Counted from the stretch's first letter, positions 1-57,872 are shown. The stretch is DNA of 57,872 nt from a virus (IMGVR_UViG_3300032315_000356:1-57872), one strand, 5' to 3'. Translations and numbers: made by a program. The notes: generated by a model from the sequence alone, not told the origin.

Positions 1-420
1 GTAACAACTGCGGCACAACCAAATATCACTTCAGTGGGTACACTAACAGCACTGGGTGTAAATGGTACAGTAACAGCAGTAGCATTCACTGCCAATACAG
101 GTGTGTTCACAGGTAATGGCAGTGGATTAAGTGCTATAGCAGGTGCTAATGTTACCGGTACTGTCTCAAGTGCTACCACAGCAGGTACTGTAACAACTGC
201 GGCACAACCCAACATCACTTCTGTGGGTACATTAACATCACTGGGAGTCAACGGTACAGTAACAGCAGTAGCATTCACCGCTAATACAGGTGTGTTCACG
301 GGTAATGGCAGTGGATTAAGTGCTATAGCAGGTGCTAATGTTACCGGTACTGTCTCAAGTGCTACCACAGCAGGTACTGTAACTACAGCAGCACAACCCA
401 ACATCACATCAGTCGGTACT
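1..420 (+). repeat. 189-bp (63-aa) tandem repeat, about 2.2 copies visible
   Basis: Units begin gtaacaactgcggcacaacc at 1 and 190, and gtaactacagcagcacaacc at 379. Copies are near-identical. Confidence 0.95.
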
Positions 421-1080
421 TTGTCAACTGCAACAATCACGACTGGTAACATTACTACCATCAACAGTGGATTATTGCAGAACGGCAACTCAAACGTAAC
501 TATAACAGCAAACGGAAACGTTACACTAAATGCAGTTGGTGGAGCAAGAATCATTGCTACCTCAACCGGAGCTAACATTACCGGTACATTGGGTGTATCA
601 GGTAACTTAACTGCTGGTAACTTGATTGGTCCTTATGCAAATGGCAACTCGAACGTCAACATGCCAGCAGCCAACGGCAATATCAACATGTCTGTTGCCG
701 GTAACGCTAACGTTCTTGTTGTCACTGGTACCGGTATTAGCTCGACCCGCATTAATCCACGTATCGGTGCAATCGCTTCGGCTGCTACTATCACACCAAC
801 CGGTGACACATCTGATCAATATGAGGTAACCGCCCTTGCAACGGCTGCAACTATAGCTATACCAAGTGGAACTCCTGTTAACGGACAAAAACTAACAATA
901 CGAATTGATGATAACGGCACGGCACGGGCATTGACATGGACTACATCTGCCGGTGGTTATCGGGCTATAGGTACAACACTGCCAACAACTACCGTAATTT
1001 CTAAAACAGTCTACATCGGATGCATATATAATTCTACTGCTGGATTTTGGGATGTAATTGCTGTAGCGCAGCAGGCTTAG
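1..1080 (+). CDS. Tail fibre-like protein, 5' truncated by the window edge
   Basis: Frame is open from base 1. Thr/Ala/Gly/Asn-rich repeats (AQPNITSVGTL, NGNSNV) and a C-terminal globular tip domain (IPSGTPVNGQKLTIRIDDNGTARALTW...WDVIAVAQQA). Confidence 0.8.
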   Translation, partial: VTTAAQPNITSVGTLTALGVNGTVTAVAFTANTGVFTGNGSGLSAIAGANVTGTVSSATTAGTVTTAAQPNITSVGTLTSLGVNGTVTAVAFTANTGVFTGNGSGLSAIAGANVTGTVSSATTAGTVTTAAQPNITSVGTLSTATITTGNITTINSGLLQNGNSNVTITANGNVTLNAVGGARIIATSTGANITGTLGVSGNLTAGNLIGPYANGNSNVNMPAANGNINMSVAGNANVLVVTGTGISSTRINPRIGAIASAATITPTGDTSDQYEVTALATAATIAIPSGTPVNGQKLTIRIDDNGTARALTWTTSAGGYRAIGTTLPTTTVISKTVYIGCIYNSTAGFWDVIAVAQQA

Positions 1081-1095
1081 ATATGAGGAATAAAC

Positions 1096-1293
1096 ATGAC
1101 TGAATATATTTCAACTAGATGCGCTGTCTGTCAGCTTTCAGATGGATTAGTGATCAATATCATTGTTGCTGCCCCGTCTGATCTTTGGCCGGATGATTGC
1201 CAGATCATCGAGATCATGTCAGGACAAAAATGCGGCATCGGATGGTATTGGAATGGCATCGAGTTTGCTGCAACACCAACTGGAGCTGAATAA
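1096..1293 (+). CDS. Small tail-fibre-associated protein
   Basis: SD gagga upstream; DGLVINIIVA...GIGWYWNG motif seen in small genes next to fibres; TAATG coupling to the next gene. Confidence 0.6.
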   Translation: MTEYISTRCAVCQLSDGLVINIIVAAPSDLWPDDCQIIEIMSGQKCGIGWYWNGIEFAATPTGAE

Positions 1294-2303
1294 TGCCTAC
1301 GATAAAACTTACTTCTGGCACAACTTGGACTATACCAGCTGACATCACTGCCTCGACTGTGGTTACCGTTATTTGTATCGGCGGCGGCGGCGCCGGAAAA
1401 GACGCCGGCGTCGGCTTCATGTACGGTGGCGGCGGCGGCGGGGCGTTTTCTCTTACTACAGTTACAGGTCTTACCGGGGGCGGAACAGCATACATACAGA
1501 TCGGTTTCGGCGGACTCTCTGACGAGGTTGGGACAGGTGGCGACACTTGGTTTAATAAAGCTGCCAATAGTGCTCCTGGTCTTACTACAGATGGCGCTCT
1601 GGCTAAGGGCGGTTCTGCCCCAACCGGCACAGGCGGCGCGGCAGGTGGCGCCGCTGGATCAGGAGTCGGCACTACAAAATATAGCGGAGGTGCTGGCGGT
1701 AGTGCAGCACTTTCTAGCAGTTCGGGCGGAGGTGGAGGAGGAGGATCAGCCGCCTCCAATCTTGGTAATGGCTTCGCCGGCGGCGCCACAATTGCTGGAA
1801 TTAGAACGGGAGGATCGGGCGGCGGCGGAGTACGTTCTGTCGGTGGAGCACCGGTCACCCAAACTGGTGGCACTGGCGGCAACGGATATCCAAACAATGC
1901 CGGCGGCGCAGGCGGCACCGGCGTCTTCCCTGGTGGTGATGGTACAACCGGTGCCGGCGGCGGGGGCGGCGGAGCATCTGGCTCCATCAACGAGACCGGC
2001 ACCGACGGCGGCGAAGGCGGCCTGGGTGCTGAATATACTATTACCGCAGGTGGAACAGCGGGTGCCGGCGGCGGCGGCGGCGGCGGGGCGGGCGCCGGCG
2101 CGACGATATCTGGCAATTTCATCTTTGGGGGCAACGGCCGGGATGGCGGAGTGGGCGGCGGCGGCGGCGGGTCCGGTGGCTCGATCAATTCTGAAGGCGA
2201 CGGCACCTGCAATGGCGGGTTCGGCGGCAACGGCGGCAATGGATTGATTATAATCGAATATACACCAAGTTTAAATTCTGGCAATTTCTTCATGATGTTT
2301 TAA
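1293..2303 (+). CDS. Glycine-rich putative adhesin / fibre-tip protein
   Basis: Many GGxGG runs, N-terminal TSGTTWTIP...VICIGGGG, C-terminal GGNGLIIIEY. Locally GC-rich. Confidence 0.7.
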   Translation: MPTIKLTSGTTWTIPADITASTVVTVICIGGGGAGKDAGVGFMYGGGGGGAFSLTTVTGLTGGGTAYIQIGFGGLSDEVGTGGDTWFNKAANSAPGLTTDGALAKGGSAPTGTGGAAGGAAGSGVGTTKYSGGAGGSAALSSSSGGGGGGGSAASNLGNGFAGGATIAGIRTGGSGGGGVRSVGGAPVTQTGGTGGNGYPNNAGGAGGTGVFPGGDGTTGAGGGGGGASGSINETGTDGGEGGLGAEYTITAGGTAGAGGGGGGGAGAGATISGNFIFGGNGRDGGVGGGGGGSGGSINSEGDGTCNGGFGGNGGNGLIIIEYTPSLNSGNFFMMF

Positions 2304-2335
2304 TACCTGCGATTTGTTTTTAAGATAGTATATTG

Positions 2336-2779
2336 ATGAATGTGTTCTTGTCTGATTATTACATTAGGCTCCGAAATTGGCATGAGTTAAGAACATCATT
2401 GAAAGACTCCGATATACAAACTATATGCGTTGAGGTCGACAAGTTTTGGCAAAAATGCCCAATGAGTAATCATTATCTGCATCCGGCAGACATAGAAGAT
2501 TGGCCCGATCCATGGAACTTGTTGAATGACAATAACTATTGCGAGTATGCCCGAGCTTTAGGAATGTTATACACATTGATGTTATTGGGCGTACAGGACA
2601 TTGACTTTGTGGATGCAATAGACGATAATGCAAATGAAGTTGTATTAGTCATGGTTGACAACGCAAAATATGTAATGAACTGGTGCCCGGAGTCAGTACT
2701 AAATACTGATCTAACAGAATTTAAAATTACAAGGCGTATCGATATAGGTGTGCTAGCAAAGAAAATAGGTAAGATATGA
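2336..2779 (+). CDS. Hypothetical protein, possible transglutaminase-like (BTLCP) fold
   Basis: WPDPWNLL...YCEYARALGMLYTL resembles W.TP.E.L...DCEDYA...L; ATGA overlap with nrdA. Confidence 0.55.
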   Translation: MNVFLSDYYIRLRNWHELRTSLKDSDIQTICVEVDKFWQKCPMSNHYLHPADIEDWPDPWNLLNDNNYCEYARALGMLYTLMLLGVQDIDFVDAIDDNANEVVLVMVDNAKYVMNWCPESVLNTDLTEFKITRRIDIGVLAKKIGKI

Positions 2780-5097
2780 TTAGTATTATAAAGAGAAACG
2801 GTAAGTCAGAACCGTTGTCATTGGAAAAATGGCAAGCGCAAATCACGAAAATATGCAAAGGCATCACAGATGTGAGCCAGTCTATGATAGAAATCAAGGC
2901 TTCTCCTCAATTTTATGACGGCATCACTACGCAAGAAATTGATGAACTTACTCTTCGTGCCATCGTAGACTTGATTGACGTTGAATCGAACCCAGATATC
3001 GGTAATACTAACTATCAATATGTAGCGGGAAAACAAAGACTTTCTATGCTCAGGAAGTCAGTTTACGGGCAGTATACTCCTCCTCATCTATATGAGATCG
3101 TCAAAAAGAATATAGCTACAGGTCTCTACACTCCAGAACTTCTTGAATGGTATTCAGAAGATGACTGGAACAAGATGAATGATATCATTGATCATGCCAA
3201 AGACGAAACATATGCATATGCAGCAGTAGAACAACTAGTTGAAAAATATCTAGTCCGAAATCGTGCTACTAAAGAGATTTACGAGACACCCCAAGTAAGA
3301 TACATGGTCGCTGCTGCGACTGTATTCCACAGAGAAGAACCTAACAATGCAAGAATGAAGTACATCAAGGACTACTATCATGCTGCGTCCGACGGATTAT
3401 TCACATTAGCAACACCTGTTCTTGCTGGATTGGGTACACCAACTAAGCAGTTTTCAAGCTGTGTTCTTATTCGCAGTGACGATGACCTTGACAGTATCTT
3501 TGCGTCAGGTGAGATGATGGCCAAATATGCTAGTAAACGTGCTGGTATCGGTCTTGAGATTGGAAGGCTTCGCCCCCTCGGTTCGCCTATTCGCGGCGGC
3601 GAGATCATGCATACTGGTATGATTCCGTTTCTAAAGAAGTGGTTCGGTGATTTACGGTCTTGCTCGCAAGGTGGAATCCGCAATGCCTCAGCAACCATTT
3701 TTTACCCAATCTGGCATTATCAGTTTGATGATCTTATCGTATTGAAGAATAACCAAGGTACAGAAGAGACACGTGTCCGTCATATGGATTATGGGGTTGT
3801 ATTGTCTGCATTCTTCTGGCGCCGGTTTAAGAATAAGCAAAACATTACCTTCTTTGATCCAAACGAAGTACCAGACCTGTACGAAGCATTCTACAAGAAC
3901 ACACCACTGTTTGAAGAACTATATGTAAAGTACGAGAAGCGTAAGGACCTTCGCAAGAAGACTATGAATGCTGAAGAAGTATTCAAGGGCGGAATCCTCA
4001 AAGAACGCACTGACACTGGTCGTATCTATCTTGTCTTCATTGATAATGTCATGAACCAGGGCCCGTTTGATCCTGAATATCACACGATCTATCAATCTAA
4101 CCTTTGCGTTGAGATATTGCTACCAACAAAGCCATTCAAGCGTCTTGATGACCCTGCTGGCCGAATAGCGTTGTGTACCTTAGGTAGCATGAACTGGGGT
4201 GCGTTTAAACATCCAGAAGAAATGCGTCGTGCATGTCGTTTGTTGCATCGCAGTTTGAACAACATCCTAGATTATCAAGATTTCTTGTCAATCCAATCAC
4301 ATTTGTCTAACGAAGAGATCAGACCAATCGGTATCGGGGTGACAAATCTCGCATACTGGCATGCAAAGCGTGGCTACAAGTACGGCGAAGCGGATGCACT
4401 ACAAGATGTCAAGTCATGGGCGGAACATCAGACCTATTATTTGATGCAAGCTAATGTTGAACTCGCTAAAGAGCGTGGAAAATGTTTAGACAGTGACAAA
4501 ACACGATATGGTCAAGGTATCTTCTCATGGGAACTAAGAGCAAAAGGATCAAATGATCTTGCTGACTTCTCTCCTGAACTTGATTGGGAAACTGTAAGAA
4601 AAGAAATGTTGATCTATGGTGTGCGTAACTCTACAGTAGGTGCGGTTGCTCCAGTTGAGTCGTCGTCTGTTGCTATCAACTCTACAAATGGTATCGCATT
4701 GCCCATGAACTTGATCACTATCAAGGAATCTAAAGCAGGTGCATTCGTTCAGGTCGTTCCTGAATATCATAACGCAAGGGTTCGCAAGAACTATCAACTT
4801 ATGTGGGAGCAAACTGACTGTATCGGTTATCTAAAGACCTCAGCGGTACTGGCAGCATATATGGATCAGTCAATCTCTACTGACACATTCTACAATCCAG
4901 CACACTTCCCTGATCGCAAAGTCCCCGCTACACTGATTGCAAAGAACTTGATGCTCGCACATCATTATGGACTCAAGACACTTTATTACAGTCTCGTGTG
5001 TAAGCAAGGATCGAAAGAAGAAGCCGACGACATGCCTGTCATGTTAGATCCTATCGACTTTGATGACGAATCTGATTGTGACTCGTGTAAGTTATGA
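2776..5097 (+). CDS. nrdA: Ribonucleoside-diphosphate reductase class I alpha subunit
   Basis: N-terminal ATP cone (IIKRNG), FSSCVL, SNLCVEI, TLYY, C-terminal CDSC. Confidence 0.97.
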   Translation: MISIIKRNGKSEPLSLEKWQAQITKICKGITDVSQSMIEIKASPQFYDGITTQEIDELTLRAIVDLIDVESNPDIGNTNYQYVAGKQRLSMLRKSVYGQYTPPHLYEIVKKNIATGLYTPELLEWYSEDDWNKMNDIIDHAKDETYAYAAVEQLVEKYLVRNRATKEIYETPQVRYMVAAATVFHREEPNNARMKYIKDYYHAASDGLFTLATPVLAGLGTPTKQFSSCVLIRSDDDLDSIFASGEMMAKYASKRAGIGLEIGRLRPLGSPIRGGEIMHTGMIPFLKKWFGDLRSCSQGGIRNASATIFYPIWHYQFDDLIVLKNNQGTEETRVRHMDYGVVLSAFFWRRFKNKQNITFFDPNEVPDLYEAFYKNTPLFEELYVKYEKRKDLRKKTMNAEEVFKGGILKERTDTGRIYLVFIDNVMNQGPFDPEYHTIYQSNLCVEILLPTKPFKRLDDPAGRIALCTLGSMNWGAFKHPEEMRRACRLLHRSLNNILDYQDFLSIQSHLSNEEIRPIGIGVTNLAYWHAKRGYKYGEADALQDVKSWAEHQTYYLMQANVELAKERGKCLDSDKTRYGQGIFSWELRAKGSNDLADFSPELDWETVRKEMLIYGVRNSTVGAVAPVESSSVAINSTNGIALPMNLITIKESKAGAFVQVVPEYHNARVRKNYQLMWEQTDCIGYLKTSAVLAAYMDQSISTDTFYNPAHFPDRKVPATLIAKNLMLAHHYGLKTLYYSLVCKQGSKEEADDMPVMLDPIDFDDESDCDSCKL

Positions 5098-5291
5098 CCA
5101 CTAATAGAACCGACTTTAATGAGACTTGGTTGGCAGAAATGTCACGAGGATTAGGTACATTTCCTATGTATGATACTATTAAGTATAGTATAGGAGTACG
5201 CATCGGAGTTGCAGCAGAGACGACTAGAGGCCACGATGAGCGTTGGTTTAAAGATTTAGCCAGAACTATTATCAAACTATTGAGAGATTAA
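5094..5291 (+). CDS. Small hypothetical protein
   Basis: ATGA overlap with the nrdA stop; fills the gap to the next gene. Confidence 0.5.
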   Translation: MTTNRTDFNETWLAEMSRGLGTFPMYDTIKYSIGVRIGVAAETTRGHDERWFKDLARTIIKLLRD

Positions 5292-5293
5292 CA

Positions 5294-5914
5294 ATGTTAG
5301 AAACAATCTGTGACATCCTAGTGGATGCATATAAACGCAACTGGATCACTAGTCGAGACGGCAACATCTCGATTAGACATCATGATCGCGACCACTTTTA
5401 CATTACACCTAGTGGGGTTCGCAAACAAACATTACAGCCGGATCAGTTCAAGAAGCTGCTGATAAACGGAGAACAGTGGGAAGACATGCCCTACACTACT
5501 ATCAGTAAGAACCTAATACCAAGTGGTGAAGTGCCTTTACACTTTGGATTGCAAAAGCAACTGGGTCAGCACAAAGATGATATTCGCGTGATTGTTCACC
5601 TTCATCCTACTTACTGTGTTGCAGCAATGCATGCCGGAATAGAACTAAGTGAACTAGTCAAACATTTTCCTGAACTAAGTAGATATACTACAGTTGGTAA
5701 AAATGTCGGGGAAGTTCCTCCTATTAGTCAGCATCTTGCCGATGAATGTTTTAAGTCCTTTAATCTTGACGCCGACGGTAATATCGACTATGATATAATT
5801 GGAATCAAGGGCCATGGTGTTGTCGCAATTGCTAACACACCATGGAGAGCCTATGAACACATTGAGCGGTTAGAACATATCTGCCATATCGTACTTGCTA
5901 GTGGGAATTATTAA
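5294..5914 (+). CDS. Class II aldolase/adducin family protein
   Basis: DGNISIR, FYITPSG, PSGE..LH, VHLHPTY and GHGVVA Zn-binding motifs. Confidence 0.9.
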   Translation: MLETICDILVDAYKRNWITSRDGNISIRHHDRDHFYITPSGVRKQTLQPDQFKKLLINGEQWEDMPYTTISKNLIPSGEVPLHFGLQKQLGQHKDDIRVIVHLHPTYCVAAMHAGIELSELVKHFPELSRYTTVGKNVGEVPPISQHLADECFKSFNLDADGNIDYDIIGIKGHGVVAIANTPWRAYEHIERLEHICHIVLASGNY

Positions 5915-7008
5915 TGTCTAAAGATCAATATAATATAAGCGAAGTCCCTAACTATCTAAAACGAAAGATGTTTTTGGATGGGGTAGTGACTGTTCAGCGA
6001 TTTGAAGAATACCGCCAGCCCAAACTTGCAAAGTTTGAGGAAATGCAACGTGGATTCTTTTGGATTTCCGAAGAAATTAACTTATCTAAGGATGCGAACG
6101 ACTTCAAGGAAGCAAGTGATACGGTACGCCATATTTTCACTAGTAACTTACTAAGGCAAACCGCACTTGATAGTATTCAGGGCCGCGCACCGGTTCAAAT
6201 CTTTTCACCCGTTGCGTCAATTCCGGAGCTAGAGTCATTGGTATTGATATGGTCGTCGTTTGAAACTAACATTCACTCGCGCGCATATTCACACATTATC
6301 CGTAACATCTACAATGTGCCAAAAGAAGTATTCAATACGATTCACGATACCAAAGAGATCATCGATATGGCTGCTAGTGTAGGTGACTATTACGAGAGAT
6401 TGCATATTCTTAATTGCAAGAAAGAACTTGGTATTGAAGTACCAGAGCAAGAACATATCAATGCAATTTGGTTAGCACTTCATGCGTCATACGCGCTTGA
6501 AGCTTTCCGCTTCATGGTTTCGTTTGCTACTTCACTTGCAATGGTAGAGAACAAGATTTTTATGGGCAATGGCGCAATTATTTCATTAATACTAAATGAT
6601 GAGTTGCTTCACAAAGAGTGGACGGCATGGATGATCAATCAGGTTGTCAAAGAAGATAGTCGTTTTGTTATTGCTAAGACAGAATGTGAACAAGAAGTCC
6701 GCAAGATTTATGAAGATGTCATTCGTGAAGAAAAAGAATGGGCTATGTATCTTTTCAAGAAGGGCCCGGTAATCGGCCTCAACGAGCGCATCATGATTGA
6801 TTTCGTAGACTTCAATGCGGTAGATGCACTTAAGCAGATTGGAATCAAGTACTGGAACCCATCTTCAAAGACGACTCCTATTCCCTGGTTTAATAAGCAT
6901 ATGGACACTTCCAAGAAGCAGTCGGCCCTGCAAGAAGCAGAATCGGTTAGTTATGTTATTGGAGCTATGACGGCTGAGTTAGATTATGACCAATTGCCAA
7001 ATTTGTGA
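5914..7008 (+). CDS. nrdB: Ribonucleoside-diphosphate reductase class I beta subunit
   Basis: QTALDSIQGR, IHSRAYSHIIRNI, LEAFRFMVSF, DELLH and C-terminal QEAESVSY. Confidence 0.96.
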   Translation: MSKDQYNISEVPNYLKRKMFLDGVVTVQRFEEYRQPKLAKFEEMQRGFFWISEEINLSKDANDFKEASDTVRHIFTSNLLRQTALDSIQGRAPVQIFSPVASIPELESLVLIWSSFETNIHSRAYSHIIRNIYNVPKEVFNTIHDTKEIIDMAASVGDYYERLHILNCKKELGIEVPEQEHINAIWLALHASYALEAFRFMVSFATSLAMVENKIFMGNGAIISLILNDELLHKEWTAWMINQVVKEDSRFVIAKTECEQEVRKIYEDVIREEKEWAMYLFKKGPVIGLNERIMIDFVDFNAVDALKQIGIKYWNPSSKTTPIPWFNKHMDTSKKQSALQEAESVSYVIGAMTAELDYDQLPNL

Positions 7009-7069
7009 CCGTAGTTATTAAAATGTCGCCGTTAATATTACGATAAGTATTGATGTATAAGGAGAAAAA

Positions 7070-7303
7070 ATGAACGCAATTATCTGGTCACGAGACAACT
7101 GTCCTTACTGTATACAGGCTAAAACACTTCTAGAACAGAAGGGCATCGAGTATGAAGAACGAAAGATTGGGGAAGGCTATACTAGAGAAGATTTATTAGA
7201 AGTGGCGCCGCGCGCCCGAACCGTACCGCAGATTTTCCTTAATGGTGAACTGATCGGCGGATTCACAGAACTTAGAGCTAAATTTTTAGCAGAAGCAGCA
7301 TAA
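7070..7303 (+). CDS. Glutaredoxin
   Basis: CPYC, TVPQIF and IGGF motifs; SD aaggag. Confidence 0.95.
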   Translation: MNAIIWSRDNCPYCIQAKTLLEQKGIEYEERKIGEGYTREDLLEVAPRARTVPQIFLNGELIGGFTELRAKFLAEAA

Positions 7304-7315
7304 AGGAAATATATT

Positions 7316-7615
7316 ATGAAAATCACGGTCGGGGATGTATGGACATTCAAGATGAATAGCGGTGAAGAAATTATCGCTAAAGTAAGTAAAGTAGAAGACA
7401 CTGAAGTCCTTTTACATCAACCGGTTTCGGTCGCTCCGGGACCTCAAGGACTAGGATTAGTTCCCAGTCTGTTTACTGCAGGAGTAAAGGCCGAAGTAAG
7501 ACTAAACACTAGTAATATCGCTTTTTATGCGTTGACGGACGACAGTATCAAGGCAAAGTACATCGAAGCAACAACTGGATTAGTGGTGCCTGACAAAAAA
7601 CTCATACTTGGCTAG
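7316..7615 (+). CDS. Conserved phage protein, possible Sm-like fold
   Basis: FKMNSGEEIIAKV N-terminal motif and Y...TTGLVVP C-terminus; SD aagga. Confidence 0.55.
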   Translation: MKITVGDVWTFKMNSGEEIIAKVSKVEDTEVLLHQPVSVAPGPQGLGLVPSLFTAGVKAEVRLNTSNIAFYALTDDSIKAKYIEATTGLVVPDKKLILG

Positions 7616-7633
7616 TGGATAGAGTAAAAGCAT

Positions 7634-10600
7634 ATGGCAGAAACAGGAAAACAGAGCCCATTAGGAATGAACGTATTCGGTCAGTTCCTAAGTAATATTG
7701 GACTAAACGTTAATCCGGTCGCTGCATCGTATATGGGCGCGAGTAAAACTAATGCTTCTTATACACCCGGATCTTTGATCAATCATACAGTATTGCGTTG
7801 TTTGACATATGCGATCAACGACGCCTATCTGAGAGGGGAACCGGGAAATCCTATAAAAACAGCAACGTTGGCAAATTGCATCATTAGTGGAGCAGGATCA
7901 CCGAGCGGAGACATACTTCAAGTTGGGTCGGTGACTTCGGGCAAGGAAGGTAAGATCGAGTTAGGAATGACGCTCAGTGGTACCGGAGTAACTCCCGGTA
8001 CCACTATTATCGGCAACCTAAGTAATAGTGACGGCACAACTAGTGGAAGTAGATGGCTATTAAGTACTAGTTCGACAGTCAGCACCCCTACTCCGATGGT
8101 CGCGACTTTTACTCCCGGCAATACTACAATAACAAATGATACGTATGATCAATTGATCTCTATCGGCAGTGGCACACTTCCAGTATTAGGCAACGCTAAA
8201 CCACCTACATATGTCGCAGAAGATCCTGCAGGCATCTGGACAACCGCAGCAGTAAATTATGGAATTCAAAACGGATATCCGTCGGCATTGCCAGGACCAG
8301 CAACGTCCGGATATGGAATAGAAGGAATAACCCTTCAAGGACAGTCAGCTACTTGGCTTCCGTATAACACTACCAATCCAAACATATCAGTAACACAATG
8401 GGGGTATCTAAGACTTCACGCGTTGCAGGCGTGGAACGAGTTTAATTGGAACAGCGATGAGCCGACAGCAGCTAATCCAAATTATTCAGAGTTCACAAAT
8501 TCGTTCTCTCAAATATCAGGGTGGATCACTCAAGAAAATCAAACAATTTCTATTGCTAGTAACTCTGCTCAGTTCCTTGACGGCGTGTACAGCAATATGA
8601 ATGATTTGATGACAGGAGACATTGCCGGTGTCAACCTCTCATCATTCGAGTTTGGCACTGACTTGATCAATCTAGGTAAAGTTATCGACTTGCAGGATAT
8701 TGAATCGTTTGGATTACCTTCTAACTTGTTGAAGGCAATCACTACGGCTGGCGCCCTAACTAAAGATTTGAGCTTAGCTTTATTAGCAGCGGGTCTAGAC
8801 ATCAACGAGATTCAAGATATCTCTGATGGTACTATTATTACTCCTACTAAACTTCAAGAACAAAAGATTTACGGTGCGTACTTGATCATAACTGGACAAA
8901 ATTTAATTGATGTGCTAGCGCCGCTACAATGCAAGACTCTTGGGTTGACTGCGTTATCAGACTTGCTAGATGTCAAGATGATGTTTCCTATCAGTTATGC
9001 TGCGATGACTGTTCCTATATACAATGCCGATGTAGTCCCTACGAATAGTAAGACCTACTATCTATTGTACGTCGACGGCGCGATCAATATGGCATTGGAC
9101 ACCCCTACTATGAGAACATATGTTGGAATTCAAATTCCAACTAGTGTTCCTTCTACATACGAGAGAGCATTAAATTCAACTAACTACAACGATGTTCCGA
9201 TTGGATTCGGCGCATATCTCAGAGATATCATACCTCTCGATCAGGCGATAGCAGCAGGAGCTTGGTCTTTTGCGATGCGCCAGGTTCGTAACATCAAGTT
9301 TACTGATATCAATCGATTGGGCAAAGCGATCCAAGGATTAGAAAACAACGCTAATCTTCCGTTGACTGCAGGCACTAGCAAACCAACTGCACAAATATCA
9401 ACCGACGCCGCCAATTCAATTACTGCGTTAGGCAGCGGCCCCAATGGCACATATACGATGTCTGATGCATTCGGATGTCTGACAGGCTTACCTTATCCCT
9501 GGGAATTACTGCAAAATAGAATACAAAATGTAAGCACAACCAAACTACATAATATCTACCGAGAAAACTATCTAGCTACCACATGGAGTGAAGCGCAGGT
9601 TACGATAGACTGTGCGACCAGGACTGTTGGTCCTACCACATATTATAGTATAATCGGAATTACAGTTACTGATCCTGGCGGCGGATATGGGCGAGGAAAT
9701 GCCCCAGTCCCTTCTATTACTATTTCGGGAGGTTCGGGTGCTACTGCAATCGTCTCGATCGGGACAGATGATATGGACATGACAACTTTTGGTAAAGTAA
9801 CCACAGTAAGAATAAGTTCTTCCGGTATTGAAACTACGTCATTGCCGACTGCTACGATTGAAGCTCCCCCGATTGGGGCATTACCCGTAACCGTGACAGG
9901 GGAAATTGCCACCGGAGGCACGAATACCATATCAGGTACCGTAGCATGGCCCGATCCTATGAATAGTGTCGTTCAAGGTTATGTCTCACAAGCAAATGCC
10001 GAGATTTCTTCGATCTATCAAAATAATATAGAGCAAAGCGTGTACTTGAATGCATACTGGGATATATGTGGTGCTCAACTAAAACGGGAGCAACGTACTC
10101 GCTATAAGGCATTAACTCCGGTGTCGATCCCAAAGAATTACTTCTCAACATCCTACCCAAACCAATTGTCTAACTTTGTAGACACGCTTCCTGCAGCAGC
10201 GCAAGACACCAGACCGCACATGACTGTGCAAACATTGGAAGCACTTGCCGACTTGAACACCGTCGGTGGACAAAGTTTAGTTGCAATGATGCGAGAATCC
10301 AGAAATCAAACTAGACTCGCATTGGCAGGACTTGAACTAGATAATTCTATTCCGGACACTCCAACTTCAGATAGTCAGAAAGCAGTTACCACGAACGGAA
10401 CAATCGGAGGTGCAGTTGATGGCATCACTAATCTAACTACAGGGACAGACTATACGATACCATCATGGCCCGGTAATATTGATGACGGTGGAAATGTATT
10501 AACTCCTTCCCCGATCGGAACATATAATCCTGATTTACCGAAATATCAACCCACTGCAGGCACTGCACCCGGTGATATCACTGGACCATTGCTAGGGGCC

Positions 10601-10831
10601 GACCCCAATCCTTCTTCTGGTCCACGCGTACCTATAGGCCCTACTACTGAAATATTGTCACCGATAACATTAGTTCCGTTTATTAAACCCGCACCCGAAT
10701 ACGATCCTGTTAATCTTCCACCAAATCTTGATCCTAGATTTATAACGAGTACGATACTACCTGCAACATTGTCGATCCCCGAAGCGATTGATCATGTAAT
10801 TAACTGCAACTGTGATTGCTGGATCAACTAA
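7634..10831 (+). CDS. Large virion structural protein (tail/baseplate-like)
   Basis: 1065 aa, Thr/Gly/Pro-rich; ITVTDPGGGY...P.ITISGGSGATA repeat typical of myovirus structural proteins. Confidence 0.65.
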   Translation: MAETGKQSPLGMNVFGQFLSNIGLNVNPVAASYMGASKTNASYTPGSLINHTVLRCLTYAINDAYLRGEPGNPIKTATLANCIISGAGSPSGDILQVGSVTSGKEGKIELGMTLSGTGVTPGTTIIGNLSNSDGTTSGSRWLLSTSSTVSTPTPMVATFTPGNTTITNDTYDQLISIGSGTLPVLGNAKPPTYVAEDPAGIWTTAAVNYGIQNGYPSALPGPATSGYGIEGITLQGQSATWLPYNTTNPNISVTQWGYLRLHALQAWNEFNWNSDEPTAANPNYSEFTNSFSQISGWITQENQTISIASNSAQFLDGVYSNMNDLMTGDIAGVNLSSFEFGTDLINLGKVIDLQDIESFGLPSNLLKAITTAGALTKDLSLALLAAGLDINEIQDISDGTIITPTKLQEQKIYGAYLIITGQNLIDVLAPLQCKTLGLTALSDLLDVKMMFPISYAAMTVPIYNADVVPTNSKTYYLLYVDGAINMALDTPTMRTYVGIQIPTSVPSTYERALNSTNYNDVPIGFGAYLRDIIPLDQAIAAGAWSFAMRQVRNIKFTDINRLGKAIQGLENNANLPLTAGTSKPTAQISTDAANSITALGSGPNGTYTMSDAFGCLTGLPYPWELLQNRIQNVSTTKLHNIYRENYLATTWSEAQVTIDCATRTVGPTTYYSIIGITVTDPGGGYGRGNAPVPSITISGGSGATAIVSIGTDDMDMTTFGKVTTVRISSSGIETTSLPTATIEAPPIGALPVTVTGEIATGGTNTISGTVAWPDPMNSVVQGYVSQANAEISSIYQNNIEQSVYLNAYWDICGAQLKREQRTRYKALTPVSIPKNYFSTSYPNQLSNFVDTLPAAAQDTRPHMTVQTLEALADLNTVGGQSLVAMMRESRNQTRLALAGLELDNSIPDTPTSDSQKAVTTNGTIGGAVDGITNLTTGTDYTIPSWPGNIDDGGNVLTPSPIGTYNPDLPKYQPTAGTAPGDITGPLLGADPNPSSGPRVPIGPTTEILSPITLVPFIKPAPEYDPVNLPPNLDPRFITSTILPATLSIPEAIDHVINCNCDCWIN

Positions 10832-10883
10832 ATTTTTGATACTTTTGTTTTCTACATAACTATTGATAGAGGATTTATATACA

Positions 10884-11978
10884 GTGACATATCTATTTAC
10901 CAGTGAAAGCGTTTCCGAAGGTCACCCAGATAAAGTTGCTGATGCCATTAGTGACGGCATCCTAGATATGATAATGGCAAATAGAGATACTTCACTAAGA
11001 TGTGCGTGTGAGACATTGGTTACTACTGATCAGGTAGTTGTCGCAGGTGAGTTTAAGGGCGAGATAGATAGCCTTGATTTAGAATATATGGTTAGGCGTG
11101 TCGTAAAGAACATTGGGTATGAACAAGAGGGGTTTCATTGGAAAACCCTCAACGTCACTAATTTTATGCACGAGCAAAGTTCGGACATTGCTTTAGGCAC
11201 TGACAATTTCGGCGCCGGAGATCAAGGTTTGATGTTCGGATATGCATGTAAAGAAACTGAAAATTTTATGCCGGCTCCTATCTATTATTCACATAGGATT
11301 GTAGAAGCATTGTCCCAGGTTCGCCGCTCTAATGAAGGCACGTGGTTAGGCCCCGATGCTAAAAGTCAGGTAACGGTAGAATACAATGATGACAGCACAG
11401 TAAGTCGCATCGCGAAAATTGTATGCTCATCACAACATCATGCCGACATCAACATTGCATTAGTTAGAGCTAGCATCGAAGCGATTATCCGTGCAGTGAT
11501 TCCTGCTAATCTAGTTGACAATAATACTGAATTTTTGATTAATCCAACCGGACGCTTTGTGATAGGCGGCCCCGTTGGAGATACCGGATTAACTGGTCGC
11601 AAGATTATAGTTGATACATACGGCGGCTCATCTCCCCATGGCGGCGGCGCATTCTCCGGTAAAGACCCTACCAAAGTAGATAGGTCAGCAGCATACATGG
11701 CTAGATATCTCGCAAAAAATCTAGTTGCTTCTGGTAAAGCAGAGTGGGCTACGGTACAACTCAGTTATGCAATTGGAATGGTAAATCCTACTAGTGTGTA
11801 TGTCGAAAGTGATAGGGACAGCAGAGACTTGACTGAATGGATCATCAAGAATGTCGACCTAACTCCAAAAGGCATAATCGACCGATTCGACCTGTTTTCT
11901 CCGATCTATAGCAGTACTACTAACTATGGTCACTTCGGAAAAAGCTATCTGCCTTGGGAAAAAATCAACCTTTTCTAA
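10884..11978 (+). CDS. metK: S-adenosylmethionine synthetase
   Basis: FTSESVSEGHPDK, GAGDQG, DTGLTGRKIIVDTYGG, GGGAFSGKDPTKVDRS, YGHFG. GTG start at 10884 after gagga. Confidence 0.97.
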   Translation: MTYLFTSESVSEGHPDKVADAISDGILDMIMANRDTSLRCACETLVTTDQVVVAGEFKGEIDSLDLEYMVRRVVKNIGYEQEGFHWKTLNVTNFMHEQSSDIALGTDNFGAGDQGLMFGYACKETENFMPAPIYYSHRIVEALSQVRRSNEGTWLGPDAKSQVTVEYNDDSTVSRIAKIVCSSQHHADINIALVRASIEAIIRAVIPANLVDNNTEFLINPTGRFVIGGPVGDTGLTGRKIIVDTYGGSSPHGGGAFSGKDPTKVDRSAAYMARYLAKNLVASGKAEWATVQLSYAIGMVNPTSVYVESDRDSRDLTEWIIKNVDLTPKGIIDRFDLFSPIYSSTTNYGHFGKSYLPWEKINLF

Positions 11979-11987
11979 CTTTTTCGG

Positions 11988-12026
11988 TTGACATTAGTTG
12001 CCCGTTTTGTTATATTGAATTATAGA
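11988..12026 (+). promoter_or_regulatory. sigma70-type early promoter with GAATTATAGA box
   Basis: TTGACA-17bp-TATATT-GAATTATAGA. Confidence 0.85.
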
Positions 12027-12044
12027 TAGCAACGGAGACACGAC

Positions 12045-12260
12045 ATGGGTTATCAAGTTTTGAACATTTCTCAAGATTTCCGTTCTAAGTATCAGGCCCG
12101 CAAGGGCCTTGAAGGTCCCTTTTTCTACCCAAACGGTCGAGTGAGTTACTACGATCCAAAGGAAGGTGCCTACTACGATCCAACTACTGACTTCTATCTC
12201 TCGCATGAAGAAGCTGCTGAGCTTCAGAATTCGGTGTTTGATGCCATCAGGGGCAAATAA
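12045..12260 (+). CDS. Conserved small phage protein
   Basis: GLEGPF...GRV.YYDPKEG.YYDP.TDFY; SD ggag; directly downstream of a promoter. Confidence 0.75.
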   Translation: MGYQVLNISQDFRSKYQARKGLEGPFFYPNGRVSYYDPKEGAYYDPTTDFYLSHEEAAELQNSVFDAIRGK

Positions 12261-12536
12261 ATGTTTGTATTGTATGACAACGAAATGAATCAATACATGT
12301 ATCCCTGGCGGGCTAATCCATATACTTCAAATTTGCAACAAGCTAAACAGTACATCCGCCGCCATGCTGCGATTGAAGCGGGCGCGTTGCAAAACGTTAC
12401 TCGCTCTCTTCCTCCGGGATATTCTGCTCCGAATAAGCATTATCAAAATCGTCCTCAAGTCGAAGTACGAGAGATAGACTCTCACGGTAATATTCTTAGC
12501 ACAATTGTTCCTCCCCCATCATGGATTAGTGTATAA
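12261..12536 (+). CDS. Hypothetical protein
   Basis: Abuts the previous stop codon and ends just before the next promoter. Confidence 0.6.
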   Translation: MFVLYDNEMNQYMYPWRANPYTSNLQQAKQYIRRHAAIEAGALQNVTRSLPPGYSAPNKHYQNRPQVEVREIDSHGNILSTIVPPPSWISV

Positions 12537-12540
12537 CAGC

Positions 12541-12579
12541 TTGACTTTATTTTTGATATAGTCTATATTGAATTATAGA
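12541..12579 (+). promoter_or_regulatory. sigma70-type early promoter with GAATTATAGA box
   Basis: TTGACT-17bp-TATATT-GAATTATAGA. Confidence 0.85.
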
Positions 12580-12598
12580 TCGAAATAAGGAATATGTC

Positions 12599-13807
12599 AT
12601 GAACTATGATTTCCCCAGGATCACTAACATATCTGATGTTTTGCCGGCGATTGAAGGTCGTGCCGAATTTACAGTAGCCCAGAAAGAAGGCTACACGGTC
12701 ATCAACTATAACGTGATGTTCGAGGATACGTTTCCGGAAGTAATCCACTATGGTGATCTTCGCGCAAACCATGATCACTATGAAATAGAGAACTTTAACG
12801 CTCGTGTTCGGCGTGAGTGCCGCGGCATCATCTTTGATGCGGAGACTGGTGATATAATCCGTCGTCCGTTCCATAAGTTCTTCAATGTCAACGAGCGTAC
12901 TGAAACGCAAGATCACATCGTTGACTTGTCGCAGCCGCACGTTATCCTTGAGAAGCTGGACGGGTCTATGATCGTTCCTTTCCTGCTCAACGGCGAGATC
13001 CGCTGGGGCACCAAGATGGGGCTGACTGATGTGGCTGCTCCGGTTGAAGAGTTCGTTAAGAATTCCAATATTGAATACGTGGATTATGCTCGCGATCTTT
13101 TGGAGTTGGGCTTTTGCCCGATTTTCGAATGGTGCTCGCGCAAGCAAAAGATTGTTCTTGACTACGGCCAAGAAGATCAACTGATCCTTACCGCGGTCCG
13201 AGAAATCAAGACCGGCAAATATATGCCTCTCAACTATTATAATCGAGGGTTGTATGACATCCCCGAAGTTCGAGGCTTCGATCCCATTACGGATATGAAG
13301 GCTTTCCTCGAGTATGTTTCGACGCTCACTGACGTTGAAGGTTTTGTTATTCGCTTCGCTGATGGTCATATGGCCAAGGTGAAGTGTCATTGGTACCTTC
13401 AGATTCATAAGGCTAAGGAAGCTATCCTGCAGGATCGCAACATTGTCGAACTGATTCTTGAGGAACATCTTGATGATGTCAAGGCGCATCTTATCGATGA
13501 AGATCGTGTTCGTATCACTAAGTTCGAATCTGATTTTAACAACGCAGTCTATCGGGTAGTTGATAAGATCCAAGCTGACCATCTTGCACTGAAAGTTGCT
13601 GGTATGGATCGAAAAGCGTTTGCTCTTAATGAAGCACAGAAGCATGACGCATTCGTCCGCCCGATCCTTTTCAGAATCTTCGATGAGTATACTCTGCCGA
13701 ATATCCTTCCTCTAGTGCATAATATGATTCGCAACAACCTGACCAAGACCGCACGGTATGAAGAAATTCGTGATGCGTGGTTCCCTGACGTAAAATACAA
13801 CAGCTAA
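12599..13807 (+). CDS. RNA ligase, T4 Rnl1-like
   Basis: ECRGIIF, RPFHKFFN, EKLDGS (motif I), EGFVI (motif IV), KVK (motif V). Confidence 0.9.
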   Translation: MNYDFPRITNISDVLPAIEGRAEFTVAQKEGYTVINYNVMFEDTFPEVIHYGDLRANHDHYEIENFNARVRRECRGIIFDAETGDIIRRPFHKFFNVNERTETQDHIVDLSQPHVILEKLDGSMIVPFLLNGEIRWGTKMGLTDVAAPVEEFVKNSNIEYVDYARDLLELGFCPIFEWCSRKQKIVLDYGQEDQLILTAVREIKTGKYMPLNYYNRGLYDIPEVRGFDPITDMKAFLEYVSTLTDVEGFVIRFADGHMAKVKCHWYLQIHKAKEAILQDRNIVELILEEHLDDVKAHLIDEDRVRITKFESDFNNAVYRVVDKIQADHLALKVAGMDRKAFALNEAQKHDAFVRPILFRIFDEYTLPNILPLVHNMIRNNLTKTARYEEIRDAWFPDVKYNS

Positions 13808-13828
13808 TTAACCTCAAAGGAAAAGAGA

Positions 13829-14107
13829 ATGAGCGAGAATATTTTTATCCCTACTGTAAATCAAGGCTACGTTCGTACCATCGAAGGACGAATCGGCAGT
13901 TTGAAGATCAACAAGCCTGAAGGTTACATCGGAGAAATCAAGTATATGGAACATGCTCTCAAAGATGTGATCAATCGAATGGAACCAGGAGAACTAGCCA
14001 ATCTTCGTAGTTATCAGAATATAGTGATGACTCCTAAGGAGATCGAAGAAGAACGGGTCCGTGTTAATAAGGCGATGGCAGAAAATCGCGATAAGCCTAG
14101 TATCTAG
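13829..14107 (+). CDS. Hypothetical protein
   Basis: SD aagga; fills the gap before the next promoter. Confidence 0.6.
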   Translation: MSENIFIPTVNQGYVRTIEGRIGSLKINKPEGYIGEIKYMEHALKDVINRMEPGELANLRSYQNIVMTPKEIEEERVRVNKAMAENRDKPSI

Positions 14108-14119
14108 TTACGATTTCGG

Positions 14120-14158
14120 TTGACTTCATATCCGTCTCTTGCTATTATGAATCATAGA
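14120..14158 (+). promoter_or_regulatory. sigma70-type early promoter with GAATCATAGA box
   Basis: TTGACT-17bp-TATTAT-GAATCATAGA. Confidence 0.85.
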
Positions 14159-14177
14159 CAATCAATCGGAAAAAGCA

Positions 14178-14737
14178 ATGCTTGATACTCAAGCTGAGAT
14201 GTGGGCGGTTCTTTGTGAACCGCCCGAGCAGTTCAACGACCTGATACGCCATTTCGATACGGTAGAATTCAAGAAAAAGTTCAACAGTACTTCGTTTACT
14301 TGGAATACCATCGATCCAGATGAAGTGATGCGCAAGTTTCGTATCGCGTGTATCGAATATGCCATGGCTGCGGCGGAAATCAAGGTTGTGTCGATCCCAA
14401 TTCCTGATTACTGGCAAACGGTAAAAGATGCCTGTCAACAGGTCATCGATGCCTTGAATGGTAATGGTGATTTGGTTGATGCTCGTGCCGCTGCTGCTCA
14501 TGCTGCTGGTGCTGCTGCTAGTACTGCTGCTGCTAGTGTTGCTGATACTGCTTATTATGCTGCTCGCGATGCATCACTTGCTTTGGTGCCCGCTCCCGCG
14601 CGCGATTCATTCACGACGTTCCGCAACCCCTATCCTACCACTGCTTATGCTGCTGTTAACGCTAACACTGCCGCTGCCGAAGCTGACCTATTTGAAATCT
14701 TTATCAACATTATTTTGTCCGAATACGAAAATAAAAG
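14178..14737 (+). CDS. Ala-rich hypothetical early protein; no stop codon, reads in frame into the downstream ATPase gene
   Basis: Own promoter at 14120 and an Ala-rich (GCT)n tract at about 14482-14680. The end coordinate is the inferred ancestral end; the ORF formally continues to 15806. Confidence 0.55.
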
Positions 14738-14738
14738 G

Positions 14739-14777
14739 TTGACATCAGATGCCCCTTTTGCTACATTGAATTATAGA
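14739..14777 (+). promoter_or_regulatory. sigma70-type early promoter with GAATTATAGA box, internal to the long ORF
   Basis: TTGACA-17bp-TACATT-GAATTATAGA, followed by SD aagga and ATG at 14799. Confidence 0.85.
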
Positions 14778-14798
14778 AACGATTCAAAAGGAATGAAC

Positions 14799-15806
14799 AT
14801 GTCTCGCGTCCTCGTTAAGTCCGGTGAATACCGTAACTATCCCGTAATCGATGCGAGTTTCGAACTCGTTAAGGGTTTTCAAATCGGTGCAAAGGGTGGA
14901 TACATTACTGTGAAGAACGGCGGATTTTTTCCCGTGGCTATCGAAGACATCAAGATCAAGGTCAACGGTCCTGACGATTTTGAGATCGACGGAGAACCGA
15001 TCGCTGCTGAAGTCAAGGCAGAGGAAACTGACGAAGAAGCGATGAACCGTATTGCTACTCGGTTCGAGATCCTCGACGAGATGTCGACGGCCTGCATTAA
15101 CGGTGACATCCGTGCGATGATCGTTTCGGGACCGCCGGGAGTCGGCAAGTCGTTTGGTGTCGAGACCCAGCTTGAAAAGGCTTCGATGTTTGATAAGATC
15201 GCAGGCAATCGTATTCGGTATCAAGTTGTCAAGGGTGCGATGACTGCTCTTGGTCTCTATACCCAGCTGTACAAGTATAGTGACAAGAAGAACATCTTGG
15301 TTTTCGACGACTGTGATAGTGTGTTCATGGATGATCTCGCGTTGAACATCCTGAAGGCGGCTCTTGACAGCGGCAAGCGTCGTAAGATTTGTTGGAATTC
15401 GGATTCTCGCTTGCTGCGTGAAGAAGGCATTCCCAATAGCTTCAACTTTAATGGCTCGTGCATCTTTATCACGAACCTTAAGTTCGACAATATCAAGTCT
15501 AAGCGTCTGCAAGATCACCTTGAAGCCCTTCAGTCTCGTTGTCACTTCCTCGATCTGACGATTGATACTGCTCGTGACATGATGCTTAGGATCCGTCAGG
15601 TTGATCGTGATGCTACTGGCGGCCTGTTCAGTGATTATAACTTCCAAAATAATGAAGGTGAACAAGTACTCGCATATATGGAAGCGAACAACAATAAGCT
15701 GCGTGAATTGTCTATCCGTATGGCTCTCAAGATCGCTGATCTTATCAAGATGTCCCCGAAGAACTGGGCCAATCTCGCTCAAAGTACTTGCATGAAGCGT
15801 GGGTAG
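14799..15806 (+). CDS. AAA-family P-loop ATPase
   Basis: Walker A GPPGVGKS, Walker B ILVFDDCD, sensor IFITN, ALQSRC arginine finger. Confidence 0.85.
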   Translation: MSRVLVKSGEYRNYPVIDASFELVKGFQIGAKGGYITVKNGGFFPVAIEDIKIKVNGPDDFEIDGEPIAAEVKAEETDEEAMNRIATRFEILDEMSTACINGDIRAMIVSGPPGVGKSFGVETQLEKASMFDKIAGNRIRYQVVKGAMTALGLYTQLYKYSDKKNILVFDDCDSVFMDDLALNILKAALDSGKRRKICWNSDSRLLREEGIPNSFNFNGSCIFITNLKFDNIKSKRLQDHLEALQSRCHFLDLTIDTARDMMLRIRQVDRDATGGLFSDYNFQNNEGEQVLAYMEANNNKLRELSIRMALKIADLIKMSPKNWANLAQSTCMKRG

Positions 15807-15828
15807 TCTTTAAAAATACTAACTACTT

Positions 15829-15859
15829 AAATTAGGGGGCATTTGCCCCCTAATTTTTT
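15829..15859 (+). terminator. Rho-independent terminator closing the early island
   Basis: aaattagggggc-attt-gccccctaattt followed by a T run. Confidence 0.9.
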
Positions 15860-15869
15860 ACCGATATAG

Positions 15870-15899
15870 TTGACTTGTTGTACTACAATGATATACAAT
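15870..15899 (+). promoter_or_regulatory. sigma70-type promoter, ATG near +1
   Basis: TTGACT-18bp-TACAAT; ATG at 15906. Confidence 0.7.
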
Positions 15900-15905
15900 A
15901 ATAGA

Positions 15906-16898
15906 ATGAAGAACAAAGAGCAGCTTTTGTATTTTTTCCTCAGTGGAAAAATTTCGTTGAGCCAGTATGATTATAAGTTCATGACCAACCTGCAAACAAT
16001 TATCGGTAACACGCAACGAATCACTTCTAATCAAGCAATGTTGTTTGACAATCTTATTAGTAAATATAAAAAACAGTTAACTAAGACAGGTTATATCAAA
16101 GAAGAACTTAAAAAACTTCCATGGAATGCCTCTCTCGTAGAGAGTACAGTAGAATATACCGGAGCGTTCGTTTCTACTATAGACGGTGAACTTCAAATCA
16201 GAGTCCCCTTTAATAAAGCGTTTATTGCCAAATTCAGAGAGATCCCAGACAATTCTTTTGAATGGAGCAAAGATTCCAAAGTTTACCGGGCCCCCTTCTC
16301 TACTACTGCATTTAAAATCGCACATCATACTCTTCCTAAATACTTCAGTAATGTTAGCTATAGCAACGATCTTTCGGCTATACTAGACAAGTTATCTTAT
16401 TATGATAGCGCGACCGTATGGGAACCCACACTGTTCGATCACAACGGATACCTTTTCATCGCTGCGTCCAATCATGTTGTTCACGAATTGTTACAGGACG
16501 TCGAACTTAAATTGGATATGAAAACACTATATCTGCTATCACAATATGGAATTAAAGTAGATTCAAAAATTACAGATAATCGCCCGGAACTTAAGTTTGC
16601 ATCAGAATTTATCACTGAAGTAGACCTAGATGATATGGCACACGCAGTCCAGTGGCTAGTAGACATTGGTTGTGCTAATGTGACCTTAGGGCAGGGTATG
16701 GCATATGGCAGCGGTCGAACCATCAGAAATCAGATTCTCAGTAAACTAAATGAACACTATATTTCGAGTGTTGTGTTAGACAATTATTCAGGTAATAATC
16801 TTGTCCAAATACAAAACGTTACTCATATCTTTGGGCTTGCACCAAAGATAACTAAATGCATTATCTTAAAAAATTCGAGGCCGATAGATATCACATGA
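15906..16898 (+). CDS. Hypothetical protein, possible HARP-like domain
   Basis: IRVPFNKAFIAKFREIP...WSKDSKVY resembles HARP-like domains; coupled to the helicase gene by ATGA. Confidence 0.6.
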   Translation: MKNKEQLLYFFLSGKISLSQYDYKFMTNLQTIIGNTQRITSNQAMLFDNLISKYKKQLTKTGYIKEELKKLPWNASLVESTVEYTGAFVSTIDGELQIRVPFNKAFIAKFREIPDNSFEWSKDSKVYRAPFSTTAFKIAHHTLPKYFSNVSYSNDLSAILDKLSYYDSATVWEPTLFDHNGYLFIAASNHVVHELLQDVELKLDMKTLYLLSQYGIKVDSKITDNRPELKFASEFITEVDLDDMAHAVQWLVDIGCANVTLGQGMAYGSGRTIRNQILSKLNEHYISSVVLDNYSGNNLVQIQNVTHIFGLAPKITKCIILKNSRPIDIT

Positions 16899-18349
16899 AA
16901 CTAGCAAAAATCATAATAAAAGACGAAGTGAATGTATCCGTCACCGGACTAGACCTCGATGTCCGAAAGTTTTTACATAAAAAGTTTGAATTCGAGAAAC
17001 CGGGGGCGCGATATCTTCCTGCAGTCCGATTGGGTCGATGGAACGGCAAGATCAGTTATTTCTCACTTGCTGGTAGTACATATATGAATCTGCTCGATCA
17101 AATTATCCCGATCTTGATCGACTATGATTATCAAATTGAACTAGATGATCGTAGACTTCTACATCCAGAATTCATGTTTGAGAAGGTAACAGAAGAGACT
17201 TTCTCGGGTATCTCGTGGCCTGAAGGTCACGAACGCGCAGGTCAACCCGTAATATTGCGCGATTACCAGATTGAGATCGTAAACAATTTCTTGGAGAACA
17301 CTCAATCACTTCAAGAGGCCGCGACTGGGGCGGGCAAGACTCTTGTGACTGCTGCTCTATCTAAGTCTGTAGAGCATCTAGGACGTTCTCTTGTGATCGT
17401 CCCTAACAAGAGCCTAGTGGTACAGACAGAAGCAGATTATATCAATCTAGGACTTGACGTAGGAGTGTATTTCGGTGATCGTAAGGATTATGGTAAGACA
17501 CATACTATTTGTACTTGGCAGTCGCTAAATAACCTTTTCAAAAACAAAGCAGATGCAGGAGAAGAAGAATCCGATGAATTTTTCTTTGAAGATATTGTCT
17601 GTGTTATGGTTGATGAAGTGCACCAAGCTAAAGCTGAGGTACTTAAGACAATGCTAACTGGTGTATTCAGTAATATCCCCATTCGCTGGGGTCTAACAGG
17701 TACGATTCCCAAAGAACCGATGGATCAGATGTCTATCCTAGTTTCGTTGGGTCCAGTCACTAGTAAGTTGGCAGCAAGTGAATTGCAAGACAGGGGTGTC
17801 CTTGCTAGATGTCACGTGAACATCGTTCAACTTAAGGATAAAGTAGAATTTACAAACTATCAATCTGAATTGAAATATCTATTGGAAGATTCTAATCGAC
17901 TAGACAAGATAGCGGAATTGATTCAAAAGGTAAACGAGACAGGAAATACATTAGTTCTAGTTGATCGAGTCAATGCGGGCAAAGAGCTTGCTAGTAGATT
18001 ATCTAATTCAGTGGTTGTTAACGGCAGCACTAAGCTTACTGAAAGGAAAGAAGAATATGATGAAATTGCCATCAGTGACGATAAGATATTAATCTGCACT
18101 TACGGCGTAGCGGCAGTAGGTATTAATGTTCCTAGACTGTTCAATGTAGTACTAATCGAACCAGGCAAATCATTTGTCCGAGTTATTCAATCGATCGGCC
18201 GAGGACTTCGTAAGGCATCAGACAAAGATTTTGTGCAAATTTGGGACATCACCTCAACCTGTAAGTTTGCAAAAAGGCACCTTACTCAAAGAAAAGCTTT
18301 CTACAAGGATGCACAGTATCCTACCTCTGTAGAAAAGTTAGAGTATTGA
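16895..18349 (+). CDS. uvsW: Superfamily II helicase, UvsW-like
   Basis: WNGKI, LRDYQ, ATGAGKT, DEVH, GLTGT, QSIGRGLR. Confidence 0.9.
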   Translation: MKLAKIIIKDEVNVSVTGLDLDVRKFLHKKFEFEKPGARYLPAVRLGRWNGKISYFSLAGSTYMNLLDQIIPILIDYDYQIELDDRRLLHPEFMFEKVTEETFSGISWPEGHERAGQPVILRDYQIEIVNNFLENTQSLQEAATGAGKTLVTAALSKSVEHLGRSLVIVPNKSLVVQTEADYINLGLDVGVYFGDRKDYGKTHTICTWQSLNNLFKNKADAGEEESDEFFFEDIVCVMVDEVHQAKAEVLKTMLTGVFSNIPIRWGLTGTIPKEPMDQMSILVSLGPVTSKLAASELQDRGVLARCHVNIVQLKDKVEFTNYQSELKYLLEDSNRLDKIAELIQKVNETGNTLVLVDRVNAGKELASRLSNSVVVNGSTKLTERKEEYDEIAISDDKILICTYGVAAVGINVPRLFNVVLIEPGKSFVRVIQSIGRGLRKASDKDFVQIWDITSTCKFAKRHLTQRKAFYKDAQYPTSVEKLEY

Positions 18350-18376
18350 TCTTTTTTAAATTGGACTATTAATGTG

Positions 18377-18405
18377 TTGACTTTTTATAACAGAAATGAT
18401 ATGAT
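18377..18405 (+). promoter_or_regulatory. sigma70-type promoter
   Basis: TTGACT-17bp-TATGAT; an ATG at 18412 opens a 12-aa uORF. Confidence 0.7.
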
Positions 18406-18437
18406 AATAATATGAAAAGACATATTGGAGAAAAACC

Positions 18438-18938
18438 CTGCGCATCTTAACGTTAGAAAATCAATACTATGATCTAGAGACCCTTCCCGAAGAAGTAGAC
18501 GACTTGAGGTTTGCGATTCTAGATAACTCCGTACCGTCGAATGTGGATTATCATTACATTCCATTGATCTTTCTAGAGTCATTCAATTCTCCTGCACTCG
18601 TGCTAAAGATCGGAAATAGAACAATCAAGATGCCGGTTGATTGGCAAGTTCTTATTGGTGAACAGGAACACGGAGACTTAGAAACACTTCCTCTTTCTAG
18701 TCTGAATGACAGGGGATTCAATGCGTTTGAGTTCAACCCCCTATCGTCATTTGCCCCCACGTTTCAACCGATCGAAATTCTCGACATATATTCTGATGTC
18801 ACTTGGTATGCGCCTAGGCTTAAGAACGGACAATTTTTGTGTGTCCCGTTAGATGATACCCCTAAACCTCGTTGCGTTTACTTTGTAAAAGAAATCAGCA
18901 GAAACTGTGAAGTCGTAGATTACGGGAATGCTTGGTGA
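18438..18938 (+). CDS. Conserved phage protein with a probable CTG start; possible inactive Hint-like fold
   Basis: GGAG lies 7 nt before CTG CGC ATC TTA ACG (MRILTLEN...). There is an in-frame TAA at 18408-18410 and no ATG/GTG/TTG before 18504. Confidence 0.7.
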   Translation: MRILTLENQYYDLETLPEEVDDLRFAILDNSVPSNVDYHYIPLIFLESFNSPALVLKIGNRTIKMPVDWQVLIGEQEHGDLETLPLSSLNDRGFNAFEFNPLSSFAPTFQPIEILDIYSDVTWYAPRLKNGQFLCVPLDDTPKPRCVYFVKEISRNCEVVDYGNAW

Positions 18939-18980
18939 CATATTCTAATAACACAACGATAGTAATAACAGGACACAATA

Positions 18981-19124
18981 ATGGTTAATTTAGAAGTAGT
19001 AGCGAAGTTTCAAAAGCAACACAAGCATTCGGATATCAACGGGGTGATTAGAACGATGTATCCAAATATAAAAATCACGTTACGCAAGACATCTTACAAG
19101 AGGAGAGATACGCATGAAGTATAG
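18981..19124 (+). CDS. Small basic hypothetical protein (47 aa, below the ORF-track cutoff)
   Basis: SD agga; MVNLEVVAKFQKQHKHSDINGVIRTMYPNIKITLRKTSYKRRDTHEV. Confidence 0.45.
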   Translation: MVNLEVVAKFQKQHKHSDINGVIRTMYPNIKITLRKTSYKRRDTHEV

Positions 19125-19737
19125 AATCGAAATTACCGGCTGCGGCGGAGAAGCTCTAATCGGCAAAGTCAATCGCGAATTTTACAATCGCTTCATCGAT
19201 GATTCACTGGACATAGCTGACTATGTTTGGAACGAAGACTTCTTCACTGAAAATGAAGATGTTGTTATTCCAGAAGATATCCGTCCTTTTGAGCCTGGTG
19301 AATGGACCGAAGGCGCCTATATCGTACATGAATACGGAGTACCTGTAGATTCTCTTTACGTGACGGTGACACGAAGTGATGAAGTGATCCTAGATAACAT
19401 AGGGTCTTCGGTGTTATCTAATATCGGTGCGACATTCGAATCAGTAGAAGAATTCTTTACGGATGAATTGCTTGAAGATGGGGATACCCACATCGCTATA
19501 CAGTTGCAGGAGAAAGGGTTTTTCCAAAGCTATGAGTTCGACGCAGATAGTTTTAATCCTAACAGGTTGACATTTCAAATGAGTAGTATTGACGGCTGGG
19601 ACCTAGTAACTAGTATAATCTATGATGACCAAGAGCTAGAAGAATTGGGAGAGTTGTCAACCGTAGCCGGCCCAATAGGTCTAAGCGACGCCTGGCTTGG
19701 AAAAGTAGAAAAGGAAAATGAAAATGAAATGGTTTAG
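19114..19737 (+). CDS. Acidic hypothetical protein
   Basis: SD aggag; strongly D/E-rich. Confidence 0.7.
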   Translation: MKYRIEITGCGGEALIGKVNREFYNRFIDDSLDIADYVWNEDFFTENEDVVIPEDIRPFEPGEWTEGAYIVHEYGVPVDSLYVTVTRSDEVILDNIGSSVLSNIGATFESVEEFFTDELLEDGDTHIAIQLQEKGFFQSYEFDADSFNPNRLTFQMSSIDGWDLVTSIIYDDQELEELGELSTVAGPIGLSDAWLGKVEKENENEMV

Positions 19738-19993
19738 CAAACTGCTTAATAAAAAAAACGAAAATCATATTTACGCACTGAATTCGAAGAGGCAAGAACC
19801 TAAACTCTACATAGATGCTAAATCCTCGATTAGTTTTGCAATTTATCCAGCAAACGGGGGATATGTAGTAGAACATTCGTTGCGAAGACGACATGCAGAT
19901 TCCGATGGCACCACGCTGACATTGGTTAATCGGGAAGAAGATTTAGGAACTGCTATAGCTCATATCATTACATTAGAGTCATTAAAAGCATGA
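19718..19993 (+). CDS. Hypothetical protein
   Basis: SD aagga; F.IYPANGGYVVE motif; overlap-coupled. Confidence 0.65.
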   Translation: MKMKWFSKLLNKKNENHIYALNSKRQEPKLYIDAKSSISFAIYPANGGYVVEHSLRRRHADSDGTTLTLVNREEDLGTAIAHIITLESLKA

Positions 19994-20289
19994 AGAAGCC
20001 ACATCCATTTGCCGATGTTCCAGTCGCAAGAATACAGCTAGAACCAGACACGACGGACAAAGTTCATTATTTTCATCGGCTACACCGTTCTCCTGTGGGA
20101 CAATCTATCGTTAGACAACAGTTTCTTATTGCTGAGTTGACGATCCCGGATTATAAACTAGAAGAAGCTATCGACAAGGTTCGGGCTGATTGTGCTAATC
20201 ATTGGTACAATAGTATTATGGATGCGTCGATTTATGTGATATCATACAACAATAAACACCTAGTACTTCCTCATCCTCAAGCAATGTAA
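19990..20289 (+). CDS. Hypothetical protein
   Basis: ATGA overlap with the previous gene. Confidence 0.55.
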   Translation: MKKPHPFADVPVARIQLEPDTTDKVHYFHRLHRSPVGQSIVRQQFLIAELTIPDYKLEEAIDKVRADCANHWYNSIMDASIYVISYNNKHLVLPHPQAM

Positions 20290-20291
20290 GA

Positions 20292-20879
20292 ATGGCAAAA
20301 GAAAAACTACCAGCAGAACTTCAACTAGCAGACCAGGCTGTCAACTTGTTTGATGTTCTTGCTGCCCTAGATCGTAAAGATTACAACTATTATAAAAATC
20401 TAAGCGAGACCCAAAAAAAAGGTATTAGTTTTTATATACTAGTGCAGTGGATGAGTACTATCAAAGGTAATAAAGATACCCAATCTTATTATCTTCGAAG
20501 CACGGACTACCATGCCAATAAGTATCTATTTAACGAAAATGTACAGAAGCATCCGCACTTAGTGTGGTTGATGTTGTGTGCTGCAAGCCCAGGAATAGGT
20601 AAACAGTTTCATCAATGGATTCCGCAGATCAAAGACCGTGTCAGTAAACTAAAAGAATCTCCAAAAGTCAAAGAGATCAAGGAATATTTCAAGAAGATTT
20701 ATCCAAAAGTCGGAGAAAACGATATCGCCCTCATTAGCGAGGTCTACGTAGACTCTCATCGCAAAAGGATGTATCTTGCTAATAAGTATCCTAGTTTAAA
20801 GTATGATGAAATCGAGTTGTTAGGCGACCTTATCACAGATGAAGACATTGAACAGTATGAAAAAGATTCCGGCAACTAA
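20292..20879 (+). CDS. Putative clamp-loader A subunit (T4 gp62-like)
   Basis: Size and helical pattern (LFDVLAALDRKD...YILVQWMS...HP.L.W...KQFHQWI...IKEYF) resemble gp62; a gp44/RFC partner is at 44779. Confidence 0.45.
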   Translation: MAKEKLPAELQLADQAVNLFDVLAALDRKDYNYYKNLSETQKKGISFYILVQWMSTIKGNKDTQSYYLRSTDYHANKYLFNENVQKHPHLVWLMLCAASPGIGKQFHQWIPQIKDRVSKLKESPKVKEIKEYFKKIYPKVGENDIALISEVYVDSHRKRMYLANKYPSLKYDEIELLGDLITDEDIEQYEKDSGN

Positions 20880-21555
20880 GAGCGATTTTAGTTGTGAGTT
20901 CTGTGGAAGAGGTTTCCAGCGCGAAACTACAATGGGCAAACATTTATGTGAATCTAAAAGGCGGTGGCAGGACAAAGACTTGCCAGGCAATCGCATAGGA
21001 TTCCAATCTTGGATCAGGTTTTACGCAAAGAATACTGCAACAAAGAAACCTAAGACCTATCTAGACTTTACTAAGTCTGCATATTACCTAGCGTTTGTTA
21101 AGTTTGGGCATTATTGCGTCAACATAAAGTGTCTAAATGTTAACAGGTATGCTGATTGGTTATTAAAAAATGATATCAAGATTGATAGCTGGTGCAGTGA
21201 TGCAAACTACACTAAGTTTCTCATTCAACATCTAAAGGACGAAGATCCAATGGATGCTATTGCTCGTAGTATTGAGAACACGATTGAGCTTGCAAAAGCA
21301 ACAGGAATCGAAACGAAAGACTGCCTACGCTATGCAAATCGAAACAGACTAGTCTATGCTATCACTGCCGGAAAGATCAGTCCTTGGATGTTGTTTCACA
21401 GCGAGAGTGGCATCAAATTGATCGAAGACTTAGACGAATCGCAACAGAAGATGATCCTAGACTATATCAATCCAGAGCAATGGGCTATAAAGTTTAGGCG
21501 CGATTCAGTTATCGTTGTCCAGGTAAAGGAACTATTAGCAGCAGCAGGTTATTAA
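20857..21555 (+). CDS. Hypothetical protein with N-terminal zinc finger
   Basis: CEFCGRGFQRETTMGKHLC (C2HC-type); an alternative start exists at 20839. Confidence 0.7.
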   Translation: MKKIPATKSDFSCEFCGRGFQRETTMGKHLCESKRRWQDKDLPGNRIGFQSWIRFYAKNTATKKPKTYLDFTKSAYYLAFVKFGHYCVNIKCLNVNRYADWLLKNDIKIDSWCSDANYTKFLIQHLKDEDPMDAIARSIENTIELAKATGIETKDCLRYANRNRLVYAITAGKISPWMLFHSESGIKLIEDLDESQQKMILDYINPEQWAIKFRRDSVIVVQVKELLAAAGY

Positions 21556-21557
21556 GC

Positions 21558-21779
21558 ATGGCATACAGCAAACGGTTTACGTTGAGTTCAACTGTGTTTA
21601 ATGATCTAGTATTTTGGATGTTGGAATCAGGATATGATTGGAAACAGATCGGCATAAGCAATGATTATGTCAATCAGATTTTAGAACCAAAATGGGGAAT
21701 GCAGTTAATAAGCTGGCCAGACAGAGAGTTTGAAATCGTAGATGAATCCAAATATATAATATTTTTGTTGATGAAATAA
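21558..21779 (+). CDS. Small protein, F.L.W-terminal paralogue family
   Basis: C-terminus FEIVDESKYIIFLLMK. Confidence 0.65.
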   Translation: MAYSKRFTLSSTVFNDLVFWMLESGYDWKQIGISNDYVNQILEPKWGMQLISWPDREFEIVDESKYIIFLLMK

Positions 21780-22048
21780 TGGACAAGGTTGAACCTGTAG
21801 CTCGAACGATACAAATTATATCGGTGCAGCGTAAGATGCCCGACTATCCCAGCTATTGTGCCAATCCAATCATGTATTCTTTCTCTGAACTACTCAAGAT
21901 GGTCACTTGGTGCCATATGACATTCGGGAACTCCGGATACAACCATACTACTAAACGTATTGTTTGGGAGTGCCATCATGAATCTGACATTAGTTTTTGG
22001 TTTAAAGAAAAAAAACATGCCATGCTTTTTAAATTGAGGTGGGCTTGA
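21779..22048 (+). CDS. Small protein, F.L.W-terminal paralogue family
   Basis: WC..TFG motif; C-terminus FWFKEKKHAMLFKLRWA. Confidence 0.7.
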   Translation: MDKVEPVARTIQIISVQRKMPDYPSYCANPIMYSFSELLKMVTWCHMTFGNSGYNHTTKRIVWECHHESDISFWFKEKKHAMLFKLRWA

Positions 22049-22296
22049 TGCAAGATCAGCAGCTGGCAAACTACGACAGCAGTAAAGGTTGGGAAAATAC
22101 TAATCCGGGCTGGTACGAAACAGCCGTGATATTTGATCCAAACGGTCATGTTTACTATACTGATATGCTCGACTGGTTATATAACCAAATCGACAGTTGC
22201 GAGAAACACAGTAGGTGGGGATTTGTTGACGGAATATGGAAAGTTAAGTTTAGATATGAGAGAGATTTTATATGGTTCAGACTAGTATGGGGTTAA
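22048..22296 (+). CDS. Small protein, F.L.W-terminal paralogue family
   Basis: TGATG coupling; C-terminus VKFRYERDFIWFRLVWG. Confidence 0.7.
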   Translation: MQDQQLANYDSSKGWENTNPGWYETAVIFDPNGHVYYTDMLDWLYNQIDSCEKHSRWGFVDGIWKVKFRYERDFIWFRLVWG

Positions 22297-22559
22297 CTTC
22301 TTATCAAGATGAAATAATTGATGCAGTGCCCCAGACGCAGAAGATCAAGAAGAAGATTGATGTAGATGGTGTCTGGGAAGACAGACTGTTCATTCGCATT
22401 CCGATCGGATCGGAACGTATATCTAGAACCGCCGGAAAGCTAGAGCATTGGTGTCGTGACCATTACAAGGAACCGAGATATCTTGGCAATTGGTTCAAAG
22501 TACCTGGCTACATCATATTAGATGAAAAGACATATACCCACTATAAATTGTGCGAATAG
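22272..22559 (+). CDS. Small hypothetical protein, divergent member of the same family
   Basis: LEHWCRDHY...ILDEKTYTHYKL; the start could be 22287. Confidence 0.6.
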   Translation: MVQTSMGLTSYQDEIIDAVPQTQKIKKKIDVDGVWEDRLFIRIPIGSERISRTAGKLEHWCRDHYKEPRYLGNWFKVPGYIILDEKTYTHYKLCE

Positions 22560-22571
22560 ATTTATTTGTAC

Positions 22572-22600
22572 TTGACATCCACTAAATCATCGTGTATTAT
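22572..22600 (+). promoter_or_regulatory. sigma70-type promoter
   Basis: TTGACA-17bp-TATTAT. Confidence 0.8.
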
Positions 22601-22632
22601 GATGATATACTAAAAAGAAAGGTGAATTTTAT

Positions 22633-23184
22633 ATGGCTACTGCCATCATGCTAGACATGGAAACGCTTGACACAGCTACGTCAACTGTTATTCTCACTAT
22701 CGGTGCGGTACTGTTTGACCCAATGGGTTCTGGTGTTATTGAGCGCCTAGAACTTCGTCCTACGATAGATGAGCAGACCGATGTATATAATCGCACTATA
22801 AGTGATGATACCCTGCGTTGGTGGAGTGAACAGAGTTCCGAAGCCATCAATGAAGCGATGGGCGACCGTGATCGTATTAGCTATCGTGAATGTATGGAAC
22901 AACTTTACAAGTTCTGTTGGAACAAAAAGAATATCTGGTCCAATGGTTCTGTATTTGACATCATGATCGCAGAGTCGGCCTTCAAAGACCTAGAGATGCG
23001 TGTACCCTGGCAGTTTTGGGCCATTCGAGATTGTCGCACGATATATGATATTGCAGGTGTCAGTCTCAAGGACGGCGGGCATGTTACCTCGCACAAAGCA
23101 GTAGAAGATGCGGAACATCAAGCGATTGTAGTTCAGCGTGCATATCAAAAACTCTATAATGCAGGTTTTATTCACCTCAAGTGA
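22633..23184 (+). CDS. DEDDh 3'-5' exonuclease (Rv2179c/DnaQ-like)
   Basis: MLDMETL, WSNG..FD, RDCRT, HKAVEDAEHQA. Confidence 0.9.
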   Translation: MATAIMLDMETLDTATSTVILTIGAVLFDPMGSGVIERLELRPTIDEQTDVYNRTISDDTLRWWSEQSSEAINEAMGDRDRISYRECMEQLYKFCWNKKNIWSNGSVFDIMIAESAFKDLEMRVPWQFWAIRDCRTIYDIAGVSLKDGGHVTSHKAVEDAEHQAIVVQRAYQKLYNAGFIHLK

Positions 23185-23462
23185 TGAGAATGAATGTTCC
23201 TAATAACATCGAAGACTTTGACTCAGATGATCCTGATATCGAGTTTCGCAAGAAACGACAGGACTATTGGAACATGATCAGGAAAGTCCTTGTCAAGGCT
23301 ATCGACGAAGACTTACTCGAAAATTTCGATCTTGCCAACTTCAGCACTCACTTAGAACGAAACTATGGTCTTAGGATACATATCGTTGACGGTATGATTA
23401 CCGATAAGTTTGACATTGTTGATGAAAAGTTATATGTTTTGTTTCTATTGAAATGGAAATAG
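23184..23462 (+). CDS. Small protein, F.L.W-terminal paralogue family
   Basis: C-terminus FDIVDEKLYVLFLLKWK. Confidence 0.7.
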   Translation: MRMNVPNNIEDFDSDDPDIEFRKKRQDYWNMIRKVLVKAIDEDLLENFDLANFSTHLERNYGLRIHIVDGMITDKFDIVDEKLYVLFLLKWK

Positions 23463-24041
23463 ATGAGAATTGATTCAGACGTTGATATTGACACAGGCGA
23501 CCGTGACAAGATACTTAGCTTGATCAAATATATTCCTGCGTCGATGAGAAACGTAAATCCTATCAGGAAACATGCATCTGGGGTATACCTCACTAGTATA
23601 CCGTATGATCCTATTTATGACATGGCGTCTATCGACTACAAGGAAGCTGAAGATCGCGGATATTTTAAACTAGATTTACTAAATGTTCACGTCTACAATC
23701 TAGTTCGTGATGAAGAACATCTGATTAGCTTGATGCAAGAACCAGATTGGTCAATGTTGAAAAATAGGAAAGTTGTCGAGCAACTGATACACCTAGGTAA
23801 TCAATATAATACAATCAGACGAATGCCGGAACCCATAGATTCTATTCCTAGACTAGCGATGTTTCTAGCAGTAATCAGACCTGCAAAACGACATCTATTA
23901 AACAAGTCTTGGAAAGAGATCAACGAAACAGTCTGGGATAAAGATGATACTGGCTACCATTTTAAGCGTTCGCATAGCCTTGCCTACGCAATGCTGGTTG
24001 TGGTTCATCTTAATCTTTTGACAGAAGCTGCACGAGTTTGA
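23463..24041 (+). CDS. DNA polymerase III alpha (DnaE)-like, C-terminal catalytic half
   Basis: SDVDID (cf. PDFDVD), KHASGV (cf. HAGGV), YFKLDLL (cf. KFDFLG), LAVIRP (cf. ALFRPG), GYHFKRSHSLAYA (cf. GYGFNKSHSAAYA). Confidence 0.88.
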   Translation: MRIDSDVDIDTGDRDKILSLIKYIPASMRNVNPIRKHASGVYLTSIPYDPIYDMASIDYKEAEDRGYFKLDLLNVHVYNLVRDEEHLISLMQEPDWSMLKNRKVVEQLIHLGNQYNTIRRMPEPIDSIPRLAMFLAVIRPAKRHLLNKSWKEINETVWDKDDTGYHFKRSHSLAYAMLVVVHLNLLTEAARV

Positions 24042-24148
24042 TCACCTGCTAGGAATCACGTTCGATCAAAGGGCCGGGAACTTGTATCAAGATAGCCAAA
24101 GAGAAACGCAAGAAAAACTTAGCAAAAGTAATCAAGGCATCCGTTTAA
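24028..24148 (+). pseudogene. def: Peptide deformylase C-terminal remnant (frameshifted)
   Basis: LHEFDHLLGITFDQRAGNL (HExDH..G..F metal motif) from 24028, then a frameshift at about 24085 into IKIAKEKRKKNLAKVIKASV*. No start codon and no N-terminal motifs. Confidence 0.7.
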
Positions 24149-24512
24149 TGAACATGACGCTTTTGCGCTTTGCTCGCTTTTTCATGAAATCGGTCATGCT
24201 AACGACCGGGCCATAGACGATATCTAAGCTCTTATTATTAAAAGTACGAATATAAGGTTTAAAGATACCCCATTCTTCTTTTAAGAACATGTTAATGGGA
24301 ATCGTTCTATTTGATTCCCACCACCAGACTTCACCTAATTCTAAGAATTTTGTTCTTAGTTCAGGGAGAACCAATGAACCATAGTCATACATTGTAGTGA
24401 CCATGTAATCTCGATTCTGAATAATACCAACATAGTCTTGCTGGGCATAGGAACAGACCGTTATAAACGGGTAATTTTCGTTTAGTTTCTTAAAAAAATC
24501 GGGTGTATTCAT
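24132..24512 (-). CDS. Conserved hypothetical protein
   Basis: One of only two credible minus-strand genes; preceded by GTAAATA on the minus strand (24522-24528); WWWESNR..PIN.FL motif. Confidence 0.75.
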   Translation of the reverse strand: MNTPDFFKKLNENYPFITVCSYAQQDYVGIIQNRDYMVTTMYDYGSLVLPELRTKFLELGEVWWWESNRTIPINMFLKEEWGIFKPYIRTFNNKSLDIVYGPVVSMTDFMKKRAKRKSVMFIKRMP

Positions 24513-24566
24513 GCTAAAGTATATTTACACCAAAATTTCCAAAGTTAATATTTTCATATTATAGGG

Positions 24567-24574
24567 CATAAATA
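24567..24574 (+). promoter_or_regulatory. Late-type promoter (TAAATA box)
   Basis: CATAAATA upstream of a structural gene, divergent from the minus-strand GTAAATA at 24522-24528. Confidence 0.7.
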
Positions 24575-24594
24575 TAGATACTAAGGAGCATCTC

Positions 24595-25371
24595 GTGTAC
24601 GCAACGTCAGTATTCTATTATTTTCAAAGACAGATCGTGGTACTCCTATTAGGAAACTCAGTGAGGAAATACATGCCGCAGTATAGCAAGCCCCTCGTAC
24701 TAAACAGAGGGGTGGATAATCAGATACAATTCCAGTTTTTGGATCAGCAGCAAAAACCAATTGACATTACTGGTAAAGAGATCATCTGTAGGGTTATCAA
24801 CTATGATGGCACTGAAGTTCTTATCCAGAAAGCTCTTAGTTTACAATTAGCATTGACTGGAATCGCAGCACTTGAACTTAATGCCGCAGAAGTCGAGGAC
24901 ATTCCTGCACAGAAATGTTATTATTCATTGGAGATTCCCGTTGGCGCATTTAACTATCCGGTATTCGTAGATCAGAATGCAGGAGCTCGCGGGGTGTTGA
25001 ATGTAGTTGACTCGGTGCTCCCGTCGTTCGTGCCGTCATCCAACATTACCATTCCAACTGGTCAACCTTTCCCTAATCTCAATAATCAAACCGAGTGGAC
25101 ATTGCCAGCCAATGCCCGCGCATACTATAGCAGCGTGATCAATACTCAGGATAATCCAATACTCACGATCCAAACCACATTCAACGAATACAACGGCAAT
25201 GTTCTCATTGAAGGATCCTGTCAGCCAGACTCTGAGTGGTACCCGATAACTGATGATTACTACGCCAATACGAGTGACACGGTTGGATATACTATCAGGG
25301 GCTATCATCCATTCGTGAGAATGGTATTCGAATCTGACTCAGGTGAAGTTACAAAGATTTTGGCTAGATAA
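24595..25371 (+). CDS. Putative virion structural protein (Ig/BppU-like N-terminal domain)
   Basis: SD aaggag with GTG start; RGVDNQIQFQFLDQQQKPIDITG...YYSLE pattern; late promoter. Confidence 0.6.
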   Translation: MYATSVFYYFQRQIVVLLLGNSVRKYMPQYSKPLVLNRGVDNQIQFQFLDQQQKPIDITGKEIICRVINYDGTEVLIQKALSLQLALTGIAALELNAAEVEDIPAQKCYYSLEIPVGAFNYPVFVDQNAGARGVLNVVDSVLPSFVPSSNITIPTGQPFPNLNNQTEWTLPANARAYYSSVINTQDNPILTIQTTFNEYNGNVLIEGSCQPDSEWYPITDDYYANTSDTVGYTIRGYHPFVRMVFESDSGEVTKILAR

Positions 25372-25385
25372 CATAACCGTAATAC

Positions 25386-25413
25386 TTGATTTTTATATCA
25401 AATATGCTACGAT
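25386..25413 (+). promoter_or_regulatory. sigma70-type promoter, ATG near +1
   Basis: TTGATT-16bp-TACGAT; ATG at 25419 with no SD. Confidence 0.55.
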
Positions 25414-25418
25414 AGATT

Positions 25419-26390
25419 ATGTTTGATGTCCTAACCCTTATTCAAGGCAAGAAAAAGCGTACACAAGATGGCTGGTATAGCTTCAACGCTCCCTGCTGTC
25501 ATCATCGCGGACATAATGTTGACAAAAGAATGCGAGGTGGCATCAAACAAAACGGTGACAACTGGTCTTTTCATTGTTTCAACTGTGATTTTAAGTGTAG
25601 CTTTATATTAGGTAGACAATTTTCGTTTCCAACCAAACAGTTTCTTGGTTGGTTGGGTGTCGACGAGAGTCAGATTACCAGATGGAATCTAGAAAATCTA
25701 CGACATAAGGACTTGATCGAATACGTTACCGAGACCAAACAAAAATTTAATCTCAAATTCGATGAAGTTCAGCTTCCTGTAGCTGAACTATTAGACGAGA
25801 ATAATCCAAAGCATAAACGATTCGTAGATTATGTCAACAGTAGGGGACTGAAAGCTACGGATTATCCGTTCATGGTTACTCCAGATGACCATGGAAGAAA
25901 TAATAATAGAATCATCATTCCCTATACATACAAGAATAAGATAGTGGGACACACTAGTCGTTATCTTGATAACCGCGCACCCAAATTTATTAAAGATCAA
26001 CAATCTGGTTTTGTATTTGGATATGATTTACAGAAACCAAACTGGGAAGTATGTATTGTAGTTGAAGGCATATTCGATGCACTGTCTCTTAACGCATTAG
26101 CACTTACACACAACACAATTAGTGAAGAACAAGCAGGACTTATACGTAAACTTAATAGACGAGTCATTGTCGTCCCTGATCAGGATAAAACAGGATTACT
26201 GATATGCGAGCAAGCATTAGAGTTCGGGTTTCAAGTATCTATTCCAGCCTGGGGTTCAGAAGTAAAAGATGTGAATGATGCCGTACTAAAATATGGTAAA
26301 CTACCGACACTTTTATCTATCTTACAAAATGCGACAACCAGTAAAATCAAAGTAGAAATGGCGAAAAGAAAACATGATAAAAAACTTTAA
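25419..26390 (+). CDS. DNA primase
   Basis: Zn finger (PCC...HCFNC), RIIIP, TOPRIM VVEGIFDAL, PDQD, KDVND. Confidence 0.92.
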   Translation: MFDVLTLIQGKKKRTQDGWYSFNAPCCHHRGHNVDKRMRGGIKQNGDNWSFHCFNCDFKCSFILGRQFSFPTKQFLGWLGVDESQITRWNLENLRHKDLIEYVTETKQKFNLKFDEVQLPVAELLDENNPKHKRFVDYVNSRGLKATDYPFMVTPDDHGRNNNRIIIPYTYKNKIVGHTSRYLDNRAPKFIKDQQSGFVFGYDLQKPNWEVCIVVEGIFDALSLNALALTHNTISEEQAGLIRKLNRRVIVVPDQDKTGLLICEQALEFGFQVSIPAWGSEVKDVNDAVLKYGKLPTLLSILQNATTSKIKVEMAKRKHDKKL

Positions 26391-27774
26391 CGCAGATGTG
26401 CAAGAACTATTCTTGAGAATGATGGTTACGAATGCGGAACTTTATACTCGTGTTATGAATATCATGAATCCAGCAAATTTTGATCGTACTCTTCGACCCG
26501 TTGCAGAATTCATAGTAGAACATTCTACAAAGTATAGCGTGATGCCTGATCCTTTGCAGATCAAAGCAACGACCGGAACAACTATCGATACTATCCCTGA
26601 ACTAGATGAGGGGCACTACGATTGGTTCTTGGAAGAATTTGAATCATTCACAAAACGTCAGGAGCTTGAACGAGCTATCCTCAAAGCAGCCGACATGCTT
26701 GAGAAGGGAGAATTCGATCCAGTCGAGAAACTGATCAAAGACGCAGTTCAGATCAGCCTCCAACGCGATATGGGCACTGATTACTTTGCTGATCCCAAAC
26801 AGCGCATCCATAAGTATTTCAACGCAGGCGGACAAGTCAGCACTGGCTGGCCTCAGATGGATCGGTTGTTGTATGGTGGATTTAGTCGCGGAGAGTTAAA
26901 CATATTCGCAGGTGGTTCTGGTTCTGGTAAGTCACTTGTCATGATGAACATCGCGTTAAACTGGCTACAGAGAGGCCTCAGCGGCGTGTATGTCAGTCTC
27001 GAACTATCAGAAGAACTGACTTCGTTGCGCACAGATGCGATGTTGACCAGCATGAGTACGAGAGACATTCGTAAGGACATCGAAACGACTGGCTTGAAGG
27101 TCGTGATGATGGGCAAGAAGTCCGGTAAGTATCGGGTTAAGGGTATGCCGGCGCAAAGCACTGTAAACGACATTCGTAGCTATCTCAAAGAAGTTCAGAT
27201 TCAGACCGGAATCAAGGTAGACTTCGTGATGATCGACTACCTCGATCTTGTCATGCCGGTCAGCGTGAAAGTCAATCCTAATGATCAGTTTATCAAGGAT
27301 AAGTATGTGTCAGAAGAACTTAGAAACCTAGCGAAAGAACTAGGCGTTCTCATGGTAACTGCGTCGCAATTGAATCGTTCAGCGGTTGAAGAGATCGAGT
27401 TCGACCACAGTCACATCGCAGGAGGTATCTCAAAGATCAATACTGCTGACAATGTATTTGGTATCTTTACTTCTCGTTCGATGCGCGAACGCGGCAAATA
27501 TCAGATCCAATGTATGAAATCTCGTAGTTCGACTGGCGTAGGTCAAAAGATTGACTTAGAATATAACATCGAGACTATGCGTATTACTGATGAAGACCCA
27601 GAAGGTGATAGCAAGCCACCGCCTAGTGCAAGCCAGATCATGAGTCAGATCAAGAATACTAGCACTGTCGGGACGAATATAGATATATCACATCCATCCA
27701 TTGAAGAAAAACGAGTAGTTCCTGACATTCAAAGCGCAAAATTAAAATCTCTATTAAATTCCCTTAAGAAATGA
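26374..27774 (+). CDS. Replicative DnaB-like helicase (T4 gp41-like)
   Basis: GGSGSGKS, VSLELSE, IDYLDL, TASQLNR, MKSR. Confidence 0.93.
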   Translation: MIKNFNADVQELFLRMMVTNAELYTRVMNIMNPANFDRTLRPVAEFIVEHSTKYSVMPDPLQIKATTGTTIDTIPELDEGHYDWFLEEFESFTKRQELERAILKAADMLEKGEFDPVEKLIKDAVQISLQRDMGTDYFADPKQRIHKYFNAGGQVSTGWPQMDRLLYGGFSRGELNIFAGGSGSGKSLVMMNIALNWLQRGLSGVYVSLELSEELTSLRTDAMLTSMSTRDIRKDIETTGLKVVMMGKKSGKYRVKGMPAQSTVNDIRSYLKEVQIQTGIKVDFVMIDYLDLVMPVSVKVNPNDQFIKDKYVSEELRNLAKELGVLMVTASQLNRSAVEEIEFDHSHIAGGISKINTADNVFGIFTSRSMRERGKYQIQCMKSRSSTGVGQKIDLEYNIETMRITDEDPEGDSKPPPSASQIMSQIKNTSTVGTNIDISHPSIEEKRVVPDIQSAKLKSLLNSLKK

Positions 27775-27788
27775 TTTTGTTTCTTTCG

Positions 27789-27797
27789 AATAAATAC
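27789..27797 (+). promoter_or_regulatory. Late-type promoter
   Basis: AATAAATAC at the head of the internal-protein cluster. Confidence 0.65.
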
Positions 27798-27819
27798 TGT
27801 TAGTAGGATTTTACTCTCA

Positions 27820-28065
27820 ATGCAGAAAAAAACAAAAAGCCTCCTCGAGGAGTTGCAGTCGTATAGCGAGACTCGTGATATCAATCACGTGATCGAATCT
27901 CGTGCATCTAATATTATCACGAGTGCTATCAACTTGATAGAACTAATGCAGCGTAATTATTCTCCTGAAAAAGCAGAACTACTCGAAAAGAAATTGCTTA
28001 GTGCTATCCGAGGCAAAGATCAAGCAAGATTTTCCAAAAGCTTGAGGAAGAAAAATGAAAATTAA
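27820..28065 (+). CDS. Conserved hypothetical protein
   Basis: SD agga; KSLLEEL...IESRA.NII.SAINLIE helical motif. Confidence 0.7.
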   Translation: MQKKTKSLLEELQSYSETRDINHVIESRASNIITSAINLIELMQRNYSPEKAELLEKKLLSAIRGKDQARFSKSLRKKNEN

Positions 28066-28699
28066 TGAAATAGGATTACCCAACATAATCGGAGACGTAG
28101 GTGCTGCTGCATTTAGAAGTAAAGGTCAGCCTGGAACCACAATCAAGTCTCAGATGATTCAGGATATTTTCATCAAAGATTTTGTAGGAGATGCAGCAAC
28201 TTCATTGAGCAATGGAATCTTGGGAGGGTTGATTGACCCAACTGCAAAATCAACTACCACTAGTAATCCACCAATTACATCCGAATCGAGGTATGACAAG
28301 ATGAATCATGTCTTTGAAAGCATTATTAATATCAACGAACAAGCAAAGCTAAGAACAATCAGTGATTTTATGATGGATTGGTTTACTTTGTATATGAAGG
28401 GGGTAAATTGGGAATCGAGCAGAGCAGTTGTTCAACAAAATCTCAACAAATTACAGGATGAATATCCCAGGAACGTAAAAGAAAATCTCACGACTTTAGC
28501 AAGAATTGGACTAGCATTAATAAGTGTTAATGTCGGAAGAACGCCAGCGGGCGCCCCACCGGAATTCAAAAAAGCTCAACAACAAGAACTCGCATCCGTG
28601 GAAGAGCTTAAATCTGACCTCGATAACTTGAGCAATAGCAACCCCCAAGCTTATAATGAATTAGTTAGAGCTTTAAAGCCAGTCAACATCACAGGATAA
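28055..28699 (+). CDS. Putative internal head protein
   Basis: MKINEI N-terminus; internal (I/V)xE sites. Confidence 0.6.
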   Translation: MKINEIGLPNIIGDVGAAAFRSKGQPGTTIKSQMIQDIFIKDFVGDAATSLSNGILGGLIDPTAKSTTTSNPPITSESRYDKMNHVFESIININEQAKLRTISDFMMDWFTLYMKGVNWESSRAVVQQNLNKLQDEYPRNVKENLTTLARIGLALISVNVGRTPAGAPPEFKKAQQQELASVEELKSDLDNLSNSNPQAYNELVRALKPVNITG

Positions 28700-28702
28700 A
28701 TT

Positions 28703-29572
28703 ATGCTTACAGAAGGCGGCTCGATGCCCGGCGTCGGTGCGATTCATATTAGTGAGATCGAACCTACTCTTAAATCATTGGAAAAAGTATTAGGCATCGA
28801 TTTGCGTAATAACACTCTGGGTAGTGTCGGCAAGAAACAGTTCTCGGGTGATATCGATGTCGCCATCGATATCAAGCCAGATGATATTCCTGCCTTTGTT
28901 GAGAAACTAAAGTCTATTCCTGAGATCATGGAACTTGCTAAAAGTTCAGTGATCATGACTAAAGTTAAGATTTCTGGGTATGATCCCGAGAAAGAAGCGC
29001 CAGGAAAGTCACGAACGGGATTTGTTCAAGTTGATTTTATGCCCGGCGATCCAGGTTGGATGAAGACATTCTACCACGCTCCCCATGAGAAAGACTCGAA
29101 ATATAAAGGTGTCTACAGAAATATTTTGATTTCGACAATCGCTGCATTTCTTGATCGCAAAGATTCTGAAGAAAAGATACCAGACGGTAGATCACTGCAA
29201 TCTGAGCGTTATATGTGGAGTTCAGCAGATGGATTAGTCCGTGTCAAAAGAACACCCGAACCTAACAAAAAGGGAGACGGGTACACAAAGAAAAATATCA
29301 ACAAGATCATCGATGGTCCCTACAAGAATCCAGACGAGATCGCCAGAGTACTTAAGCTTGATAATGCAGATGACTTATATTCATATGAGACATTACATAA
29401 GGCAATGGACAAGAATTATCCACCTGAACTAGTCAATAAAATACTAAAAGATTTCGCCAACAACTCAGTGATCAAAGACGCGGGCGTTCCGGATGACATC
29501 AAATCTGGATTATCTGAAGCGAAGATAGGGTCTACCGAATGGTTTAGGATATTACTGGATACCATATTATGA
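28703..29572 (+). CDS. Pol-beta superfamily nucleotidyltransferase, putative virion-packaged
   Basis: LGSVGKKQFSGDIDVAID (GS...DxD) and a third Asp in VQVDFM; N-terminus MLTE-GG. Confidence 0.75.
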   Translation: MLTEGGSMPGVGAIHISEIEPTLKSLEKVLGIDLRNNTLGSVGKKQFSGDIDVAIDIKPDDIPAFVEKLKSIPEIMELAKSSVIMTKVKISGYDPEKEAPGKSRTGFVQVDFMPGDPGWMKTFYHAPHEKDSKYKGVYRNILISTIAAFLDRKDSEEKIPDGRSLQSERYMWSSADGLVRVKRTPEPNKKGDGYTKKNINKIIDGPYKNPDEIARVLKLDNADDLYSYETLHKAMDKNYPPELVNKILKDFANNSVIKDAGVPDDIKSGLSEAKIGSTEWFRILLDTIL

Positions 29573-30702
29573 AGATTAGAGAGATTCTCGGTGAGTCGCG
29601 TATCCTAGCAGAATCAGCTAGAATCCAGCATGCGGAAGATATACTCTTTTGGGAAGGTAGTAAAGGTGCAGTTCGTGCCATCCAAAGTCTAATCAACATG
29701 GAGAAAGGTGGCAATAAAGCTACTACTGTCAAGTGGGATGGAAGTCCCGCTGTTATTTTTGGTAGAGATGACAATGGTGAATTCATATTTACTGACAAAA
29801 GCGGGTTTACTGCCAGAGGATATGATGGCAAAGCTAAATCAGGCAAAGACTTAAAGAACATGTTCTTGAACCGTTCAGGTGGCAAGAACAGAGAGAATCC
29901 TAGTTATGTGAACTTCGCTACGAATATGCAGAACGTTTTCGATGTATTCGCTAGAGCGGTTCCGCGAGATTATAGAGGTTATTTCAAGGGTGACCTGTTG
30001 TACTTCAATACTCCACCGATAGTGAATGGCCATTACGCGTTCAAACCTAATGTAGTAGAATATTATGTTCCGATCAACACTACATTAGGCAAACAGATAG
30101 GTCAATCTAAAGTAGGTGTAGTGATTCATCGTCAGATTGACGATATGGGCAACGAAAGCCCGTTAACGGACGGTAAAGTGTTGCGTAGCGGAGAATTATT
30201 AGTAGTTCCTCCAGTAACAGTAGAACAACCACCGCAGGTAGATATCAACGCAACTAACAAACTGATGTCAATCGCTCGTACACATGGGCGCGATATCGAT
30301 ATGTTGTTGGATGATAGTGAGTTGCGTGAAAAGAAGATAAGTGATTTTGCTAACATACTCTATACTTACGTGAATAGTAAAGTAGACACGGGTCTAGCTA
30401 ACATAGGCGCTGATTTCCAGCAGTGGTTAGCATCCAGTAAAGTAAGTACAGTCAAGCAAGCTAAAATAATCCAGCATATATCTGATAATCTTACAGGCTG
30501 GCAAGCACTATGGACATTGGTTGCAGGCATTATGAATGTAAAGAATGGCATCATCGCACAACTCGATAAGAGTAGTAGTATCAAAGCTACGACTGCAGGT
30601 CAAGAAGGTGGTGAAGGATATGTCATCGCGGATCCACAAGGAGATATCAAACTTGTAAATCGTAGCGGATTTACTGCGGCCAATCGTGCGGTTCAAAGGT
30701 AA
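29569..30702 (+). CDS. Ligase/covalent nucleotidyltransferase-like protein, putative virion-packaged
   Basis: TVKWDGSPA (KxDG motif I), KGDLLY, EGYVI (motif IV), IKLVNR (motif V); N-terminus MKIREILGE-SRILAE-S. Confidence 0.7.
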   Translation: MKIREILGESRILAESARIQHAEDILFWEGSKGAVRAIQSLINMEKGGNKATTVKWDGSPAVIFGRDDNGEFIFTDKSGFTARGYDGKAKSGKDLKNMFLNRSGGKNRENPSYVNFATNMQNVFDVFARAVPRDYRGYFKGDLLYFNTPPIVNGHYAFKPNVVEYYVPINTTLGKQIGQSKVGVVIHRQIDDMGNESPLTDGKVLRSGELLVVPPVTVEQPPQVDINATNKLMSIARTHGRDIDMLLDDSELREKKISDFANILYTYVNSKVDTGLANIGADFQQWLASSKVSTVKQAKIIQHISDNLTGWQALWTLVAGIMNVKNGIIAQLDKSSSIKATTAGQEGGEGYVIADPQGDIKLVNRSGFTAANRAVQR

Positions 30703-30735
30703 ATCATACCCAAATCCGATTTTTTTTACATTAGG

Positions 30736-30743
30736 CATAAATA
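30736..30743 (+). promoter_or_regulatory. Late-type promoter
   Basis: CATAAATA. Confidence 0.7.
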
Positions 30744-30786
30744 TCATTATGAGTCAATGAACTCACTTTTTTAAAGGAATATTGAT

Positions 30787-31200
30787 ATGGCACAATTCAC
30801 ACGTACAAACGGCGACTTCAAGCCAGTAATGAATATGGACTCCCCAGCATACACCAACACTGGTGTTAACGCTGTTACATCGGCTGCATCTGTCCAGCCA
30901 CAGGGCCCAAAGCTCGAATTCTTCACTATCGTTGCAGCTTCTACTAGTGCATTCAGCACAACACAAGTAAACGTCATCGTTCAGACTGTTCAGCAAAAAG
31001 CAACTATCTATATGTATGAGTTTACTACTGCTGGTCCTGATACTATAGCATTCGCTGTTTATCCAGTCGGCGTTTGGGCTACAGTTGACGCTACTTATGG
31101 TGCAAATGCTAACGTTGTTGCAGCAGTCAATGCTGCACTTACTGCCGCTTCAGTTGCCAACACTACAACTGGTCTTGCGACTGCAACCTTCACTAACTAA
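30787..31200 (+). CDS. Probable abundant small structural protein (decoration-like)
   Basis: Own late promoter, SD aagga and own strong terminator; Ala/Thr-rich with optimised codons. Confidence 0.65.
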   Translation: MAQFTRTNGDFKPVMNMDSPAYTNTGVNAVTSAASVQPQGPKLEFFTIVAASTSAFSTTQVNVIVQTVQQKATIYMYEFTTAGPDTIAFAVYPVGVWATVDATYGANANVVAAVNAALTAASVANTTTGLATATFTN

Positions 31201-31221
31201 GCTTAGCTAGACATAAAACCG

Positions 31222-31255
31222 AAAACCCGAGAATAATTTATTCTCGGGTTTTTTT
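31222..31255 (+). terminator. Rho-independent terminator
   Basis: aaaacccgagaata/tattctcgggtttt hairpin followed by a T run. Confidence 0.92.
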
Positions 31256-31272
31256 ATGCTCTAAATATATCT

Positions 31273-31710
31273 ATGTCACATCGCATCAGTTGCCTTACAC
31301 TGTTTGATATTACACATACCGGAGTAATGAATAGAAGTAAACCTACCCCGGATGATATTGACAACTGGATGCACCGGCGTAATACGCAATGTAATTTTGA
31401 TACTTTATTGCAAGTTATATCATTGCGTTCACAGCCCGAAGTAATTAAAATGCCAAATAAGATAAGCATTCACGAAGCAGAATTTGAGAAGTTTGGGGTT
31501 TTATATAGAAACAGCCCCAGACACTATTGGAAATTTGAATTTGAAGTACAGCATTCTAATGTTTTCGAGAATGGAATTGTTCCGTTAGGAGCGTTGTATA
31601 AGGACTGCGACGGCGTACCGATGATAAGATGCAATGGGCAAGAAGATACGCTACCTGCATTTTTGGACACTTCAGACGAGTTAAAGAACATCTATTTTGA
31701 GGTAGTATAA
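31273..31710 (+). CDS. Conserved hypothetical protein (probably leaderless late mRNA)
   Basis: CTAAATA at 31261-31267; TLFDITHTG...N.DTLLQVISLRSQP motif. Confidence 0.7.
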   Translation: MSHRISCLTLFDITHTGVMNRSKPTPDDIDNWMHRRNTQCNFDTLLQVISLRSQPEVIKMPNKISIHEAEFEKFGVLYRNSPRHYWKFEFEVQHSNVFENGIVPLGALYKDCDGVPMIRCNGQEDTLPAFLDTSDELKNIYFEVV

Positions 31711-32189
31711 TGCACAATGCGATAAAACTCGATCATTTTTTTATGTCAGAACTTAGCTCTGATCTTAAGCATATAATCATCACGTATGACAAAAAAGGAA
31801 CCTATGAGCTATATGGAAAATATATCATTGTTCTTGCAGAGTCTGGCTACTATAGAGTAAAGTCCAACGTCATGCCAAAACCAATTGAGTTCGCTACGCT
31901 TAGGAATGCGACTATCTGGTGTGTGTTACACAACGAACGTAAATATCGAGAAGCAGAAAAGTTCGAAATGTTAGATTTGAAACTATGCAGCATCGAAACT
32001 GAGATCGCCATACACAAACGTTTGATCAAGATGTCCAATACTACTGAGTCCAAATTCATATACACCGTGAAACTTCAACAAGACAGGACCAAACGTAGAG
32101 GTATTCTCAACGAACTCACCTATTATATAAATAGCTGTAAGTACATCCAGTCTACTAGGTTTAAAAAACTCAAACGCCCAACTTTTTAG
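31710..32189 (+). CDS. Hypothetical protein
   Basis: TAATG coupling. Confidence 0.65.
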   Translation: MHNAIKLDHFFMSELSSDLKHIIITYDKKGTYELYGKYIIVLAESGYYRVKSNVMPKPIEFATLRNATIWCVLHNERKYREAEKFEMLDLKLCSIETEIAIHKRLIKMSNTTESKFIYTVKLQQDRTKRRGILNELTYYINSCKYIQSTRFKKLKRPTF

Positions 32190-32198
32190 ACTAGGTGT

Positions 32199-32207
32199 GA
32201 TAAATAC
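32199..32207 (+). promoter_or_regulatory. Late-type promoter
   Basis: GATAAATAC. Confidence 0.75.
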
Positions 32208-32234
32208 TATATCAACACGGGAAGAGTACCACTC

Positions 32235-32930
32235 ATGAAACTAAATGATTTTGACAAAAAGAACGTTGCAGCCAGAGCATTGCACGAGTCTTTTGCTATG
32301 AATTTTGATGTATCTAACTTAGACCGAGCAAAGACTCGTGTAATGCTTAACAAAGTAAATAGCCTCATCAACGAATCTAGAAGATCACCTAAATTTCATA
32401 CAGCCCTGAACGATCCAACTTATCTGAAGTTGAAGTTTATGGAACAAGTACTATCTCAGCACTTGAGGACAGCTAAGACTCCTCGTATCGTATTCGAAAA
32501 CGAAGAAGTAAATAGATCACAAGTTATTCTTGCTGCACAAGACATGGTCGACTCGATTCAGAAGTATTATGAAGATGTTAATGATATGCTCGTCAAAGAA
32601 TTACCTGCCATCATTGACTCGATTCAATCTGAAATCGGAGTTACCGAAAGCGATGCATACAACCAACAGGCATATGGCGCGTTGACGACACTTAACGCTG
32701 CACTTCAGGCAGCAAAAACCGCAATGACAGATGCACTTAACGGCCTAACTGGTCAAGGCAACATGAACGAATTCGGAAGCGAACCTGGTATGGGGGACGA
32801 AGAAGTAGATATAGATTTTGATTTGGACGACGAAGCTCCTGCAGAGGAAGAACTTCCTCCGATGCCTGATCTAGGTAGCCCAGAAGAACCAAATGATTCG
32901 ATGGGCAACGTAGGAAGAATGAAGCGATAA
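32235..32930 (+). CDS. Putative prohead core/scaffold-like protein
   Basis: Helical with LHE-S, INE-S and VFE-N sites, an acidic Pro-rich tail and a GRMKR end; late promoter. Confidence 0.55.
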   Translation: MKLNDFDKKNVAARALHESFAMNFDVSNLDRAKTRVMLNKVNSLINESRRSPKFHTALNDPTYLKLKFMEQVLSQHLRTAKTPRIVFENEEVNRSQVILAAQDMVDSIQKYYEDVNDMLVKELPAIIDSIQSEIGVTESDAYNQQAYGALTTLNAALQAAKTAMTDALNGLTGQGNMNEFGSEPGMGDEEVDIDFDLDDEAPAEEELPPMPDLGSPEEPNDSMGNVGRMKR

Positions 32931-32934
32931 TCAA

Positions 32935-33264
32935 ATGCTTCTTTTTGAACTAGATCAAGACCGAACTGTCGTTGATAAGATCATAGTATTGACTAATCAA
33001 TTAGCACAGGATCTCAAAGACGGTGAACTCGGAGACGATTATACCGTAGACGACCTATTAAACTATTTTCAAAATTACGACGTTATTCTTGATGTCGAAG
33101 ACTTGTATGGAATGATCAAGGTTCCTCCTTTAAAGGACCTGATTAAGAACATTCAAGGAGACGCAATAGTATTTAAAGGACAGCAGGGAGCACCTGCTCC
33201 GACATTACCCGACAGTGACGCTAACAAAACAGTCGCTAAAATGGCTAAAAGAGCAATGAAATAA
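32935..33264 (+). CDS. Hypothetical head-associated protein
   Basis: MLLFEL N-terminus; V.KMAKRA C-terminus. Confidence 0.6.
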   Translation: MLLFELDQDRTVVDKIIVLTNQLAQDLKDGELGDDYTVDDLLNYFQNYDVILDVEDLYGMIKVPPLKDLIKNIQGDAIVFKGQQGAPAPTLPDSDANKTVAKMAKRAMK

Positions 33265-33267
33265 AAC

Positions 33268-33296
33268 TTGACTTTTGCAATAATTTGATCTATACT
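33268..33296 (+). promoter_or_regulatory. sigma70-type promoter
   Basis: TTGACT-17bp-TATACT; ATG at 33306 with no SD. Confidence 0.8.
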
Positions 33297-33305
33297 ATAG
33301 AATAA

Positions 33306-33626
33306 ATGATTACATTAACTAGCCACGCCGAAGAAAAAATCAAACAACATCTATCGAAGCATGACTCTGGTATAGGCATCAGAGTCAGTGTGAAAACTAC
33401 CGGATGTTCTGGATTATCTTACGTACTAGATTACGTCGAGGTTGCAACAAGCACAGACATTGCGCTTGCTCAAAATGGATTTGTCTTGTTTGTTGATCCT
33501 AAATCAGTCGAGTACTTGACCGGAACAATCATAGATTACGTACAGAAAAACTTCGATTCGAAGTTTAGCTTTATAAACCCCAATGCAACCGATTATTGTG
33601 GTTGCGGAGAAAGTTTCACCATTTAA
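33306..33626 (+). CDS. iscA: A-type Fe-S cluster carrier (IscA/HesB family)
   Basis: MITLT..A, TGCSGLSY, IDY, F.F.NPN, CGCGESF. Confidence 0.92.
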   Translation: MITLTSHAEEKIKQHLSKHDSGIGIRVSVKTTGCSGLSYVLDYVEVATSTDIALAQNGFVLFVDPKSVEYLTGTIIDYVQKNFDSKFSFINPNATDYCGCGESFTI

Positions 33627-34340
33627 ATGGCACTAATTAGCAAATTTCCATACGCTGCGATGGAGAAGGTAGAAGTCGACGGCAAGCGTCGGTATCTCAC
33701 TCCCGACGGCAACAAAGTTCCTAGTGTAACGACTATCTTAGAGGCAACAAAATCTGAGGAATCTAAACAAGCTCTACAGAATTGGCGAAACAATGTAGGT
33801 CATAAGAGAGCAATAGAGATCACTACAGAAGCTGCCAATCGAGGAACTAGGATGCACAAGTGGATCGAAAACTACATCAAAGATGATGACCCTGGTTCAC
33901 CGGGCAGTAATCCATATAGTCAGCAAAGCCATCTGATGGCAACCCAGATCATCGAACATGGATTAGTAAACTGCGACGAATATTGGGGTACTGAAGTTGC
34001 ATTATATTTTCCCGAAGTTTATGCAGGCACTACTGATTTGTGCGGAATACATGCCGGTGCAGAAGCTATCATGGATCATAAACAATCAAACAAAGTAAAG
34101 AAGCGCGAATGGATCGACGACTACTTTGTTCAGACTGCTGCATATGGAACTGCACATAATGAAGTGTACAATACCAAGATACGTAAAGGCGTTATCTTTA
34201 TGTGCGTCAAGCCAGAACTAATAAACAACGTTTGGACTAAACCACAGTACATCGAGTTCGTTATCGAAGGTAATGAATACGATAAGTATCAGGATATGTG
34301 GTATAAGCGATTAGAACAATACTATTCTAAATTCGTTTAA
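33627..34340 (+). CDS. PD-(D/E)XK exonuclease
   Basis: PSVTTIL, RGTRMH, YAGTTD, DHKQS, Q.AAY. Confidence 0.85.
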   Translation: MALISKFPYAAMEKVEVDGKRRYLTPDGNKVPSVTTILEATKSEESKQALQNWRNNVGHKRAIEITTEAANRGTRMHKWIENYIKDDDPGSPGSNPYSQQSHLMATQIIEHGLVNCDEYWGTEVALYFPEVYAGTTDLCGIHAGAEAIMDHKQSNKVKKREWIDDYFVQTAAYGTAHNEVYNTKIRKGVIFMCVKPELINNVWTKPQYIEFVIEGNEYDKYQDMWYKRLEQYYSKFV

Positions 34341-34358
34341 GGGTTTCGTCCCACTTGA

Positions 34359-34367
34359 GATAAATAC
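34359..34367 (+). promoter_or_regulatory. Late-type promoter
   Basis: GATAAATAC. Confidence 0.75.
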
Positions 34368-34393
34368 GTATAATCAAGGATTAGGTTATACGT

Positions 34394-34615
34394 ATGATCG
34401 TTTACAAAACCACCAATAATTTATTAGGTAAGTGTTTTATTGGCAAAGATGCTAATAATCTCCGATCCTATTTGGGGGCTGTCAAGGCTCTACCCAATGC
34501 CGTCAACACTCACGGCAAAGAAAATTTTGAAAAAAATACGCTAGAAAACGATAGTATAGAACTACTGTCTATTGACGGGAAACGAATTCGGTCTTATAAA
34601 GAGGATAATTTATAA
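34394..34615 (+). pseudogene. Degenerate GIY-YIG (Seg-like) homing endonuclease remnant
   Basis: MIVYKTTN..LGKCFIGK....YLGAVKAL.NAV..HGKENF.K..LE matches the Seg pattern IYKTTNLING K.YIG...YLGSG..L..AI.KYG.ENF.KEILE, but with YIG>FIG, GSG>GAV and truncation at 73 aa. Confidence 0.75.
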
Positions 34616-37233
34616 TGGCCATCTTGCAAATCTCTAGGATACAGCATCGATCAGGCAATCAAGTTGACTTACCGCAGTTAGCTGAAGCCGAATTAGGATG
34701 GGCAACCGATACCAAACGACTTTTTATCGGTAAAACTACACCTAACGAAAATATCGAAGTGATGACTGCTTATTCGAATATAAGTTTTAGTCAAATCACA
34801 GGTGCGATAGGCAACTTAAATATAAATCCAGTAACACTAGCGAACGGGCAAGCTCTCGTGTACGATGGCTCGAATTGGGTCAATCGCGGCGGCAATGCAG
34901 GCGGCTTGATCACGCTGGGAAACGTGTCAAATGTTAATATCGAAGGCGGCGGCATTGGATACGTGCTAGAAACAGACGGTCTAGGAAATCTATCTTGGAC
35001 TCCTAAGTCAACCATTGTAGCCTATATTCAAAATGTAACGAAAGCTAACCCTGCAGTAGTCACCACTACACAAGACAATTTTTTCACCGATGGCGCTGCA
35101 ATTACGATTACTAATGCAGTGGGGATGACCCAGTTAAATGGTAATTCTTATTATGCCAACGTGTTGACTTCTAATACTTTTTCGCTATATACTGATTCTT
35201 CTCTAACTACTCCTGCAAATTCATCTGCGTACACTGCATATGGCTATACAACTGTAAGTGCTACTACGGTAAACACTAATCTTATTACAGTTGCAGCAAA
35301 CGTACAAGCACTGTTGACGGTCAATGCCCCAGTCAGATTTACTGGAAATATCGCAGCTAATTCGGGTGGCAATCTAACAGGATTGCTTCCTAACGTAACG
35401 TATTATGTAAAATCTACACCTAGTACTACTACGATGACAGTATCTAGTGAATTGCTAGCCAATGGAGTAGCTGGAAACATAGTAGTACTATCAACCGCTA
35501 CTAGTTTATCGGCCGCTGTTTATCAAGAGGGCGGCCGAGCCGTATCGTTTGCGATTGCCGGCAATAGTGTTGGTGCAGGCGGTTCCAACTCGACTATTCA
35601 ATACAACAACACCAATCTATTAGACGGCGACCCCGATTTCACATACAATGATTCTACCAAATTACTAACTTTAAACGGCAATGCTAATGTAGGCAACTTA
35701 AATGCAACTGGTGTATTGACGGCCACTAGATACATTTCTAATATAGCAACTGGTACTGCTCCATTATCTGTTACTTCAACCACGCAAGTAGCCAATCTCA
35801 ATGTTGCTACTTCTGGTTCAGTAGTTAACGGCAATTCGAATGTTACTATTCCCGCAGCAAATGGCAATGTCAACATCAGTGCGGCAGGGAATGCCAATAT
35901 TGTTGTTGTAACTGGTACTGGTGCAAACGTTGCTGGCACGTTAAGAGCGACCGGTAATGCTAACGTCGGCAATATCGGTGCTACTACGGCGATCTTTACT
36001 ACAGGAAACATCACTACTATCAACAGTGGTCTGTTGCAGAACGGCAACTCAAATATAAATATCGCTCCAAACAGCAGTATTACATTCTGGGCTGTGGGCG
36101 TACCAAGATTCGTGGTGGGTTCGGATGGGGCTAACGTCACCGGTACATTTGGCGTGTCAGGCAGCGCGAATATTGGCCAATTCTTAGCTGCTGAGCAATT
36201 ACGTGCAACTGCAAACGTAACTGCCCCGCAACTCATCTCTAACATAGCAACTGGTACTGCCCCATTCGTAGTGACTTCAACTACACAGGTAGCAAATCTA
36301 AGCGTGGCTACTGCCGGCGCCGCAACAAACGCAGCAGCATTATTGCAAAACTCATCAAGTGCAACTACGGTTTATCCAACCTTTACTACATCAAGTGCAA
36401 ACGGTAACTCAAGTGCAGTATTTAATACGGCTATTAGTGCAAACTTAGCAAACGGTGCTATTATAGCAACGACATTTGTAGGTAACGTAACAGGTAACAT
36501 TAGCGGTACGTTGACTGCTCCGGGTTCAAATACTCAGGTAATATTTAATGACACCGGTAACGCAAACGCTACATCAGGGTTGACATTTAACAAATCTACT
36601 AATCTTCTCACCGTTACCGGAAACGTTAGCGGTGGCAATCTAACAACGGCAGGAGTACTGAGTGTTACCGGTAATGCTAATGTTGGCAACATCGGTGCTA
36701 CTACGGCGATCTTTACTACAGGCAACATCACTACCATCAACAGTGGATTATTGCAGAACGGCAACTCGAACGTAACTATTACAGCGAATGCTAACGTAAC
36801 TATCAATGCTGTGGGCGGAGCAAGAATCATTGCTACCTCAACTGGTGCTAACATCACCGGCACGTTGGGGGTGTCAGCCAACATTTCGGGTTCAAACGTG
36901 ATTGCATCTGCTTATCTTATTCGGTCAGTAGGAACAGGTATCGCAGCAGCAGGAACTACCCAAGGTACTGCTACGGCAATCAACAAAGAACTTAATCTCA
37001 TCAGCAGTGTTCCGTCTACTGCAAATGGAATCGTTTTGCCGACGGCAGTTGCTGGTATGGTACTTACTATCACTAACTCGACTGCGAATGCAATGCTCGT
37101 CTATCCAGCATCCGGTGCAGCAATCAATAGTCTTGCAACTAATGCGGCATTTACTCACACTGCCGGTGCAACACTGCAATTCGTCGCCCCTACTACTACT
37201 CAGTGGTACTCAGTCGGCGCAACATACGCTTAA
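34615..37233 (+). CDS. Tail fibre-like protein with Mtd-N-like N-terminus
   Basis: RIQHRSG...LPQLAEAELGWATDTKRLFIG, an FCCH-like domain (VTKANPAVVTT...GMTQLNGNSYY) and Asn/Gly/Thr repeats shared with the first gene. Confidence 0.8.
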   Translation: MAILQISRIQHRSGNQVDLPQLAEAELGWATDTKRLFIGKTTPNENIEVMTAYSNISFSQITGAIGNLNINPVTLANGQALVYDGSNWVNRGGNAGGLITLGNVSNVNIEGGGIGYVLETDGLGNLSWTPKSTIVAYIQNVTKANPAVVTTTQDNFFTDGAAITITNAVGMTQLNGNSYYANVLTSNTFSLYTDSSLTTPANSSAYTAYGYTTVSATTVNTNLITVAANVQALLTVNAPVRFTGNIAANSGGNLTGLLPNVTYYVKSTPSTTTMTVSSELLANGVAGNIVVLSTATSLSAAVYQEGGRAVSFAIAGNSVGAGGSNSTIQYNNTNLLDGDPDFTYNDSTKLLTLNGNANVGNLNATGVLTATRYISNIATGTAPLSVTSTTQVANLNVATSGSVVNGNSNVTIPAANGNVNISAAGNANIVVVTGTGANVAGTLRATGNANVGNIGATTAIFTTGNITTINSGLLQNGNSNINIAPNSSITFWAVGVPRFVVGSDGANVTGTFGVSGSANIGQFLAAEQLRATANVTAPQLISNIATGTAPFVVTSTTQVANLSVATAGAATNAAALLQNSSSATTVYPTFTTSSANGNSSAVFNTAISANLANGAIIATTFVGNVTGNISGTLTAPGSNTQVIFNDTGNANATSGLTFNKSTNLLTVTGNVSGGNLTTAGVLSVTGNANVGNIGATTAIFTTGNITTINSGLLQNGNSNVTITANANVTINAVGGARIIATSTGANITGTLGVSANISGSNVIASAYLIRSVGTGIAAAGTTQGTATAINKELNLISSVPSTANGIVLPTAVAGMVLTITNSTANAMLVYPASGAAINSLATNAAFTHTAGATLQFVAPTTTQWYSVGATYA
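36721..36877 (+). repeat. Dispersed repeat shared with 445-601; partial copy at about 35950-36052
   Basis: actaccatcaacagtggattattgcagaacggcaactc and ggagcaagaatcattgctacctcaac occur in both fibre genes. Confidence 0.9.
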
Positions 37234-37247
37234 GAAAGGAATTACTA

Positions 37248-37415
37248 ATGGCTAAATCAAATATCGGCTCATCCGGTGGAAATAAAATCAGTTTTTCAAA
37301 TCAAACGAAGGGTAAAACTACCATTGGCGGAAACCCATCATCAATAAAATTCAGTACTATGAATAAGCAGACGCGCCGAAGCTTTAAACCTAGTCGCGGT
37401 CAAGGCAACCCATAA
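37248..37415 (+). CDS. Small basic protein
   Basis: SD aagga; KTTIG...STMNK..RRS.K..RGQG motif. Confidence 0.7.
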   Translation: MAKSNIGSSGGNKISFSNQTKGKTTIGGNPSSIKFSTMNKQTRRSFKPSRGQGNP

Positions 37416-37424
37416 GGCACAGAC

Positions 37425-38048
37425 ATGAACAAGATAACCCTCACGTTATTAAAAGATATCTGCCCGAGAACAAAAGAAGTAGTCTTAGCCAAATACGTCG
37501 AGCCACTGAACACCATTGGTGAATATTTTGGTTTGTTTGAAAATTCACGACGAATAGCGGCATTCTTAGCACAGACAGCACATGAATCTGGTGGCTTTAA
37601 CGTCACTAGAGAAAATTTAAACTACTCAGTTGCAGGATTGAATAAAACCTTCAGGAAATATTTCCCTACAGTAGAATCGGCAGTACCTTACGCGAAAAAA
37701 CCAGCGAAGATCGCCAATAAGGTCTATGCAAATCGCATGAGCAATGGTCCTGAATCTTCGGGCGATGGATATAAGTTCCGCGGCCGCGGCCTCATTCAGT
37801 TAACCGGAAGACAAAATTATACAAGATTTGCATTGTCAATTAACAAAACGATAGATGAAGCAATTGCATATATAGAAACACCGCACGGTGCGGTGGCATC
37901 AGCGGGTTGGTTCTGGAATGTAAATAAGTTAAATATTTATGCTGATAAAGGCGACTTCATTGGGCTTACTAGACGCATCAACGGAGGAACGATCGGGCTT
38001 GCAGATAGAAAGCACCATTATGCCCTCGCTTTAGCAGCATTGAGCTAA
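37425..38048 (+). CDS. Glycoside hydrolase family 19 endolysin
   Basis: FLAQTAHESGGF, ENLNYS, RGRGLIQLTG, TRRINGG. Confidence 0.93.
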   Translation: MNKITLTLLKDICPRTKEVVLAKYVEPLNTIGEYFGLFENSRRIAAFLAQTAHESGGFNVTRENLNYSVAGLNKTFRKYFPTVESAVPYAKKPAKIANKVYANRMSNGPESSGDGYKFRGRGLIQLTGRQNYTRFALSINKTIDEAIAYIETPHGAVASAGWFWNVNKLNIYADKGDFIGLTRRINGGTIGLADRKHHYALALAALS

Positions 38049-38059
38049 TAAGGAATAGT

Positions 38060-40582
38060 ATGGCACAGCCCAATTGGATCACAATTGCAGGTAGTATAGG
38101 TTCATATCCTTCTAATGTAGAAATGGCTACCACATTTCAACTGCAAGCGCAGGCAGTATTACCTGCGACCACTGTGTCATATGCTATTATTAGCGGAAAT
38201 TTACCTCTAGGGGTGACGATGAATGAAGCCGGATTGATTTCTGGAACGCCCGGATTAGTAACAGCCAATACTACATATTATTTCGTAGTTCGAGCAACTG
38301 ACAATCTACAAAATATTAGAGACAGAACATTTTCTATGGAGGTGTCTGGCGTGTCGGGTCCTCAATTTGTAGATTCGATCGGTCCCGTTGTAGTAAATGA
38401 TAGCACCTGGGTAGAACTGCAAGTAGGATATACTAATCCAGTTCCAACGAATCCGGTCGTCATCAGAGTAGTTCAGGGACAATTACCACCAGGCATAGAG
38501 ATAAACACATCTGGGATTATCAGAGGATATGCTGCTCCTCCTTTACTTAATGTTACTTTACCCACAGTAGTTACCTCTGCGACTACAATTAGTTCTAATA
38601 ATATTATTGGGTTTAGCACGGCTGACTTTTCTATAGGTAGACCAGTCAAATTTAGCGGTTCAGTATTCGGCGGTGTAACTCTTGGACAAACGTATTACAT
38701 CAAGTCAATCCTAAATGAAACTACGTTTACGATATCAACTACGGTAGACGGCCCTGTATACCCGTTGAGTAACTCAGTCGGAAACATGACAGTTACCTTG
38801 CCCGGAGTAGAAGTAGGGCAGCCAACCATACAGACATATTCGGTCATTTTAAATCTAGAAAGCCCTTTAGGTCAAGACACTACTTCTTATGCTATCACAG
38901 TAATAAATCAAAATGCTCCGGTAAGTTTTGGCGGCCCGGGTTATCCGCCTAATTCACGGGTGCCTACACTATATAATATCAGGCCACCTACCTATGACAT
39001 ATCAGCAGATCAAGAGAACTATAGATACTATTTGTTGCCACCTATAGGTACGGTAACTCCAGGAGTTACATATCCGTTGACAACGCCTGCATATGCAGGA
39101 CAGGCAGCGAGCGAAAATTATTTCTCATTCAGAATGATGGGTCACGATTTTGATGGAAATACACTTGAATACGCTTTCTCAGATTTGCCCGAATGGTTAA
39201 CTGGAGACCCCGAGACTGGATGGCTTACTGGTAATCCTGTTATCGCAGACAACAGCATCAGCGAATATTATTTCAGTGTTTCAGTGAGAAAAGCTACGAA
39301 CCCAACAATCTCTACTCCTACTGTAAATTTCTCGCTAAAAGTAAGCAATGGCCTTTCAGGTGAAATAATATGGACCACAACGAATGATTTGGGACAAATC
39401 AACAATGGATCAATCAGTCTGCTCAACGTTTCAGCAACCTCTGACGTGCCACTGACATATAGAGTGATAGAAGGTGAACTTCCTCCTAATCTTGTATTAT
39501 TAGATAACGGTGAAATCTCGGGTGTAGTTGCATATCAACCCACGACTGCTCTCTTATCTTTGGCCACGATCACAGACTTCACTTTCACGATTGAAGCATT
39601 CTCATCTGATTATCCAGTCATCAAATCGACAAGAGAATTCACTTTGTCAGTATTCCAAGAATTCAATCAACCAACCGATACACTGTATATCAAATGTTCA
39701 CCTAGTATAGAAGATCGATATCTCATTGCGTCCTTGCTAGAAGACAACATTTTGATTCCTGATGATTATTTGTATCGTCCCAATGATCCTTATTTCGGTA
39801 AAGCAACTAGTGTCATATATGAACATGCATATGGCATTTATGCTAGTAGCTTCGATGAATATGTTGCTGCCATTACTAAGAATCATTACTGGAGAAATAT
39901 CACACTAGGTGAATTAAAAACTGCTATTGCACGTGATGCGAATGGCAACGTTATATATGAAGTCGTGTATAGTACGATTGTTGACAACTTAGTTAATCCA
40001 GACGGAGTAAGTGTACCAGAAGAAATTTACTGGCCTAGATTTATTCCATTAAATCTAGGACCATGGTACACAAGCGTGACTAATACATTCACTAGTTATG
40101 TATCTGCTACAGACGGAAGTCTATATTATACTAGTCTTTCGCCCGGCTATGCTAGGATACTATATCCGAATTCTCTCCCTGACATGCGATTTCGCGTTGG
40201 TCAAGAATTAGGCCAAGACTACAATGCTAGTATACTTCCCGTTTGGATGACCAGTCAGCAAATAAATGGGTCTACTACAGGATTCGTTCCCGCTTGGGTA
40301 ATTGCTTATACCAAACCTGGATATGCCGACATCATCAAGGATAACATCGAAACACAATGGAAAGACTCTTTGGGGCAATTAAAAACTCTTAATACGATCA
40401 ACTTCAGGATAGATAGATTTACGGTTAACAAGAGTATCACGTATAACTATGATAAAAATCTTAATCCAGCAGCTTGGACTGGCCTACCTAGCGGCACTCC
40501 TGTCCCCGATCCGCTCGACTCGAACGACTTTTACGCCCTCTTTCCTCGTAAAACAATTTTACCGGATCGCACCCAGTACTAA
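38060..40582 (+). CDS. Virion structural protein with putative Ig domains (baseplate-like)
   Basis: Repeated Y.+I.G.LP.G+.+...G.ISG.P Ig-like modules. Confidence 0.75.
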   Translation: MAQPNWITIAGSIGSYPSNVEMATTFQLQAQAVLPATTVSYAIISGNLPLGVTMNEAGLISGTPGLVTANTTYYFVVRATDNLQNIRDRTFSMEVSGVSGPQFVDSIGPVVVNDSTWVELQVGYTNPVPTNPVVIRVVQGQLPPGIEINTSGIIRGYAAPPLLNVTLPTVVTSATTISSNNIIGFSTADFSIGRPVKFSGSVFGGVTLGQTYYIKSILNETTFTISTTVDGPVYPLSNSVGNMTVTLPGVEVGQPTIQTYSVILNLESPLGQDTTSYAITVINQNAPVSFGGPGYPPNSRVPTLYNIRPPTYDISADQENYRYYLLPPIGTVTPGVTYPLTTPAYAGQAASENYFSFRMMGHDFDGNTLEYAFSDLPEWLTGDPETGWLTGNPVIADNSISEYYFSVSVRKATNPTISTPTVNFSLKVSNGLSGEIIWTTTNDLGQINNGSISLLNVSATSDVPLTYRVIEGELPPNLVLLDNGEISGVVAYQPTTALLSLATITDFTFTIEAFSSDYPVIKSTREFTLSVFQEFNQPTDTLYIKCSPSIEDRYLIASLLEDNILIPDDYLYRPNDPYFGKATSVIYEHAYGIYASSFDEYVAAITKNHYWRNITLGELKTAIARDANGNVIYEVVYSTIVDNLVNPDGVSVPEEIYWPRFIPLNLGPWYTSVTNTFTSYVSATDGSLYYTSLSPGYARILYPNSLPDMRFRVGQELGQDYNASILPVWMTSQQINGSTTGFVPAWVIAYTKPGYADIIKDNIETQWKDSLGQLKTLNTINFRIDRFTVNKSITYNYDKNLNPAAWTGLPSGTPVPDPLDSNDFYALFPRKTILPDRTQY

Positions 40583-40605
40583 ATAGAAGACGGAAATAGA
40601 GAATT

Positions 40606-42327
40606 ATGAGCCAAATAAACACAAACGGAATCAACGTAAACTATCCGGTACCGGGACAGAACAACAGTTCTCAACCATTCCGTGATAATTTTGCTGCGAT
40701 CAGAACAAATATCAATACGGCTGCAACTGAACTTACTGACCTAGAGTCTAAAGTCGTAGTTAAAGCAGCACTTAACAATACCACTTTGAATAACGATATG
40801 GCAAATACATTGATTAGTAATGCCTCAACACGTGGATTCAGGGCAACAACTTATAATCTAGGAAACGCACTATCCGGAACGATCCTAGTAGATGTGAATC
40901 GTGCTGATGTACAATATGGTGCAGTGACTGGAAATACTACTTTACAATTCGGCGGCTGGGCTCCTACTAATACCGAGAGCAATGTTGTACTAAGACTAAC
41001 AATATCTAACACTGCCGCTGTTATTTCATTACCAAGTGCATGTGTCTCGTCCAATAATAATTATGGAGTGACTATACTTGAAAATTATGCCAACATTGGC
41101 AACACTGCTACGATTACTGCTCCTGCCAATGTTGGCATCATGGAATATACATTCAGTTCGTTAGATTGCGGAAATACTATCACAGTTTCCCCGGTAAATA
41201 GAGCGTTTCAGACTGCTCAAATTATTACTCGTGACCCGCCTCCCACTGGATTGATGGGAGACGTTAACGGTGATGTTGCAGTAAGTGCCTCAGTTAGTCA
41301 AATACGGGTAACTCAAACTGCTAATGTCCCTACTGTCATAACTGCAAACACTTTTACCTCTACCGGAAGTACCATCGTTGGTACTGAACTTACTATAGGT
41401 ACACTAGCTACTGGCAATGTGAGTATAGGAATGATACTGTCAGGGGCAGCAGCTAATACATACATCACTGGATATACCTCTGGGTCAGGGTCAGGCTCTA
41501 AGTGGGTAGTGAATCAGAGCCAGTCTGTAAGTTCCGGGCCAATCGACGGCAAGACGGGAATCTATGTGGATGCGGTGACCAATAACCCCGTTCTTTACGT
41601 AGGAGTGCAAACATCCGGAGTTGTGCAAGAAGGCATGATTCTTTCAGGATCCGGAGTCACTGCAAATACTTGGATAGTGCAGAATCTTGCTGGATCCGGA
41701 TCGGGTTCTTTATGGAGAGTCAGCACTTCTCAGTGGGCGACACCTACAACTATAAACGGGGCAATCGATGTGTTGACGGTTGCTAATACATCTGGTTTCT
41801 ATAGAGACATGCCATTAACATTTACCGGAAATACGTTTGGTGGAGCAAATCTTCTTCCTGGAAATACATATTATATTAAAGAAGTTGCAGATTCCAACTC
41901 AATAACCATCTCCTCTACACCAAGCGGCGGTATGGTAGTACTCGCTAATGCTTCGGGTAATATGTATCTCAATCCCGGATCATATCTATATGTTGCGACT
42001 AATAAATATAACTCAACTACATATGCTAGACAGACTACTAATACAACTGCAACTACTAATCTGATTACACTAGAAAACACAACCTACCTAGAAGTAAACT
42101 CACCTATCATCTTTACTGGCTCTACGTTCGGCGGACTAGAAGGAAATGTAGTTTATTATGTCAAGTCTAACGATTTGGGTAATAGTAAACTTACAGTTAG
42201 CCGTACTAGAGTTAATGGAATTGCCGGACCTGAAGTACTATTGACCACTGCGAACGGAAATTGCGTTGCAACTTGTTATACCGGCGGCAATGATATCTGG
42301 AAACGCATTAGCCTGACAGCTTGGTAA
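40606..42327 (+). CDS. Virion structural / fibre protein
   Basis: YPVPGQNNSSQPFRDNF N-terminus, repeated beta modules, WKRISL end; CTAAATA upstream at 40579. Confidence 0.75.
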   Translation: MSQINTNGINVNYPVPGQNNSSQPFRDNFAAIRTNINTAATELTDLESKVVVKAALNNTTLNNDMANTLISNASTRGFRATTYNLGNALSGTILVDVNRADVQYGAVTGNTTLQFGGWAPTNTESNVVLRLTISNTAAVISLPSACVSSNNNYGVTILENYANIGNTATITAPANVGIMEYTFSSLDCGNTITVSPVNRAFQTAQIITRDPPPTGLMGDVNGDVAVSASVSQIRVTQTANVPTVITANTFTSTGSTIVGTELTIGTLATGNVSIGMILSGAAANTYITGYTSGSGSGSKWVVNQSQSVSSGPIDGKTGIYVDAVTNNPVLYVGVQTSGVVQEGMILSGSGVTANTWIVQNLAGSGSGSLWRVSTSQWATPTTINGAIDVLTVANTSGFYRDMPLTFTGNTFGGANLLPGNTYYIKEVADSNSITISSTPSGGMVVLANASGNMYLNPGSYLYVATNKYNSTTYARQTTNTTATTNLITLENTTYLEVNSPIIFTGSTFGGLEGNVVYYVKSNDLGNSKLTVSRTRVNGIAGPEVLLTTANGNCVATCYTGGNDIWKRISLTAW

Positions 42328-42328
42328 T

Positions 42329-42571
42329 ATGGAACATCCATTCATTAATCAAGCTGATTTAACTAGCAAATCAACCGAAGAACTTCATGAAACTATATCA
42401 GGTCTTACTACAAAACTAAGTTTTGCACATAGAACTAGTAATACGGCCCTTATACAACAACTACAGATGGCACTAGAAAGCTATCGCACTCAACTCAGTA
42501 AAAAAATGGACGAGTTGTTTGTTAAACAAAAGATAGATACTAAAATCAAAATTCAGTCGGATAAACAATGA
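42329..42571 (+). CDS. Hypothetical coiled-coil protein
   Basis: MEHPFI...helical; coupled to its neighbours. Confidence 0.65.
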   Translation: MEHPFINQADLTSKSTEELHETISGLTTKLSFAHRTSNTALIQQLQMALESYRTQLSKKMDELFVKQKIDTKIKIQSDKQ

Positions 42572-43116
42572 ATATGCGAATTGAAAAAGACTTTTATTTT
42601 CAAACCGGGATACATTTTGAAAATAAGTACCACATTAACAGCTATGAAATCGTGCTTTCTATGCTAGTCGAGACCGAATCGGCTAGAGAAAAAAATGTAG
42701 CTATGGATAGGATAACATATTTCTTATCTGACGTTGTGCAGAATTCAGTAATCGTAAATTACAAGGATACTGATGCAATTCAATTATACAAGAATGCTAA
42801 TTTAAAAGTATGCGAACTTCCAGATGATCCACATGACCAGATATTTGCCATGGTGTTGCTTCTGAAGTTAAATGCGATCACTGAAGGCCGAATAAAAATT
42901 ACTGATATGGTTTTGGGATCGTCACTCAGTGATGGAGTAAAATATAATATTGTGTCTGAAGTGGCAGAATGTGCATTTACCAAGAAGGCTTGGTGGAACC
43001 AAGCCGATGGTAGTGTCAGCGAAAACGAAGACACGAATGACAAAATAGTAAACCTATTTGCTAAAAAAGTCTGGGTAGAGCTAGGATTAATTTGGAAAGA
43101 AAGAGTTAAAAAATAG
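42568..43116 (+). CDS. Hypothetical protein, possible degenerate T-fold (QueD-like)
   Basis: IEKDFYFQTGIH...HINSYEIVL...P.DQI.A pattern loosely parallels QueD; ATGA coupling. Confidence 0.55.
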   Translation: MNMRIEKDFYFQTGIHFENKYHINSYEIVLSMLVETESAREKNVAMDRITYFLSDVVQNSVIVNYKDTDAIQLYKNANLKVCELPDDPHDQIFAMVLLLKLNAITEGRIKITDMVLGSSLSDGVKYNIVSEVAECAFTKKAWWNQADGSVSENEDTNDKIVNLFAKKVWVELGLIWKERVKK

Positions 43117-43117
43117 G

Positions 43118-43146
43118 TTGACAGTTAGCGGTAAATCATGTATTGT
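43118..43146 (+). promoter_or_regulatory. sigma70-type promoter, ATG at +1
   Basis: TTGACA-17bp-TATTGT; ATG at 43153. Confidence 0.8.
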
Positions 43147-43152
43147 TACTAT

Positions 43153-43659
43153 ATGATTACAGATAAATTTGGACAATTTATTTACTCTGAAAATGAGTTA
43201 ATCGATGTGTATATGACTGATCCTGATACTACGCTAAAGCGAGTGTTCGTATCTGAACCAATACAGTTTGATACAAGATTAAACTTGAAAAACACTCCTG
43301 AAATGATTCAGTATCTAACGAGCGACCAATCTATCACTGAGTTTGATCAGGAAAAGCAATCAATTTGGTTCATTCCTGATGATTATAAAAATTTCGACAT
43401 CGCCAAATTCGTTTTAGACCAGTGTTCAACCGAAGCAGAGTTGCAACGTGCTGGCGAAGAATTGCTTCTTTATCAAGAGCGAGACATGTTCATACTCCTT
43501 CGTTACTTAAAGTATCTTGTAGATACGATGAGAGCCAATAACTTAGTGTGGGGCGTGGGACGAGGGTCGAGTGTAGCCAGCTTTGTACTCTTCCTCATCG
43601 GGGTACATAAAATCAATTCTTTATTTTATCAATTAGATGTCAACGAATTTTTAAAATAA
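43153..43659 (+). CDS. DNA polymerase III alpha (DnaE)-like, N-terminal palm half
   Basis: RAGEEL...YLVD.MR.N...WGVGRGSSVASFVLFLIGVHKINSLFYQLDVNEFLK (cf. [35 protein letters not shown]). Confidence 0.88.
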   Translation: MITDKFGQFIYSENELIDVYMTDPDTTLKRVFVSEPIQFDTRLNLKNTPEMIQYLTSDQSITEFDQEKQSIWFIPDDYKNFDIAKFVLDQCSTEAELQRAGEELLLYQERDMFILLRYLKYLVDTMRANNLVWGVGRGSSVASFVLFLIGVHKINSLFYQLDVNEFLK

Positions 43660-43674
43660 TCGTAGTTTTTCGCA

Positions 43675-43682
43675 CATAAATA
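43675..43682 (+). promoter_or_regulatory. Late-type promoter
   Basis: CATAAATA. Confidence 0.7.
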
Positions 43683-43704
43683 TAATATAGAGGAGTTGCA
43701 TAAT

Positions 43705-44118
43705 ATGGCAAAACATAGAACAGCATTGGGTAAAGCAGTTGACATGGGTCGGCTTGTTAATATGAATGAACAAGTTCGAGCGGTAAGCAACATGAAAGTA
43801 AACGCCAGAGGAGATACTATTGATGCTCAGGGAAGGATCGTTGTTCCAGTAACCAAAAAAGTTGTAGAAGGGTATCACCGCACTGTCACTACTAAGGCAG
43901 ATAACACAGTGAAACCTGATCACTTACCTGCCGAGCCTGAACTCAGTTCAGAAGCCAAGATAGAACTTTTACCCGAAGAATTGGAATTTGAGAACACGTT
44001 AGACGAAGATTTGGAAATCGAAGCACTCAAAGTAGCAGAAGAAAAACTCAACTTCACAGTCAAGCCGGCGAGTGAAGCTCCGGAATTTGTTCGCCCGGAA
44101 CCAAAGAAAACTAAATAA
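43705..44118 (+). CDS. Conserved hypothetical protein
   Basis: SD gaggag; RTA.GK.VDM..L...NE..RAV.NM.VNARGD motif. Confidence 0.7.
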   Translation: MAKHRTALGKAVDMGRLVNMNEQVRAVSNMKVNARGDTIDAQGRIVVPVTKKVVEGYHRTVTTKADNTVKPDHLPAEPELSSEAKIELLPEELEFENTLDEDLEIEALKVAEEKLNFTVKPASEAPEFVRPEPKKTK

Positions 44119-44120
44119 AC

Positions 44121-44486
44121 ATGGCTGAAAAAGTTAACATAACTAGAACTAAATTAAGCAAACTACATCCAATCAAAGACACTATCTTAGTGTACGGGAT
44201 GGAGTTCAGAGAACGCATCAGTCGGGGAGGACTTATTATCCTTGATGATGATATGAAAAGTGCAGGGATTCGTCCCCGCTGGGCTCAGGTATATGCGGTT
44301 GGCCCAGACGTGCAAGATGTTAAAGTAGGTGATTATATTATGATAGCACACGGTCGCTGGAGTCGCGGACAAACTATCGAAGACGACGAAGGCGAGAAAG
44401 TAATCCGTAAGGTAGATCCAAACGACATTTTATTAGTAAGTGAAGAATATGTCAGTGATTATACGATGACTGACAAAGAATATTAA
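44121..44486 (+). CDS. groES: GroES-like co-chaperonin
   Basis: LHPIKDTILV, SRGGLII mobile loop, VYAVGP, VKVGDYI, DIL. Confidence 0.85.
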   Translation: MAEKVNITRTKLSKLHPIKDTILVYGMEFRERISRGGLIILDDDMKSAGIRPRWAQVYAVGPDVQDVKVGDYIMIAHGRWSRGQTIEDDEGEKVIRKVDPNDILLVSEEYVSDYTMTDKEY

Positions 44487-44487
44487 G

Positions 44488-44598
44488 GTAACATTATATC
44501 AGAGATGAGAAATTAAGCCGAGGGGTTGATGGCCCTGGTGACCGTCGACGGCATCGGTTCATCTCTGATTTTTGTCACATAATGGGTACGACCATTAT
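44488..44598. other. Structured intergenic element (long stem with branched interior, plus a second hairpin)
   Basis: atcagagatga (44498-44508) pairs with tcatctctgat (44559-44569); ataatgg/ccattat (44579-44598). Confidence 0.6.
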
Positions 44599-44626
44599 TG
44601 ACTTTTCAATATACAGCAAGTAGCAT
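44598..44626 (+). promoter_or_regulatory. sigma70-type promoter, ATG at +1
   Basis: TTGACT-17bp-TAGCAT; ATG at 44633. Confidence 0.65.
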
Positions 44627-44632
44627 AGAAAC

Positions 44633-44737
44633 ATGAAGAAGAAAATTATTCCTATGACATTAGGTGCAATCCTGATCTCCGCCTATCTTTTTTATAGGGT
44701 ATATAAAACAATCAATGATATTGACTTTCCGGCGTAA
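44633..44737 (+). CDS. 34-aa single-pass membrane peptide (not in the ORF track)
   Basis: MKKKIIPMTLGAILISAYLFYRVYKTINDIDFPA, with its own promoter. Confidence 0.6.
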   Translation: MKKKIIPMTLGAILISAYLFYRVYKTINDIDFPA

Positions 44738-44778
44738 TTGACTTATAGTAAATCAGATGACAACGAAAGAAATCAAGT

Positions 44779-45705
44779 ATGAAAAACGCCCTTTGGGTTG
44801 AACGCTATCGACCGAGTTCGGTCGATGATTACGTGTTCGTAGATGATCGTCAGCGAGAACAGGTATTGAGTTGGATAGAAGAAGGCTCTATTCCTCACCT
44901 TTTGCTGTCAGGAGATCCGGGTACTGGCAAGACTACACTTGCTAAAGTTCTTATTCATGAACTCGGAATCGAAGAATATGATGTTCTTGAGATCAATGCG
45001 TCACGTGAGAACGGGGTCGATATCGTCAAGGATAAGATTAATAACTTTGCTCAAACCATGCCATTCGGCAAGTTTAAAGTCGTGCTACTAGACGAAGCTG
45101 ACTACACGACTCCCGCGTTCCAAGCGGCGTTGCGTAACGATATGGAAGCATATTCTTCGTCAGTGCGATTCATTCTGACTTGTAACTATGAACACAAGAT
45201 CATCCCTGCATTGCGTGAATCTCGTTGTTTCAAGTTTCACATCGCAAAGCCTGATTTGAATGAGTTTACCGCTCGTGCAGCAACAGTATTGGTTACAGAG
45301 AACGTAGATTTCGATCTAGATACACTCGATACTTACGTCCGTGCTGCATATCCAGATTTGCGTAAGTGTCTCAATCAATTGCAGAACAATTCTAAGTCTG
45401 GTACACTGAAGGCACCCCAGTCTATTGGAAATAGCGAAGATGAGATTCTCGTCGCAGCCACTGATCTGTTCAAGACAGGTAAGATTCTTGAAGGTCGCCA
45501 GCAACTCATGCAATATATCTCTTTGTATCCGTCCAGGGTTGAAGATACGTATCGTTGGATGTACGAAAATATTGATCTTTGGGGTAAGTCTCCTGAACAA
45601 AAAGACGCAGCAATCATCATCATTCGTAACGGATTAGCTAACTTACCACTAGTGGGTATCCCGGAAATTAGTCTGGCAGCTACACTTGCGGAGTTAACAG
45701 CATGA
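44779..45705 (+). CDS. Clamp loader AAA+ subunit (RFC small / T4 gp44-like)
   Basis: LWVERYRP, GDPGTGKTT, EINAS, LLDEAD, SRC, DLRK. Confidence 0.93.
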   Translation: MKNALWVERYRPSSVDDYVFVDDRQREQVLSWIEEGSIPHLLLSGDPGTGKTTLAKVLIHELGIEEYDVLEINASRENGVDIVKDKINNFAQTMPFGKFKVVLLDEADYTTPAFQAALRNDMEAYSSSVRFILTCNYEHKIIPALRESRCFKFHIAKPDLNEFTARAATVLVTENVDFDLDTLDTYVRAAYPDLRKCLNQLQNNSKSGTLKAPQSIGNSEDEILVAATDLFKTGKILEGRQQLMQYISLYPSRVEDTYRWMYENIDLWGKSPEQKDAAIIIIRNGLANLPLVGIPEISLAATLAELTA

Positions 45706-45887
45706 TTAAAAAGAAAAAAGAATATAACCAAACTTTTGTTGAAGCTAAGCAACAAGACTTGCGTAGACTTCAATATTGGTTTGCAGGATTTGCAGCCGCC
45801 GGTGGAAAACTCCCTCAGTGTGAACAGTCACTAAGTACAATACAAGCAGCTATCTTGATCCTGGATGATTATAATGAGATCGAATAA
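45702..45887 (+). CDS. Hypothetical protein
   Basis: ATGA coupling. Confidence 0.5.
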   Translation: MIKKKKEYNQTFVEAKQQDLRRLQYWFAGFAAAGGKLPQCEQSLSTIQAAILILDDYNEIE

Positions 45888-45889
45888 CA

Positions 45890-46201
45890 ATGATTTATCT
45901 ATCAGCATACATAAATTGGCCGTTCAAGTTTGATCCTGAATACAGCAAGGATTATTTCTATAAGAGTTGGCCGATAACTAAAAACAAGACATTAGAGATA
46001 CAAATCAGCAGGATGGGTAATTCTCTCATCGGCGGAAGTCTTAGATATTCTATTCGAAAGTCACATGCCGGGCTTGTATTTGATATCGGGTTGCTTCGTA
46101 GATTCATCTATGTCTCATTTGTTGACAATCGACATTGGAATGACGAAGCAGATCGTTATGTAAACTATAATAATCCAGAGGAAGTGGAAAAATACTGGTG
46201 A
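45890..46201 (+). CDS. Hypothetical protein
   Basis: TKNK.LEIQ...HAG...DNRHWN motif. Confidence 0.65.
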   Translation: MIYLSAYINWPFKFDPEYSKDYFYKSWPITKNKTLEIQISRMGNSLIGGSLRYSIRKSHAGLVFDIGLLRRFIYVSFVDNRHWNDEADRYVNYNNPEEVEKYW

Positions 46202-46518
46202 GATATCTTTTAATCAAGTTTTTGCGGAAGATAAATGGGCAGATCGATGAGATGATATCAACCTCGCAACGAATCCGAGATTCAGACCTTGCTAGTAACA
46301 ACGTTATTCTAGATTTTGCTGAAAAAAAGATTGTCAAGTGTATCATTGAAGGTAAAGAACATGATACGGATTTCGACAAGATGCGCGAGTACTATCATAA
46401 GATTTATCCTAACTTGATCGTTCAGCTAGAAAATGAAGCTCCTATCACAAAGAATAGGGAAAGACTAAAAAAAACACTAGAGCCTAAAACTACTAGGCCA
46501 ACGCCAAGGCGTAAGTAA
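46198..46518 (+). CDS. Hypothetical protein
   Basis: GTGA overlap; GQIDE...NVILDF...YY.KIYP motif. Confidence 0.65.
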   Translation: MRYLLIKFLRKINGQIDEMISTSQRIRDSDLASNNVILDFAEKKIVKCIIEGKEHDTDFDKMREYYHKIYPNLIVQLENEAPITKNRERLKKTLEPKTTRPTPRRK

Positions 46519-46525
46519 AAACATA

Positions 46526-46553
46526 TAACTAGGAGAGTTTCCTCTCCTAGTTA
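46526..46553. terminator. Hairpin between convergent genes, probable bidirectional terminator
   Basis: Perfect 12-bp inverted repeat taactaggagag-tttc-ctctcctagtta. Confidence 0.85.
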
Positions 46554-46578
46554 CTTGTCTTAATAGGGCAGTTGCTCT

Positions 46579-47352
46579 TTAAGAGTACAGTTCCAAAACA
46601 TGTTCAATGATTTTATGTCTCCTAATATCTCGTGTATCAAATTCACAGGCAGACAAGCCTGGGACATTGTATTGCTGAATCCTATTCTTTAAGTCTAATA
46701 ACCCATTATCGGGCGTTCTACGATCAGTCTGCTCTACGTCACCAGTAATGACTATCTTACTGCCCTCACCAATTCTAGTCATTAGCATTTTCATCTGGCT
46801 AGGTGTTGCATTCTGTGCTTCATCTAGAATGATCCAACTGTGCTTAAAGTTGCGTCCTCTACAGAAGGCGAGCGGAGCAACTTCAATTACTTGTTCTTCA
46901 ACCATATAGTCGAGTTCTCTTGTAGTATAGAACTCTCTCAGTACGTCGAACAAAGGTCTAACCCACGGTTCCATTTTTTCGTTTAAGTCGCCGGGTAAGA
47001 ACCCGTGCTTCTCATCGTCAACTGTAACAGCAGGCCTGGTTAATAGTATTTTTTCGCAATCTCCTTGTCTCATGGCTTTTATAGCAGCTAGCATTGCTAG
47101 ATATGTCTTGCCTGTTCCCGCAGGACCACTGACCATAACGATATCGGTTTCAGGGTCGGTCAATGCGATGATGTATTTTTCCTGATTTATACTCTGAGGT
47201 ATTAATTCGATGGGCTTTCTGGCCTTACGGGGCAGGGTTTGATTAAAGTCGATAGTTTTTGATTCTCTAGTGTCGAATGGTTTACTTTCGGCTCCATATC
47301 TTTGTGACCTAGTGTCTTTTTGTCTTAGTGCGCTAGTTTTGCGTTTTGTCAC
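46579..47352 (-). CDS. phoH: PhoH-like ATPase
   Basis: GPAGTGKT, RPAV, GFLPG, RGRNF, LDEAQN, TRIG, TGD..Q.D; SD aggag with GTG start. Confidence 0.95.
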   Translation of the reverse strand: MTKRKTSALRQKDTRSQRYGAESKPFDTRESKTIDFNQTLPRKARKPIELIPQSINQEKYIIALTDPETDIVMVSGPAGTGKTYLAMLAAIKAMRQGDCEKILLTRPAVTVDDEKHGFLPGDLNEKMEPWVRPLFDVLREFYTTRELDYMVEEQVIEVAPLAFCRGRNFKHSWIILDEAQNATPSQMKMLMTRIGEGSKIVITGDVEQTDRRTPDNGLLDLKNRIQQYNVPGLSACEFDTRDIRRHKIIEHVLELYS

Positions 47353-47516
47353 ATGTGTCTCCTAATGACTGATACATGAGAGGTGAACTCTTCTCTCAAA
47401 GTTACTTAGAACACTTCAACTGAGTAAACTATGAGCAAGTGCAAATTAGTTTTAGATGATAAATAATAATCTGATATCAGGAAGAACACCCAAAATTACG
47501 GTAAATAATCCAAAAA

Positions 47517-47525
47517 GATAAATAC
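47517..47525 (+). promoter_or_regulatory. Late-type promoter, ATG at +1
   Basis: GATAAATAC with ATG at 47530; a second GATAAATA at 47458. Confidence 0.75.
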
Positions 47526-47529
47526 GTGT

Positions 47530-48129
47530 ATGAAAAGTTTACCAGCAAATACCTTCTTTAATGATATTGACTTCGTAAGCATCGTTGATACCATCAAGAA
47601 TGTTTACATGAGCGATGGCTCTATGAGTATACTATTGGATTTTGAACGAGTGTTGGATGAAGCCGATGTGTACGCGTTCAAAAATTGGATTGTCGGTGAA
47701 CTTGTTCAAGGTCCCGTGCTTGGTAGGTATTCTGTCAAGTGCATCTTCATGTGGCCTCACAAGCTAATGCCTGATCCAAGAGGTGGACTGAGACTTACTA
47801 ACATTGGCTGTAAAGTTACCTTTGGAAAGAGCGAAATAAACGTTCCCGTAGAAGTAAAAGATTATGAAGATTTTGTACCAGGTACCCGCTATCCAAAGAT
47901 GAATAAACGTAAGGTCTGGTTCGTCGAGATTCAGGTTCCACTTGAACTTATGGATGACATCAAAGAAGGTACTATCGATCTCGCTGACACTACTATCGAT
48001 CTATCAGAGATTGAAGATGCGTACAACGAAGACTTAGATACCGCTGCTGGTAAATCTGAAAATAGTGGTCCAGATACTCAGGCAGACCAAGCACAATCTT
48101 CTGCCATAGCCCAGATGACGCAGATATAA
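47530..48129 (+). CDS. Conserved hypothetical protein
   Basis: LLDFERVLD...YAF.NW..GELV.GP...MPDPRGG.RL motif. Confidence 0.75.
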   Translation: MKSLPANTFFNDIDFVSIVDTIKNVYMSDGSMSILLDFERVLDEADVYAFKNWIVGELVQGPVLGRYSVKCIFMWPHKLMPDPRGGLRLTNIGCKVTFGKSEINVPVEVKDYEDFVPGTRYPKMNKRKVWFVEIQVPLELMDDIKEGTIDLADTTIDLSEIEDAYNEDLDTAAGKSENSGPDTQADQAQSSAIAQMTQI

Positions 48130-48141
48130 TTGAGGCAAAAT

Positions 48142-48702
48142 ATGATACGTCTAAATGAAAGCCTAGACTATATGGATATGGTGGGACAGATAGAACCCAA
48201 GATAACTGTCGATGAATATGCAGCCAAAATGGGCAAAGATAAGAATATTGTTACGTTAACTTTCAATATTAAGTCTAAACTTGCAGCCGAAGACCTAGTG
48301 TCTTGGTTCGAAAGAGGCTATGAGTTCGTACTAGACGCGAGTGTTAGTGATGGTGAAATCGAGCCCGGTGAATATCTCGTATTTGTCGAAATCGAACGTA
48401 GATCAAAGGTTCCAAGCAGAATCATTCGTTTACTTTCTGAGTTAGAGCCACTAACTGGAATCAAGATGAGAGACTGGACCGTTGAGATCGAAGGCGCCGA
48501 TTTTGATGCTGATGAAGAAATCATCCGTCAAAACATGATTCTGAATCCAAACGAATATGCAGCTAGGACCGAAGCTGAAGCCGAAGACGACGAAAACGCT
48601 GAATTAAATGAAGTTAGAAACCTTGCGGGAATAGAATCCACTCGGCTAGCATACGAAGAAGATACTTATATTAAGAATCTAAAAGCAATGGCAGGAATGT
48701 GA
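48142..48702 (+). CDS. Conserved hypothetical protein, possibly head-associated
   Basis: SD gagg; MIRLNE-S start; LVSWFERGY.FVLDA; LNEVRNLAGI. Confidence 0.7.
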   Translation: MIRLNESLDYMDMVGQIEPKITVDEYAAKMGKDKNIVTLTFNIKSKLAAEDLVSWFERGYEFVLDASVSDGEIEPGEYLVFVEIERRSKVPSRIIRLLSELEPLTGIKMRDWTVEIEGADFDADEEIIRQNMILNPNEYAARTEAEAEDDENAELNEVRNLAGIESTRLAYEEDTYIKNLKAMAGM

Positions 48703-48703
48703 T

Positions 48704-49201
48704 ATGATTAACTTGTTACCAAACAAAGAAGTAGGAGAAGGGTTAGATATCATTGCTCGTAATGACAATCATTATGATTCAATGGTAAATGACAAAGAAT
48801 TCTTTGGACTAATACAACAACGCAATGAGGAAGCAAATCAGATGATGAACCTGAATAACGCCGCATTAACTCAAGCCGGCAACAATGCTGCCCAAAACGC
48901 AGATGTTTTAGTCGAGAATGACAACAAAGAGTGGATCAACAAGAAATGGCGGCCAGCAATGGCATATATGTACATGTCGGTATGTATATCAGACTTCATT
49001 TTGTTTCCGATACTGTGGTCAGTATTGCAGCTTATAAGTAACGGAAGCGTAACTACACCGTGGCAGCCAATCAGTCTTCAAGGTGCAGGGCTTTTCCACA
49101 TCGCCATGGGAGCGGTGATCGGTATTACGGCATACGGGCGTACTCAAGAAAAAATTCAGGGCGTGGTCAACCTAAATACCGAAGTAGGTAGTGTAAAATA
49201 A
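48704..49201 (+). CDS. Holin (3TM, GTA-holin-like)
   Basis: WRPAMAY.Y...DFILFP hydrophobic segments and G...YGRTQEK C-terminus. Confidence 0.75.
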   Translation: MINLLPNKEVGEGLDIIARNDNHYDSMVNDKEFFGLIQQRNEEANQMMNLNNAALTQAGNNAAQNADVLVENDNKEWINKKWRPAMAYMYMSVCISDFILFPILWSVLQLISNGSVTTPWQPISLQGAGLFHIAMGAVIGITAYGRTQEKIQGVVNLNTEVGSVK

Positions 49202-49204
49202 TTA

Positions 49205-49233
49205 TTGACATCTACTAACTAATCTGCTATTGT
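49205..49233 (+). promoter_or_regulatory. sigma70-type promoter, ATG at +1
   Basis: TTGACA-17bp-TATTGT; ATG at 49240 with no SD. Confidence 0.8.
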
Positions 49234-49239
49234 TCAATA

Positions 49240-50040
49240 ATGGATCATTACACTACACTCGGCGTATCTCGCACCGCTACTCAGGAAGAAATTAAAAGCG
49301 CATTTCGCAAACTTGCGATGCAGCATCACCCTGATCGTGGCGGCGATATTAATAAGTTCCAAGAAATCAGTAATGCATATGAAATATTGAGTGATGTTGA
49401 CAAGCGTTCGCGGTACGATAATCCTCAACCACAGCAATACAATCCATTCAGTAGTGGTGCCGACGGCTTTTCAGTGTATAACAATGCGTATGATCTAGAA
49501 AATTTATTCGGACAGATTTTTGGAAATAGACCTAATCCATTCGCACAACAGCAACAAGTGATGCGCACCCGAATTGGCGTATCATTAGTAGATGCATATA
49601 CTGGAACCGAGAGCGTAATACAGCTTAGTACCCCCCAAGGAGTGAAAGTCATCAACATAAAAATTCCTCCGGGTGTTGACAACGGTGACACGATACGATA
49701 TGATAATATCATCAACAATGTAACACTAATTGTTGAGTTCGCGATCACTCCTGATCATAGATTTGAACGGAAAGGCAGTGATCTATATTCGCAACTGACT
49801 ATCTCTATTCTAGACTTGATTGTGGGCGATAAAGTCTCAATTCAAACCATTAATGGAAAAACAATAGAGGTTTCAATCAAACCCTATACGCAACCTACTC
49901 AGCATATTAGGGTACCCGGGTACGGCATGCCCTCTCGTGACGGGACGATGGGTGACCAAATACTATTGCTCAAGCCATACATCCCTGATAATATAGAAAC
50001 TGATATAATTGATAGTATCAAGCGCAGTAAAAATAAATAG
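49240..50040 (+). CDS. dnaJ: DnaJ-class (CbpA-like, class B) co-chaperone
   Basis: J-domain with HPD and a C-terminal substrate-binding domain; no Zn finger. Confidence 0.9.
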   Translation: MDHYTTLGVSRTATQEEIKSAFRKLAMQHHPDRGGDINKFQEISNAYEILSDVDKRSRYDNPQPQQYNPFSSGADGFSVYNNAYDLENLFGQIFGNRPNPFAQQQQVMRTRIGVSLVDAYTGTESVIQLSTPQGVKVINIKIPPGVDNGDTIRYDNIINNVTLIVEFAITPDHRFERKGSDLYSQLTISILDLIVGDKVSIQTINGKTIEVSIKPYTQPTQHIRVPGYGMPSRDGTMGDQILLLKPYIPDNIETDIIDSIKRSKNK

Positions 50041-50060
50041 TTTTGTAAAGGAAAAGTACC

Positions 50061-52328
50061 ATTCAGACCTCACCTGAAATCGAAAACATCATTGAACGAG
50101 CAATCGAAGCTGCTAAGCAACGCAACCATGAATATTGCACAGTAGAACATTTGCTTCTTGCATTGATTACTCACTCTCCTTTTAGGAAGTGCTTGAACAG
50201 CTTTAATGCTGACACAGATATGCTAATTGCTGAAGTCGAAGCGTATCTTAACGGTTTACACGCGATTGAATCCAAAGACCCAACCAGTCAGCCAAAACGC
50301 ACTAACACACTCGAACGCGTCATGAACCGTTCTGTGACACAGGTCTTGTTTACTGGCCGCCGGCAAGTGGCTACAATTGACCTGTTCATGAGTATCGCTA
50401 GCGAAGGTAATTCACATGGACATTACTTCCTACTCAAGTACGGCATCGGTAAGGCAGAGTTTCTCGCCCATTGGCAAAAGAACTATCGAGGCGGCGAGTA
50501 TGCTAGTGGTATCAGTGATATCCAAGCTGATGAGATTCTCGAAGAATATACTATCAATCTAACTCAGCTTGCGCGAAATGAGAAACTAGAACCTGTGATC
50601 GGTCGTACTAAAGAGATCGATGACATCATCAATGTCCTAGCAAAGCGATTCAAGGCTAACGTATTGATGGTAGGTGATCCGGGCGTTGGTAAGACTGCCA
50701 TCGCTGAAGGTATCGCCAACGCAATCGTCAACGAAGAAGTTCCAGATTTCTTGCTAGATCATGAACTATATTCTCTTGAGATCGGTTCGTTGCTTGCTGG
50801 ATCTAAGTATCGAGGTGACTTCGAAGAAAAGGTAAAGCACGTACTACAGGCACTTACCGTCAAGAAGAAGGCTATCCTATTCATCGACGAAGCACATACC
50901 ATGCAGGGTGCTGGCGGCTCGACTTCTGGAGCTGTTGACTTTTCTAATATGATCAAGCCCGCTATCACTAAGGGTAACCTTAAGGTGATCGCATCTACGA
51001 CTTGGGAAGAATACTACGAATCGTTCGAAAAGGATCGAGCGTTGATGCGCCGATTCTATCGTGTTTCCATCGATGAACCTTCGCATGATTCTACTGTTCG
51101 AATCCTTCGTGGACTTTCTACCCGGCTAAATGATTTCCATAATGTTAGTATTAGCGAAGAGGCAATCGAAGCAGCAGTCGAAAGTGCCGATCGATATATT
51201 CACGACCGCAAGAATCCAGACAAGTCGATTGACTTGCTTGATGCGGCTTGTGCAAAACAGCGTGTCCTCGAAAACAAGGGTGTAATTATCACTAAGCAGT
51301 TGATTTATGATCAAGTAGAAAAGTTTACTGGCGTCCCGGCAGACAAAATGTCCGGTGATAATCTTGATCGTATTCATCAGCTTGACGCAAATGTCAAGGA
51401 TAAGCTCTATGGCCAAGATGAGACAGTAGATAAGGTCCTCGAACGGGTTTATGTATCATTTGCTGGTATCGGCAATGATAAGAAGCCCGTCGCAAGTTTC
51501 TTGTTCTTGGGCCCTACAGGTACGGGTAAAACAGAATTGGCTAAGCTGCTCTCTAAGAATTTAGAGATGCCGCTTCTCAAGTATGACATGTCGGAATACG
51601 GAGAGAAGCACAGCGTAAGTGGCTTGATTGGTCCTCCCCCGGGATATGTGGGCTTCAGCGATTCACAGGTGCAGGGTGGACGTTTGATTTCAGACTTGAG
51701 CAAGAACCCTCATTCGATTATGCTATTTGACGAAGTTGAAAAGGCTCACCCCGATATCTTCAACATCTTCTTGCAGATTTTGGATGAGGGACGCATCACC
51801 GGTTCTAACGGTAAGGAAGTCTCATGTAAGAACACTATCATTATCATGACTTCTAACCTTGGTTCAGCGGACAATGAGCGCAATAACATCGGTTTCGGTG
51901 CGTTAGAAAAAACCGACGAAGATGAGAAAGCACTCAAGCAGTTCTTCAAACCTGAGTTCCGCAATCGTCTTGATATGGTTTGCAAGTTCAATAAGTTGGA
52001 TACGCTTGCTATCAAGAAGATCGTTATCAAGTTCCTCGATGAGGTCAAGAAGCCCTTGCTCGAAAAGCACAATATCACTCTTAACTTGAGCGAATCGGCA
52101 GTTGACTATCTGGCTGCTAAAGGATACGATAGTAAGATGGGCGCCCGTCCGCTTGCTCGTAAGATCGATGAACTGATTCGTGTTCCCCTCTCAAAGAAGA
52201 TTCTCTTTGAGCGTATCGCGAATTCAAGTATCATGGCAGTTCTGGAAGACGACGAGATTGTTTTCCAGGTTACGCAAAAACAAAACGCAAGGATTGGTCA
52301 TGACGGCATCATTGAAATTCAAGACTGA
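50061..52328 (+). CDS. clpA: ClpA-like Hsp100 ATPase with a probable ATT start
   Basis: HEYCTVEHLLLAL Clp-N domain, two NBDs (GDPGVGKT, GPTGTGKT) and an IGF loop (NNIGFG). SD aagga precedes ATT at 50061, with an in-frame TAA at 50046-50048. Confidence 0.92.
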   Translation: MQTSPEIENIIERAIEAAKQRNHEYCTVEHLLLALITHSPFRKCLNSFNADTDMLIAEVEAYLNGLHAIESKDPTSQPKRTNTLERVMNRSVTQVLFTGRRQVATIDLFMSIASEGNSHGHYFLLKYGIGKAEFLAHWQKNYRGGEYASGISDIQADEILEEYTINLTQLARNEKLEPVIGRTKEIDDIINVLAKRFKANVLMVGDPGVGKTAIAEGIANAIVNEEVPDFLLDHELYSLEIGSLLAGSKYRGDFEEKVKHVLQALTVKKKAILFIDEAHTMQGAGGSTSGAVDFSNMIKPAITKGNLKVIASTTWEEYYESFEKDRALMRRFYRVSIDEPSHDSTVRILRGLSTRLNDFHNVSISEEAIEAAVESADRYIHDRKNPDKSIDLLDAACAKQRVLENKGVIITKQLIYDQVEKFTGVPADKMSGDNLDRIHQLDANVKDKLYGQDETVDKVLERVYVSFAGIGNDKKPVASFLFLGPTGTGKTELAKLLSKNLEMPLLKYDMSEYGEKHSVSGLIGPPPGYVGFSDSQVQGGRLISDLSKNPHSIMLFDEVEKAHPDIFNIFLQILDEGRITGSNGKEVSCKNTIIIMTSNLGSADNERNNIGFGALEKTDEDEKALKQFFKPEFRNRLDMVCKFNKLDTLAIKKIVIKFLDEVKKPLLEKHNITLNLSESAVDYLAAKGYDSKMGARPLARKIDELIRVPLSKKILFERIANSSIMAVLEDDEIVFQVTQKQNARIGHDGIIEIQD

Positions 52329-52917
52329 AGATCGGACTTTCCTTTACTACAATAAATTTAAGTATAAAGTCAGTGTACGGACACCCAGAGTTCAAGAAAG
52401 TATACAGCTGGGAAACCTCATCAGTCTGCCAGAGATATATACAGTATCGCGCACTGATCGGGAAAAAATCAGCATATTCCTTGATTTGCATCGAGAGAAT
52501 AATAAGTTCAGGATAGAAGGGGACCGTATCACCTTCTTTAGTAACGATTTAGCACTAGTTGAACAATTTCAATCATTGGCTAATTCTGCACTCATAACTG
52601 AAGCTGTTGTAACACATGGCGTAAAATTATTTAAGAATACTCCTCCTGCTAAGTTTAGATCCTATCTTAAGACGACACGGATAGAATCTGAGTTTAGGTC
52701 AGAGTTTGTAAAATACCTAGAACGAACCGATGGATTACGCCCCAACAATCCTTTTCTTCGATGTCTGTATCCACAAAGCAGTTGGGGATATAAATATCTT
52801 TGGATTTATGATCATTACTTCATTGATTACGACGACCCATCTATGTTAACCTATATGCATCTGATGTTTCCTAATGTTTTGGGTAAAACCTACAAATTAG
52901 AAAAGAAATCATCCTAA
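52300..52917 (+). CDS. Hypothetical protein
   Basis: SD aagga; LYYNKFKYK...KPP.KFR.YLK duplicated-domain pattern. Confidence 0.65.
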   Translation: MTASLKFKTEDRTFLYYNKFKYKVSVRTPRVQESIQLGNLISLPEIYTVSRTDREKISIFLDLHRENNKFRIEGDRITFFSNDLALVEQFQSLANSALITEAVVTHGVKLFKNTPPAKFRSYLKTTRIESEFRSEFVKYLERTDGLRPNNPFLRCLYPQSSWGYKYLWIYDHYFIDYDDPSMLTYMHLMFPNVLGKTYKLEKKSS

Positions 52918-52920
52918 TTA

Positions 52921-52929
52921 GATAAATAC
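52921..52929 (+). promoter_or_regulatory. Late-type promoter
   Basis: GATAAATAC. Confidence 0.75.
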
Positions 52930-52952
52930 TCTATATAATTTGGAGTATTAAT

Positions 52953-53117
52953 ATGGCTAGAATGATAGAAGAAGCCATCGTTATCAGGTTATCAAAACTT
53001 GTAAAAGACGAAGATGCAACGCAACATATTGTTTCAGCAGATGCGCAACTAGCATTGGAACAAGTGGCTCAGGAATTAGCAGGTCCGGGCGTGATTGTAG
53101 AGGTTGCTAGTACATAA
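52953..53117 (+). CDS. 54-aa hypothetical protein (not in the ORF track)
   Basis: SD ggag; MARMIEEAIVIRLSKLVKD...LEQVAQELAGPGVIVEV; late promoter. Confidence 0.7.
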   Translation: MARMIEEAIVIRLSKLVKDEDATQHIVSADAQLALEQVAQELAGPGVIVEVAST

Positions 53118-53193
53118 TGTCTTTCACATCCTGTACTTATATGGTTAGTTGGCATTCTGCTGCGATATCGTGTGGGTTATGTGGAGAAAAGGC

Positions 53194-53580
53194 ATGAGTG
53201 CTTCTACCACACTAATATTATTGCCACAAACAGCATATGTTAATCCGGGTAACGGAGCACCGTATACTGTAACGGGCGACTCACGCCCCGCCGCGGCATA
53301 TTATTTAGGTAATAAAGACCTGCAAACGGTCAACATAAGTTTGACCAACTGTACAGGTAACATTGTACTGGAAGCCACACTAGCTTCTCAGCCTGTAGAT
53401 TTGGATTGGTTCAAAGTCTATGAGTTAGAGGCAAATGCCAACGCAGCAGCAAACTCACTTCCGCAAATCGCGTCTAATGCTAAGGTGTACACAAATGTCG
53501 AAGGCAATTTTGTTTATGTCAGAGCGAAGATTGAAGGTTTTCAAGGCGGCGCTGTGAATTTTGTAAAGATAAGCTATTAG
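53194..53580 (+). CDS. Putative structural beta-sandwich protein
   Basis: SD ggag before ATG 53194; G...AA.YY...LQTV...GNF.Y.RA motif, resembling the C-terminal domain of 24595. Confidence 0.6.
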   Translation: MSASTTLILLPQTAYVNPGNGAPYTVTGDSRPAAAYYLGNKDLQTVNISLTNCTGNIVLEATLASQPVDLDWFKVYELEANANAAANSLPQIASNAKVYTNVEGNFVYVRAKIEGFQGGAVNFVKISY

Positions 53581-53591
53581 AAAGAATTACA

Positions 53592-53777
53592 ATGGAAACT
53601 ACAATCAATATCAAAGCACAGTTCGAGGCATTCCTCGCTGAAAATGAAAAGTTCAATAAGGGCAATGCAGCAGCAGGTACTCGTGCCCGTAAGGCATTAG
53701 GTGAACTTGCTAAGTTGTGCAAGGCTCGTCGCAACGAGATCACTGAAAAAAAGAACGCACGCAAAGAAACGAACTAG
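53592..53777 (+). CDS. Histone H1-like Hc1 family protein
   Basis: EKF.KGN.AAGTRARKAL.EL.KL.K.RR.E signature. Confidence 0.85.
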   Translation: METTINIKAQFEAFLAENEKFNKGNAAAGTRARKALGELAKLCKARRNEITEKKNARKETN

Positions 53778-53780
53778 TCA

Positions 53781-54836
53781 ATGAATGTGATAGCAGTATA
53801 CCCCGGGAGATTCCATCCTCTGCACAAAGGCCATGCAGCTAGCTTTAAGCAATTGGCGCAGAAGTTTGGTTTGGAGAATACATATCTTGCTATCTCAGCT
53901 AAACAAGAACAGCCAAAGAGTCCATTCTCAGCACAAGATCGTGCTAAGATGGCCTCTGCTTTGGGAATCCCTTCAAAGAACATTATGGCAGTTAGTAATC
54001 CATATATGGCAAAGGAATACTTAGATAAGGTAGAATCGAGTGGCGGTGATACTGATAATACCATTCTAGTTTTCGGTGTGAGTAAAAAGGATATGGAGGG
54101 CGACCCGTCAATGGGCATCGCTCCAGATCCTCGTTTCTCATTCAAGCCCAAGAAAGATGGTTCTGCTCCTTACATGCAACCTTATTCAGCAAAAGCGATG
54201 CAAAACCCACAACCGATGACTAAACATGCATATGTGTTATCAACTGATGTAGCCGAGTTTCCTATCGCGGGGGAAACAATGCGTGACGCAAGTGCTATTC
54301 GTAAAGCATATGCAGGTGCCGATACCAAGAAAAAAATGAGAATTTTAACTGACTTATACGGAGATTCAGCAGAAAAGATGAAGCAAACATTCGACAATAA
54401 CCTGCAGGTTACTGAGAGCATTCGTAGGTTGATTGCTGCTATCAAACCGTTGATCAGCGAAGCGACTCCTGCACAAAAAGCAAAATTCGTTCATTTATTG
54501 AGCGAAGCCAAAACTCAACTCCACAAACGCAATAAGCGTATCTATGAGAGTGAAAGTACAAGAGAACCAATTTACAAAGATGGTAGAGATATCGACATCG
54601 TTAGAGATTTGGGCAATAACTATTATCTGTCTAAAGAAGTCGATGAAGATGACGATGTTCGTAAAGTAAATTATGCAGTCTATACTAAGGTTCCTGATAC
54701 TACAGATATGTATACATTTGTCAATTCTGTGCAGGTGAGTCCATATAGCCCGAGCCGCGAACAACTAGAAGCTGCGATCAAAAAAGTTATCGATGCTGAT
54801 CGAACCACAACCAATGATTACTTAGAAGAAAGATAA
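53781..54836 (+). CDS. HIGH-family (cytidylyltransferase/NMNAT-like) nucleotidyltransferase with C-terminal extensions
   Basis: VYPGRFHPLHKGH, SPFS..DR, ASAIR; C-terminal VTE-S, ISE-A, LSE-A and IYE-S sites. Confidence 0.8.
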   Translation: MNVIAVYPGRFHPLHKGHAASFKQLAQKFGLENTYLAISAKQEQPKSPFSAQDRAKMASALGIPSKNIMAVSNPYMAKEYLDKVESSGGDTDNTILVFGVSKKDMEGDPSMGIAPDPRFSFKPKKDGSAPYMQPYSAKAMQNPQPMTKHAYVLSTDVAEFPIAGETMRDASAIRKAYAGADTKKKMRILTDLYGDSAEKMKQTFDNNLQVTESIRRLIAAIKPLISEATPAQKAKFVHLLSEAKTQLHKRNKRIYESESTREPIYKDGRDIDIVRDLGNNYYLSKEVDEDDDVRKVNYAVYTKVPDTTDMYTFVNSVQVSPYSPSREQLEAAIKKVIDADRTTTNDYLEER

Positions 54837-54956
54837 TTAATAATTGGCTTAGGCTAGCCAAAACACAGTAAATATGATGCTTTTCTATCAAATAAAAAAA
54901 TACGCGCCCTCGTTCTGATGTAAATATCTGTATAGCTTACATCAGAAGAGGACTTC

Positions 54957-55856
54957 ATGGCTAAGAAACCAAAGATTACAACTACTGCACCAAACGGCGA
55001 AGAGCGTACTGTTCCCGTAGAAAAGATTCAAGAAATTGCTGATCAAGCAGCAACAGAACAACAGCAAGCTCCGCAAGAAGGTCAAATTCAAGTTAACGTT
55101 GACTTCCTACGTACTACAAAAGTTCACATCGCAATGCCATGTTACGGCGGCATGTTGACTGAATCTACGTTCATGAGTTTCATCAAGTGGGCTAACACTG
55201 CGCGTCAGTTAGGCATCGATTGGACGCTTGAGACTATGGTTAATGAATCACTCATTAGCCGCGCCCGTAATACGCTTACTGCGAAGTTTCTCGCAATGCC
55301 TGATGCAACTCACCTATTCTTCGTGGACGCTGATATTGGTTGGGAACCCTGGCATCTACTCGTTCTGCTAAATCGTGACGTTGATGTCATTGGTGGACTT
55401 TACCCAATGAAGACGATGCCAATCAAGTGGGTCGTCAATGGATTCGAAGGCGCTGAAGAAGGCCCCGATGGTTTACAAGAAGTATCAAAGGCAGGCACTG
55501 GCTTCCTTCTTATGAAGAAGCATGTATTCAGTAAGCTGAATTCTCATCCAGCAGTCAAGCAGTACAAGAACGACATTGGTCTTGACCCGATGTATGATCA
55601 ATACTTGAAGACGTACTTTGATACCGCAGTGCGTCAAAATCGTTATTATTCCGAGGATTGGACTTTTTGCGAGAACCATAGAGATTTAGGCGGTAAGATT
55701 TGGGTTGACAAGCGAGTCTTGTTGAGACATTCCGGTTCATACGTGTTCTGTCAGGAAAATCAGGATTATCTACTCAATTCAATTGGTCCCATGTGGGCTG
55801 AGGCACAAAAAGCTAAGGGCTACAAGATTATTGATGAAAACGGAAACGAAATCTAA
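54957..55856 (+). CDS. GT-A fold glycosyltransferase
   Basis: IAMPCYGG, ESLISRARN, FVDADIGW, GTGFLL, SEDWTFC; SD gagga; GTAAATA at 54920. Confidence 0.8.
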   Translation: MAKKPKITTTAPNGEERTVPVEKIQEIADQAATEQQQAPQEGQIQVNVDFLRTTKVHIAMPCYGGMLTESTFMSFIKWANTARQLGIDWTLETMVNESLISRARNTLTAKFLAMPDATHLFFVDADIGWEPWHLLVLLNRDVDVIGGLYPMKTMPIKWVVNGFEGAEEGPDGLQEVSKAGTGFLLMKKHVFSKLNSHPAVKQYKNDIGLDPMYDQYLKTYFDTAVRQNRYYSEDWTFCENHRDLGGKIWVDKRVLLRHSGSYVFCQENQDYLLNSIGPMWAEAQKAKGYKIIDENGNEI

Positions 55857-55869
55857 GTTTCTATAATAT

Positions 55870-55902
55870 AGAGAGGGTTAACTAAGTTAGCCCTCTCTTT
55901 TT
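55870..55902 (+). terminator. Rho-independent terminator
   Basis: agagagggttaac-taa-gttagccctctct followed by a T run. Confidence 0.9.
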
Positions 55903-55959
55903 GGCTATTTCGGTACAATCAATATCTTGGATGGACAACCGTAAATCGAAGCAACTAGT

Positions 55960-55968
55960 GATAAATAC
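55960..55968 (+). promoter_or_regulatory. Late-type promoter
   Basis: GATAAATAC. Confidence 0.75.
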
Positions 55969-55990
55969 ACTATAACGATGGATTTTATCA

Positions 55991-57742
55991 ATGAAAATTA
56001 ACGATATTTACGAAAGTACAACAGCCGGCTCAGTTGCAACTGTGGCACAGCCAATGACTGGGAACCCACTGAAACGGTCTAATGTTGGCCAAGGCGTCTA
56101 TCCTAATCAAAAAGCAGGTAGCTTGCTCACTGGTAAGAAAAGTGTGTCAGAAGAATGGACTCATGAGTATAGCCCGGGGAACACTTCACACTGGTCTGGA
56201 ACTGTAAACACAGGTAAGTACATACATGATGGAAATGTTGTAGCCATATATACGGGTTTTGAACATCCTAGTACAGGCAGGCAGTCCCACATTAAAGTTA
56301 AGTTTTTACCAACCGGCAAAGTTAAGCAATTCAGTAATACTAGGTCTGGCTTCAACGAAGCCGAAAAGTGGATTCGGTCAGACTGGCGCCTGCAGGGCTC
56401 GGCCACAGATCGAACAGGAAATATGTTTGAAAGTGCGAAAACTAAGAAAAGTAAAAATGAGTTTGATGCCGAGTTAGATTCTAAGGGCAGATTTACCAAG
56501 GCTTCAGTGAGAAAAATGTTTAACGGGAAACTATCACCAGACGCTAAAGGCATCAAGGAAGCACACCTAGACGAAGATGAATTGATCATCATGCCAGGAC
56601 AAGGGCATAGATTAAAGAGCGGATTCATTCCTCACGATCATGATCGTAGAGATCATGAAGTTGAAATGGCTCGTAGTGACTTATTCCAAGCAGCAAAGAA
56701 TGCTAAGCAAACGTTTGAGATGCTTCAAGGTGTGTCTGAAGATCAAGGACTCGAAGGCTGGGTACAGGCTAAGATCACTAAAGCAGCAGATTATCTAAAC
56801 TCAGTTCGACAGTATCTTGAGGGTAAACACGTCCGTGAGATGACCGGCGGAGTTATTGCAGGGGGCGGTGTTGGAGAAGCAAGAAGCCAAAAGTACGAAA
56901 TGAGATTTACTAACGGAAAGACCCAGCGTTTTGTAGCAGCAACTCCAGAAGAAGCTAAAAAGAAAGCCAAAGGGTTAGGTGCAACTAGTCTGATTAAGGT
57001 TAGTACAGATGGTATGCCACAAGGCAAAGTTGCTGAAGGCAAGAAAGTTCAAGAGGCGGCGTCCGATCCAATCGAAAAAAGAATCACGGTTAAGAAATGG
57101 GGCGGGAATGACGATCACAGCTGGGCTGTTCTAGTTGATGGCAAACCCGCTGTTACTGGTTTGTCAAAAAGAGAAGTACCGCACTATAAATCACAAGTAA
57201 TGAAGAAACTTCAAGAAAAACCTCAACTAACCGGAACTAATTTGGAAGAAGGCAAGCAGGAAACCTACAATCTAAGAGATTTAGGAAATGATCTAAACAA
57301 TTATGTCGGGTCTGACTCCGAGTCCGTTCTGGTTACGAAAATATTAAATATTTTACGAAATAACTATACTGATAGTAGAGGGGCAAGTCTTCCAAATAGA
57401 GAGATATCAGGATCTGAATTGATGTCATTGTATGGCATCAGTGCAAGGCAACAGGGTGCTTTTATTAACTTCATCGACAAAGTATACGGTGGTCCAAAGA
57501 AAGACGAGGAAGACTCTTACAATTCATTTAGGTTTGATGAGGAAGCTGACCTTTTGGATGAAGGCATGGGTCTTAAGCAGCTTGCAGCCGCAGCCGCAGC
57601 AATAGGCTATATGCTTGTCCCAAATAACGTCGGTGATGGGACAAGCAGTAGATCATCGGCTGACCGGGCATATGACACCTATCTATCGCAAACTCCCTCT
57701 CATCTGGTACCGAGATATACGACTCCCATCAAAGGCAAGTAA
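55991..57742 (+). CDS. Modular putative internal head (poly)protein
   Basis: MKINDIYE-S start; about ten hydrophobic-x-E sites separate unrelated-looking modules; contains EGWVQAKITKAADYL. Confidence 0.7.
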   Translation: MKINDIYESTTAGSVATVAQPMTGNPLKRSNVGQGVYPNQKAGSLLTGKKSVSEEWTHEYSPGNTSHWSGTVNTGKYIHDGNVVAIYTGFEHPSTGRQSHIKVKFLPTGKVKQFSNTRSGFNEAEKWIRSDWRLQGSATDRTGNMFESAKTKKSKNEFDAELDSKGRFTKASVRKMFNGKLSPDAKGIKEAHLDEDELIIMPGQGHRLKSGFIPHDHDRRDHEVEMARSDLFQAAKNAKQTFEMLQGVSEDQGLEGWVQAKITKAADYLNSVRQYLEGKHVREMTGGVIAGGGVGEARSQKYEMRFTNGKTQRFVAATPEEAKKKAKGLGATSLIKVSTDGMPQGKVAEGKKVQEAASDPIEKRITVKKWGGNDDHSWAVLVDGKPAVTGLSKREVPHYKSQVMKKLQEKPQLTGTNLEEGKQETYNLRDLGNDLNNYVGSDSESVLVTKILNILRNNYTDSRGASLPNREISGSELMSLYGISARQQGAFINFIDKVYGGPKKDEEDSYNSFRFDEEADLLDEGMGLKQLAAAAAAIGYMLVPNNVGDGTSSRSSADRAYDTYLSQTPSHLVPRYTTPIKGK

Positions 57743-57792
57743 TCATGAGTTCTATTCGCAAAAGCATGATTGTTAGCGGAGGAGCAAGCTAA

Positions 57793-57872
57793 GTGCGTAA
57801 CCTCATCAACCTCTTAGAAGCAGTTCAAAAAGGTTGTCCTCGTGCCACCCATGATATCAATTTAAATCTTAA
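57793..57872 (+). CDS. Start of a putative internal protein, truncated by the window edge
   Basis: SD ggagg with GTG start; MRNLINLLE-AVQKGCPRATHDINLNL. Confidence 0.6.
   Translation, partial: MRNLINLLEAVQKGCPRATHDINLNL

Follow-up and report, generated by a model that had tools for sequence, protein, structure and literature searches.

The window, which is the whole 57.9-kb stretch of viral DNA that was analysed, carries two small genes whose products together make up a minimal catalytic core of the C family (Pol III alpha/DnaE), one being its N-terminal half and the other its C-terminal half.

23463..24041, + strand: C-half of minimal Pol III alpha, 192 aa
43153..43659, + strand: N-half of minimal Pol III alpha, 168 aa (an ATG is also present at 43138)

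Both genes are on the same strand; the C-half gene comes first, 19,111 bases separate the two, and their products total 360 aa. Translation of the C-half begins with MRIDSDVDID, followed by HASGV, KLDLL, IRP and FKRSHSLAY. The N-half contains WGVGRGSSVASFVLFLIG and ends with NEFLK. Its reading frame is open from 43138 (173 aa), and the conserved start is the ATG at 43153: methionine is found there in 37/37 IMG/VR relatives, five of which (three distinct sequences) have a stop codon just 5' of it. Both ORFs are as described in the initial annotation, including the N-half start at 43153 and all of the C-half motifs. The short gap that it noted between DID and HASGV is also real, but the distance is 26 residues rather than about 20.

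The N-half scored 28.2 bits against Pfam PF07733 (DNA_pol3_alpha; cut-off 23.9, E 1.8e-6, profile positions 23-94 of 260) and matched phrog_11127, 'DNA polymerase', at 2.9e-42. Its profile reached Pol III alpha in the PDB with an E-value of only 0.041. Residues 68-168 of the model superpose on residues 279-393 of E. coli alpha (Z 9.8-11.0) and also align to residues 305-413 of M. tuberculosis DnaE1. The Z-scores across both are 9.8-12.1; C-family polymerases fill the top 14 rows of the structure search, after which Z drops to 2.1 in the next row. This region forms the helical, N-terminal part of the palm and carries the NTP-binding motif GRGSS, and W133, G134, G136, R137, G138, S139 and S140 are each kept in 65/65 sequences. 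A Pol-beta-like palm with a glycine-serine NTP-binding loop is thus indicated in the N-half by Pfam match, conservation and structure. Residues 1-67 constitute an extra N-terminal domain, which matched no part of Pol III among the rows listed.

The C-half matched phrog_11778, 'DNA polymerase', at 1.5e-58, and a profile of 81 relatives matched E. coli Pol III alpha (2hnh) at 8.1e-6. In this alignment K69 and D71 fall on KFDFLGL (chain residues 553/555, as counted from the printed profile alignment), IRP on ALFRPG (about 639-641) and FKRSHSLAY on FNKSHSAAYAL (about 755-766). The model (pLDDT 95.9) superposes over residues 1-192 on E. coli alpha 397-781 (Z 9.1, rmsd 3.5, 182 residues aligned) and also aligns to Taq 458-838, the Z-scores across both being 9.1-9.7. 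All top 13 rows of the structure search are C-family polymerases, and the next, unrelated row has a Z of 3.6. The C-half carries the catalytic strands (D6/D8/D10 and K69/D71) and shortened fingers (R139-P140 and K168..H171..Y175). Among 81 representatives at 50% clustering, D8 is conserved in 80, D10 in 79, H171 in 80, and K69, D71, R139 and P140 in all. The metal-binding pair of E. coli alpha (D401 and D403, with D555 as the third aspartate) corresponds to a DxD that is matched to DnaE solely through a natural contiguous relative, P0148, whose DxD aligns with PDIDTD of full-length DnaE. Together with the 2hnh alignment of D71 and the conservation, this accounts for the three catalytic aspartates that had been proposed. 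In the fingers, the RP and KSHxxAY motifs align to E. coli and about 100 residues between them are missing; PF17657 (DNA_pol3_finger) was over its cut-off in 0/5 records searched, with one weak match of 14.1 bits inside the RaK2 C-half gene.

Profile-to-PDB matches of both halves go solely to Pol III alpha. Single-sequence PDB searches with the halves did not reach it, and the Foldseek E-values of the two models are weak (5.3e-3 and 2.8e-2). The identification is based on the profiles, the VIA-align Z-scores and the absence of competing folds. Profiles, structures and conserved motifs agree with the earlier proposal that the two proteins are collinear, complementary parts of a minimal DnaE-type core split in the palm.

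The N-half alignment ends at E. coli alpha residue 393 and the C-half alignment begins at 397, which in the models places the break in the FERFLN/PDFDVD loop. The structural alignments use the last residue of the N-half and the first residue of the C-half and so leave no room for intein pieces, as had been suggested from the motifs; no intein family was found in a Pfam search of both halves. The position of the break is well kept: 37/37 N-halves in the IMG/VR set and 50/51 in a second set stop after EF[LFI][KR] or at most one residue later, the exception having DFLR. Contiguous proteins of 375-376 aa (P0148, P0273 and P0274) occur naturally and are rare. In them the halves are joined exactly as predicted, the match to the N-half running to residue 180 and that to the C-half starting at residue 190, and the alignment of P0148 with a full-length DnaE passes unbroken through the junction (44% over 64 residues, E 5e-11). 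These contiguous versions appear to have been re-formed from split ones.

Co-folding predicted that the halves bind each other, with an ipSAE of 0.91 in three runs versus 0.00 for the best of 3 controls. About 164 contacts were formed, at least 96% of which agreed between runs, and the partner pLDDT was 91. The ipSAE mark is reached by 58/80 solved complexes and 2/110 mismatched pairs, a calibration that is rough here since user-made alignments were employed, and halves of a split gene may score through likeness to solved Pol III alpha structures. A heterodimer is thus predicted from the models.

The dN/dS ratios relative to the nearest relative are 0.054 for the N-half and 0.139 for the C-half; judged by these ratios, both halves are under purifying selection, and the relaxed selection that was looked for was not seen. 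C-half relatives in which the active-site residues are invariant are only 30-56% identical to the C-half of the window. C-half sequences form 5,741 clusters at 90% identity; at 50% clustering, 380 representatives have E<=1e-3, and the N-half is encoded on at least 592 IMG/VR stretches. Among named phage records, 96 have the C-half and 93 the N-half, and the tallies of the commonest genera are equal, apart from Klebsiella (11 vs 10). All of the long IMG/VR contigs (5/5) carry both halves, so the expected co-occurrence was borne out. Metatranscriptome contigs contained short pieces only, 85-90% alike, which is too little to show expression.

The following genes surround the two halves.

16856..18349, + strand: UvsW-like SF2 helicase (phrog_16; ResIII, DEAD, Helicase_C), upstream of the C-half block
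22633..23184, + strand: stand-alone DEDDh 3'-5' exonuclease, Rv2179c-like (PF16473, 3.6e-33; phrog_255)
23181..23462, + strand: 93-aa ORF, its stop codon abutting the C-half start codon
24132..24512, - strand: convergent 126-aa ORF (phrog_11637, unknown function, 1.3e-33)
25419-26390, + strand: primase, downstream of the C-half (phrog_47 / phrog_19 block)
26374-27774, + strand: DnaB/gp41-like replicative helicase, in the same block
42568..43116, + strand: 182-aa ORF directly upstream of the N-half
43696-44118, + strand: 140-aa ORF downstream of the N-half, in 112/118 N-half loci
44121-44486, + strand: Cpn10/gp31-like co-chaperonin, in 115/118 N-half loci
44779-45705, + strand: gp44-like AAA+ clamp-loader subunit, in 102/118 N-half loci

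The end of the exonuclease gene overlaps with the first codons of the following ORF, and the gene belongs to one string with the C-half, as first noted. It is upstream of the C-half in 19/30 loci and was not found at the C-half loci of Paride, Atu_ph07, SCTP-2, Vibrio phage 2.275.O and RaK2. The 93-aa ORF has no Pfam or PHROG match; by tblastn it is present in only 7/30 C-half loci and adjoins the C-half in only three. The most constant neighbour of the C-half is the 126-aa ORF (26/30 loci), which adjoins it in these five phages as well and gave no Pfam match and no Atlas lead. The primase-helicase order downstream of the C-half is also found in Paride, Atu_ph07, SCTP-2 and the Vibrio phage, and the order of the block 3' of the N-half (140-aa ORF, Cpn10, clamp loader) in Paride and RaK2. 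The 182-aa ORF is beside the N-half in 89/118 loci and is fused to it in one metagenomic protein, P0122. The window also holds RNA ligase and NrdAB. The primase, the helicase and a gp44-like clamp-loader subunit of the initial annotation were recovered; its UvsW holds as a UvsW-like helicase, but the UvsW_N domain is below cut-off (21.5 vs 25.3 bits).

Whether the arrangement had been described was left as a question when the locus was first read. It is already known: sections 3.4.1 and 3.5 of Iyer, Anantharaman, Krishnan, Burroughs and Aravind (Iyer et al. 2021, Viruses 13:63, PMC7824862) describe a "minimal, split DNA polymerase III alpha" from jumbo phages of group 2.2. As in the system of those sections, the window has two stand-alone proteins from distant genes (phrog_11127 and phrog_11778, 19,111 bases apart), an NTP-binding N-part and a Mg-/template-binding C-part, with T4-like replication genes around and no other Pol III domain found in the window. 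Examples of the split enzyme are found in Pseudomonas phages PA5oct and Paride, Klebsiella phage RaK2 and Agrobacterium phage Atu_ph07, and PHROGs holds both halves as families. The gene neighbourhoods also agree between the window and these phages: a primase and a DnaB-like helicase lie close to the C-half, and Cpn10 and the clamp loader follow the N-half. No biochemical or genetic study of any member was found in a literature search. The window derives from an uncultured freshwater phage that belongs to this T4-related group. Its halves are only 36-55% identical to the copies in cultured phages, the gap between them is 19 kb versus about 33-182 kb in named relatives, and the exonuclease just upstream of the C-half is a feature of the freshwater clade which the five distant named phages do not share.

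We compared the pair with bacterial DnaE (E. coli 2HNH/5FKU, Thermus aquaticus 2HPI/3E0D, M. tuberculosis DnaE1 5LEW/7PU7) and PolC (3F2B). The palm fold, the GS loop, the lysine and third aspartate at KFDFLGL, the RP and KSHxxAY motifs and the order of these elements are shared. In contrast, the phage enzyme has 360 aa in two chains, whereas bacterial DnaE is a single chain of about 1,160 aa. The phage enzyme lacks the PHP domain and any clamp-binding, HhH, OB or tau-binding part, is shorter by about 200 residues from thumb to fingers, and has the extra 67-residue N-terminal domain. The PHP family PF02811 was found in 0/5 records (the window, two relatives listed as G002 and G003, Paride and RaK2) and in 14/14 reference genomes used as a control, and no further DnaE domain was found in the five records searched. 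The earlier reading of a core without PHP and C-terminal domains, with little of the thumb and only part of the fingers, is supported; for the thumb and the C-terminal domains the basis is the total of 360 aa and the C-half alignment, in which only 182 residues are aligned over E. coli 397-781 and which ends there.

A second difference from bacterial DnaE is that, in relatives, the phage enzyme coexists with a family B replicase. PF00136 gives no match within the window, as had been reported; the window, however, is the entire record and has a CheckV completeness estimate of 17%. PF00136 was found in 5/5 named relatives and 5/5 long IMG/VR relatives holding both halves, as a single reading frame of 905-1103 aa in six of the ten and in two or three pieces in Paride, Atu_ph07 and two of the IMG/VR relatives (G004 and G005). 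The phage of the window presumably encodes a family B polymerase of its own. Of the predicted absence of PolA and PolB from related genomes, the part on PolA is correct (0/5) and the part on PolB is not. These results weigh against the proposal that the pair is the main, multi-subunit replicase of the phage, completed by further small subunits. Its appeal lay in the lack of a family B polymerase in the 57.9 kb, in the nearby exonuclease, primase, helicase and clamp loader, and in the P0122 fusion. With the window only about 17% of the genome and a family B polymerase in 10/10 long or complete relatives, it is very improbable. The ORFs at 20857, 18438, 15906 and 42568, put forward as completing subunits, have no Pfam family or recognisable polymerase domain, and any PHROG that they match is without assigned function; the 182-aa ORF is absent beside the N-half in 29/118 loci, and in none of the five distant named phages does the exonuclease adjoin the C-half.

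Most likely, the two genes supply the subunits of the minimal, split Pol III alpha (C-family, Pol-beta-like) characteristic of group 2.2 jumbo phages, presumably a heterodimeric accessory polymerase, and the pair probably works as a two-piece enzyme. The N-half would supply the helical part of the palm, whose invariant G-x-G-R-G-S-S loop would hold the triphosphate of the incoming nucleotide. The C-half would supply the beta-sheet with metal-binding D8, D10 and D71 (D6 is also conserved) and K69, and its cut-down fingers (R139-P140, K168..H171..Y175) would face the template and the dNTP. The halves would assemble non-covalently, with one active site across a large interface. The enzyme lacks PHP, clamp-binding, HhH and OB domains and almost all of the thumb. 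Alone, it would be expected to synthesise short patches with low processivity. It may carry out templated DNA synthesis and serve in an accessory role, e.g. in primer handling, gap filling or repair; with the thumb and most of the fingers missing, it might not hold the primer-template stably. A bolder version, which we consider possible but doubtful, is that the 360-aa pair copies a DNA template with full activity and is thereby the smallest known C-family polymerase. In the freshwater clade it would work with the upstream DEDDh exonuclease as its proofreader and with the phage clamp system, as a second, dedicated polymerase next to the family B replicase. If so, it might mature primers or synthesise the lagging strand, fill gaps or help the phage to tolerate damage, and would offer a natural, minimal model for how Pol III catalyses. 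Since contiguous versions appear re-formed from split ones, both the splitting and the re-fusion of a polymerase active site would be open to direct study.

The pair might instead be a repurposed DnaE-derived nucleotidyltransferase which adds untemplated tails, extends or caps a primer or RNA, or makes a nucleotide product for host takeover or counter-defence. The Pol-beta-like fold is common to many non-polymerase nucleotidyltransferases, and the pair has little of a thumb and none of the clamp-binding, HhH and OB domains (182 residues aligned over E. coli 397-781), with no other DnaE domain in the five records searched. A complete family B replicase in 10/10 relatives would also allow replication without the pair. 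However, the fingers motifs that set the C family apart from other Pol-beta-like nucleotidyltransferases are retained and nearly invariant (R139-P140 81/81, H171 80/81), both genes are within replication blocks (helicase-primase and clamp loader), and the structures match solely C-family polymerases, which makes such a function improbable.

Small, separated genes could also be decaying dnaE remnants, or could encode pieces rejoined by protein trans-splicing, since split inteins are known in cyanobacterial DnaE. Decay is at odds with dN/dS of 0.05-0.14, with active-site residues that are invariant at 30-56% C-half identity and with intact homologues in thousands. Trans-splicing is at odds with N-halves that end at EF[LFI][KR] or one residue on (37/37 and 50/51), and with alignments that reach the break ends and leave no intein room. 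The order of the genes, C-half before N-half, also speaks against these readings. We regard both as extremely unlikely. In cyanobacteria DnaE is encoded by two genes, and its full-size halves are ligated by a split intein at a site other than the one found here. The split Pol III alpha of the window resembles it in that a C-family catalytic subunit comes from two separate genes, but the phage halves leave no room for an intein and are predicted to remain a non-covalent heterodimer.

Pol III alpha is encoded in this phage by two small genes, which we call the C-half and the N-half:

23463-24041, + strand: C-half ORF, 192 aa, with the N-terminus MRIDSDVDID
43153-43659, + strand: N-half ORF, 168 aa, with the C-terminus ...GVGRGSSVASFVLFLIGVHKINSLFYQLDVNEFLK; the frame extends back to an ATG at 43138

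The Met at 43153 is common to all 37 IMG/VR relatives of the N-half, and a stop codon lies immediately upstream of the equivalent Met in five of them (three distinct sequences). Thus, 43153-43659 (168 aa) is likely to be the gene, as the initial annotation had placed it. The two genes are separated by 19,111 bases and about 25 genes. Because the C-half gene lies upstream of the N-half gene, no frameshift, intron or read-through can join them. Both halves were also found, about 21 kb apart, on two IMG/VR contigs that are about 95% identical to the window. The N-half of L128 seemed to run on past EFLK; its actual end is one residue later.

The N-half matched the Pfam family DNA_pol3_alpha with 28.2 bits (curated cut-off 23.9) over profile positions 23-94 of 260, and the C-half had no match in Pfam. 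Both matched PHROGs carrying the label 'DNA polymerase' (N-half, phrog_11127, 2.9e-42; C-half, phrog_11778, 1.5e-58). When each half was compared as a single sequence with the PDB sequences by phmmer, no polymerase was found; therefore, profiles were needed to reach solved structures. A profile of 81 diverged C-halves matched nine distinct PDB sequences, all of them Pol III alpha, with an E-value of 8.1e-6 for the E. coli entry 2hnh. This alignment places K69-x-D71 on KFDFLGL, I-R-P on ALFRPG and FKRSHSLAY on FNKSHSAAYAL. The profile of 65 N-halves gave weak matches to Taq and E. coli alpha (E 0.041-0.23), with GVGRGSS...EFL opposite GPGRGSA...ERFL (Taq 404-454, E. coli 348-392). The labels 'DNA polymerase III alpha' and 'DnaE-like' are already attached to these genes in some GenBank records.

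We examined the same question with separate AlphaFold2 models of the two halves, which are confident (C-half, pLDDT 95.9; N-half, 89.4). The top Foldseek matches of both models were C-family polymerases, at weak E-values of 5.3e-3 and 2.8e-2. With VIA-align, residues 1-192 of the C-half aligned with residues 397-781 of E. coli alpha (Z 9.1, rmsd 3.5, 182 aligned residues), and the whole C-half aligned with Taq 458-838 (Z 9.7) and PolC 968-1296 (Z 9.6); the first unrelated row had a Z of 3.6. Residues 68-168 of the N-half aligned with E. coli 279-393 (Z 9.8-11.0) and with M. tuberculosis DnaE1 305-413 (Z 12.1), as compared to a Z of 2.1 for the first unrelated row. From these ranges, the N-half ends at E. 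coli alpha residue 393 and the C-half begins at residue 397, which bears out the earlier reading of a split at the FERFLN/PDFDVD junction. Since the alignments take in the last residue of the N-half and the first residue of the C-half, there is no space for intein pieces, and the absence of an intein is likewise upheld. Together, the Pfam and PHROG matches, the PDB profile matches and the structure alignments establish that the two proteins are halves of a Pol III alpha. The homology reading of the initial annotation was right, and its observation was confirmed in all details that were checked.

The combined length of the two halves is 360 aa. In E. coli alpha, the 182 residues aligned with the C-half are spread over 385 residues; about 100 residues are missing from the C-half between the RP and KSH motifs, and the DxD motif and the third Asp are separated by about 60 residues in the C-half vs. 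about 150 in E. coli. Neither a PHP domain nor DNA_pol3_finger above its cut-off was detected in any of five records (the window, two 92-100% complete IMG/VR relatives, and phages Paride and RaK2), while the control was positive for each. Residues 1-67 of the N-half form a small extra domain which had no Pol III match among the VIA-align rows listed and which contacts the C-half in the predicted complex.

The collinearity of the halves has what appears, from sequence comparison, to be a natural proof. Of the 380 representatives with a match to the C-half, the best 150 include a protein of 375 aa, P0148, in which positions 13-180 correspond to the N-half (34% identity, E 5e-23) and positions 190-372 to the C-half (47% identity, E 2.4e-37). 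Its alignment with an ordinary full-length metagenomic DnaE runs unbroken over the junction (E 5e-11, 44% over 64 residues). As a cluster, P0148 is a singleton, from a contig of 2,415 bases. We accepted it as real because two more contiguous clusters, P0273 and P0274, were found in ENA and Logan; each has 376 aa and an identity of 78-81% to P0148. The contig of P0148 itself was not found in the viral contigs searched, and a scan of metagenome contigs for its context returned only two ordinary full-length dnaE genes. In a C-half tree of 95 tips (FastTree, midpoint root, without outgroup), the three contiguous forms make up a single clade (support 1.0) nested among stand-alone C-halves in a clade of 12 tips (support 0.985), at a distance of nine nodes from the midpoint root. 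The contiguity therefore looks like a secondary re-fusion, provided that the true root falls outside the 12-tip clade. A search of the ESM Atlas with P0148 gave 30 hits, 26 of them with the PF07733 + PF17657 family set; the three best-scoring clusters shown have 355-378 aa and 52-108 members, two with PF07733 + PF17657 and one with PF07733 only. As a lead from the ESM Atlas, this hints at a wider spread of contiguous minimal forms. Two longer relatives of the N-half, P0121 and P0122, were considered as fusions of the N-half to the C-half and rejected, as the N-half is joined instead to its downstream or upstream neighbour. P0122 (JGI, 360 aa) carries the 182-aa ORF that precedes the N-half gene, fused to it in frame. 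Each was seen on one contig, and both may be read-through or gene-calling effects.

The catalytic and motif residues of both halves are conserved. In 81 C-halves that are merely 30-56% identical to that of the window, K69, D71, R139 and P140 were present in every sequence, D6, D8 and H171 in 80, and D10 in 79. W133, G134, G136, R137, G138, S139 and S140 of the N-half were invariant in 65 of 65 sequences. Compared with the nearest relative, the N-half has a dN/dS of 0.054 and the C-half one of 0.139 (one unsaturated comparison each), values indicating that both halves are under purifying selection. The halves also occur together, as the initial annotation had asked to be checked. In named phage records the C-half was found in 96 and the N-half in 93, and the C-half/N-half tallies for the commonest genera are 34/34 in Escherichia, 11/11 in Pseudomonas, 8/8 in Erwinia, 8/8 in Salmonella and 11/10 in Klebsiella. 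All five long IMG/VR contigs that had been chosen via the N-half contained the C-half.

Co-folding of the two halves, another of the proposed checks, gave a strong heterodimer prediction with an ipSAE of 0.91 in three runs, compared to 0.00 for the best of three controls. The predicted heterodimer has about 164 contacts with at least 96% agreement among runs and a partner pLDDT of 91. Of 80 solved complexes, 58 reach the ipSAE mark, as do 2 of 110 mismatched pairs; these counts apply only approximately here, since we used our own alignments. The high ipSAE of the pair may stem from its likeness to solved Pol III alpha, in which the halves are one fold. Searched for expression of either half, RNA-labelled runs contained just short pieces 85-90% alike, most of them continuing into unlike sequence, which gave no evidence of transcription.

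The initial annotation had proposed the pair, as one of two readings, as part of a multi-subunit replicase of the phage, given that no family B polymerase was seen in the window. CheckV rates the window, which is the entire IMG/VR record, as 17% complete, so the missing family B polymerase carries no weight. PF00136 was found above cut-off in all five named relatives (Paride, RaK2, Atu_ph07, SCTP-2 and Vibrio phage 2.275.O) and also in five of five long IMG/VR relatives. With PF00136 in 10 of 10 relatives, the replicase claim is unsupported. Of the predicted absence of PolA and PolB from relatives, the first part stood (PolA present in 0 of 5 searched) and the second did not. The large unannotated ORFs of the window contained no polymerase domain. 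In 6 of the 10 relatives, the family B polymerase has a reading frame of 905-1103 aa. In Paride (825 + 379 aa) and Atu_ph07 (578 + 418 aa) it is in pieces, and pieces of 560 and 417 aa were seen in two of the long IMG/VR relatives, G004 and G005. The MIJ3 paper reports a PolB split by intein/HNH. Such phages can therefore hold two differently split polymerases. The window does not change the picture, drawn from these relatives, in which the main replicase of the phage is a T4-like family B enzyme.

Our best estimate is that the pair would act as a non-covalent heterodimeric DNA polymerase of low processivity assisting the T4-like replisome. The main rival is a non-replicative nucleotidyltransferase role. 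The full-text literature searched, with most subscription journals outside its scope, contained no biochemical or genetic work on the pair. Iyer et al. 2021 (PMC7824862) suggest that the enzyme might aid the family B enzyme in one-strand synthesis or in repair.

The C-half gene is part of a helicase-primase block, in which it is preceded by a UvsW-like helicase, several small ORFs, a DEDDh exonuclease (PF16473) and a 93-aa ORF with a stop codon directly next to the start of the C-half. It is followed by a convergent 126-aa ORF, a primase and a DnaB-like helicase. The N-half block has the order 80-aa ORF, 182-aa ORF, N-half, 140-aa ORF, Cpn10-like protein and gp44-like clamp loader. Two of these neighbours are:

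24132-24512, - strand: 126-aa ORF, phrog_11637, function unknown, without Pfam match, convergent to the C-half
42568-43116, upstream of the N-half: 182-aa ORF, without Pfam or PHROG match

In 19 of 30 C-half loci, every one belonging to the environmental clade close to the window, the exonuclease is found upstream of the C-half; it is not there at the loci of five distant named phages. Of the same 30 loci, 26 have the 126-aa ORF next to the C-half, among them the loci of Paride, Atu_ph07, SCTP-2, Vibrio 2.275.O and RaK2. It is thus a steadier neighbour of the C-half than the exonuclease and a candidate partner; the ESM Atlas gave no lead for it. Among 118 N-half loci, the 80-aa ORF was present in 111, the 182-aa ORF in 89, the 140-aa ORF in 112, the Cpn10-like protein in 115 and the clamp loader in 102. 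The locus counts for neighbours include many near-duplicates, so that they overstate independence.

A sigma-70-like site at 22572-22600 (TTGACA-17-TATTAT, 11/12) lies ahead of the exonuclease, 93-aa ORF and C-half string, and another at 43118-43146 (TTGACA-17-TATTGT, 10/12) lies ahead of the N-half, where it would leave nearly no leader to the ATG at 43153. Promoter-like sites numbered 13 per region compared to 8.0-8.2 (sd 2.8-2.9) in shuffles, and they carry little weight because the counts just modestly exceed the shuffles.

The split Pol III alpha described by Iyer et al. 2021 is the same arrangement as the pair in the window. The arrangement is thus already known, and the window contig is one more, freshwater, member. 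According to that article, other Pol III domains are absent from these phages and the arrangement may model an ancestral Pol III. In a phage paper of 2025, a 'DNA polymerase III DnaE' gene is listed but not commented on. Relative to the 2021 description, our analysis may add the residue-level position of the break, selection estimates for both halves, the controlled complex prediction, the re-fused natural forms, the clade-specific exonuclease linkage and the constant 126-aa neighbour; the supplements of that article may already list members, contiguous forms or neighbours counted here as additions. It is unusual that two tiny proteins build one replicative-type polymerase active site. This split minimal Pol III alpha is nonetheless found very commonly, in protein clusters that number in the thousands: the C-half family comprises 5,741 clusters at 90% identity, and the N-half is encoded by at least 592 IMG/VR stretches.

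DNA nearly identical to 22633-24041 was found in freshwater and lake metagenomes of several studies, with shares of 0.68-0.85 in studies other than the possible source study, and the virus appears to be widespread in fresh water. In X3, a DNA sequencing run from another study, 23463-43462 was covered by several near-identical contigs, none of them end to end. Elsewhere in the window, the 377-aa protein at 29569-30702 has a full-length match to DUF6267 (1.1e-35). An 872-aa ORF at 34615-37233 has weak Mtd_N (24.6 bits, below cut-off) and E1_FCCH matches, and its product is probably a fibre-like structural protein. This ORF, especially at 35660-36880, contains diverged internal direct repeats with copies of 113-119 nt at a spacing of 501-717 nt. 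In a freshwater DNA run, the region showed a depth peak and joints that 'go back 915/916', a sign that the population may contain variants in repeat number or in sequence.
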